From Candidatus Methanophagaceae archaeon (GTDB lineage: Archaea > Halobacteriota > Syntropharchaeia > Alkanophagales > Methanospirareceae): a DNA stretch of 32,000 nucleotides. The notes below the pieces were generated by a model. That model saw nothing but the letters and a program-made list of their open reading frames with translations. It was not told where the DNA came from and ran no database searches. The translations under genes and the position numbers were made by a program. The stretch spans positions 12,089 through 44,088 of the forward strand of contig PQXB01000004.1 of assembly GCA_003194425.1 (NCBI GenBank), written 5' to 3'. Positions 1-32,000 of this stretch are shown here, in pieces. Each line of letters starts with the position of its first letter. Position 1 is the first letter of the stretch.

Positions 1-1202
1 AACTCTTTGCCCCCCTTCCACCCCCCTCCTAACCGCCGCAGTCTCTCAACGAGTTCAGGACTCTGCCCGAGCAGCCTGACCGAAGTCCTCCAACTTTTCC
101 CTGCCACCGCGACCTGACTGCAAAGCCAGTAAACACTCGCAACTAATTCTTTGCCCCCTCCCCCTTGCTCTTCTTCTTCTCCTTCCCCACACTTCAGTAG
201 TCTCGCAACGAGTGCCGGGCTCTCCTCAAGCAGCCGAGCAGCGACAAAACCGTCGTCCTTGTTGACTTCACAACAAAGTTCCGCCAGCTGCTCCAAAGAC
301 TCGCACCCCACTCGCCCAACGAGTGCCGGACTCATTTCAAGTAGCCGAGCAGCGACAAAACTGTCCTCCCGCGCAACCCGACTGCAAAGTCCCACAACCT
401 CCTCTAAACCCTCGTACCCCACTCCCTCTCTGCCTACAAGTTCAGGACTCCACGCAAGCAGCTTGACCGCGGTTCCACCACTAAACCCCGCGACCTCACC
501 GCAAAGACCCGCCACCCTCTCCAACCCCTCGTAACCCACTCGGTCAAGGAGTTCGGGGCTCCGCTCAAGCAACGCAGCAACAAATCTTCGCTCCCTGCCT
601 CTGCCCCTACCCTCCCCGTCTTTACCAACCCGACTGCAAAGACCCGCAACCTTCTCCAAACCCTCGTAGCCCACTCGGTCAAGGAGTTCTGGACTTAGCC
701 CCACCAGCCGAGCAGCGACAAAACTGTCCTCCCGTGCGACCCGACTGCAAAGACTCGCAACCTTCTCTAACCCTTCGTAACCCACTCGGTCAAGGAGTTC
801 GGGGCTCCGCTCAAGCAACCTAATCGCAGTCCCTTCCCCTGCCTCCCCTACCTTCCCTACCTTACCTTCCTTTCCCACCTCCCCTGCCGCCCCTACCTCC
901 CTGGCGACCTGACTGCAAAGCCCGTAAACCTTCGCAACTAATTCCTTGCCGCCGTCTTTGTCCCCCTCTCCACACTTCAGCAACCTCTCAATGAGTTCTG
1001 GACTCTCCTCAAGCAGACTAACCGCGACCTGACTGCAAACACTCGCCACTTTCTCCAACCCCTCGTAACCTACGCGGTCGAGCAACGGACACAATTTACT
1101 GACCAACTTCTCAAGAATTTCACCCTCGTAATCGTAATTCCCGCCAAGCAATTTCCTTAATTTCCTCGCTCCAAGAGCCTTCTTGATAGAATTCCTCTCC
1201 AT
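1..1202 (-). CDS. Tandem-repeat protein, N-terminus complete, C-terminus beyond left window edge (>=400 aa); candidate partner subunit of the adjacent MoxR-class ATPase
   Basis: Absent from the supplied ORF track because it runs off the edge. Manual codon-by-codon translation of the minus strand from the ATG (complement of 1200-1202) to position 3 gives 400 codons with no stop. The product starts MERNSIKKALGARKLRKLLGGNYDYEGEILEKLVSKLCPLLDRVGYEGLEKVASVCSQVA. It contains at least 8 degenerate repeats with core LLExSPELLDRVGYEGLEKVAxLCSRVA. The start lies 12 nt after the stop of the ATPase gene (1215). Confidence 0.8.
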   Translation of the reverse strand, partial: MERNSIKKALGARKLRKLLGGNYDYEGEILEKLVSKLCPLLDRVGYEGLEKVASVCSQVAVSLLEESPELIERLLKCGEGDKDGGKELVAKVYGLCSQVAREVGAAGEVGKEGKVGKVGEAGEGTAIRLLERSPELLDRVGYEGLEKVASLCSRVAREDSFVAARLVGLSPELLDRVGYEGLEKVAGLCSRVGKDGEGRGRGRERRFVAALLERSPELLDRVGYEGLERVAGLCGEVAGFSGGTAVKLLAWSPELVGREGVGYEGLEEVVGLCSRVAREDSFVAARLLEMSPALVGRVGCESLEQLAELCCEVNKDDGFVAARLLEESPALVARLLKCGEGEEEEQGGGGKELVASVYWLCSQVAVAGKSWRTSVRLLGQSPELVERLRRLGGGWKGGKE

Positions 1203-1214
1203 TTTCTGCAGCCT

Positions 1215-2045
1215 TTACACCTCAAAATAGTTCTTAAGAATCTCCTCAATGCTCCTCTTTAGGTCGCTGTCGTGCGTCAAAGGCTCGGTCAGCGTCGAGA
1301 ACAACGCGTCCCTCGTCGGCACGCCGCTCTTCAGCAAAGTTGCCGCGTAGACAAGTTCTCGGGTAGAAACGCCCTCTTCGAGCCCCTGCTGAACGAGGTT
1401 TCGGATTTTGTTCGCCGCCCGCACTAACAGGGTCGCAACCTCCTCCTCAACGCCCGTCTCCTGCTTCACTATTTCTGTCTCCAACTCCTCGCAGGGCCAA
1501 CCAAGGGAAATGCTCACGAACCGCTGCCTCGTGCTCTGTTTCAACTCCTTCAAGACGCTCTGGTAGCCCGGGTTGTAGCTCACGACGAGCATAAAATCAG
1601 GGGGTGCGTAAAAAATCTTGCCCAATTTCTCAACGAGCAGAGACCTTCTGTAGTCAGTTAGCGGGTGAATGACGACCGTGGTGTCCTTCCTCGCCTCCAC
1701 TACCTCGTCCAAGTAAACGATTCCACCGTTCTTCACAGCCATCAAAAGCGGGCCGTCAATCCACTCCACCCCGTCACCTTTAATTATGTAGCGCCCCGTC
1801 AGGTCGTTCCCGCTCAAGTCGTCGTGGCAGGCAACCGTGTAGAGCGGCAGACCCAACTTCCACGCCAAATGCTCAACCAACCTCGTCTTCCCGCTCCCCG
1901 TCGGCCCCTTTAGCATTACAGGGAGTTTTTTCTCGTAGGCTGCCTCAAACAACGCAACCTCGTTGCCCTGCGGTAAGTAAAACGGCTCCTCTTTTACCTC
2001 AAACCCTCTGTCCTCGTATAAACTTGTCTCTTCTCTGTTTGGCAT
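1215..2045 (-). CDS. AAA+ ATPase, MoxR class, CbbQ/NirQ/NorQ/GvpN family
   Basis: 276-aa ORF. Walker A LKGPTGSGKTRL and Walker B-like GGIVYLDEV. The C-terminal block GVSTRELVYAATLLKSGVP...LTEPLTHDSDL resembles the CbbQ_C domain. SD-like AGGTGA lies 6 nt upstream of the ATG. Family call from motif memory only. Confidence 0.85.
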   Translation of the reverse strand: MPNREETSLYEDRGFEVKEEPFYLPQGNEVALFEAAYEKKLPVMLKGPTGSGKTRLVEHLAWKLGLPLYTVACHDDLSGNDLTGRYIIKGDGVEWIDGPLLMAVKNGGIVYLDEVVEARKDTTVVIHPLTDYRRSLLVEKLGKIFYAPPDFMLVVSYNPGYQSVLKELKQSTRQRFVSISLGWPCEELETEIVKQETGVEEEVATLLVRAANKIRNLVQQGLEEGVSTRELVYAATLLKSGVPTRDALFSTLTEPLTHDSDLKRSIEEILKNYFEV

Positions 2046-2051
2046 TTAGAT

Positions 2052-2864
2052 TCACCTAACCTCTCCAACCTCTCCAACCTCTCTAACCTCTCCAACCTCT
2101 CCAACCTCCCCCACCTCTCCAACCTCCCCCACCTCTCCAATCTTCCACTCCGCCTTCCGCAGAATTCCCCTCAGCGTCTGCACCTCCCTCGCAGTAAGCC
2201 CTGCCCTGCCTAGAATTCGCCGGAGCAGAAGCAGGGTCTTCTCCTTCTTGTGCTTCTTGTAGCCGATTTCGTCGAAGAACGACCTTGCGTGAGCGAAGAG
2301 CTGTTCTTTAGCCGCGGTAGTCGCTAATTCTGACGCTCCTGCTGGGGAAACTTCTCCGCCTCTCTCTCTCGCCCAGCTCAGTTCGTAAAGAAGCACCGCA
2401 ACCGCGTGCGAGAGGTTCATCGCAGGGTAGTCAGGACTCGTGGGAATGCAGACAACAAGGTCGCAAAGCCCAAGTTCCTCGTTCCGCAGCCCTGTGTCCT
2501 CCCTGCCAAAGAGGACTGACAGAACGCCTCCGCTACCAAATCCTTCAACCTTCTCTCTCAATTCTCGCAGCGAGAAGAAGGGCGTTCTGAGGTGTTTGTT
2601 CGGAGAGACGCCGTGCTTGGAGGTTGTGCCGACGACGGCAGCCGAGCCCGCAACCGCCTCCTGCACAGTGCCTACGACCTCGCACCCAGTCAGCACGTCG
2701 TGAGCGTGAGAGGCGACAGCCACCGCTTTCTCTCCTGCCCTTGGGTTAGGGGGGGCGGGATTTACCAAAAAAAACTCCGAGAACCCGAAGTTCTTTAGCA
2801 CCCGTGCTACTGCTCCAATGTTCTCCTCAAGCTTCGGCTCAACAAGAACCGTCCTTAACTGCAT
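2052..2864 (-). CDS. trmJ: SPOUT-class tRNA 2'-O-methyltransferase (TrmJ/COG0565-like) with C-terminal (GEV)n repeat tail
   Basis: VLVEPKLEENIGAVARVLKNFGF..LVNP, SVLFGREDTGLRNEEL and AMNLSHAVAVLLYEL parallel E. coli TrmJ blocks ([53 protein letters not shown]). I prefer the ATG at 2864 (MQLRTV...) to the track start at 2960. The 2865-2960 extension overlaps the 3' end of the radical SAM gene. Confidence 0.75.
   Translation of the reverse strand: MQLRTVLVEPKLEENIGAVARVLKNFGFSEFFLVNPAPPNPRAGEKAVAVASHAHDVLTGCEVVGTVQEAVAGSAAVVGTTSKHGVSPNKHLRTPFFSLRELREKVEGFGSGGVLSVLFGREDTGLRNEELGLCDLVVCIPTSPDYPAMNLSHAVAVLLYELSWARERGGEVSPAGASELATTAAKEQLFAHARSFFDEIGYKKHKKEKTLLLLRRILGRAGLTAREVQTLRGILRKAEWKIGEVGEVGEVGEVGEVGEVREVGEVGEVR
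2058..2138. repeat. 9-bp tandem repeat x9 (AACCTCTCC on + strand; GGAGAGGTT on coding strand), encodes (GEV)n tail of TrmJ-like protein
   Basis: Read directly: aacctctcc aacctctcc aacctctct aacctctcc aacctctcc aacctcccc cacctctcc aacctcccc cacctctcc. Confidence 0.95.
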
Positions 2865-2868
2865 AAAC

Positions 2869-2894
2869 TTTTTCTTAAAAATTTTTCTTAAAAA
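2869..2894. repeat. 13-bp perfect tandem duplication (TTTTTCTTAAAAA x2) spanning radical SAM stop / trmJ start junction
   Basis: Read directly at 2869-2881 and 2882-2894. Confidence 0.9.
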
Positions 2895-3834
2895 ATTTCC
2901 TCGTCGCCTCTTCAAGCCGGCGGCGGTACTCAGGGTCGTCTCCCTTACCCCGTACCGCACGAAGAATCTCTTCTCTCGTGCTTGATTTTGAGCGAGTGAG
3001 CCACGAGATTCGGTCTTCCTCCTGGTCTTTTATCGTCCGTCGCTTGAAGGTGAGGTCTGGGTAGACGGTTACCCAAGTCTCCTGTGCAGGCGGCGTGGGG
3101 TACTCGCGGTAGCAACTCCTGCTAATAATTGTGTTCGGGTGGTGCTTGGAGGCGAGTTCGTAGGCTCGCTCAATCTCCTCGATCGTCGGTCGCCTCGTGA
3201 CCTCCTCGAACGCGAAGGTCGGTGCAAATGGGTTTATTCGGTATTTTATCTCGTGGCTCACGCCCGACAGGAATTTCGCTATTTTTTCAATTTCGTCAGC
3301 CTCTACAATGCCTGGCATAAAAACCGTCTGAATTAGCAACTCCGTCCCCGCCTCGCTCAACGCCCGGACCGCGTTAAAGACAGGCTTGTTGGACTTCCCA
3401 GTGTACCACTCGTGAATCTCCTCCGAGAACGCTTTAATGTCAATGTGCGCCTCGGTCAAGCCCGCGTCCACCAGCTCGGCAGCAAAATCCCCTCTCTCTT
3501 CTCTCTCGCCTCCGCCGACTTTGTAACCGTTGGACATCAGAACAATCTCCTCAAACCCACGCTCCTTCAGCCCCCTTACGAGTGTCAGCAGAAAATCCCT
3601 GTCGAGCGCGGGTTCGCCGCCCGTAATCATCGCCTTGCTCGGAAGTTCTCCGTAGTGTCTGCGGCACGCCTGCTCTGCCCGCTCTAAAGTCTCCTCTGCA
3701 GTGAGCAGCGTCCCACCACCGTCTCGTGCAGGTCTGAAACAACCCCTGCACTGAAAATCGCAGCCGGTCAGCATAAACCAAACCCGCGGCTCAATCTCCG
3801 AAAGGGTAAAATATTGCACGCCTCTTTTTCCCAT
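2875..3834 (-). CDS. Radical SAM domain protein (specific function unknown)
   Basis: 319-aa ORF with C25-x3-C29-x2-C32 (CDFQCRGC) followed by ITGGEPAL (GGE SAM-binding motif). The C-terminal ~70 aa (ISWLTRSKSSTREEILRAVRGKGDDPEYRRRLEEA) are not recognised. Confidence 0.75.
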   Translation of the reverse strand: MGKRGVQYFTLSEIEPRVWFMLTGCDFQCRGCFRPARDGGGTLLTAEETLERAEQACRRHYGELPSKAMITGGEPALDRDFLLTLVRGLKERGFEEIVLMSNGYKVGGGEREERGDFAAELVDAGLTEAHIDIKAFSEEIHEWYTGKSNKPVFNAVRALSEAGTELLIQTVFMPGIVEADEIEKIAKFLSGVSHEIKYRINPFAPTFAFEEVTRRPTIEEIERAYELASKHHPNTIISRSCYREYPTPPAQETWVTVYPDLTFKRRTIKDQEEDRISWLTRSKSSTREEILRAVRGKGDDPEYRRRLEEATRKFFKKNF

Positions 3835-3868
3835 TTTTTACTACTCCTTATTTCCAAAGTATAAAAAC

Positions 3869-4255
3869 CTACAGCAGCCCCTCCTCCGCCAACGCCCGCA
3901 CCGCTCGGTCGCACGCGGTTGTAGCGTGCGAGACCGCTCTGCCGAGGCTTGCCTGCACCTCCTCAAAATCCACTGCTTCTGCTTCTACCCTTCGTCTCGC
4001 CTGCGCCAACTCTTCTTCTACCTGCCCGAACTCTCGCATTCCGGTCGCTCGCAACGCCATTCCCGTCTCAACGGACAGGCCGTCAAAAAAAGCACCCAAC
4101 ACCTTCTTCGCCCCCGCCAACTCCCCCTCTCTCCTCTCTTTCCCAGCTCGCCCCTCTCCCAAGGACTCTACAACCGCCAGCATTTTAGAGCAGATTATCA
4201 TCGCCGATTTTATCCGCTCCCCGAACTGATAATTTACTATCTCGTTTTTCCGCAT
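3869..4255 (-). CDS. Hypothetical small protein (128 aa, predicted mostly helical, A/E/R-rich)
   Basis: ORF co-oriented with its neighbours and 31-34 bp from each. No recognisable motif. The two + strand ORFs over it are P/S/L-rich shadows. Confidence 0.5.
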   Translation of the reverse strand: MRKNEIVNYQFGERIKSAMIICSKMLAVVESLGEGRAGKERREGELAGAKKVLGAFFDGLSVETGMALRATGMREFGQVEEELAQARRRVEAEAVDFEEVQASLGRAVSHATTACDRAVRALAEEGLL

Positions 4256-4286
4256 AAAAATAAATTCTGCTGAAGCTAATTATTTT

Positions 4287-4988
4287 TTATAAATATTCTT
4301 CCAACGCCTCCTTCAACGCCTCCGCGAGCAGCCTGCCCGCCTGCTGCATTATCGGTCGATCCGGCCCCATATAAGCCACGCACTCGTTGTCGTGCATCTG
4401 CCCAACCGCCTCCTCAAGCGACTTCAAATCTTCGTAGGACTTCCCCGCAAGCCGCTGTGCGATTTTTGACGCTGAGCCGCAGGGCGTGTCGCGGACAACT
4501 TTTACCCCCTCAATCAACTTGCTCTCCGCATTAACTCGGACTTCAAATTTAGGCTTGCCAAACAATTCAGCGAAAGATTTCACAATTTCATTCTCGCTCT
4601 CCCCCGGCTCCAGCAAGCAAAGAGGTTCAGGAAATTCAATGTGCACGCCCCTCTTCTTGAGCTCGCCTTCAATCGAGTACCTCCCCTCGGGAATCAAATT
4701 CGGGTCTTCAATCGGCCAAAGCACCGCTTTTGCTCCCGTCCTCTCGGCGATTATCGGCACGAGGTCGCCCGCTTTTGGCAACACCCCAAGCACCAGCAGA
4801 AGCTCGCACCTGGGCAGCGGAATGTCCAGCGGCATATCTTTCTCCGGCTCGTCAAGCGAGACAGACGCAACTTTCAGGTCGTAGAGTCCCACAATCCTGT
4901 CTGCGAGCCCGCTCTCGCTCGCGGTAAGGTGCTCGGTTACCAGCTCTCCAAACGAGCCGTGGTAAAGAATGTAAATTTGGTTGTTCAT
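4287..4988 (-). CDS. DUF166 (PF02593-like) family protein
   Basis: N-terminal IYILYHGSFGELVTEHL and the block VVRDTPCGSASKIAQRLAGK resemble the conserved PCGsT..vA..L.G region I recall for DUF166. The ATG at 4988 (MNNQIY) is preferred. The track start 5015 would overlap ilvE by 26 nt. Confidence 0.6.
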   Translation of the reverse strand: MNNQIYILYHGSFGELVTEHLTASESGLADRIVGLYDLKVASVSLDEPEKDMPLDIPLPRCELLLVLGVLPKAGDLVPIIAERTGAKAVLWPIEDPNLIPEGRYSIEGELKKRGVHIEFPEPLCLLEPGESENEIVKSFAELFGKPKFEVRVNAESKLIEGVKVVRDTPCGSASKIAQRLAGKSYEDLKSLEEAVGQMHDNECVAYMGPDRPIMQQAGRLLAEALKEALEEYL

Positions 4989-4989
4989 T

Positions 4990-5958
4990 TCATTCTCCTC
5001 GCTCACCGCCAGCACTCACCGGCTCCAGCCACCTCAAATATTTCTCCTCCCTCGCATTCACCACCTCAAAGAACTTCTTCTGAATCTTCGCCGTCACCCT
5101 ACCCCTCTTACCGTTGCCAATTTTCACGCTGTCAATTTCCCGGATCGGCGAAACCTCCGCTGCTGTCCCCGTGAAAAAGACCTCGTCCGCACTCAGCAGT
5201 TCCTCCTTCGTTACTGGCTTCTCTACCACCTCGTAGCCGAGGTCCCGCGCGAGTTCGATTACCGACGCCCTCGTGATTCCTGGCAGAATTGAAGACTCCG
5301 CTTCTGGCGTGTACAGCGTTGGCGTTGGCGTCGCACCCTTGACCGCGAAAATATTCTCGCCCGGTCCCTCTGCCACGAACCCTTTGTTGTCGAGTAGAAT
5401 CGCCTCGTCAGCCCCCCGCTCCTCCGCGTCCTGCACCGCCAAGAGCGAATTCAAGTAGTGTCCCGTCGCCTTTGCGGTAACCGGCAGTGTGTTGGGGTCG
5501 ATTCGTCGCCACGCCGAGAAGGTGCATTTTATCCCGTTCTCCAACGCCTCCTCGCCGAGGTAAGATCCCCACCGCCACGCTGCGACCGCACAGTCCACGG
5601 GGCAGCCCGCGGGGTTCACGCCCAAGTGGTGGTAGCCGTAGAACGCGATCGGTCGAATGTAGCACGCGTCGAGCCTGTTTAGACGAACCGTCTCTTTTAC
5701 CGCCGCTGTCAGCACTTCCCTTGAGTACGGAATTTTCATCTTGTACAACTCCGCTGACCTGTACAACCTCTCCAAATGCTCCTGCAGTCTGAAAATGAAA
5801 GACCCTTTCGGGGTTGCGTAGCACCGAATTCCCTCGAAGACGCCCGAGCCGTAGTGCAAGCCGTGCGAGAGGACGTGCACCCTCGCCTCCTTCCAAGCCA
5901 CGAACTCGCCGTTGAACCATATTTTCCCTTCTTCTGGTAGCCCCTCTCTCTCCACCAT
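4990..5958 (-). CDS. ilvE: Branched-chain amino acid aminotransferase (class IV)
   Basis: 322 aa. WFNGEFVAWKEARVHVLSHGLHYGSGVFEGIRCY, ILPGITRASVIELA and FFTGTAAEVSPIREID are typical IlvE blocks. Confidence 0.9.
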   Translation of the reverse strand: MVEREGLPEEGKIWFNGEFVAWKEARVHVLSHGLHYGSGVFEGIRCYATPKGSFIFRLQEHLERLYRSAELYKMKIPYSREVLTAAVKETVRLNRLDACYIRPIAFYGYHHLGVNPAGCPVDCAVAAWRWGSYLGEEALENGIKCTFSAWRRIDPNTLPVTAKATGHYLNSLLAVQDAEERGADEAILLDNKGFVAEGPGENIFAVKGATPTPTLYTPEAESSILPGITRASVIELARDLGYEVVEKPVTKEELLSADEVFFTGTAAEVSPIREIDSVKIGNGKRGRVTAKIQKKFFEVVNAREEKYLRWLEPVSAGGERGE

Positions 5959-6056
5959 CTCTCTCCTTTCTCCTTTCTCTTCTCCGCCTCGCCTTTCTCT
6001 TCTTTTTCCTTTCTCTTTTGAAAAAATTATTTATCTTTGCGTGTGCATAAAATATT

Positions 6057-6980
6057 ATGCAGTGGGTTGCTCTCGCTTTTTTGGCTTCGATTTTAGGTGC
6101 CGTCGTCGTGCTAGTCGACAAGTTCGTGCTGACACACCACATTAAAGACGCCTTCTCCTACCAAATCTTCCTCACACTCACACAAATCCCTCCTGTTTTA
6201 GCACTCTTCGCTCTCGCCTCTCCTCATTTTCAGGTTCAGAACTACGGCTCGTTTTATCTCACGACACTCGCAGTCGGCGTGGTTCTTGGACTGGTCTTCG
6301 TCCTCTACAACAAGGCACTTCTGGTAGAGGAGGTCTCGAGAGTAATTCCGCTGTTTTACCTCTCGCCGCTCTTCGTGCTCTTTTTCTCGTCGGTATTTCT
6401 CGGCGAGAGCCTGTCTCTGAGGCGGTATTTCGGCGTAGGACTGCTGGTCTTCAGTGCCGCCTCCGTCTCCTTCAAATTCAAATCCCTCCCCAAATCTAAC
6501 TCCAACCCCTTCTCCTTCTCGCCCGCTCTCTTAATGATTTTATTTTTGGACTTAATCATAGCAGGCAAAGATGTGCTCGCAAAATTCCTCTTCTCTTACA
6601 TTGACTTCTGGTCCTACCTCTTCTGGCTAATTCTCGGCAACTTTTTAGGCAGACCGCTTTTCCTGCTCCTGCCAGGCACTCGGCGAAGATTTGTTGCAAA
6701 TATGAAGTCGCTCCCCGCGGGAATAATTCTGCTCTGCTTTCTCAATTGTTCGCTTGCTTGCGTGAGTTATGTTTTGTATTTCAAGGCGATTTCTCTGACT
6801 TTTGTCTCACTCGTGAGTGCGATTCTGTCAGTTCAACCGTTTTTGGTCTTCGTCTTCGCCTTGCTGCTCGGCGTTTTTTATCCGGGTTTGTTGAATGAGA
6901 GTGTAGAGTGGAGGGGGGTTGTTGTCAAAGGAATCGCAGGCGTTACGATTCTAATCGGCACTTATTTGATTATTTCTTGA
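6057..6980 (+). CDS. Polytopic membrane protein, DMT/EamA-like permease
   Basis: 307 aa and about 10 hydrophobic segments arranged as two halves. There is no diagnostic motif, so the family call is tentative. Confidence 0.5.
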   Translation: MQWVALAFLASILGAVVVLVDKFVLTHHIKDAFSYQIFLTLTQIPPVLALFALASPHFQVQNYGSFYLTTLAVGVVLGLVFVLYNKALLVEEVSRVIPLFYLSPLFVLFFSSVFLGESLSLRRYFGVGLLVFSAASVSFKFKSLPKSNSNPFSFSPALLMILFLDLIIAGKDVLAKFLFSYIDFWSYLFWLILGNFLGRPLFLLLPGTRRRFVANMKSLPAGIILLCFLNCSLACVSYVLYFKAISLTFVSLVSAILSVQPFLVFVFALLLGVFYPGLLNESVEWRGVVVKGIAGVTILIGTYLIIS

Positions 6981-7897
6981 CTCTTTTTTCGGGAGAGGCA
7001 CGACTGGTTGTTTATTTTTGTCTTGAGTACCCTCCCCGCAATTCTGCTCCCTAACTCGCTCCACGCCTCTCGCAATTCCGCCCCTGCCCCCTTTTGCCCC
7101 GCCTCCGCCTCTTCCCCAACTAAAGCCACAAACGACGGTCCTGTCCCCGACAAGCTCACACCCTTCACGCCGCACTCCAACGCCCTCAAAATCGGCTCTG
7201 GGTCGAAGTTCAACGCCGCGCAGTACAGAAACCCGTTTAGCGTCATCGCCTCCTCGAACCGCTCTTCCAACGCCAGGTCAAACGCGAGGCTCACCCACGG
7301 AGCGACCAGCCTCGACCGTTTCACATTCGTCTCCGCGGTGAACGCCTTCTCCTCGGGAACGAGAAAGAGAACCTCGGAGTCCCGCTCCACCTGTTTTAGC
7401 AACGCCTGGTTTCTGTTGTCTGTTACCACGAACCCGCCGAGCAGGGAAGCACAGGCGTCGTCAAAAGCCCCTGTTACTGAGACACCGACATCCAGGGCAG
7501 CCTCAACGCCAAGCCTCACCGCGTCTAACGCACTCGTCTCCTTCAGTCTGCCCGCTGCGTCCAGAGTAGCGACCACCGCCGCGTTTGCCGCTGCACTGCT
7601 GCTCTTCAGCCCGCTTCCAACTGGGACTTCGCTCCTCGTCTTTACAAAGCCACGCAACGGCAGACCGAACTTCTGCAGCACCAACTCCACGCACCGCTCG
7701 ATCAATTTCGTGTCTCCTACTCGGCTCTCTCCCGCCACCTCCATTTCCGCGGTGACACCTCTAAAATCGTCGCCAATTTCCACCTCCGCCTCCGTCCACA
7801 AGTCAATGCCAAAAGCCGAGCCTTTGTAGGTCGCAACTGCGTTTACTACCGTCCCCGCACCGCTGGCTCTTCCACGCCCTTTCCCTTTCGCACTCAT
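6962..7897 (-). CDS. aroK: Shikimate kinase, archaeal GHMP-kinase type
   Basis: GTVVNAVATYKGSAFGIDLW matches the N-terminal block of MJ1440-type shikimate kinase. GHMP motif PVGSGLKSSSAAANA is present. The start ATG overlaps the upstream gene's stop (ATGA at 7894-7897). Confidence 0.85.
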   Translation of the reverse strand: MSAKGKGRGRASGAGTVVNAVATYKGSAFGIDLWTEAEVEIGDDFRGVTAEMEVAGESRVGDTKLIERCVELVLQKFGLPLRGFVKTRSEVPVGSGLKSSSAAANAAVVATLDAAGRLKETSALDAVRLGVEAALDVGVSVTGAFDDACASLLGGFVVTDNRNQALLKQVERDSEVLFLVPEEKAFTAETNVKRSRLVAPWVSLAFDLALEERFEEAMTLNGFLYCAALNFDPEPILRALECGVKGVSLSGTGPSFVALVGEEAEAGQKGAGAELREAWSELGSRIAGRVLKTKINNQSCLSRKKSQEIIK

Positions 7898-8640
7898 CTT
7901 TTTCTGTAATCTTGAAGTAGTTCTTGGAGTTTTTCGTCCTTGCTTTTTAGTGCTTCCTCACCGTGCACGCTGCGGATGTGGTCGAAGATGCCGACCTTCT
8001 CAGCACCGCAGAAAGGGCAGACGTAAGTCTTCTTACCGCCCTCTGCTCCTGCTCCTGCTGCTCCCTCTCGTACTGCTCCCTCTCGTACTGCTCCCGCTCG
8101 TGCTGCTCCTGCCCGCGGTCGTCCAAACAGCAGCTGCCTGTAGGAAAGAGAGAACCAGAGCAGGACAGGAAGAGCCACCCTGCAAGTGCCTGAGAGAAAA
8201 ATAACAAAAATCTGGTAAAACTCACTCGGTCCTGGCGGAGGGGCGTTCTGCAGAGAAACATACGAAAGTTGCAAAATCACACGAAATAAGAAGAGAACAG
8301 GAACGCCGACGAGGAGCGTCTTTGCCTTCCTTTTCAACTCACTTTTCAACTTACACTTCACCTCGCCCTTTACCTCGCCCTTTACCTCGCCCTTCACCTC
8401 GCCCTTCACCTCGCCCTTCACCTCGCCCGTCGCCAGCACCAAAGCAGCGAACACGGGGATGCAACTCCGAATTCCCTGCGAGAAAAGGTAGTCGGGTGCA
8501 GCAGGAGTAGGCGAACCTGTCATTTTTAGCACCGCCGAAAAATAAACAGACGCAACAGGAATCCAAAGCAGGTAAAGCAGCGTCGCAAACAAGAGGAATT
8601 TGCCGAGAAACAGTCCGTATTCTTTACTTCTACTTTTCAT
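7894..8640 (-). CDS. Membrane protein (about 4 TM) with internal (GEVK)n loop, A/G/R/E repeat and C-terminal C2H2-like zinc knuckle
   Basis: 248 aa. Hydrophobic segments include FLLFATLLYLLWIPVASVYF, CIPVFAALVLA, LLVGVPVLFLFRVIL and ALPVLLWFSL. C-terminal YVCPFCGAEKVGIFDHIRSVHGEE gives C-x2-C-x9-H-x4-H. Overlaps the upstream gene by 11 nt. Confidence 0.6.
   Translation of the reverse strand: MKSRSKEYGLFLGKFLLFATLLYLLWIPVASVYFSAVLKMTGSPTPAAPDYLFSQGIRSCIPVFAALVLATGEVKGEVKGEVKGEVKGEVKGEVKCKLKSELKRKAKTLLVGVPVLFLFRVILQLSYVSLQNAPPPGPSEFYQIFVIFLSGTCRVALPVLLWFSLSYRQLLFGRPRAGAARAGAVREGAVREGAAGAGAEGGKKTYVCPFCGAEKVGIFDHIRSVHGEEALKSKDEKLQELLQDYRKR
8058..8117. repeat. 15-bp tandem repeat x4 (CTGCTCCCTCTCGTA-like), encodes AGAVREGAVREGAAGAG
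   Basis: Units at 8058, 8073, 8088 and 8103; the first two are identical. Confidence 0.9.
8357..8428. repeat. 12-bp tandem repeat x6 (TTYACCTCGCCC), encodes (GEVK)n
   Basis: Units at 8357, 8369, 8381, 8393, 8405 and 8417, read directly. Confidence 0.95.
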
Positions 8641-9196
8641 TTTTCTCCACCACCTTGTCCCGCCAAATCAGGAAGAGAAGCACGACGAAGAAGATGAGGA
8701 AGACTTGCCAGAGGTAAGTGTGAAAGAGGTCGAGCAGCGAGGGGACGAACGCACCGACCAACGCAGTAGAACTTAACCGCACAAGCGTAATTCCGTAGAG
8801 AACGGGAACGCCGAGCAGTCCGACTGCTTTCTGCTTTAGCCCTGTTGGGTAGGCGAGCACGACCGAGCAGTAGACGATTATCGAAAATATCCCTGTGCAT
8901 TCTCCGATTATATTTACTGTAGCGTCGCCGACCCTACCTCCGACCGTCACAAAACTTCCGTTCGCAGCAGCGTTCAACCCGATTATGTTTAGAAGCAACG
9001 CAACCAAAAACGCAGTAACCTCTCTCGGCACTCTTTGGTCGCCTGCGATTTTGAAATAAGCGAAGTTGAGTGCGAAGCAGAGTGCGAGGAAGAGTGCGAC
9101 TGTCTTTAAAACTTCCTTGTGCTCCTCAAGAACCTCTCTCGTCGGTCTTGTCTTCGCTTTTCTCCCCGCTTCTCCTCTCCTCTTCGCCTTTGTCAT
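8630..9196 (-). CDS. Small exosortase/archaeosortase-family membrane protein (tentative)
   Basis: Polytopic. IIGECTGIFSIIVYCSVVLAYP has a Cys in an xCxG context, followed 40 residues later by Arg (ITLVRLSS) and then His (LFHTYLW). As I recall, this order and spacing fit the exosortase/archaeosortase catalytic residues. ATG at 9196 (MTKAKRR) is preferred; the track uses TTG at 9205. Confidence 0.5.
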   Translation of the reverse strand: MTKAKRRGEAGRKAKTRPTREVLEEHKEVLKTVALFLALCFALNFAYFKIAGDQRVPREVTAFLVALLLNIIGLNAAANGSFVTVGGRVGDATVNIIGECTGIFSIIVYCSVVLAYPTGLKQKAVGLLGVPVLYGITLVRLSSTALVGAFVPSLLDLFHTYLWQVFLIFFVVLLFLIWRDKVVEKNEK

Positions 9197-9221
9197 TAGT
9201 CTCAATTTTTGTCATTAGTCT
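9189..9221. repeat. 14-nt direct repeat TTTGTCATTAGTCT x2 (19-bp period) duplicating the start-codon region of the archaeosortase-like gene
   Basis: Copies at 9189-9202 and 9208-9221. Each carries a CAT (ATG on the minus strand), and the two are out of frame with each other. Confidence 0.9.
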
Positions 9222-9251
9222 TAATATTTCGCCAACTTCCTTAATAACTCG

Positions 9252-9350
9252 ATGTTCTCTTCCATCGATTCAAAAGAAAAGACGCCGACAGAGAGAGAAA
9301 TCGCAGAGCAAATAAAGAAGGCAGTTGAAGGAGTGGAGTTCCCAAATTAA
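9252..9350 (+). CDS. Possible small ORF (32 aa) MFSSIDSKEKTPTEREIAEQIKKAVEGVEFPN
   Basis: ATG at 9252 and TAA at 9348-9350, followed by T6CT7 at 9361-9374. Below the track's length cut-off. No homology known to me. Confidence 0.25.
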   Translation: MFSSIDSKEKTPTEREIAEQIKKAVEGVEFPN

Positions 9351-9360
9351 GACTCCTCTC

Positions 9361-9374
9361 TTTTTTCTTTTTTT
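9361..9374 (+). terminator. Oligo-T tract (T6 C T7), candidate archaeal terminator after the small ORF
   Basis: ttttttcttttttt read directly. Archaeal RNAP terminates at oligo-T runs. Confidence 0.35.
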
Positions 9375-9410
9375 ATCGTTTTAACCTCAAGATAAAATAC
9401 TACAACACAA

Positions 9411-12400
9411 ATGCCAAAAAACACAAACTTCAAGCAGGTAGAAGCGAAGTGGCAGCGGAGGTGGGAGGAGAGCGGGATTTTTGACGCCGAACCCCGCGGC
9501 GGTGCGAAGAAGTTCTTCCTGACCGTCCCTTACCCCTACACCTCCGGACCACTCCACATCGGGCACGGCAGAACGAACACAGTGGGCGACATAATCGCAA
9601 GGTTCAAGCGACTGCAGGGCTACAACGTGCTCTTCCCGATGGCTTTTCATGTTACAGGGACGCCGATTTTGGCGATCGCAGACAGCATTTCAAAAAGCGA
9701 GGGCGAGGTCGTGAAGCTGTACAAAGAATATGTCTCGATTTACGAAGGAGGGGACGCTGCGAGTGCGGCGAGGGTTGAGGAGACGGTTCGCAGTTTCACC
9801 GACGCAGCGAGGGTCGCGGAGTTCTTTGCTGCGCGGATTTCAGAAGACTTCAAGAGAATGGGCTACTCGATCGACTGGCGGCGGAAGTTCAACACCACCG
9901 AGCCGATTTACAACAAGTTCGTCGAGTGGCAGTTCAAGAAACTCTACGATAAGGGAGTAATAAAAAAAGGAAAATATCCAATTACTTTTTCTGCCGCCGA
10001 CAACTCGCCGGTCGGTGAGGACGACATCGAGGAAGGGGACACGAACAAGGTCTCAATCGTCGAGCAGACGACAGTGAAGTTCGAAGTTTCGGACGGCAGT
10101 GGCAGTTACTTGGTTGCGGCAACACTGCGGCCAGAAACGATTTTTGGCGTTACGAACCTCTGGGTGAACCCGACTGCGAAGTATGTTAAAGTCAAAGTTC
10201 GGGTAAGAGCGGGGGAGGAGATTTGGTGGGTCTCGAAAGAAGCAGCGGAGAAGTTGAGCTACCAGCGAGAAGGAGTGGCGGTTTTAGAGGGGGAGACAGA
10301 AGAAGAAGGCGGATTTTTTCTGGGCAAGGTAGTGAAGGTGCCGGTGGCGGGCGGCGGGAGAGAAGTGCCGGTTCTTCCTGCGAGCTTCGTTGACGCGGAC
10401 GTCGGCACTGGCGTGGTCTACTCGGTTCCCGCGCACGCACCTTACGACTACATCGCGTTGGAGGATTTGAAGCGGTCGGGAGTGCTGAAGCGGTCGGGAG
10501 TGCTGAAGCGGTTGGGAGTGCTGGATGCAGAAATCGAGCCGATAAAAATTATTGAGATTGAGGGCTACGAGACAGGACTGCCGGCGAAAGAGATTTGCGA
10601 GCGGCTGGAAATAAAAAGTCAGGCGGACGAGGAGCGGTTGGAGGAAGCCACGCAGACGATTTACAAGGACGAATTTTATCGGGGCGTGCTGAACGAGAAG
10701 TGCGGCGAGTTTGCGGGCGTGAAGATTGCGGAAATAAAGGACGAGGTCAAGGAGTGGCTGAAGCGGGAAAATAAAGGGGATGTGTTTTACGAGACCTCGC
10801 GGAAGGCGGTGACGCGGGGCGGAGGGAAGGTGGTCGTTGCGGTTCTGCAGGACCAGTGGTTCATTGACTACACGCCAAGTTGGTGGAAAGAGCGGGGGCA
10901 CAAACTCGTTGACGGGATGACTTTTTACCCCGCGAAATACAAGGCTTACATGCACGAGATTATTGATTGGCTGACGTTGCGACCGTGTGCGAGGAAGCGG
11001 GGGCTGGGCACGCGGTTTCCGTTTGAGCAGGGATGGGTGATTGAGTCGCTGAGCGATTCTACGATTTATATGGCGTTGTACACCGTGGCACACCTGCTGA
11101 GGGGGTTGCCGGTTGAAAGTTTAACCGAGGATTTTTTTGATTTCGTGTTTCTGGGAATTGGGGACGCAGAGGCGTTGGCGAAGGCTGCGGGCGTTGAAAC
11201 GGGCGTTGAAGCGAGCGTCCTGAAGCGTGTGCAGGAGGAGTTTAAGTACTGGTACCCGAACGACCTGCGGCACACTGCACCGCCGCACCTCTCAAACCAC
11301 CTCGTCTTCTTCTTGATGCACCACGCGGCGATTTTTCCGGAGCGTTGCTGGCCGCGGGCGATTACGCTGAACGAGTTGATGATTCGCGAGGGACGGAAAA
11401 TCTCGAAGAGCAAGGGGAACGTGATTCCGCTGGCGAAGGTCTCGGAACTTTACGGCGTGGATTTGTTCAGGCTCTACTGCGCGATTAACGCGGACTTCGC
11501 GAGCGTGGTAAATTGGCGTGAGCAGGATGTGGACGCTTTGGGGAGGCGGTTTAACGCGGTGGTAGAGCTGTTTGAGGACTCTTTAACTGCGGAGTGTGCG
11601 ACTGTGGAGCGTGCGACTGTGGAGCGTGCGAAAGGGTTGAGAGAGGACGAACTCACGCACGCGGACAGGTGGCTGCTCTCGCGGTTCTACCGAACTTTAA
11701 AGGAAACGGTCGAGCGGTTCGCAGCGTTCCGAATTCGAGACGCGGGCATAAATTTGGTCTTCAATTTGATGAACGACATCAGACACTACGAGCAGCGGGC
11801 GAGCGTTGAGAGGCGGAAGCGGCTCGTGCGGTGCGTGCTGGAGGAGTGGCTGGTGGTTCTCTCGCCGATTGTGCCGCACATTTGCGAGGAGTTTTGGGAG
11901 CGGCTGAGGTTGCAGTTGCAGAGGCAGAGGTCGCACGACTCGTTCGTCTCTTTACAGCGGCTGCCGGAGGTGAAGGAGCGGTTTATTGACGACCGAGTGG
12001 AGCGTGAGGAGGAGTTTTTGGCTGCGTTGGTTGCGGACATAAAAGAGATTTTGAGAGTGGCAAGGATCTCGCCCAAACCTCGCAAAATCTACATTTACAC
12101 CGCGGAGCAGTGGAAGTGGGAAATATTCAAGGCGGTGAAGGACTTGCCAGAGCGGGAAAAGATTAGGAAGGCGGTTCGAGTCAGGGGAAGAAAAGGAGAG
12201 GAAAAAAGCACGGTGGATTTCGTGAAGCAGTTGGTGAAGAGCAAAAGCGGTCTGGAGTATTTTGAGCTTGTGGAGGCGGAGGTTCTGGAGCGTGAAAAGG
12301 AGTATTTAAAGGGGGAATTCGGGTGTGAAATCGGAGTGAACGAGGAGCACGACCCGTTGGGGAAGCGGAGGTTTGCGATTCCGCTGAAGCCTGCGATTTT

Positions 12401-12416
12401 TGTGGAGGGCGGGTGA
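9411..12416 (+). CDS. leuS: Leucyl-tRNA synthetase (archaeal type)
   Basis: 1001 aa. HIGH region PYTSGPLHIGHGRT and KMSKS region KISKSKGN. Also VPAHAPYDYIAL and WFIDY blocks. Confidence 0.95.
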   Translation: MPKNTNFKQVEAKWQRRWEESGIFDAEPRGGAKKFFLTVPYPYTSGPLHIGHGRTNTVGDIIARFKRLQGYNVLFPMAFHVTGTPILAIADSISKSEGEVVKLYKEYVSIYEGGDAASAARVEETVRSFTDAARVAEFFAARISEDFKRMGYSIDWRRKFNTTEPIYNKFVEWQFKKLYDKGVIKKGKYPITFSAADNSPVGEDDIEEGDTNKVSIVEQTTVKFEVSDGSGSYLVAATLRPETIFGVTNLWVNPTAKYVKVKVRVRAGEEIWWVSKEAAEKLSYQREGVAVLEGETEEEGGFFLGKVVKVPVAGGGREVPVLPASFVDADVGTGVVYSVPAHAPYDYIALEDLKRSGVLKRSGVLKRLGVLDAEIEPIKIIEIEGYETGLPAKEICERLEIKSQADEERLEEATQTIYKDEFYRGVLNEKCGEFAGVKIAEIKDEVKEWLKRENKGDVFYETSRKAVTRGGGKVVVAVLQDQWFIDYTPSWWKERGHKLVDGMTFYPAKYKAYMHEIIDWLTLRPCARKRGLGTRFPFEQGWVIESLSDSTIYMALYTVAHLLRGLPVESLTEDFFDFVFLGIGDAEALAKAAGVETGVEASVLKRVQEEFKYWYPNDLRHTAPPHLSNHLVFFLMHHAAIFPERCWPRAITLNELMIREGRKISKSKGNVIPLAKVSELYGVDLFRLYCAINADFASVVNWREQDVDALGRRFNAVVELFEDSLTAECATVERATVERAKGLREDELTHADRWLLSRFYRTLKETVERFAAFRIRDAGINLVFNLMNDIRHYEQRASVERRKRLVRCVLEEWLVVLSPIVPHICEEFWERLRLQLQRQRSHDSFVSLQRLPEVKERFIDDRVEREEEFLAALVADIKEILRVARISPKPRKIYIYTAEQWKWEIFKAVKDLPEREKIRKAVRVRGRKGEEKSTVDFVKQLVKSKSGLEYFELVEAEVLEREKEYLKGEFGCEIGVNEEHDPLGKRRFAIPLKPAIFVEGG
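10470..10523. repeat. 18-bp tandem repeat x3 (AAGCGGTCGGGAGTGCTG), in frame, encodes KRSGVL KRSGVL KRLGVL inside LeuRS
   Basis: Units at 10470, 10488 and 10506; the third has one substitution. Confidence 0.95.
11596..11631. repeat. 15-bp tandem repeat x2.4 (GTGCGACTGTGGAGC), encodes ATVERATVERA inside LeuRS
   Basis: Units at 11596 and 11611, partial third at 11626. Confidence 0.9.
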
Positions 12417-12453
12417 GTTAGTAGGGGTTTTAAAACATTGCAGTAAAATATTC

Positions 12454-12462
12454 TTTTATATA
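12454..12462 (+). promoter_or_regulatory. TATA-like element (TTTTATATA) upstream of tRNA-Met
   Basis: A+T-rich box about 30 nt upstream of the mature tRNA 5' end. A second A+T box lies at 12469-12483. Confidence 0.35.
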
Positions 12463-12492
12463 GTCTTATTTTAAGAATATTAGAGAGTAGTG

Positions 12493-12567
12493 AGCGGGGT
12501 AGGGTAGTTAGGAGATCCCGTCGGGCTCATAACCCGGAGATCGATGGTTCGAATCCATCCCCCGCTA
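12493..12567 (+). tRNA. tRNA-Met (CAT), initiator type
   Basis: Hand-folded. Acceptor AGCGGGG/CCCCGCT with an A1:U72 pair. Anticodon arm TCGGG-CTCATAA-CCCGG has three consecutive G:C pairs next to the loop. T arm GATGG-TTCGAAT-CCATC. Discriminator A; no encoded CCA. Confidence 0.9.
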
Positions 12568-12588
12568 TTTCTGGAGTAATTCGTGAAA

Positions 12589-13902
<1,314 letters not shown>

Positions 13903-13903
13903 T

Positions 13904-15757
13904 TTAGCCTGTTTGTAAAATTTCCAACTCCACAATTTCCCGCCGCTCCACATCCACTAACCCCTTGTCCGTTATTTTCAACTTCGGAATCACAGGCAGA
14001 GCGAGGAAAGAGAGAGCGACAAAAGGAGCCTGCAGCTCGCAGCCCATTTCACGAACCGCGGCTTCCATTTCTTCCTGCTTCTTCACCACAAAGTCCAGCC
14101 CTCGATCGCTCATTAGCCCCGCAATCGGCAGTCCCAACTCTGCCTTCACCTTTACCTTCACTTCACCTCCCTCTCCCCCCTCACCTCCGCTGCCACTGCA
14201 CAGAACTACTCCGCCTCCCAGTTCGCGCAAGCGGTTGCAAGCGAACGCCATTTCCTCTCCGCTCGTGCCTACAACAACGATGTTGTGCGAGTCGTGAGCG
14301 ACTGAGGAGGCGACAGCACCGGTCTTCAAGCCAAACCCTTTTACGAAGCCCAGCCCGATGTTTCCGGTGCCGTGGTGCCGCTCGAGAACTGCGATTTTCA
14401 AAATGTCTCGAGTCGTGTCTACTCCTTTTCCGTCCACTCCACTCACCTCCTCTACGAGCTCCTCGGTCAGGAGTTCTCCTTCTACTAAGCCAATTATTCT
14501 CGCTCTCCTTCTTCCGCCTCTCTTTCTTCCGCCTCCGTCCAAATTTATCTCAAAATCCTCGGGCTTTACTGCTCGCTTTAGCCTCACGCTCTCGCCGTAT
14601 TTTGGGTACTTCCATTTAACAGGGCGAGGAGCGAAATCAAGATCTGCCAAACGCTTTCCGTTCACCACAACCTCCGCCACTTCAAACCGCTCCAAGTTTT
14701 TCAAGAGCACGAGGTCTGCGACCTTGCTGGGCGAAATGCTGCCCAGAAAGTCGTCGAGTCCGAACCACTCCGCGGGGTTCAGCGTGCACATTTGCACCGC
14801 TCTCACAGGGTCGACGCCTTCCTCGACCGCCCTTCTAAAGACAAAGTCCAAGTAGCCCTGCTCCTTCAAGTCCCGTGGCGTTCGGTCGCCGTCTGTAACG
14901 AGAAGGCAGTTCCTCGTCTCTCTCTGCGCCTGTCTCGCGGTTTCCTGTCCTGACTTCAAGAGCGGAGCGAGGCTCTTCAGGTTCTTCGCCACCGACCCTT
15001 CCCTCACAAGCACCCGCAACCCCAACCGCAGTTTCTCTAACGCCTCCTCGTAAGAGACGCACTCGTGGTCTGACCCGACGCCACTCAAAACATAAGCGTT
15101 CAACTCTTTCCCGCGGAGCAGAGGTGCGTGCCCGTCGATCGGGACTTTTAACGCCCTCGCAACCTCTAATTTCTCCCACACCCCCTCCTCCTTCGCCAAG
15201 ACGCCACCGTAATTCATCACCTCTGCCAAGCCGACGACCCGCTCCTCGGTCTGCAGCAGTTCCTTTACCTCTCCCGCACCCAGCCTCGCACCCGAGGTCT
15301 CAAGCCCAAGTTCGGGCTCGGTAGAAGGCACGCAGGAGGGAGCAGTGCAAAACACCTTCAGCGGCGTTGTTTTCGCCTCTTCCAAAATCGCTCGCACGCC
15401 CGCAACGCCCAGAACATTCGCAATCTCGTGCGGGTCCGAGACCACCGCGGTCGTCCCACGAGGCACCACTGCCTTCGCAAACTCGGTCACCGAAAGCAAA
15501 CTCATCTCGATGTGCGTGTGCCCGTCCACCAGTCCCGGAACTGCATATTTACCCTGCGCGTCAATTTCTTCTCTCCCCTTCCACTCGCAACTTCCCACGC
15601 CTAAACCCACTACCACACCACGAGCAACCGCAATCTCGGTCTCGTAAATCTCACCACTGCAGACATTCACGAGGTTCGCATTTTTTATCACCAAATCCGC
15701 TTTCCGCCTGCCCAAAGCAACCTCAACCAAACCCTTCGTCAAGCCCTTCGCTCTCAT
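13904..15757 (-). CDS. ade: Adenine deaminase
   Basis: 617 aa. ADLVIKNANLVNVCSGEIYETEIAVARGVVVGLG and IDAQGKYAVPGLVDGHTHIEMS parallel the B. subtilis AdeC N-terminus and the amidohydrolase HxH motif. Confidence 0.9.
   Translation of the reverse strand: MRAKGLTKGLVEVALGRRKADLVIKNANLVNVCSGEIYETEIAVARGVVVGLGVGSCEWKGREEIDAQGKYAVPGLVDGHTHIEMSLLSVTEFAKAVVPRGTTAVVSDPHEIANVLGVAGVRAILEEAKTTPLKVFCTAPSCVPSTEPELGLETSGARLGAGEVKELLQTEERVVGLAEVMNYGGVLAKEEGVWEKLEVARALKVPIDGHAPLLRGKELNAYVLSGVGSDHECVSYEEALEKLRLGLRVLVREGSVAKNLKSLAPLLKSGQETARQAQRETRNCLLVTDGDRTPRDLKEQGYLDFVFRRAVEEGVDPVRAVQMCTLNPAEWFGLDDFLGSISPSKVADLVLLKNLERFEVAEVVVNGKRLADLDFAPRPVKWKYPKYGESVRLKRAVKPEDFEINLDGGGRKRGGRRRARIIGLVEGELLTEELVEEVSGVDGKGVDTTRDILKIAVLERHHGTGNIGLGFVKGFGLKTGAVASSVAHDSHNIVVVGTSGEEMAFACNRLRELGGGVVLCSGSGGEGGEGGEVKVKVKAELGLPIAGLMSDRGLDFVVKKQEEMEAAVREMGCELQAPFVALSFLALPVIPKLKITDKGLVDVERREIVELEILQTG
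14145..14188. repeat. Short 6-bp-type repeats encoding GGEGGEGGEVKVKVK insert in adenine deaminase
   Basis: ttcacc tttacc ttcact tcacc tccctc tccccc ctcacc tcc, read directly. Confidence 0.85.
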
Positions 15758-15780
15758 AAGCCCTTCGCTCTCATTTTAGA

Positions 15781-17019
15781 TTACAGGCGCTTCAAGACGG
15801 CTTTTACCAGTCCCACCGCCCCTGTCATCATCATATCCCCCGCAGGTGCAGAGAAAAATCCGAGCCCTCTCATCTTCTCACGCCTCGGTCCTGTCAGAGA
15901 AATTATCTCGGGTTTGGTTTTACCCTTTCCCGTTCCAATCGTCAGCGCTCCGTGCCCGCCGTCGGCAAAGACCTCCTCAAATGTTAAGCTTCCGTCTGAG
16001 AGTTTTTTTAGGTAGTAGCTGAGTTTCTGCCTGGCGAGCAGCCGTGTGTGGTGCTCAAAAATACCGGTTATTCTGCTCCCGCTCCCGCTTCCGCTTCCGT
16101 TCTCACTTCCGCTTCCGTTTCCACTTCCGCTTAGCGACATCGCGATTGTGTGCGCGTTCCCGACATTTACGCAAATCAAACTCTTCTTTTCCTTCACCAC
16201 CCCCTTCACCCGCTCGTCCTCAAGCGAGCCCAAGACCGCAGCGGGACCCGTGTCCATCAAAAGCACAGGACCCTTGTGCCAGCTCTTCACGGACTGGAAG
16301 ACCGATTTCATTCTGCTGAGATTGTCTGGCACTGCGTCGAGGTAAGCAAAGGACTCAATTTCCGCTTCTGCTCCTCCACCTCCGCCTGCTTCTCTGCCTG
16401 CTTCTCTCCCTTCCCCTCTCCCTTCCCCTCTCCCTTCCCCTCTCCCTTCTCCCCCTCCTGCTTCTCTGCCAGCCCCGCTGCCAACTTTCTCCGCGATTAT
16501 GCGAAACCGATTTTCTCGGTCGCTAACTCCCGGCGGTGCCACGCCGTGGTCCTGAACCGCGACCGCGACAGCGTCAAAAGAAGTGTCCACGCCGAACGAG
16601 GCGAGGAGCGGGAGAAGTTCGGGGTTGAACTCCGAAATTCTTAAGGGCTTCGCTTTCCCCTTTTTTCCCTCCTTCTCGGTCAGGCTCACTACTTTGTCTG
16701 CTACTTCGTCTTCAGAAATTATCTCGACCCCGTAGCCCCGCACGACTGCCAAGTCGTCTCTCAGCGTTCTCGCCGCCCGTTCGGTTGCGTAGACCTTGTA
16801 TTTCTTGAGGTGCTCGAGCACGGCACGGCTGAACGGACCGCCGCCGATTGTCTCGCCAAAAATCACCAAGTCCTGCTCTGCTCTCCGCACTTCTTCGGCG
16901 AAGAAGCGAGTCGGAGAAGGCAGAACGAGTTTGTAAGCGTTCTCGAAGCCTTCCTCGTCGTCGTAAACCATTATGTCCTGCGTTCCTGCTCCTATGTCAA
17001 CGGCTAATATTTTCATCAC
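15781..17019 (-). CDS. ASKHA (actin-like ATPase) fold protein, DUF1786-like, with two low-complexity inserts
   Basis: N-terminal ILAVDIGAGTQDIMVYD is a phosphate-1 type motif, followed by KLVLPSPT. It resembles my recollection of DUF1786 (PF08735). The family call is tentative. Confidence 0.45.
   Translation of the reverse strand: MMKILAVDIGAGTQDIMVYDDEEGFENAYKLVLPSPTRFFAEEVRRAEQDLVIFGETIGGGPFSRAVLEHLKKYKVYATERAARTLRDDLAVVRGYGVEIISEDEVADKVVSLTEKEGKKGKAKPLRISEFNPELLPLLASFGVDTSFDAVAVAVQDHGVAPPGVSDRENRFRIIAEKVGSGAGREAGGGEGRGEGRGEGRGEGREAGREAGGGGGAEAEIESFAYLDAVPDNLSRMKSVFQSVKSWHKGPVLLMDTGPAAVLGSLEDERVKGVVKEKKSLICVNVGNAHTIAMSLSGSGNGSGSENGSGSGSGSRITGIFEHHTRLLARQKLSYYLKKLSDGSLTFEEVFADGGHGALTIGTGKGKTKPEIISLTGPRREKMRGLGFFSAPAGDMMMTGAVGLVKAVLKRL
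16075..16131. repeat. 6-bp repeat array (GCTYCC-like x9), encodes GSGNGSGSENGSGSGSGS
   Basis: Read directly. Confidence 0.9.
16385..16468. repeat. 12-bp tandem repeat x7 (CCTGCTTCTCTG / CCTTCCCCTCTC), encodes REAGGGEGRGEGRGEGRGEGREAGREAG
   Basis: Units every 12 bp from 16385. Two unit types are arranged symmetrically as A A B B B b A. Confidence 0.9.
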
Positions 17020-17039
17020 AATAAAAACAAAGAAAAAAA

Positions 17040-18008
17040 TTATCCCAAAATCTCAAGCATTCTCTCGATCGCTCGCCTCGCCTTCTCCGCCACCCCCCTC
17101 TCAACGACAACCACCGGCTCCTCGCTCTCCAACGCCGCCTCAATCTTCTCCAGCGTGTGCATTTTCATCTGCGGGCAGACAGCGGTGGCAGAGAGCGGGT
17201 AGAACCGCTTTCCAGGCGCTTCCTTCTCGAGCCTGTGCAGTAGCCCGACCTCGGTGCCGATCAAAAATTCGTCGCCCGCTACGGCACTGCCCTCTACCTC
17301 TTCTCCCGCCTGCTGCTGCCTGCAAATCTTGACCATTCCGCTCGTGGAAGCGATAAAATCCGTACGGTCTTGAACCTCTGGAATGCACTCTGGGTGAACG
17401 ACGACTTTTGCTTGCGGGTGCTCTGCCTTCGCTCTCTCTAAGTCCTGCAGCACGATTTGGTGGTGCGAGGGGCAGAGCCCGTACTCGGGAACAGGAATAA
17501 TTTTCGCAGCGGTCGCTTTTTGTGCGTGGTAAGCCAAGTTGCGGTCGGGACCGAACAAGATTGTAGAAGCGTCCTTCGCCTTCGCCACTGCCCGCACAAT
17601 CTCCTGTGCGTTCGCCGAAGTACAAATGCAGTCCGCGAGTGCCTTGCTCTCGGCGAGCGTGTTCACGTAGAGGACGACTGCGGCGTCTGGGTGCTCTCGC
17701 TTCGCCGCTGCCAAAACCGCGGGTGGCAGCTGCTGTGCCATCGGGCAGACCGCACCCTTGTCGGGAAGCACAACCTTCTTCTCGGGGTTCAGCACCGCCG
17801 CGGTCTCTGCCATAAAATCAACGCCGCAGAAAATTATGATCTCCGCAGTCGTCGCCACCGCCTTCCTCGCGAGTTCAAGGGAGTCGCCAACGAACTCCGC
17901 GATGTCTTGAACCTCGGGTCGCTGGTAGTTGTGAGCTAGAATAATCGCGTTCTTCCTGCGTTTTAAACGCTCTATTTTCTCTACCTGCTCTCTCCTCTCT
18001 GCCCTCAT
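17040..18008 (-). CDS. nadA: Quinolinate synthase
   Basis: 322 aa. [44 protein letters not shown] and CPQMK blocks are typical of NadA. Confidence 0.9.
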
Positions 18009-18457
18009 TTTATTAATCTTTTATCTGCAAATGGATTGTCGGATAATAAAACAAGTAATTTTATGGTAAAAAGAGAAAGGAAGGGAAGGTTTATAAAGGA
18101 AGGCATGGTCACGAGGTTCGTGAAGTTTTTTATGATTTTTGTCTACAGGGATTAGAAAAGAGGTGGGCTGTAGAATCCACGTTCTCTTGTTTAAACGCAG
18201 ATTCGGTGTGTTTGTAAGAGCAACCAAGTTTGAGAATATTGTTAAAGAAGTTGTGCTGAACTGCCTTGTTCAGATTTTGATTATGAGTGCAAGATTATGA
18301 GTGTGGTAAGAAAGTTAGTTAGTTTATGCTGGATTAGATTAGACAGATAAAACTATACTGATTTGTTACTTATTAGACAAACCACTAATTAATCTTTAAA
18401 TAAAATGGTGAGAGAATTAACCGAGAGAGAATTAACCAAGGGAAAGGGGGAGAAGAA
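18009..18457. other. A+T-rich 449-bp intergenic spacer between divergent nadA and pfdA
   Basis: Hand count gives 21/60 G+C at 18241-18300 and 19/60 at 18301-18360, against 35/60 in a flanking coding sample (19561-19620). Contains short direct repeats and one hairpin. Confidence 0.9.
18410..18437. repeat. 13-nt direct repeat GAGAGAATTAACC x2 (15-bp period) in pfdA leader/promoter
   Basis: Copies at 18410-18422 and 18425-18437. An A+T box CTTTAAATAAAATGG lies just upstream. Confidence 0.9.
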
Positions 18458-18925
18458 ATGAGAGAAGAAGTAGCAGAGAAGAAAAGGGAGCAGCAGGCGG
18501 AAATACAGTCGCTGGTCTTGAGATTGCGGCAATATCAGGCGCAAGCCGAGACGGCGTCGCAGGAATTGCTCTTCGTTCGGCAGGCGATTGGCGAGCACGA
18601 GAAGGCGATCGAGACGATAAAGCAGTTGAAGAAAATGCAGGCAGGGGACGAGCTGATCGTGCCTGTCGGGGCGAACTCCTTGATTTATGTCACGCTCAGC
18701 AGGACCGACAAAATAATCGTTCAGCTGGGCGGGGGTGTGAGTGCAGAGAAGGACCCTGACGCTTCACTTGAGTACCTTAAGCAGAAGCGGGAGGAGTTGG
18801 AGCGTTCGCAGCGCGAGATGACTGAAATATTGCAAAGAATGGAGCAAGAGGCACAGAAATTGCAGGCACGACTGCAGGAACTTACCGCGATATCACAGGA
18901 GGGAAACGGTGGGACAGCGGAGTAA
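18458..18925 (+). CDS. pfdA: Prefoldin alpha subunit
   Basis: 155 aa with coiled-coil ends flanking ELIVPVGANSLIYVTLSRTDKIIVQLGGGVSAEK (beta hairpins). The pfdA-ftsY order is conserved in archaea. Confidence 0.85.
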   Translation: MREEVAEKKREQQAEIQSLVLRLRQYQAQAETASQELLFVRQAIGEHEKAIETIKQLKKMQAGDELIVPVGANSLIYVTLSRTDKIIVQLGGGVSAEKDPDASLEYLKQKREELERSQREMTEILQRMEQEAQKLQARLQELTAISQEGNGGTAE

Positions 18926-18934
18926 GTGAGGCAG

Positions 18935-18987
18935 GGAAGGTAAGGTACGGTTAAGCTAAGTAAGGTAAGCAAATAAGGTAAGGTAAA
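18935..18987. repeat. Irregular GGTAAG/TAAGGTA repeats filling the pfdA-ftsY spacer
   Basis: ggaaggtaaggtacggttaagctaagtaaggtaagcaaataaggtaaggtaaa, read directly. Confidence 0.85.
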
Positions 18988-18994
18988 ACCAAAA

Positions 18995-20137
18995 ATGTTT
19001 GATCGGCTAAAGAAGAAGCTCAGTGAATTTCGAGAGACCGTAGTAGAGAAAATAAAGAAGAAGACGGAGAGAGAAGAGGTAAAGGAAGAGGTAGAGGAAG
19101 AGGTAGAGGTAAAGGAAGAGGTAAAGGAAGAAGAAAAGGCGAGGAAAGAGGAAGTAGCCGAGAGGAGAGAGGAAAAGAAGAAGGGGGAGAGAGAGGAAAG
19201 GGAAGTAAGAAAGACAAAAAAAAAGGCAAAGGGAATTGGGACGCTGCTGAAAGAGAAGGGTAAGGCGATTTTAGAAGGAAAGACGGTTTTAGACGAGAAG
19301 GATTTAGAAAAGCCGCTGGAGGTTTTGGAGGAAGCGTTGTTGGAGAGCGACGTTGCTCTCTCGGTGGCTGAAGAGATAATTTCAAGCGTGAGGCGTGAGT
19401 TAGTGGGGGAGAGGAAAAAATGGGGTGCGAAGACCGAGGAGTTAGTGCAAAGTGCGTTGAAGACCGCGTTGCTGAATGTCTTTTCTGCGGTCGGCGAGTT
19501 CGATTTTGAGCGGTTCGTTGCTACTCGAATTAGAGCTAAACAGGGGCTGGTAAACATCGCGTTCGTCGGCGTTAACGGAACCGGTAAGACAACGAGCATC
19601 GCGAAAGTGGCGAAGCGGCTGCTTGACCGCGGGTACTCGGTGGTGCTCGCGTCCGCAGACACCTACAGGGCAGGTGCGACCGAGCAACTCGAGACGCACG
19701 CCGCTAACTTGGGTCTGAAACTGATTAAGCACCAGTACGGCGCAGACCCCGCAGCGGTCGTCTACGACGCGGTCAAGTACGCGCAGTCGAACCGAAAAGA
19801 AGTGGTCTTAGCAGACACCGCGGGCAGAATGCACACTTCGGTGAATTTGATGGAGCAGTTAAAGAAGATTTGCAGGGTGACGACGCCGGACTTGGTGGTC
19901 TTTGTGGACGAGGCGATTGCGGGAAACGACGCAGTAGAACGGGCGAAGAGGTTCGACGAGACCGTGGGAATTGACGCCACAATTCTGACAAAGGTTGATG
20001 TGGATGCGAAGGGCGGGACCGCGATTTCTGTCGCTCACTCTACCTCCAAACCTATTCTGTTCCTAGGTGTAGGGCAGGGCTACGAGGACTTGCAGAAGTT
20101 CAACGCCGAGTGGCTCGTAGAACGGTTGCTGGGTTAG
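18995..20137 (+). CDS. ftsY: Signal recognition particle receptor FtsY
   Basis: 380 aa. Charged E/K N-terminal region, then an NG domain with FVGVNGTGKTTSIAKVA (G1), DTAGR (G3) and TKVD (G4). Confidence 0.95.
   Translation: MFDRLKKKLSEFRETVVEKIKKKTEREEVKEEVEEEVEVKEEVKEEEKARKEEVAERREEKKKGEREEREVRKTKKKAKGIGTLLKEKGKAILEGKTVLDEKDLEKPLEVLEEALLESDVALSVAEEIISSVRRELVGERKKWGAKTEELVQSALKTALLNVFSAVGEFDFERFVATRIRAKQGLVNIAFVGVNGTGKTTSIAKVAKRLLDRGYSVVLASADTYRAGATEQLETHAANLGLKLIKHQYGADPAAVVYDAVKYAQSNRKEVVLADTAGRMHTSVNLMEQLKKICRVTTPDLVVFVDEAIAGNDAVERAKRFDETVGIDATILTKVDVDAKGGTAISVAHSTSKPILFLGVGQGYEDLQKFNAEWLVERLLG
19073..19126. repeat. 12-bp tandem repeat (GAAGAGGTARAG) x4.5 encoding EEVKEEVEEEVEVKEEVK in FtsY N-terminus
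   Basis: Units at 19073, 19085, 19097, (half unit 19109) and 19115. Confidence 0.9.
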
Positions 20138-20143
20138 GTAGGA

Positions 20144-20215
20144 GGTTTAGCGGTTTGATGGTTTGGGAGTTTGGTGGTTTGGGAGTTTGGTGGTTTGGCG
20201 GTTTGGTGTTTTGGT
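20144..20215. repeat. 8-bp periodic G/T-rich array x9 (GGTTTGGN), including perfect 16-bp duplication GGTTTGGGAGTTTGGT x2
   Basis: Units start every 8 bp from 20144. The 16-mer copies lie at 20160-20175 and 20176-20191. The array starts 7 nt after the ftsY stop. Confidence 0.95.
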
Positions 20216-20234
20216 CAATGTTTGGAAGGGAAGC

Positions 20235-20261
20235 AGAGGGAAAAGAGGGAAAAGAGGGAAA
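20235..20261. repeat. 9-bp tandem repeat AGAGGGAAA x3 immediately upstream of ATG 20265
   Basis: Units at 20235, 20244 and 20253. Confidence 0.95.
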
Positions 20262-20264
20262 AAA

Positions 20265-21533
20265 ATGAACGCAGAAAAGTATGAAGAATTGGTTTTAAGC
20301 GTGGCTGAGAGGAGCGAGGACGCTAAGGTGTTGCTTGGGCTTGTCTGTCTGCTGGAGGGCGCTTCGTCAGAAGAGGCACTCACAAGGAATTTCACCGCGT
20401 TACGAGGAGAGAAGACAGAGGAGAGAGGAGGAGAGGAGGCAGAGGAGAGGGCGAAGGAGAGGGGAAAAGAGTTATTAAGGTTTCTGAGGAAAAAGAAAAT
20501 TTTAGGACGCGGACCTTTTGACGAGTACATTTCCCTGCCTGGTTATGAGAATGTTTTTTCGAAGACCGTAGCCGGCTTTTTACTTCAGCCCGGGGATTTG
20601 TCTGAATATCTTGAAAATGCACTGAAAACAGTAGACGGGGACGGGGAAAGGAGAGACGAAGAGAAGGAGGAAGAAGAAGAGAAGAAGGAAGAGGAAGAGA
20701 GGGAGGAAGAGGAAGAGAAGAAGGAAGAGGAAGAGAAGAAGGAAAGAAGGGAGAGGAGCAATGCAGTAATAAAAATAATTGAATTGCTCTTAAAAATTGA
20801 TATTCACGGAGTTAGCGGATTCACACAATACGACATTATAAAACCAGATATGTGCGATATGTTTTCGCCTGCTATTTTCCGCTCTGTCGAAGACGAACTA
20901 ATCAGCAAGAAACTGTGCGTGTACGGGAAGAAGCGTAAACGGGAATTTTTGAAATTATGTTCGAGTTCGGCTGAGATAAAGGATGCAAAAGAGAGAATAG
21001 AAGAATGGAGACGGAAAAAATTAACTACAGGTGGCGTGCCAGAAATAGTTGAAAAAAGAGTAAAAGATCTTGTGGCGGGGGTGAAAAAAGGGACGAAGGA
21101 GTGGAAGGCGAAGTTTGCGGAGGTTAGTAAATTTTCTAAAGAGGATTTAGAGAAGGTAGGGGCGTATTTCAGCGGGTTCAAGATGGAGGAGAACTTCCTG
21201 TTTCTCACTGGCGACCTACTTGTAGGAGACGACACGCTTCACTTGGTAATTACAGACCGCCTGTCGAGGTACGATGTCAGAGAATGGAGAAGGCAGCCAG
21301 TGCTTTTTATAACAGAAGTGAGACCGAGATGGCTTCAAAAAATTGAGGTCGTGTTTAGGGGAGCGTATCCAAAGTTATCCGAGCGAAGAGTAGCCGTCGC
21401 GGTTCCGAACGAGGTTGCATACTCAAATTTCAAGCAGGACCTTCTTTACGACATCGTAGAGCGGTTGGGGATTCCTGAGGTTTTAGGCTTAAAATCAATT
21501 CCTACACAACCCGTGGATCACACATTCTACTAA
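20265..21533 (+). CDS. Hypothetical protein (ORFan, 422 aa) with central E/K low-complexity linker
   Basis: Long ORF. ATG at 20265 is preferred because the track's 20163 start translates the G/T repeat array. No family recognised. The C-terminal half is visibly A+T-rich. Confidence 0.6.
   Translation: MNAEKYEELVLSVAERSEDAKVLLGLVCLLEGASSEEALTRNFTALRGEKTEERGGEEAEERAKERGKELLRFLRKKKILGRGPFDEYISLPGYENVFSKTVAGFLLQPGDLSEYLENALKTVDGDGERRDEEKEEEEEKKEEEEREEEEEKKEEEEKKERRERSNAVIKIIELLLKIDIHGVSGFTQYDIIKPDMCDMFSPAIFRSVEDELISKKLCVYGKKRKREFLKLCSSSAEIKDAKERIEEWRRKKLTTGGVPEIVEKRVKDLVAGVKKGTKEWKAKFAEVSKFSKEDLEKVGAYFSGFKMEENFLFLTGDLLVGDDTLHLVITDRLSRYDVREWRRQPVLFITEVRPRWLQKIEVVFRGAYPKLSERRVAVAVPNEVAYSNFKQDLLYDIVERLGIPEVLGLKSIPTQPVDHTFY
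20655..20755. repeat. GAA/GAG-rich repeats (18-bp unit GGAAGAGGAAGAGAAGAA x2 at 20706/20724) encoding the E/K linker
   Basis: Read directly. Confidence 0.85.
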
Positions 21534-21671
21534 CAACGCGCCTGCCTACTCGCCTCTCCCTGCTGCCAAGACGAACAAGCCCTGCCTGTAGGCGAACTTG
21601 TCCGCCTCTTCTTCTTCTCGCTTCTTCTACTCGCTGGTGGGTTTCGGTTACCTTTACGCCGTTCTCCTGCT

Positions 21672-23603
21672 TTACTGCTGCGCCAACCTTTTATCGACGA
21701 CGCCCTCGGGAATAATTTTCTCTACGCCGGTTGTGAAAGTTTTTATCCGCTCTATGAACTTCTTCTTGAGTTTGCCGACCAAGACATGCTCAAGCACGTC
21801 CTCGATCGTGACGACCGGAATAATTTTCACCTTTTCCTTAAACCGCTCCTCAATGAGCACGTCGTTCAGGTTTGCCTGCGGAATCAGGACTTCTTTGACG
21901 CCCGCCTGTGCTGCAGCCTCCACTTTAGGCGTTATTCCGCCAACCGGCAGCACGTCGCCCTGCACCGAGAGAGAGCCTGTCATCGCGACGCTCTGGTCGA
22001 CAGGAATGTTCTCGAGCGAGGAAATGACCGCGGTGGCGACTGAAATGCTGGCGGAGTCGCCCTCCACGCCCTCGTAGGTGCCAACGAATTGAATGTGAAT
22101 GTCTTTGTTAGAAATGTTTTTGCCGGTGAATTTCTTGAAGACTGCGGAGACATTTTGGACGGCTTCCTGTGCGATTTCCTGCAGCCTGCCGGTCGCGATT
22201 ACTTTTCCCTCCTCTTTGGATTGTGCAGGCGTGACCTCTGCGATTATCGGGAGCATAACGCCGGAATCGCCGACGACTGCGAGCCCGTTCACCTTGCCGA
22301 CCTCGAACCCTTCGGTTCTGAAGAGTTTGTAGTCCTTCTTCTGCTCGAGGTATTCGTCAGCCAACTGCTGCTCCACCGACTTCGCCATCGTTTTCGCTTT
22401 TAAGACCTGCTCGCCGGTCACATATTTCGCACCTTCAGCGCGGGCAATGTCGCCTGCCACACGCACCAGCCCGCCCAAGTCCCGAAGAACGAGAGTGAGG
22501 TGGCCTTTTCTGCCTGCCCTTCGCCTCGCTTCTCGTAGGATTTCTGCAACGCCACTCCGGTCGAAGTGCGGTATTTTTTTGTCCCGCCGCACCTCTTGAG
22601 CGATGAACCTGACGAGTTTTCGTCGGTTCTCCTCTGTGTCGTCCATCGTGTCTTTCATATAAATCTCGTAGCCGTAGCCTTTTACACGAGAGCGGAGAGC
22701 AGGGTGCATTCCTGCAACGGCGTCCAAGTTGCCCGCGGCGACCATAATAAAATCGCAGGGAACCGGCTCGGTCTTGACCATCGCCCCCGCACTTCGCTCG
22801 GACTGCCCTGTTATCGGGTACTCACGCTCCTGCAGCGCGGTGAGGAGGTTCTGCTGCGCCTCCAACCGCAGCGTGTTTATCTCGTCGATGAAGAGGACGC
22901 CTTTGTGTGCTTTGTGAATTGCACCCGCCTCGACGCGGTCGTGTGCTGGGGTTTCCAAGCCTCCGGATTGGTACGGATCGTGCCTCACGTCGCCGAGCAG
23001 GGCGCCAGAGTGCGCTCCGGTTGCGTCTACGTAGGGAGCGGTCTCGCGGCCGAAATTGGAGACGAGCAGTTTCGGCAGCAACGCCTCCTCCTTCGGCATC
23101 ACCCACCTGAAGACCAAGAGCAGAACGGCACCGGCAATCATTGCCCAAAAGACCGTGCTTATGTTTCCGTCCTGCAGGAAGTAAATAAAGCCCGTGCCAA
23201 CGATGAGGAAGAAGGAGAAGACGAGAAAGGTGGTTCGCATTTGAATTCGCCTTCTCACTTCTTGTTTCTGTGCGTCCACGATTTCCTTGCCCTTGCTGAA
23301 GGGAACGACCCTAATTTTCGGCGTGTTCTTGTCCTCTGGGTTGGGGTAGACGAGAATGTCCTGCAACTCCTCCTTGGGCAGCAGTTCCGCCATGCTGTTC
23401 CCGAGCATTGATTTTCCCGTGCCGGGCGTGCCGATTAGCATCACGTGTCGCCGCTGCTTCGCCGCCTTTTTTATCACTTCTACCCCGTGCTCCTGTCCAA
23501 TCACTTGGTCAACAAGCAACTTCGGAACTTCTACCTCCTCGGTCGTCTTTATTTTGGAGCCCGCTAACAGGTCGTTTAGGTCGTCCTCCACTGATTTAGT
23601 CAT
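21672..23603 (-). CDS. lonB: Archaeal membrane-bound ATP-dependent Lon protease (LonB)
   Basis: 643 aa. Walker A LIGTPGTGKSMLG. Two hydrophobic helices sit inside the AAA module (TFLVFSFFLIVGTGFIYF, VFWAMIAGAVLLLVF). The C-terminal protease domain has AMTGSLSVQGDVLPVGGITPKVEAA. Confidence 0.95.
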   Translation of the reverse strand: MTKSVEDDLNDLLAGSKIKTTEEVEVPKLLVDQVIGQEHGVEVIKKAAKQRRHVMLIGTPGTGKSMLGNSMAELLPKEELQDILVYPNPEDKNTPKIRVVPFSKGKEIVDAQKQEVRRRIQMRTTFLVFSFFLIVGTGFIYFLQDGNISTVFWAMIAGAVLLLVFRWVMPKEEALLPKLLVSNFGRETAPYVDATGAHSGALLGDVRHDPYQSGGLETPAHDRVEAGAIHKAHKGVLFIDEINTLRLEAQQNLLTALQEREYPITGQSERSAGAMVKTEPVPCDFIMVAAGNLDAVAGMHPALRSRVKGYGYEIYMKDTMDDTEENRRKLVRFIAQEVRRDKKIPHFDRSGVAEILREARRRAGRKGHLTLVLRDLGGLVRVAGDIARAEGAKYVTGEQVLKAKTMAKSVEQQLADEYLEQKKDYKLFRTEGFEVGKVNGLAVVGDSGVMLPIIAEVTPAQSKEEGKVIATGRLQEIAQEAVQNVSAVFKKFTGKNISNKDIHIQFVGTYEGVEGDSASISVATAVISSLENIPVDQSVAMTGSLSVQGDVLPVGGITPKVEAAAQAGVKEVLIPQANLNDVLIEERFKEKVKIIPVVTIEDVLEHVLVGKLKKKFIERIKTFTTGVEKIIPEGVVDKRLAQQ

Positions 23604-23657
23604 TGTTTTTGTTTTCTTATTTAAATTCTTTACTATGTTACTTTACTAGGTTAAAAA

Positions 23658-23702
23658 GCTTGCAAGTTTTGTTGCAAGTTTTTTTCTTTTTTTCTTTTTT
23701 TC
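23658..23702. repeat. 13-bp tandem duplication around palindrome CTTGCAAG, followed by (T7C)x2 T7 tract, in ask-lonB spacer
   Basis: gcttgcaagtttt gttgcaagtttt tttctttttttcttttttt. CTTGCAAG at 23659-23666 is self-complementary. Confidence 0.85.
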
Positions 23703-25136
23703 TCAACGCCCCATTTCAAAGACATCGTGAATCGCTTGTGCTGCGTTCTGTGCGTCCTCGCGTCGCACGACGAAAGAGATGTTGAACTCGGAGCTGCCCT
23801 GCGAGATCATTTTCACGCTGATCCCCTCCTTGCCGAGAGCTGAGAAGACTTTGCCTGCGACGCCGGGCGTTCCAGCCATTCCTACGCCGACGACGCCGAT
23901 TGCAGAGACGCTGCTGTTTGAAGTGAAGTCTCGGACAACGGTGCCTCCTCCACCGCCGCCTGCGTCTGCGTTTGCGTTTAATTTCTGAATCGCGGAAACG
24001 GCTCGTTGCAGTTGTGCGGTGTTAACGACGATGGAAATGGTTCGTTCAGAGGAGCCGTGAGAGATCATAAAAATCTCCACTTGTTCGGAGGCTAAAGCAG
24101 AGAAGACGCGTGCCACGACCTCTGAAATGCTCCGCACGCCGGTTCCAGCGACATTCAAGATTGAGGTGTTCTCGATAATTGTGATGGCTTTGGCAGCCTT
24201 CTTTGTCTGCTCCGGCTCCTCGCCGATGAGCGTGCCCTCGTCGTCGGGTTTGAACGGGTTCTTCACGAGAATCGGAATTCTCTTCGCCACCACCGGCTCA
24301 ATCGCCCGGGAATGCAGGACAGAAGCCCCGAAGTAAGAGAGTTCCATCGCCTCGGCGTAGGAGATGTAGGGGATTCTTCGTGCGTTCCGAATTATCTTGG
24401 GGTCGGCGCTCATTATTCCCTCGGTCTCCTTCCAGAGCCAGACCTCGTCGGCGTCTACTGCCGCTCCGATTAGGGTTGCGGTGTAGTCCGAGCCGCCCCT
24501 GCCAAAAGTTGTTACCTGCCCCTTCCTCGTTTTCCCGGTGTAGCCGCAGACGACTGGGATTTTACCGCTGTCCAAGAGCGGAATAATTTTTTCTCTAACC
24601 GTCTCCTCCGCACCACGCAGCAGCAGTGCGTTGCCGTAGTCTTCGTTCGTTGTTAAGCCTGCCTCGCCACCGGTGAGGTGCACTGCGTCCTGACCCAACG
24701 ATCGCAGCGTGCCAGCCAAGATTGGGGCTGCCAGCCGTTCGCCAAACGAGACGATGTAGTCAAGCGACCGTGCCGAGAGCTCGCCGAGCAGGGAGATTCC
24801 AGTCAACGCCCTCTCCAGTTCGCCCAGCCTTTCTTCTACTTCTCTCGTTACCACACGCAGCACACGCTTGTCTTTTATCGCTTCTGACGCCGCGGTCAGG
24901 TGCTTCGTTTTTAAATCCTGCACGAAAGATTTCGCCTTCTCCACCTCGCCCTCGCTCGCAATTCGGGCTGCGTTCTCGTGCAGTGCGTCAGTGACCCCGA
25001 AGAACGCCGAGGTCACCACGACCAGTTCTTTTCTTTTCTTTTCTTTTTCTCTGCACCGCCGTACTAACTCTGCCACTGCCTTTATTTTCCCGCCGTCCGC
25101 GACCGCACTCCCTCCGAACTTCATCACCAGTCTCAT
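23703..25136 (-). CDS. Aspartate kinase
   Basis: 477 aa. MKFGGSAVADG, VVVTSAFFGVTD, FGRGGSDYTA and two C-terminal ACT-like repeats. Confidence 0.9.
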   Translation of the reverse strand: MRLVMKFGGSAVADGGKIKAVAELVRRCREKEKKRKELVVVTSAFFGVTDALHENAARIASEGEVEKAKSFVQDLKTKHLTAASEAIKDKRVLRVVTREVEERLGELERALTGISLLGELSARSLDYIVSFGERLAAPILAGTLRSLGQDAVHLTGGEAGLTTNEDYGNALLLRGAEETVREKIIPLLDSGKIPVVCGYTGKTRKGQVTTFGRGGSDYTATLIGAAVDADEVWLWKETEGIMSADPKIIRNARRIPYISYAEAMELSYFGASVLHSRAIEPVVAKRIPILVKNPFKPDDEGTLIGEEPEQTKKAAKAITIIENTSILNVAGTGVRSISEVVARVFSALASEQVEIFMISHGSSERTISIVVNTAQLQRAVSAIQKLNANADAGGGGGGTVVRDFTSNSSVSAIGVVGVGMAGTPGVAGKVFSALGKEGISVKMISQGSSEFNISFVVRREDAQNAAQAIHDVFEMGR

Positions 25137-25160
25137 TTTTCTGCCCCTCGAAATATTTTT

Positions 25161-25196
25161 TAGGTTTAATGAAAAATTAGTAGGTTTAATGAAAAA
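25161..25196 (+). promoter_or_regulatory. Perfect 16-nt direct repeat TAGGTTTAATGAAAAA x2 (20-bp period) between divergent aspartate kinase and thermosome genes
   Basis: Copies at 25161-25176 and 25181-25196. Each contains a TATA-like TTTAAT. A further TTTTATAC box lies at 25210-25217. Confidence 0.4.
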
Positions 25197-25248
25197 GCGT
25201 TGAACATTATTTTATACAGAAGTAAGGCGAAAAAGAGAGGATAAAAAA

Positions 25249-26997
25249 ATGGCAGGCCAGTTGGGAGGAATTCCGGTTTTAGTGCTACGAGAAGGGAGCG
25301 AGCGGGCAAGCGGGAGAGAGGCACAGAGCAAGAACATCGAGGCGGCGAAGGCGGTTGCTTCCGCGGTTTGCAGCACGCTGGGACCGAAGGGAATGGACAA
25401 GATGCTTGTGGGTTCGTTCGGCGATGTGGTCGTAACGAACGACGGCGTGACGATTCTTAAAGAAATGGAAATTGAGAGCCCGGCGGCGAAGATGATGGTC
25501 GAGGTTGCGAAGACCGTTGACGAAGTGGTGGGCGACGGCACCACAACAGCGGTCGTACTCGGCGGGGAACTGCTGAAAAAGGCAGAGGAGTTGCTGGAGC
25601 AGGGCTTGCACCCCTCGGTTGTCACGCTGGGCTACAGGCTTGCGGCGGAGAACGCGAAGTCGGTGCTGGAGGCGGTTGCTACTGAAGTGCTCGGGGTGGA
25701 CGGGGGTAGGACAGAAGGGGGAGAAAAAGGTGAGGGAGAAGAGGAGAACGAGGAGGTGCTGAAGAAAATAGCGAAAACCGCGGTAACAGGGAAGTTCGCA
25801 GAAGCGTCTCGTGACTTCCTTGCGGAAATCGCAGTAAAAGCGGTTAAGGCAGTGGCGGAAAGAACCGAGACTGCTCGCAGCGGGCGTGGCGGGAAGAGGG
25901 TGGTTGACACTGAGAATGTCAGCGTGGAGAAGAAGGTTGGCGGGAAAATCGCCGAGACCGAGTTGGTGCAAGGACTGGTACTTGACAAGGAGGTGGTGAA
26001 TCCGAGAATGCCGAGGCGAGTGGCGGGTGCGAAAATCGCTTTGGTCAACGCCTCGCTTGAGGTGAAGAAGACCGAGACGAGTGCCGAGTTGAAAATAACA
26101 AGTTCTGACCAACTAACCGCGTTCCTTGAAGAGGAGGAGCAGGCGATGAAAAGAATGGCGGAGTGCGTGAAAGAGAGCGGTGCGAATGTCGTAATTTGTC
26201 AGAAGGGGATTGACGAAGTCGTGCAGCACTACCTCGCGAAGTTCGGGATTTTGGCGGTCCGCAGGGCGAAGAAGAGCGACTTGGCGAGGTTGGAGAAAGC
26301 GACGGGCGGCAAAATCGTGACCACGGTGGAAGAGCTGAGTGCGAGCGACTTGGGGAACGCGGGCTTGGTAGAGGAGCGGAAAATCGCGGGCGACAAAATG
26401 CTCTTCGTGGAGGAGTGCGAGAACCCGCACGCGGTCTCGGTCTTTCTGCGAGGCGGGTCCGAACAGGTGCTGGACGAGGTTGAGCGCGGTTTGCACGACA
26501 TGCTGCGGGTCGTTGGCTGCATAATTGAGGACGGCAAAGTGGTTGCTGGCGGCGGTGCTGTCGAGACCGAGTTGGCACTGCGGGTGCGGGAGTTCAGTGC
26601 CTCGCTGAAGGGAAAAGAGCAGTTGGCGGCGGAGAAGTTCGCAGAGGCTCTGGAAATTATTCCACGCACGCTGGCTGAGAACTCTGGGTTCGACCCGATC
26701 GACAAACTTGTGGCTTTGAAGGCTGCGCACGAGCGGGGCGAGCGGGGCGAGAAGAAAGCGGGCTTGGACGCCTACACCGGCGAAATTCTGGATATGTGGG
26801 AAGCAGGCGTCTTGGAGCCGCTGAGGACGAAGAAGCAGGCGTTGGAGTCCGCGGTAGACGCGGCGACGATGATTCTCAGAATTGACGATGTGATCGCGTC
26901 GAAGCGGGAGTCACTACCGCCAGCTGGTGGTGGAGGAGCACCAGGAGGAGCACCAGGAGGAGCACCAGGAGGAGGCGGTGGAATGCCGCCTTACTAA
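25249..26997 (+). CDS. ths: Thermosome subunit (group II chaperonin)
   Basis: 582 aa. [39 protein letters not shown] and AGGGAVE. C-terminal G/A/P tail ends in GGGMPPY. Confidence 0.95.
26935..26970. repeat. 12-bp tandem repeat GGAGCACCAGGA x3 encoding (GAPG)3 in thermosome tail
   Basis: Read directly. Confidence 0.9.
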
Positions 26998-27003
26998 TTT
27001 TTT
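26998..27003 (+). terminator. T6 tract directly after thermosome stop codon
   Basis: taa tttttt aaag. Oligo-T termination is established for archaea. Confidence 0.4.
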
Positions 27004-27028
27004 AAAGTTGGCAGTTCACCAAGCCTCG

Positions 27029-28246
27029 TTAAATATAAGATGAAACCACCACAGCCTCCAAATCCTCAAGAAACTCCTTCACCGTCTCTTCTTTTACGTG
27101 CGGCATTACAACCAGCCGAAGCGCCTTTGGGGCTCTTGTCACCGAGACGCGCCAGCCCCGCTCTACCAACGCACTCGCCACCCGTTCCACTTCAGCAGGC
27201 GTCGGAAAACGGAGCGCCGCCACATTTATCACAGGCTCAACCACCGTAGAAACGCCCAACTCCGCCGCACCCCGCACCAAGAGCCTCGTTAGCCGAACGC
27301 ACTCTCTTACGACCCTGCGGAGACCTTCTCTGCCGAGGTATTTTAGGACTGCGAAGGTCGCGGCTGCCGACGCACCGCTTCTCGTTCCAGTCAGCGAGGA
27401 CTGCGATTTCGTCGTTAAGTAGGGCGTAGGCACCGCCAACTCCTCCAAATACGACTCCTCGCGGAACAAGAGGCAGCCCGCAGGAATCGTGCTCAAGCCC
27501 ATTTTGTGCGGGTCGACCGAGACTGCACCCACACCCTCAACCGAGAAGTCAAACTCATACTTTCGCCTCTCCCCCTCCCCCTCCAAGAACGGAAGCACGA
27601 ACCCCCCGAAAGCAGCGTCGACAAACAAGAAAATCTCCCGCCCCTTCTCCTGTTTCTGCTCCTGCACAAGTTTTGCAAGGTCTTTTATCGGGTCTACCTG
27701 CCCGAACTCGGTCGTTCCCGCGATTCCAACAACGCAGATTGTCTCGTCGTCAATCAATTCTGCGACCGAACTCACCGCGACCCGCAACTCCTCGTCCAGC
27801 CCCGCTTTCCGAACTTCAACGCACAAAAGGTCCGCGATCTTGTCAAACGAAAAATGCGCCGTCTCAGGCACGATTATGTTCATTCCTTTCAGACGCTGCC
27901 CCTCCCGCCTTTTCCTGTTCCTTACTGCGTGAATTACCTGAATATTTGATTCTGTCCCGCCGGTTGAGAGGTAGCCGAACGCGTTCCCGCTGTCCTGCCC
28001 TCGCCCCTGCCCTCGTCCGAGCAGCGATCCAATCATTCGCACCACCTCTTTTTCCATCTCCTTCGTCCCCGGAAACAGTCCAGAATCGCCTAAATTCGAT
28101 TCCAAGAACATTTTATGAGCGTACGCTGCTACCTCGTGCGGGTAAGTGCACATCGAACTCAAGACGCGTTTGTAAGACAAATCCTTCCGCTTCTGCTCCC
28201 GAAGCAGCGACTCTACTTCCCTCCTGCTCAACCCTCGCTCGTCCAT
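27029..28246 (-). CDS. mfnA: L-tyrosine/L-aspartate decarboxylase (methanofuran / CoA biosynthesis), PLP-dependent
   Basis: 405 aa. SSMCTYPHEVA..FLESNLGDSGLFPGTKEME, GGTESN and VSVDPHKMG (PLP lysine) match the MJ0050-type MfnA pattern. Confidence 0.85.
   Translation of the reverse strand: MDERGLSRREVESLLREQKRKDLSYKRVLSSMCTYPHEVAAYAHKMFLESNLGDSGLFPGTKEMEKEVVRMIGSLLGRGQGRGQDSGNAFGYLSTGGTESNIQVIHAVRNRKRREGQRLKGMNIIVPETAHFSFDKIADLLCVEVRKAGLDEELRVAVSSVAELIDDETICVVGIAGTTEFGQVDPIKDLAKLVQEQKQEKGREIFLFVDAAFGGFVLPFLEGEGERRKYEFDFSVEGVGAVSVDPHKMGLSTIPAGCLLFREESYLEELAVPTPYLTTKSQSSLTGTRSGASAAATFAVLKYLGREGLRRVVRECVRLTRLLVRGAAELGVSTVVEPVINVAALRFPTPAEVERVASALVERGWRVSVTRAPKALRLVVMPHVKEETVKEFLEDLEAVVVSSYI
27995..28018. 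repeat. 12-bp tandem repeat x2 encoding GRGQGRGQ in MfnA
   Basis: ctgccctcgccc ctgccctcgtcc. Confidence 0.9.
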
Positions 28247-28302
28247 TTTTATCCAAAATTTATAACCCGCTCCTACTTAATATTATGCGAAAAAAGAAGA
28301 GT

Positions 28303-28338
28303 AAGGAACAGAGGAAGAAGAAGGAACAGAGGAAGAAG
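28303..28338. repeat. Perfect 18-bp tandem duplication AAGGAACAGAGGAAGAAG x2 in the cfbD leader or N-terminal extension
   Basis: Copies at 28303-28320 and 28321-28338. Confidence 0.95.
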
Positions 28339-28350
28339 GAGAAGACAAAG

Positions 28351-29547
28351 ATGAAGATGGCGATGGAAATGATACTGCATCCGAGGCCGAGTGCGATTGT
28401 GGCGGCACTTTACACGCTCCGCGATCTTGACGCGGGGGTTGCGGTTCTGCACGGACCTGCGGGGTGCAGTTTTAAGCACAGCCGACTGCTTGAGGAGGAC
28501 GGAATGCACGTCCTGACGACTGCGATGAACGAGAGTAATTTTGTCTTCGGCGGGCACGACTCGCTCGTTGAGGTCTTGAGAAAGGCGGAAGAGATGTTTC
28601 ACCCGGAATTGATTGGAGTGGTCGGCACCTGCGCTAGTATGATAATTGGTGAAGACCTGCAGCAAGCGGTGGAGGAGAGCGGTGTTGACAGCGGAAGCGG
28701 AGTTGCGGGGACAGGAACAGCGGGCAAGAGGTGTAAAGTGGTAGCGGTGAACGTGCACGCAGGCTACAGGGACAACACAGTGGGCGTTATTTTGACTTTG
28801 GAGGCTGCTTACAAGGCGGGCGTAATTAGTGGCTCGGAGTTTGAGCGGCAGAAAAAGATGCTTGAGGCAGCGACGCGGCTGGAGAAAGAGGTCGGTGCAG
28901 CCTGCAGAAGCTACATTCCGCCGTCTAAAGGCGATTCTAAAATCGCGGTCGCGAGCAGGCTACTTGAACTCGTCGGCGCGGGGAAACGGGGTGTCTGCGT
29001 CTTAAACGCCAAGAAAGAGACCGCTTTTATGTTTGCAGACATTTTGCGGGCGGTGAACAAAGTGGCAGCGTCTACACCTTCGCGGATCGTAAATATCGCA
29101 AACCTCGACAAGAATGTGGGCTTGAAACGAATTCGGGGCTACGCAGCGAGGATTCTGGACGAGTTAGCCGCAGACGGCGTCAAAATCGAGCACACAATCG
29201 GGGGACTGGACGAGTACGTGGTCGCGGGCGAGAGGGCGGCAGCTTTGATTCACGACTCTTACAGGGACTACGACTTCGCAGTCCTGCTTGGCATTCCGCA
29301 CGCAGTGCCTTTGAGTGGGGGAGGAGTAAAAGGTGAAGAAAAGAAAATTGAGATATTTTCGGTGACAAACGGACCGCGAACGATCGACCCGCTGCGGTGG
29401 CTCGGGCACGACCACGCAGTGCTTGAGATTGACCTTCACCCGAAGACGATGGGAGCGACGGGCATTATTCCGTCGGAGTTCGGCGACGCGTTGTTGCGGC
29501 TGGGGCAGTTACAGGGGCTGGAGCAGTTACAGGGGCAGTTGCAGTAG
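28351..29547 (+). CDS. cfbD: Nitrogenase NifD/NifE-like oxidoreductase, probable Ni-sirohydrochlorin a,c-diamide reductive cyclase subunit CfbD (NflD)
   Basis: [27 protein letters not shown] and [17 protein letters not shown] are nitrogenase component-1 family blocks. The methanogen-type context (mfnA adjacent) favours CfbD. Start is ambiguous: ATG at 28351, 28357, 28363 or 28369, or ATG at 28285 giving a K/E/Q-rich extension. The track's 27673 start is rejected. Confidence 0.65.
29503..29544. repeat. 18-bp tandem repeat x2.3 (GRGCAGTTACAGGGGCWG) encoding [15 protein letters not shown]-terminus of CfbD-like protein
   Basis: Units at 29503 and 29521, partial at 29539. Confidence 0.9.
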
Positions 29548-29586
29548 GTAGTAGCTGTAGGTAGTGGCTGTAGGTAGTGGTTGAGG
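29548..29586. repeat. 13-bp tandem repeat x3 (GTAGTRGYTGWRG) filling the cfbD-tyrS spacer
   Basis: gtagtagctgtag gtagtggctgtag gtagtggttgagg, starting at the nucleotide after the TAG stop. Confidence 0.95.
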
Positions 29587-29603
29587 AAGGGAGAGGAGAA
29601 AAA

Positions 29604-30767
29604 ATGGACATAGAAACGAAGATTGCGCTTGTAAAGAGGCACCCGACCGCGGAGGTAGTGACCGAGGAGGACTTAAGAAATTTGTTTGAGAACGAGGAGC
29701 ACCCGGTTGCCTACGACGGCTTTGAACCCTCGGGGCTTGCTCATTTGGGGTCAGGGCTTTTAAGAGCGATTAAATTGGACGACCTGATTAAAGCGGGCGT
29801 CAGGTTTAAATTCCTCGTTGCAGACCAATTTGCACTCTTGAACGACAAAATGGGCGGCGACTTGCAGGCGATTCGGGAGGTTGGGAAGTACCTCGTCTCG
29901 GTCTGGGAAGCCTGCGGTGTTGATTTGAGCAAGGTAGAAGTTGTGTGGTCTTCGGAGGTGTTTAAAGACCCGGATTACTGGGAGACGGTCTTGAAGGTCG
30001 TTAGAAATGTCACTGTAAATCGACTGACGAGGGCGGTAACGGTGCTGGGGCGGCGTGAAGGTGAGGTAGCGACCGCGTCCCGACTGTTCTACCCTGCGAT
30101 GCAGTGCGCGGACATTTTTTACCTGAACGTTGACATTTGCCAGTTAGGCTACGACCAGCGGAAAGCGAACATTCTGGCACGCGACATCGGCGAGAAGATT
30201 GGATTCTGGAAGCCCGTCTGCGTGCATCACGAACTCTTAATTGGACTGCAGGGACCCACAAAAATGGGCGGTCTCCCCTTCAACAAGCCCGACAAGCCCG
30301 ACAAGTCGGACAGGTCTGACCTGTCTAACCTGTCTGAGAGGGCGGAGAGGGAAGAGAGGGAAGAGAGGGAAGAGGAGCGGCAGTCGCAGGTTAAAATGTC
30401 AAAGAGTTTTCCCGACACCTGCGTGTTTGTTCACGACGCACCAGAGGAGGTGGAGCGAAAAATTAAGAACGCCTTCTGCCCGCCAAAGCAGACAACAGAA
30501 AACCCGATTTTAGAGATTTTAAAGTTTATTATTTTTAGAAAATCCAGGAAATTCGAGTTAGAGCGACCGCGGAAATTTGGGGGGACTGAAACCTATTTTT
30601 CTTTTGACGAGTTAGAAGCAGCGTACAGGAAGGGGGAAATTCATCCGTTAGATCTGAAACTAAATGTTTCTACTGCTTTGAACGAGATTTTAGAGCCTGT
30701 GAGGGCGTATTTTGAGAGGAGACCCGAGCTTTTAGAGGTCTTTAAAAAACAGGAGGTCACGCGGTGA
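29604..30767 (+). CDS. tyrS: Tyrosyl-tRNA synthetase (archaeal type) with ~40-aa repeat insertion before KMSKS
   Basis: Aligns by eye along its whole length with M. jannaschii TyrRS: GFEPSG.AHLG, LVADQFALLN, YPAMQCADIFYL, QRKANILAR, KMSKS, FGG...ELE, HPLDLK, LEPVR. ATG at 29604 (MDIETK) is preferred, with GGAGAGGAG upstream. Confidence 0.9.
   Translation: MDIETKIALVKRHPTAEVVTEEDLRNLFENEEHPVAYDGFEPSGLAHLGSGLLRAIKLDDLIKAGVRFKFLVADQFALLNDKMGGDLQAIREVGKYLVSVWEACGVDLSKVEVVWSSEVFKDPDYWETVLKVVRNVTVNRLTRAVTVLGRREGEVATASRLFYPAMQCADIFYLNVDICQLGYDQRKANILARDIGEKIGFWKPVCVHHELLIGLQGPTKMGGLPFNKPDKPDKSDRSDLSNLSERAEREEREEREEERQSQVKMSKSFPDTCVFVHDAPEEVERKIKNAFCPPKQTTENPILEILKFIIFRKSRKFELERPRKFGGTETYFSFDELEAAYRKGEIHPLDLKLNVSTALNEILEPVRAYFERRPELLEVFKKQEVTR
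30285..30374. repeat. Ten consecutive in-frame 9-bp units (AAGCCCGAC drifting to AGGGAAGAG), encoding KPD KPD KSD RSD LSN LSE RAE REE REE REE
   Basis: Units indexed at 30285, 30294, 30303, 30312, 30321, 30330, 30339, 30348, 30357 and 30366. Confidence 0.95.
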
Positions 30768-32000
30768 ACGAGCTCTCTGCGGCGTTCTCGCCCACGGACT
30801 ACAGGTACGCGGTGCCCGAGTTGCGGGATTTTTGCACTGAAGCCGCGTTCGTGAAGTACAAGGCGAGAGTGGAAGCTGCGGTTGCGAGGGCGTTCGCGAA
30901 GCGTGGGATTTTGAGGGAGGAGTTGTGCGATGAAATTGTGGAAGCTGCGTCGAAGGTGACGGCAGAGGAGGTGCGTGCAGAGGAGCAGAAGACGAGGCAT
31001 GACATTCGCGCGCTCGTAAACGCGATCAGGAACCGTGTGAGCGACGAGGCGAAACCGTTCGTGCACCTCAGCGCCACCTCTTACGACATCGTGGACACCG
31101 CGAACGCGCTCAGGTACAAGAACGCGGTGCAGAAGGTAATTCTTCCTGAAATGCTTGCGTTGGAGCGGGTGTGGATTGAGCTTGCTCGGCGGGAGAAAGA
31201 GACGCTCCAAATTGGTCGGACGCACGGGCAGCACGCCGAACCGCTTACCTTCGGGTTCGCAATTTCGCAGTACGTGAGCCGGTGGGGTTCGCGGATTTTG
31301 AGGCTGCGAGAGGCGAGCGAGAACCTCGTGGGCAAGTTCTCGGGGGCGGTCGGTGCGTACAACGCGACCTCTCTGCTCTTTGACGGCGACCCTGACGCCC
31401 CAGAGGAATTTGAACGCGAGGTCTTGAGTTTGCTGGGCGTGAAGCCTGCAGCGGTCTCCACGCAGATTGTCCCGCCCGAGCCTCTCTGCGATTTTGTTCA
31501 CGCAGTTGTGAGCAGTTTCTCGGTCTTGGCTAACTTCTGCGACGACATTCGACACCTGCAGCGAACCGAGATTGCAGAGGTGCGGGAGCGTGTGGCAGAG
31601 GGGCAGGTGGGCTCGTCGACGATGCCGCACAAGCGGAACCCTGCGGGTCTTGAGGGCGTTAAGAGCCTCTGGAAGCGGTTTATGCCGCAAGTGGTGACGA
31701 CGCACCTTGACCAGATTTCAGAGCACCAACGCGACCTCACGAACTCGGCGTCGCAGCGCTACACGCAGGAGTTGCTCGTCGTCTTTGCCTACTGCGTCAG
31801 GCGGCTGACTGGTATTTCCAAGCGGCTTGAGGTGGACAGGGCGCGGATGCTTGCGAATTTCCAGATTTCCGCAGGCGACATTGTTGCCGAGCCTCTCTAC
31901 ATTCTTCTCTCCTACTACGGACACCCTGACGCACACGAATTCGTGCGGAGGAAGAGCCTTCAGGCTTACGAGGAGCGGAAATCGTTGCGTGAGGTCGTCG
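30764..32000 (+). CDS. purB: Adenylosuccinate lyase, 3' end beyond right window edge
   Basis: Absent from the track because it runs off the edge. GTG at 30764 overlaps the tyrS stop (GTGA). Translation gives VNELSAAFSPTDYRY..., GRTHGQHAEPLTFG and the fumarate-lyase signature GSSTMPHKRNP (31610 region, confirmed in frame). Confidence 0.85.
   Translation, partial: MNELSAAFSPTDYRYAVPELRDFCTEAAFVKYKARVEAAVARAFAKRGILREELCDEIVEAASKVTAEEVRAEEQKTRHDIRALVNAIRNRVSDEAKPFVHLSATSYDIVDTANALRYKNAVQKVILPEMLALERVWIELARREKETLQIGRTHGQHAEPLTFGFAISQYVSRWGSRILRLREASENLVGKFSGAVGAYNATSLLFDGDPDAPEEFEREVLSLLGVKPAAVSTQIVPPEPLCDFVHAVVSSFSVLANFCDDIRHLQRTEIAEVRERVAEGQVGSSTMPHKRNPAGLEGVKSLWKRFMPQVVTTHLDQISEHQRDLTNSASQRYTQELLVVFAYCVRRLTGISKRLEVDRARMLANFQISAGDIVAEPLYILLSYYGHPDAHEFVRRKSLQAYEERKSLREVV

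Follow-up and report, generated by a model that had tools for sequence, protein, structure and literature searches.

The first 2045 positions of the window (the whole stretch of 32,000 nt that was analysed, from a Methanophagaceae, ANME-1, MAG) hold two minus-strand genes, a CbbQ/NorQ-type ATPase and, downstream of it, a VWA partner, which likely make up a MoxR/VWA remodelling-chaperone module of thermophilic ANME-1 equipped with a new alpha-solenoid extension for client recognition. The extension corresponds to the N-terminal ~450 residues of the partner, an undescribed helical-repeat domain predicted to form an acidic alpha-solenoid. The repeat is rare among known proteins, and the pairing of repeat gene and ATPase gene recurs across ANME-1 and in bacteria.

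Gene order and reading frame

Counted from the ATG at 1200-1202, the minus strand runs through 400 codons to position 1 without a stop, the direct translation starting with MERNSIKK; this open frame and its distance of 12 nt from the stop of the ATPase gene, both claimed by an earlier note on this DNA, can be read in the sequence (Table 1). The same 12-nt spacing is found in six contigs, L003-L008, which are 98.5-99.6% identical to the window and carry an uninterrupted partner gene of 1143-1154 aa. The partner gene is missing from the ORF list because its frame runs off the window, and the ORFs listed at 151-534 (plus strand, S/P-rich) and 434-682 (minus strand) are shadow ORFs; the note had called the S/P-rich ones implausible. 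Its description of the gene as untracked holds for the ORF list but not for GenBank, where the gene is entered as two partial hypothetical proteins, PXF50229.1 and PXF50228.1, separated by an assembly gap. The 400-aa fragment is 100% identical to the former (P0178, 'hypothetical protein C4B55_06765, partial'). The window edge is an assembly break within a G-rich low-complexity stretch of the partner gene, and partner orthologues, 52-61% identical in other ANME-1 and with position-specific conservation in the alignment, are present in at least 31 species genomes. The edge splits a real gene, whose product is about 1145 aa long.

Table 1. Coordinates of the two genes, the spacer and the repeat units within the window
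Feature	Position	Strand	Basis
CbbQ/NorQ-type MoxR AAA+ ATPase, 276 aa	1215..2045	-	PXF50230.1 / MCW7071418.1 (Methanophagales archaeon), identical
12-nt spacer, CbbQ stop TAA (1215-1217) to partner ATG (1200-1202)	1203..1214	-	read from sequence
VWA partner gene (product ~1145 aa), opening 400 codons; PXF50229.1, partial	1..1202	-	open frame and orthologues
N-terminal leader, aa 1-41: basic helix and half-unit EILEKLVSKLCPLL	1080..1202	-	common to ANME-1 orthologues (alignment)
Unit 1, canonical, shortened, aa 42-71	990..1079	-	unit HMM 41.4 bits
Unit 2, variant (ERLLKCGEG..KELVAKVYGLCSQVA), aa 72-137	792..989	-	unit HMM, parts only
Unit 3, canonical (37 residues), aa 138-174	681..791	-	unit HMM 67.6 bits
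Unit 4, canonical with G/R-rich loop insert, aa 175-219	546..680	-	unit HMM 37.5 bits
Unit 5, canonical, aa 220-256	435..545	-	unit HMM 47.9 bits
Unit 6, canonical, aa 257-295	318..434	-	unit HMM 68.3 bits
Unit 7, canonical, aa 296-332	207..317	-	unit HMM 58.6 bits
Unit 8, variant with E/G-rich insert, aa 333-385	48..206	-	partial unit HMM 18.6 bits; orthologue variant-unit alignment
Unit 9 start, variant, aa 386-400, edge-cut	1..47	-	continues in L004 and P0177

The ATPase

The product of the upstream gene matches AAA_5 (PF07728, 9e-31) and CbbQ_C (PF08406, 1e-27) in a Pfam scan, both exceeding the curated cut-offs, and its residues 15-274 align with solved NorQ (9qhd_A) and CbbQ (6l1q, 5c3c) at E about 1e-91, in agreement with the CbbQ/NorQ class to which the note had assigned it. 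A motif search located the Walker A motif, GPTGSGKT, at aa 47-54; the same search missed the Walker B motif, VYLDE, which is seen by eye in the translation. Archaeal and bacterial copies of the ATPase are 69-74% identical.

A rare helical-repeat domain

Eight repeat units are complete in the window and a ninth is cut; canonical units measure 37 aa and variant ones about 41 aa. U1 is canonical, U2 is a variant, U3-U7 are again canonical, and U8 and the edge-cut U9 are variants; the at least eight repeats of the earlier note, five of them bracketed by two variants, are thereby recovered as U3-U7 between U2 and U8. The 400-aa fragment reaches 336 bits with a unit HMM built from a protein of another species (P0001), whereas none of 500 shuffles exceeded 9.3 bits; the HMM places six canonical units (aa 42-71, 138-173, 175-218, 220-256, 261-295 and 297-332) together with parts of the variants. 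The repeats are also visible in the DNA, as five 84-nt copies of 67-90% identity lying 111 or 135 nt apart. The loop insert of unit 2 is a low-complexity (E/K)VG tract, corresponding to a 9-nt microsatellite at 835-901, and is strain-variable, its length being unequal among L003, L004 and the window. Unit 9 goes on past the edge in L004 and in P0177, the latter beginning GGGKGGKELVLKVY.

The canonical consensus is DRVGY[DE]GLEK[VI]AxLxxx[VI]A-x6-A[VA]xLLExSP[DE]LI, with the 41-aa variant, [DE]RLLxYGDKxLVxxVYxLxxxVA, interleaved at fixed places. The full-length partner has about 11 repeats and the wider family 11 to about 20, the upper figure being reached by relatives in Smithella, Desulfobacterales and Methanosarcinaceae; the longest relatives measure 1472 aa. 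A repeat-profile search of 1.84 billion representative proteins matched 87 representatives. The note could assign the repeat to no named family, and database comparison bears this out. Pfam gave no repeat-family match at E<=0.001 in about 12 members scanned (the window fragment, P0001, P0014, P0022, P0027, P0035-37, P0040, P0041, P0044, P0047 and P0058), NCBIfam scans of repeat proteins gave no family match, and against PDB sequences the repeat profile hit designed proteins only, matching neither a natural entry nor NorD.

AlphaFold2 predicts the 400 aa to be helical throughout, at moderate confidence (pLDDT 71, pTM 0.62) and with helices H2-22 and H27-59 in the leader region, and a Foldseek search of the PDB with this model returned only de novo designed helical-repeat proteins (best E 5e-3, TM <=0.31). 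The repeat domain is acidic in four of the five proteins tested (pI 4.8-5.3) and slightly basic (pI 8.4) in one bacterial protein. With HEAT, ARM, TPR, Sel1, PPR and HPR repeats these repeats share tandem helical units of ~37 aa, conserved small and hydrophobic core positions and the predicted all-helical fold; they differ in their consensus, in the interleaved 41-aa variant and in having no Pfam or NCBIfam match.

That every unit keeps a Cys, as the note had it, is true of all complete units of the window but not of the family, in which the position is C in 73% of ANME-1 units and in 18% of those of distant relatives, there being occupied by A, S or G. Since the position accepts A, S or G, the idea that the Cys serves as a ligand, for a metal or in redox chemistry, was rejected; judging from these substitutions, it is a small-residue packing position and no conserved ligand.

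Middle domain, linker and VWA domain

The full-length partner is made of the leader, ~11 repeats, a compact alpha/beta domain, a long and partly low-complexity linker, a NorD-like finger with the VWA domain, and a conserved C-terminal tail. Residues 852-1143 align with residues 349-643 of solved NorD (finger, VWA and C-terminus) at E 1.9e-46, the alignment taking in RREFQMLRPEG and the terminal RIYKRF; the Pfam VWA domain spans residues 964-1117 (1e-8), beyond the window edge, and the MIDAS site is complete (D969, S971, S973, T1042, D1070). The note had suspected that a VWA domain might follow past the edge and that the gene occupied the place of the VWA partner of the ATPase: the ending is indeed seen in L003-L008 and in PXF50228.1, on the same GenBank contig, and the gene is that partner.

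The alpha/beta domain after the repeats bears the motif TDGxxIxLP ... ATHEEAHLEYGSF and is modelled with confidence (pLDDT 90.5, pTM 0.87). Its profile (A4) has no match in the PDB at E<=1, and Foldseek with the pLDDT-90 model returned nothing below E 0.3, neither a NorD chain nor a peptidase; word-indexed protein searches for CbbO-type relatives of the domain returned solely members of the same repeat-protein family. Its likeness to NorD's N-terminal domain is at the motif level only (DGxxxxLP, 1.0 bit), and the domain is without detectable relation to it. A HEEAH motif after the repeats was considered as the HExxH of a zincin metallopeptidase, an idea rejected because the motif varies across the family, degenerating to THQEAH, TRLEAH, TLEEAK, TIEEAR and THQAGR; Pfam and Foldseek gave no peptidase match for the partner.

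Conservation of the pair and gene neighbourhood

The pairing of ATPase and repeat protein, whose conservation the note had left to further comparison, recurs in other ANME-1 genomes and in bacteria: of 35 loci, 24 have a CbbQ gene upstream of the repeat gene, the bacterial L040-L043 included; in most of the 24 it directly adjoins the repeat gene, whereas in L001, L016 and L020 a few kb separate the two. The repeat genes of Smithella, Desulfobacterales and Methanosarcinaceae likewise have the CbbQ gene directly before them. In most ANME-1 species the partner gene is split in two at one fixed break site, the N-half being a separate protein. In several ANME-1 species the VWA half is missing within 2-5.6 kb downstream, truncated, or devoid of the DxSxS strand, which suggests that in these lineages the repeat half may act on its own, or that the system may be decaying.

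The flanking genes differ from lineage to lineage in the loci examined, with no conserved client gene among them. The neighbours in the window are housekeeping genes (SpoU methylase, radical SAM, DUF166, aminotransferase, endonuclease III and others), not found in the loci of other species. The module directly follows the mtr operon in 10 ANME-1 species, a clade-limited synteny. Neither the returned locus gene tables nor the Pfam-scanned window genes include nor or Rubisco (cbb) genes, and, as none is linked in the loci examined, the client of the ANME-1 module is probably neither cNOR nor Rubisco. Literature searches combining ANME-1 with CbbQ, NorQ or MoxR came back empty.

Comparison with known systems and proposed mechanism

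NorQ/NorD is the chaperone that inserts FeB into cNOR (PDB 9qhd, 9qh6), and the mechanism of NorQD has been described (PMC13036017). Among MoxR-associated VWA proteins the N-terminal regions differ in length, those of NorD and CbbO are unrelated, and the regions have been proposed as determinants of target specificity (PMC9976466). The ANME-1 pair resembles NorQ/NorD in the family of its ATPase (E 1e-91), in the partner gene directly downstream, in the finger, VWA domain, MIDAS (DxSxS-T-D) and C-terminal tail of the partner, and in the common plan of N-terminal region, long linker and VWA domain. It differs in that the partner, ~1145 aa against 638-646 aa for the solved forms of NorD, has about 450-500 additional N-terminal residues made of 37/41-aa repeats and is often encoded by two cistrons, and in that the hosts of the repeat module are strict anaerobes (ANME-1, Smithella, Desulfobacterales) without linked nor genes. 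The Q1O1 and Q2O2 pairs of A. ferrooxidans are CbbQ/CbbO Rubisco activases, in which the N-terminal part of CbbO, residues 1-444, binds the hexamer (PMC5437159). The ATPase is equally similar to CbbQ (5c3c, 6l1q; E about 1e-90), and CbbQ/CbbO too employs one adaptor with a C-terminal VWA/MIDAS, encoded downstream of the ATPase; the ANME-1 partner is set apart by the description of CbbO2, of 759 aa and with no repeats reported (PMC5437159), and no Rubisco gene adjoins the ANME-1 module.

Homology with NorQD and CbbQO suggests that the ATPase would form a hexamer and a complex with its partner, and that ATP hydrolysis would twist and stretch the linker that joins the VWA domain to the N-terminal part. 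A client held both at the MIDAS site and by the N-terminal region would thereby be remodelled for metal insertion or inhibitor release. The repeat solenoid would add a lineage-specific surface for client recognition or scaffolding. Docking of the N-domain on the ATPase can be transferred by analogy only, because the middle domain is not detectably NorD-like.

Alternative readings

The plainest alternative, an ordinary NorQ/NorD or CbbQ/CbbO pair whose repeats are the usual N-terminal region, might be drawn from the JGI annotation of some relatives as 'nitric oxide reductase NorD protein', from the match of the C-terminal 290 aa to NorD (E 2e-46) and from that of the ATPase to NorQ/CbbQ (~1e-91). 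Yet the partner, with its 1145 aa and relatives of up to 1472, far outgrows NorD and CbbO2 (PMC5437159), its repeat profile finds a mere 87 of 1.84 billion representatives and passes over the NorD of the PDB, which goes against the case that the note had named as refuting its reading (repeats that are the ordinary N-terminal region of annotated NorD/CbbO proteins), the alpha/beta domain shows no detectable likeness to NorD by profile or Foldseek, and no nor or Rubisco gene turned up in the gene tables or the scanned window genes; this reading is largely refuted and very improbable. It is hardly thinkable, in turn, that the 400-codon frame is a chance opening in GC-rich repetitive DNA or an artefact of assembly: the break in a G-rich low-complexity stretch and the two partial GenBank pieces might suggest so, but the gene is conserved across species, by which the idea is refuted, independent assemblies carry it whole, and shuffled sequences come nowhere near the score of the unit HMM (<=9.3 against 336 bits).

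Other alternatives concern function. Instead of recognising the client, the solenoid could serve as a scaffold for regulation, autoinhibition or oligomerisation, or bind nucleic acid as PPR, PUF or HPR proteins do, in line with a 37-aa helical unit within the length range of RNA-binding solenoids, with an N-half that most ANME-1 species make as a protein of its own, in some cases lacking a VWA half close by, and with the one slightly basic bacterial domain; the acidity of the other four, the lack of PPR, PUF, TPR, HEAT or ARM matches in Pfam and the tight operon linkage with CbbQ and VWA, which fits an adaptor, make it rather unlikely. MoxR-vWA modules are also found in conflict systems, and a HEPN/nucleotidyltransferase toxin-antitoxin pair between the two halves in L001/L002, as well as a patchy cross-domain distribution with the ATPase 69-74% identical, might point to an anti-phage system instead of an enzyme chaperone. 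However, PADLOC found no partner family and only weak P-loop matches of the ATPase to IetA (best E 6e-6, ~40 residues), the toxin-antitoxin pair sits on the opposite strand and in one lineage only, the window neighbours are housekeeping genes, and there is no nuclease or protease effector domain, the HExxH-like motif being variable across the family; a defence role is extremely improbable. A bolder version of the chaperone reading, quite improbable as it stands, would have the module dedicated to maturing or repairing a core metalloenzyme of anaerobic C1/alkane metabolism and exchanged between ANME-1 and neighbouring syntrophic/sulfate-reducing bacteria; one candidate client is the corrinoid Mtr methyltransferase complex, in view of the 10 ANME-1 species in which the module comes directly after the mtr operon, the exchange being suggested by the identity of the ATPase across domains.

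Implications

Few AAA+ machines are as poorly understood as MoxR/VWA pairs, and their choice of client is thought to be set by the variable N-terminus of the VWA protein. The present family displays an unusually large, modular and undescribed N-terminal solenoid (11 to about 20 repeats) in a few strict anaerobes, uncultured methane oxidisers included, and the repeat-extended partner is a clean case for how client specificity is built in MoxR/VWA systems. The repeat domain is a candidate addition to domain databases, and the occurrence of fused and split partners with one fixed break point shows where the protein naturally divides into domains, a guide for designing constructs. As for the biology of ANME-1, the module would point to a step of enzyme maturation or repair.

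The ATPase and its partner gene

The ATPase encoded near the left edge of the window matches Pfam AAA_5 (9e-31) and CbbQ_C (1e-27) and reaches E-values of about 1e-91 against the solved structures of NorQ (9qhd) and CbbQ (6l1q, 5c3c), which confirms the CbbQ/NorQ class assigned to it in the earlier note. Twelve nucleotides separate its stop codon from the ATG (1200-1202) of the partner gene and, as that note had read, translation of 1-1202 on the minus strand gives 400 codons with zero stops; the frame is absent from the output of the ORF lister because it exits the window, and the S/P-rich ORFs listed across this region, already deemed implausible, are judged to be shadow ORFs.

A VWA domain had been anticipated beyond the edge, correctly. 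More than 20 public contigs encode exactly this ATPase protein; six of them (L003-L008) are 98.5-99.6% identical to the window DNA, and in each of the six the next gene has 1143-1154 codons; full-length forms carry a Pfam VWA domain with its MIDAS residues (see table). Over its 400 aa, the window fragment matches GenBank PXF50229.1 ('hypothetical protein, partial'; Candidatus Methanophagaceae archaeon) with 100% identity, and on the same 47.5-kb contig PXF50228.1, a 750-aa partial protein starting with GGGKGGKELVLKVY..., overlaps the last residues of this fragment and continues to the C-terminus. Since the two ends overlap (GGGWKGGKE vs GGGKGGKE...), the window edge is an assembly break within a G-rich low-complexity stretch of one gene, for which the source record lists two partial hypothetical proteins (400 and 750 aa). 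Where the fragment shows a W close to the edge, other strains have G; the W is probably an end-of-contig error.

Features of the gene pair and loci compared (window fragment, 400 aa of the partner; L004, residue numbers of its 1145-aa full-length protein)
Feature	Position	Strand	Remarks
ATPase gene	1215-2045	-	window; 276-aa product, upstream of partner gene
Leader	aa 1-41	-	window fragment
U1, canonical unit	aa 42-71	-	window fragment
U2, variant unit	aa 72-137	-	window fragment
U3-U7, canonical units	aa 138-332	-	window fragment
U8, variant unit	aa 333-385	-	window fragment
U9, variant unit	aa 386-400	-	window fragment; truncated at window edge
Repeats, ~11	to roughly aa 470		L004
Middle domain	~aa 485-750		L004; nearly invariant motifs TDGxxIxLP and ATHEEAHLEYGSFDF
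Linker	after middle domain		partly low-complexity
NorD-like finger, VWA domain, C-terminal tail	aa 852-1143		L004; aligns with solved NorD 349-643, E 1.9e-46
Pfam VWA	aa 964-1117		L004
MIDAS residues	D969, S971, S973, T1042, D1070		L004
mtr-pyrF-CbbQ order	L001 (1-3565), L009, L010, L013, L016, L025, L026, L027, L029, L032		loci
VWA half decayed or relocated (suggested)	L010, L014, L019, L020, L027		loci; C-half proteins P0140, P0143, P0144

The repeat domain

The repeats of the window fragment are real: a 37-residue unit HMM, trained on the orthologue of another species, scores 336 bits on it, against at most 9.3 bits across 500 shuffles, and delimits six canonical units, the variant ones being partial matches. 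At the DNA level, five 84-nt copies of 67-90% identity are spaced by 111 or 135 nt, and TRF reports a 111-nt period. The canonical consensus is DRVGY[DE]GLEK[VI]AxLxxx[VI]A-x6-A[VA]xLLExSP[DE]LI; in the variant the first half is swapped for [DE]RLLxYGDKxLVxxVYxLxxxVA. G/E/K/S-rich low-complexity inserts of strain-variable length sit in the loops in the window's species and are missing from others.

Two 9-nt-period microsatellites lie in minus-strand genes of the window, one (835-901) encoding (E/K)VG-type tripeptides in the U2 loop of the partner, the other (2058-2140) the GEVGEVGEV... tail at the C-terminus of the neighbouring SpoU-type methylase. Strains with 98.5-99.6% identity differ in the copy number of both, and also in that of an (SSG)n run located farther on in the partner gene (at least 8 copies in L003 vs 3 in L004).

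The earlier note had every unit keeping a Cys. Unit position 15, where it sits, is indeed C in 73% of the units from ANME-1, but distant relatives keep it in just 18% of theirs and otherwise have A, S or G; a conserved ligand is thereby ruled out, and the position is a small-residue packing one.

Might the repeats be the ordinary N-terminus of NorD or CbbO proteins? Protein lengths speak against it, the full-length partner having 1145 aa vs 638-646 aa in solved NorD, and A. ferrooxidans CbbO2 having 759 aa (PMC5437159). So does rarity: among 1.84 billion representative proteins, the repeat-domain profile matches only 87 at E<=1e-3, 48 at E<=1e-10 and 28 at E<=1e-30, and in the PDB it matches zero natural proteins, NorD included among the non-matches. 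This explanation is thus ruled out. That the repeats belong to no recognised family holds as well, Pfam and NCBIfam being negative for them in all family members scanned. Modelled by AlphaFold2, the 400 aa are all helical (pLDDT 71, pTM 0.62), and the only similar structures in the PDB are de novo designs of helical repeats (best E 5e-3). The repeat domain is a rare, previously undescribed N-terminal domain; being acidic in four of the five proteins tested (pI 4.8-5.3), it argues for protein rather than nucleic-acid binding.

The alpha/beta middle domain, modelled by AlphaFold2 as one compact unit (pLDDT 90.5, pTM 0.87), could be linked to the NorD N-terminal domain neither by sequence profile nor by fold, and word-indexed protein searches for CbbO-type relatives of it returned same-family members only. 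A HEEAH motif was rejected as a conserved HExxH, not being conserved across the family.

Distribution and gene organisation

With each species represented by a single genome, 31 genomes were found to encode the repeat domain, and almost all of them bear the label ANME-1, Methanophagales or Syntrophoarchaeum-like. Among the more distant members, those of Smithella (NLN39179.1, 'VWA domain-containing protein') and of Thermodesulfobacteriota have about 20 repeats (1400-1472 aa); a Methanosarcinaceae MAG encodes a partial one of 1137 aa, and Desulfobacterales have shorter, split versions. The pairing with the ATPase is conserved in related genomes: of the 35 loci compared, 24, including all four bacterial ones examined, have a CbbQ gene upstream of the repeat gene, immediately next to it in most cases and at a distance of a few kb in L001, L016 and L020. 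The ATPases of ANME-1 and of the bacterial loci (L040-L043: Smithella-like, Desulfobacterales, others) share 69-74% identity, unusually high across domains, which suggests horizontal transfer between them.

Most ANME-1 species and a Desulfobacterales genome encode the partner as two cistrons, always divided at the same site after ...KAKYGE, within the middle domain, stop and start often overlapping as ATGA; the fused form is that of the window's species and two others (L028, L033). Some ANME-1 C-half proteins have a ~78-aa internal deletion removing the MIDAS DxSxS strand, one is truncated at 202 aa, and in five ANME-1 species the VWA half is absent from the downstream 2-5.6 kb, which together suggest its decay or relocation in some lineages. 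A HEPN/nucleotidyltransferase (MNT-type) toxin-antitoxin pair sits on the opposite strand exactly between N-half and C-half in L001 (11593-12361) and L002 (6962-7730). A DUF1186 and SEC-C motif protein with faint HEAT-like matches follows CbbQ in L001 (3575-4543) and L020 (2851-3795), the repeat gene coming several kb on.

Neighbouring genes differ among lineages, and the loci examined have no linked nor or Rubisco gene. The only recurring neighbour, in 10 related ANME-1 species, is the mtr operon (to MtrH, tetrahydromethanopterin S-methyltransferase) with pyrF (OMP decarboxylase) directly upstream of CbbQ; not shared by the window's species or by bacteria, this arrangement could be inherited synteny. 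PADLOC made no defence-system assignment, and a literature search found no paper on this module in ANME.

In the window, the SpoU methylase (2052-2960, minus strand) has a longest ORF of 302 aa with a GTG start, overlapping the upstream radical-SAM gene (2875-3834, minus strand) by 86 nt; since it is called with 252-270 aa on sister contigs, translation probably begins further downstream. No Pfam match at E<=0.001 exists for four ORFs of 128-439 aa (3869-4255, 7894-8640, 8630-9205, 12583-13902), the housekeeping genes around them being leucyl-tRNA synthetase (9411-12416), adenine deaminase (13904-15757) and DUF1786 (15781-17019).

Proposed mechanism and significance

The pair belongs to a known kind of system, namely a CbbQ/NorQ-type ATPase with its cognate VWA adaptor, the latter retaining all the NorD elements for which contacts are known, with the ATPase (finger, C-terminal tail) as well as with the client (MIDAS). 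By analogy with NorQD (cryo-EM, PMC13036017) and CbbQO (PMC5437159), one adaptor would sit on the ATPase hexamer with its finger inside the pore; ATP hydrolysis would turn the VWA domain against the N-terminal part and stretch the linker, thereby remodelling a client bound by the MIDAS site on one side and the N-terminal region on the other. The N-terminal regions of MoxR-associated VWA proteins are length-variable, those of NorD and CbbO being unrelated, and have been proposed to set target specificity (PMC9976466); for this reason, the repeat solenoid may act as an enlarged client-recognition or scaffolding surface.

To sum up, the finding is real and its initial interpretation essentially right. 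The module points to an enzyme-remodelling step not yet known in ANME-1 and some syntrophic bacteria, and its repeat region defines a new domain family.

Follow-up and report, generated by a model that had tools for sequence, protein, structure and literature searches.

The stretch of DNA considered here (32 kb, hereafter 'the window') comes from an uncultured archaeon of the methane cycle that is kin to ANME-1; its LeuRS places it in or beside that group (Methanophagales). The DNA is 54% G+C, compact (94.6% coding) and purine-loaded, with a coding-strand A+G content of 0.56-0.65, the excess being present whichever genomic strand bears the gene. Tandem Repeats Finder (TRF) returns 72 rows for the window at a score of at least 30; at a score of at least 50, with periods of 4-60 and after merging, 27 arrays are obtained, which occupy 1,428 bp (4.46% of the window, or 0.84 arrays per kb) and of which the longest measure at most ~110 bp. 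Nineteen lie wholly within genes and approximately eight in or across non-coding DNA, and their periods are 6, 9, 12, 15, 18, 30 and 54 bp in the coding class and 8, 13, 16, 17 and 19 bp in the non-coding class. At this score 13 of the 26 genes bear arrays, a figure that rises to ~15-16 of 26 when weaker ones are included (the GRGQGRGQ of MfnA, a 6-bp x3.2 array by the Gly run of aspartate kinase, and the 3' end of a radical SAM gene); this agrees with a first-pass annotation that had reported repeats in 14 of about 27 proteins, while the aspartate kinase Gly run that it had listed as an array is, per se, undetected by TRF.

In the description that follows, coordinates are accompanied by strand (a dot denotes arrays in or across non-coding DNA) and by the length alleles, in bp, found among strains. 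The window opens in a vWA (NorD-like) gene running off its start, with a 9 bp x7.4 array (835..901, -; alleles -18, +9, +18). The C-terminal tail of a TrmJ/SpoU methylase carries the (GEV)9 that had been read there, as 9 bp x9.2 (2058..2140, -), and a 4-TM protein carries both of its expected arrays, 15 bp x4.5 (GA[AV]R[EA]; 8043..8109, -; -30 to +24) and (GEVK)6, 12 bp x6.1 (8356..8428, -; -12, -24, -36, -60). A 12 bp x3.3 array (ALFLALCFALNF; 9060..9099, -) in a membrane protein is an exception among the arrays, being hydrophobic and pyrimidine-rich. Across the annotated 5' end of the membrane-protein gene and into intergenic DNA runs a 19 bp x2.2 array (9189..9229,.), near which strain indels of -40 and +14 occur, the latter a tandem duplication. 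The 18-bp and 15-bp arrays already recognized in LeuRS are borne out at 3.1 copies each (LKRSGV, 10468..10523, +, -18 and -36; TVERA, 11586..11631, +, -15 and +3), and a third, 12 bp x2.6, can be added (11188..11218, +; +12). The next protein, previously labelled only 'EndoQ-like', matches 5zb8 at E = 2e-110 and is a genuine EndoQ; its (ACGACC)6 is indeed present, in 6.2 perfect copies that encode Thr12 (13698..13734, +; +6), together with a C-terminal E/K-rich array (13839..13876, +; -3). Adenine deaminase has a weak GGE / VK array within its C-terminal domain (14143..14168, -), where the match exceeds the Pfam profile span by 11 residues, and a 15 bp x2.2 array (GGRKR; 14503..14535, -; +15).

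A DUF1786 protein contains a Gly-Ser array of 18 bp x3.4 (16071..16132, -; -18) and a tract formerly described as '12 bp x7', in which the unit length stands but the tract resolves into two related arrays of 2.7 and 4.5 copies (GEGR / EAGR; 16380..16458, -; +12). The prefoldin-FtsY gap holds an intergenic 13 bp x2.6 array (18952..18987,.), and the N-terminal extension of FtsY holds E/K/V arrays of 12, 18 and 30 bp (19055..19154, +; -6, +6, +18). Further on lie an intergenic G+T-rich array of 16 bp x3.9, or 8 bp x9 (20144..20215,.; -16), and a perfect 9 bp x3.1 array (AGAGGGAAA; 20235..20262,.) that closely precedes the ATG at 20265 and that strain indels of +4 and +5 show to be untranslated. 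The ORFan that begins at this ATG (20265-21533) has two E/K/R-rich arrays (20404-20449 and 20648-20756, +; +6, -21, -3, +30), and an intergenic T-rich array of 8 bp x3.1 follows (23679..23703,.; -8, -7, +1). The 12-bp array of the thermosome C-terminal tail (GGAP) proves to be perfect, at 3.6 copies (26932..26974, +; -12 in 7 of 10 contigs). In MfnA, GRGQGRGQ is 6 bp x2.7 according to TRF and a 12-bp unit x2 at the protein level (27569..27584, -; -6), and a separate +18 tandem duplication near ~27990 is found in 7 of 10 contigs. The 18 bp x2 of a CfbD-like protein is present at both ends, as an N-terminal K/E/Q array (28294..28357, +; +15, +18, +36) and a C-terminal LGQLQG array of 2.2 copies (29498..29536, +; -6), and a 13 bp x2.8 array extends over the CfbD stop codon into intergenic DNA ahead of TyrRS (29544..29580,.). 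The TyrRS tract (30283..30374, +; -18) had been read as '9 bp x10'; its units are of 9 bp, but it consists of three adjacent, differing arrays (PDK / SDLSNL / EREEREE) of 2.6, 2.7 and 4.3 copies.

Comparison with orthologues or solved structures (for LeuRS, TyrRS, thermosome and EndoQ), supplemented by Pfam domain splits, shows that the arrays are insertions without counterpart in orthologues and that they sit at termini or flexible loops. The LKRSGV insertion of LeuRS is missing from 15 ANME-1 orthologues, and its TVERA insertion from orthologues and from the P. horikoshii enzyme; Thr12 falls within a stretch of 14 aa that is inserted in comparison with the P. furiosus EndoQ; the 12-bp arrays of the DUF1786 protein cut its Pfam domain into two stretches; and the FtsY arrays lie upstream of the SRP54_N domain. 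The TyrRS arrays add 27 aa immediately ahead of the KMSKS motif; this insertion is missing from an 85%-identical orthologue, and its region is modelled at low pLDDT (mostly below 50, against ~90 for the core).

The excess of arrays is confirmed as real and far above chance. Against the 27 observed, shuffling codons within genes (with intergenic DNA kept unshuffled) yields 3.5 +/- 0.7 arrays, shuffling in 30-codon blocks 5.4 +/- 1.2, and dinucleotide shuffling in 300-nt blocks 0.43. A density atypical for archaea had been suggested at the outset, along with a TRF comparison to related taxa; among the sampled loci of related metagenomes (684 kb) the figure is 0.066 per kb, so that the window is ~13 times denser, and 79 LeuRS loci mostly show 0-0.15 per kb. 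FWG147, the relative whose TyrRS is closest, has a single array in ~24 kb of contigs and no insert in its TyrRS. Flanking DNA of the same population (~17-20 kb distinct from the window, bringing the population DNA sampled to ~50 kb) is similarly dense, at 0.46-0.92 per kb.

Twenty-two independently assembled contigs, 20 of which diverge from the window by 0.35-0.8% substitutions (one by 0.1%, and two short ones identical), reveal 43 length-variable sites. Copy numbers vary even between near-identical strains, the TrmJ array having as many as six alleles among 10 contigs (0 to -54 bp). This supports the earlier proposal of evolutionarily recent slippage, the arrays changing by gain or loss of whole units. 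All 50 coding length alleles are divisible by 3, as opposed to only 2 of 19 non-coding ones. Twenty-five of the 43 sites fall in window arrays, and the others that were inspected are mostly tandem duplications of adjacent sequence, either new or with one copy lost. Indel sites number ~8 per kb in non-coding and ~1 per kb in coding DNA (counts of indels and SNPs being taken from consensus assemblies, in which alignment within arrays is ambiguous), and arrays and indels are ~7-8 times denser in the non-coding class. Non-coding DNA has 14 indel sites to 29 SNPs outside arrays, a high ratio for prokaryotes.

Coding-strand purines reach 0.81 in the arrays versus 0.58 in the remaining coding sequence, for genes on both strands, which upholds the initial observation that purine richness follows the coding strand irrespective of genomic strand. 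At third (synonymous) positions the values are 0.84 and 0.58 (15 of 19 arrays, per-array p = 5e-4), and 12 homopurine runs of at least 20 nt are found on the coding strand, compared to 1.6 +/- 1.2 after codon shuffling. Charged residues and Gly are enriched in the arrays, yet Glu is up 2.5-fold while Asp is down 16-fold; protein-level hydrophilicity alone is therefore insufficient, and the synonymous excess and the Glu-versus-Asp contrast show that some factor acting on the nucleic acid itself helps to determine the set of arrays. The LeuRS TVERA, EndoQ poly-Thr and membrane-protein arrays are not purine-rich. The first-pass annotation had also taken selection for hydrophilic G/E/K/R/V loops to be the driver, and this part of its reading is unsupported in the form given: it is non-coding DNA that has the denser arrays and indels, with units whose lengths are not divisible by 3, and the input must therefore be a general mutational process, with selection acting as a filter for frame and tolerated sites.

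The explanation that we consider probable is that this lineage has a high flux of short tandem duplication and slippage on which selection acts as a filter. Duplications of 3-30 bp would arise at a high rate in all of the sampled population DNA, and the duplicated units would then be gained or lost by slipped-strand events; the process would act throughout the DNA, with selection filtering its products afterwards. In genes the events retained are in-frame ones confined to termini, linkers or flexible surface loops; non-coding DNA retains units of any length, at several times the density. Surviving coding arrays are mostly homopurine units encoding E/G/K/R, perhaps because a purine-loaded sense strand seeds easily misaligned low-complexity sequence, and perhaps because such peptides are tolerated as disordered inserts; the observed coding purine richness fits such a starting sequence combined with a protein-level filter. 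The mechanism may be slippage or flap-type misalignment, and the root cause a shift, specific to this lineage, in the fidelity of replication or repair. Given such a flux and filter, most arrays would be the equivalent of variable-number tandem repeats (VNTRs), passengers of neutral or slightly deleterious effect rather than adaptations. The roughly thirteenfold excess, with many arrays inside essential enzymes, together with the copy-number differences between near-identical strains, points to an unusually active duplication process, with selection retaining only in-frame, tolerated inserts.

Other readings account for parts of these data. Transcription-linked instability of homopurine tracts, in which R-loops or triplexes (H-DNA) at the purine-rich non-template strand create the coding-strand bias by mutation, is favoured by the homopurine runs, the third-position excess and the dependence of the bias on the sense strand; as the main generator of arrays in genes it is nonetheless unlikely, considering that the densest class, the non-coding arrays, is not homopurine, that neither are the arrays of a parallel lineage described below (ANME-1-LC), and that the three exceptional coding arrays named above lack purine richness. 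ANME-type archaea grow very slowly, and the inserts resemble passengers, as would follow from relaxed purifying selection or a small effective population size acting on ordinary slippage with mutational input unraised. That this alone suffices is very improbable, slightly more so than the adaptive account considered next: pN/pS outside the arrays is 0.17, a sign of purifying selection from which it follows that selection on the host genes is effective, the frame filter is perfect, the 14:29 ratio of indel sites to SNPs comes from DNA where selection is weak anyway, and related ANME-1 lineages are without arrays.

An adaptive origin, with flexible E/G/K/R-rich inserts kept for solubility, thermostability or interactions in a hot, high-pressure habitat, would accord with the charged and Gly-rich composition, the coding-strand purine bias, the recurrence of LeuRS inserts at the same sites in two lineages, and the finding that prokaryotes growing at higher temperatures have a greater purine load and more charged residues (PMC1769408). 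This is also quite improbable, in view of the greater density of arrays and indels in non-coding DNA, copy numbers that are multi-allelic between near-identical strains, unrelated repeat sequences at the shared LeuRS sites, a bias that extends to synonymous positions while nearly excluding Asp, the occurrence of hydrophobic and poly-Thr arrays, and the missing insert in the relative with the closest TyrRS. Finally, the sequences derive from short-read assemblies of metagenomes, in which mis-assembly of tandem repeats is possible (PMC6868369). An artefact of assembly or sequencing is nevertheless of negligible probability, and for practical purposes is refuted by the independent assemblies and the frame-preserving differences: the arrays are short, they turn up again in over 20 assemblies made independently with different samples and pipelines, every coding length difference keeps the reading frame, and two Logan assemblies, each built from its own read set, match the window without gaps over 3.4-3.9 kb containing eight arrays, at 100% and 99.9% identity.

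The same repeat-rich pattern is found in ANME-1-LC (L035), which is not a sister lineage of the window archaeon. Its LeuRS repeats, unrelated in sequence, occupy the same places as those of the window (8 of 11 coincide, 1.8 expected, p = 5e-5), and its arrays are rich in D/Q/A/G/S/K. A single archaeal order has thus acquired the repeat-rich state on at least two occasions, and neighbouring lineages lack it.

The window arrays resemble bacterial VNTR/minisatellite loci used in MLVA typing in their head-to-tail units of 6-18 bp (multiples of 3 where coding) and in their several alleles per locus, differing by whole units between near-identical strains. Such loci usually number in the tens in a bacterial genome, and many lie between genes or within genes for surface proteins; in contrast, the window belongs to an archaeon, has ~0.8 per kb, and has about half of its genes affected, aminoacyl-tRNA synthetases, the chaperonin and FtsY among them. 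In Plasmodium falciparum, likewise, the conserved blocks of housekeeping proteins are separated by non-globular inserts peculiar to the lineage, and in both cases insert composition mirrors the nucleotide bias of the genome, AT-richness giving Asn and Lys inserts in the parasite and purine load giving E/G/K/R in the window; P. falciparum is, however, an AT-rich eukaryote in which homopolymers and triplets dominate, whereas the window has mostly 6-18 bp units at 54% G+C. Low-complexity length polymorphism in its conserved proteins has been ascribed to replication slippage, with a loop or surface location (PMC3140889). According to PMC10710844, which cites Collins et al. 2005, the prokaryote Ehrlichia ruminantium is exceptionally rich in tandem repeats, and their copy number actively varies, much as in the window archaeon. 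As described there, its expansion and contraction target non-coding regions and lengthen intergenic DNA, whereas the window is largely coding and many of its arrays are translated within core enzymes.

In yeast, loss of the flap endonuclease (FEN1/rad27) produces duplications of ~5-100 bp flanked by short repeats, and the strain duplications of the window take the same form as these mutator events. Tandem duplications and deletions are also a recognised class in the spontaneous mutation spectra of the thermophilic archaeon Sulfolobus acidocaldarius (PMC7785828). These cases are laboratory spectra or mutants, and in the window archaeon a defect in FEN1, PolD, NucS or MutS/L could be the corresponding link. 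The purine loading of thermophiles, in which A+G in coding DNA tracks the temperature of growth (PMC1769408), similarly involves a coding-strand excess on either genomic strand; it is diffuse across the genome, whereas in the window it is concentrated in the arrays, where it seems to influence which duplications form or persist.

The excess of short tandem arrays in the window is real and statistically robust. Tandem Repeats Finder (TRF) reports 72 rows at a score of at least 30, and merging calls with a score of at least 50 (period 4-60) leaves 27 arrays, which occupy 4.46% of the window at 0.84 per kb and consist of contiguous, head-to-tail units of 6-54 bp with 75-100% matches between copies. 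Nearly all of the repeats listed in the first-pass annotation, which had described dense in-frame expansions within conserved housekeeping enzymes, were recovered by TRF with small corrections. Codon shuffling within genes (a control that kept intergenic DNA unshuffled) left 3.5 ± 0.7 arrays, shuffling of 30-codon blocks left 5.4 ± 1.2, and dinucleotide shuffling in 300-nt blocks left 0.43. That annotation had also held the density to be atypical of archaea, and the observed value does indeed lie above both these chance expectations and the mean of 0.066 arrays per kb found across 684 kb of metagenome loci that were fetched with NadA. The LeuRS loci of 79 species-representative genomes mostly carry 0-0.15 arrays per kb, and in FWG147, a relative of 39-41% G+C whose TyrRS is the closest to that of the window, approximately 24 kb contain a single array. 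Beyond the window, the flanks of the same population carry 0.46-0.92 arrays per kb, so the property reaches past this region, within a total of only about 50 kb of DNA sampled from this genome.

In a survey of 687 archaeal genomes, archaea had the lowest short-tandem-repeat density among the domains, did not on average exceed simulated genomes, and carried a mean of 1.02 bp per kb (PMC12699852). The count of perfect short tandem repeats in the window is not comparable with that published figure, because the definitions differ, and the excess described here is judged against internal controls only. Several AT-rich comparison loci (L137, L143 and L139) have moderately high TRF densities, but their arrays are mostly long-period and non-coding and represent a different phenomenon.

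The window is 94.6% coding, has a G+C content of 54%, and contains approximately 26 genes. These encode a CbbQ/NorQ ATPase and its vWA partner, a TrmJ-like SpoU methylase, a radical SAM protein, DUF166, IlvE, an EamA transporter and a GHMP kinase; two membrane proteins, LeuRS, EndoQ, adenine deaminase, DUF1786, NadA, prefoldin, FtsY and an ORFan; and LonB, aspartate kinase, the thermosome, MfnA, a CfbD-like protein, TyrRS and the start of adenylosuccinate lyase. The last of these is the real gene 3' of TyrRS (plus strand, from about 30764 to the window end), and the long, Ser/Pro/Arg-rich open reading frames at 151-534 (+), 27673-28284 (+) and 30641-31705 (-) are antisense or out-of-frame shadows of purine-rich genes rather than genes. 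The nearest LeuRS sequences, at roughly 70-77% identity, belong to ANME-1 (Methanophagales) metagenome-assembled genomes, and in a LeuRS neighbour-joining tree the window falls outside the cluster of ANME-1 sequences sampled. The same population as the window is represented by a 202-kb contig of GCA_026133975.1, an assembly whose contig JAOQIL010000003.1 matches the window, and by many contigs from metagenomes; the name of one such record (DOMB18...) hints at a source in Guaymas Basin hydrothermal sediment. The G+C content also separates the window from the MAG of a 70 °C ANME-1c culture (47.8%). With the exception of one contig (L081), the 160 fetched loci contain homologues of LeuRS, NadA and few other window genes, which indicates that gene order is not conserved; inserts were accordingly compared by alignment to PDB structures and one homologue search, in place of synteny-based orthologues. 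The 54% G+C and strongly purine-loaded coding strand of the window, set against the 39-41% G+C of FWG147 (L002 and L184-L187), amount to a large compositional shift between relatives, which would fit an adaptation to higher temperature.

With the repeat-free neighbour proteins NadA, CbbQ, LonB and MfnA as exact-match handles, 22 independently assembled contigs of near-identical strains were recovered. Their substitution divergence from the window is 0.35-0.8%, except in two Logan contigs that are identical to it and a third that reaches 0.1%. Exact-protein lookups with the thermosome and prefoldin returned no match, because their arrays or sequences vary between strains. Over 3.4-3.9 kb that include eight arrays, two Logan assemblies of different read sets are 100% and 99.9% identical to the window, without a gap in either. 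The arrays thus recur in independent assemblies, and the possibility of an assembly artefact, which the first-pass annotation had set out as a point to be checked, is ruled out.

Across these contigs (all counts refer to consensus assemblies) 43 sites vary in length, 25 of which fall within window arrays. Fifty distinct non-reference alleles occur at the 29 coding sites, every one of them a multiple of three, whereas the 14 non-coding sites, confined to 1,731 bp, have 19 alleles, two of them multiples of three. This strict constraint on frame indicates that the arrays are translated. The (GEV)n array of TrmJ alone has six alleles among ten contigs, and the two arrays of the 4-TM protein, which carries (GEVK)6 and 15-bp repeats, have six and four alleles among seven contigs. 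The other sites that were inspected are mostly plain tandem duplications, or one-copy losses, of adjacent sequence (+24 at 18918, +18 at 27990, +24 at 12801, +30 at 7049, +14 at 9225, +10 at 18431 and -20 at 25170), and it is the form of these events that suggests strand misalignment during replication or repair as the source of the copy changes. The event at 18918 is a 24-bp tandem duplication across the prefoldin stop codon, present in four of six strain contigs; a stop codon lies in its first copy, so the protein, which is called at 155 aa in most of these contigs, should stay unchanged. The arrays have the properties of VNTRs or minisatellites, namely head-to-tail units within the usual range of about 6-100 bp, of high identity, that differ between strains by whole-unit copy number, with several alleles per locus.

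At the protein level, the arrays appear as insertions between conserved blocks that are missing from close orthologues, in LeuRS, TyrRS, the thermosome and EndoQ alike. LeuRS is 1,001 aa long in the window and approximately 940 aa in 15 ANME-1 orthologues; its 14 lineage-specific inserts, of which the LKRSGV and TVERA arrays are the largest, correspond to gaps in the P. horikoshii structure (1wz2). TyrRS contains a 27-aa insert (KPDKSDRSD...EREEREEREE) in the loop before the KMSKS motif, which is missing from an 85%-identical Methanophagales orthologue, from 2cyc and from all other aligned homologues; in an AlphaFold2 model the core has a pLDDT of about 90, and residues 219-242 and 254-268 fall below 50. 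Relative to 1q3r, the thermosome has inserts of 13 and 7 aa and a C-terminal (GGAP)n tail, the Thr12 tract of EndoQ lies within a 14-aa insertion relative to 5zb8, the DUF1786 domain is split by a GEGR array, and the FtsY arrays lie upstream of its SRP54_N domain. Arrays in terminal tails are found in TrmJ, EndoQ, the thermosome, FtsY and CfbD (at both ends). Low pLDDT thus indicates a disordered or surface position for the TyrRS insert, and others lie in tails; the remaining internal sites, judged from alignment gaps, may be similarly placed. Two further observations concern variable proteins in the window. In the vWA (NorD-like) gene, which is cut off by the start of the window and whose product is the partner of the CbbQ/NorQ ATPase (1215-2045), a 111-bp unit occurs twice with 75% identity (206-424, minus strand), and the called length varies from 1143 to 1154 aa across strains. 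The ORFan (20265-21533, plus strand) has no Pfam match, contains a highly acidic and basic repeat region, and is kept in all strain contigs at called lengths of 415-464 aa; strain indels of +4 and +5 at 20253-20259 imply that the stretch 5' of it is untranslated, which makes the TTG start listed at 20163 a probable error.

Among the approximately 160 comparison loci, the same repeat pattern was found in one only, that of the Methanophagales isolate ANME-1-LC (JACGMN01; 45% G+C), which has 0.69 arrays per kb. Periods are 6, 9 and 12 bp in its coding arrays (encoding KSKSKS, DQDQDQ, GAGAGAG and DRDKDRD) and 7, 14, 15 and 18 bp in its non-coding arrays; the latter include long perfect or near-perfect 7-bp arrays at 1341-1458 and 12670-12701 of that locus (TACCCTT and TTAGCCC at approximately 11-12 copies each, and ATCCATG at 4.6 copies). 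ANME-1-LC is not sister to the window, and the loci nearest to it by LeuRS (L026 and L018) carry few repeats. The repeat-rich state has arisen at least twice within ANME-1, among repeat-poor neighbour lineages. The LeuRS of ANME-1-LC (1,026 aa) has 13 inserts of its own, the sequences of which are unrelated to those of the window, and 8 of the 11 window inserts of at least 2 aa lie within six positions of one of them (1.8 expected, p = 5e-5). Shared sites with unrelated sequences are what would be predicted if randomly arising duplications passed through a structural filter, and the recurrence of these sites in two lineages, as judged from sequence alignment, supports their interpretation as permissive loops.

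Purines make up 81% of array codons and 58% of the remaining coding sequence. Array residues show a 1.7-2.5-fold enrichment of E, G, K and R and a 16-fold depletion of D, with I, P, L and aromatic residues likewise depleted. The earlier observation that purine richness follows the coding strand, on whichever genomic strand the gene lies, was correct: with one repeat unit counted per array, the host-gene background of third-position purine is exceeded in 15 of 19 arrays (Wilcoxon p = 5e-4), and total purine does so in 17 of 19 (p = 3e-4). The accompanying explanation, that selection for hydrophilic surface loops accounts for the bias, fails as a sole cause on two points. One is the contrast between Glu and Asp, and the other is a bias in synonymous choice, whereby third-position purines rise from 0.58 in the rest of the coding sequence to 0.84 in arrays, and GGR is preferred for Gly (84% versus 49%), AGR for Arg (73% versus 46%) and GCR for Ala (97% versus 75%). 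Insert composition mirrors the nucleotide bias of the genome, in which coding-strand purine is 0.56-0.65 in window genes on either strand. The purine bias of the arrays may have two sources. A sense strand loaded with purines may approach a local ‘two-letter’ sequence, which would offer more chance microhomology and so seed more misalignment, and E/G/K/R peptides may be the best tolerated of disordered inserts. Homopurine runs of at least 20 nt number 12 on the coding strand, as compared with 1.6 ± 1.2 after codon shuffling; a transcription-linked contribution by way of R-loops or H-DNA may also exist, and is unlikely as the main generator of the arrays in genes. The non-coding arrays and those of ANME-1-LC are not homopurine.

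Taken together, the arrays are best explained by a high flux, specific to this lineage, of short tandem duplications and slippage events that is filtered by selection. Tandem duplication of 3-30 bp would come first and be followed by gain and loss of units, in events whose form resembles slipped-strand or flap misalignment; selection would then filter the products for reading frame and permissive sites, and background purine loading would shape their composition. Arrays lying wholly within genes have periods of 6, 9, 12, 15, 18, 30 or 54 bp and non-coding arrays have periods of 8, 13, 16, 17 or 19 bp, with arrays and indel sites roughly 7-8 times more frequent per kb in non-coding than in coding DNA. 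Outside the arrays, pN/pS is 0.17, indicative of normal purifying selection, and the SNP density of non-coding DNA (0.024) is close to pS (0.028). A more specific proposal, which we put forward only tentatively and consider rather doubtful, is that this lineage and, independently, ANME-1-LC are natural tandem-duplication ‘mutators’, in which a lost or altered replication or repair fidelity factor has raised the rate of 3-30 bp duplications genome-wide; candidates would include flap endonuclease, the proofreading domain of PolD or PolB, PCNA, NucS/EndoMS and MutS/L. Were that so, new disordered segments would keep entering the core enzymes of the proteome, and comparison of repeat-rich with repeat-poor ANME-1 genomes could identify an archaeal factor that suppresses slippage.

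The proposed, selectively filtered flux of duplications is a new variation on known genome dynamics, and not a new system. The arrays behave as do bacterial VNTRs, and at the protein level the inserts are similar to the low-complexity inserts known from housekeeping proteins of P. falciparum; those are located in loops and are put down to replication slippage (PMC3140889). Ehrlichia ruminantium is another prokaryote rich in actively variable tandem repeats; the process there is described for non-coding DNA (PMC10710844), unlike the translated arrays of the window. Spontaneous mutations in Sulfolobus include tandem duplications as an established class (PMC7785828). Several familiar classes of repeat or variable locus do not apply. 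Contingency (phase-variable) loci switch genes on or off by frameshift or by a changed promoter spacing, which does not agree with the uniformly in-frame coding alleles, and they are concentrated in surface, host-interaction or restriction-modification genes, whereas the hosts here are LeuRS, TyrRS, the thermosome, FtsY, EndoQ, adenine deaminase, MfnA and TrmJ. CRISPR arrays are distinguished by direct repeats of about 24-48 bp with unique spacers of similar length between them, and the window units are contiguous and mostly inside genes. Diversity-generating retroelements, which combine a reverse transcriptase with a template/variable repeat pair and vary by substitution at adenines, are rejected since no reverse-transcriptase family was found among the 20 window proteins scanned, and since the variation is in copy number rather than targeted substitution. 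The literature searched contains no description of such a repeat state in ANME-1 or other archaea, which is not proof of novelty; a 2026 paper on variable hotspots in ANME-1 drops variants of 50 bp or less and so does not cover it.

The window lineage breaks the low-repeat rule for archaea, in that essential enzymes carry length-variable, translated minisatellites. Repeat-rich lineages and their repeat-poor relatives form a natural experiment, in which gene content could reveal how the fidelity of slippage and tandem duplication is controlled in archaea; the root cause is the most interesting part, and can be approached by comparing the replication and repair genes of the two repeat-rich ANME-1 lineages with those of repeat-poor relatives. 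The arrays also show how quickly disordered segments enter conserved proteins and which sites tolerate their entry, and they can be used as they stand to mark strains of an uncultured relative of the methane-oxidising ANME-1 archaea. In practical terms, they make proteins look more divergent than they are, and they can break up or mislead metagenomic assembly and the clustering of orthologues.

The strain contigs also differ in gene content and order. At approximately 7888-7910, between the 4-TM gene and the GHMP kinase, four contigs (L164, L165, L169 and L170) contain a gene for an N6_N4_Mtase DNA methyltransferase of 410 aa (397 aa in L165) that is missing from the window, L162 and L163, and is thus a presence/absence polymorphism. 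In the gap between NadA and prefoldin (18100-18384), one contig (L181) supports the junction seen in the window, another (L081) departs from it after 18125, and in L172-L176 the genes for AcnX, a wyosine radical SAM protein, CoaE and ThiC adjoin prefoldin instead, making this gap a rearrangement breakpoint inside a population that is >99% identical.
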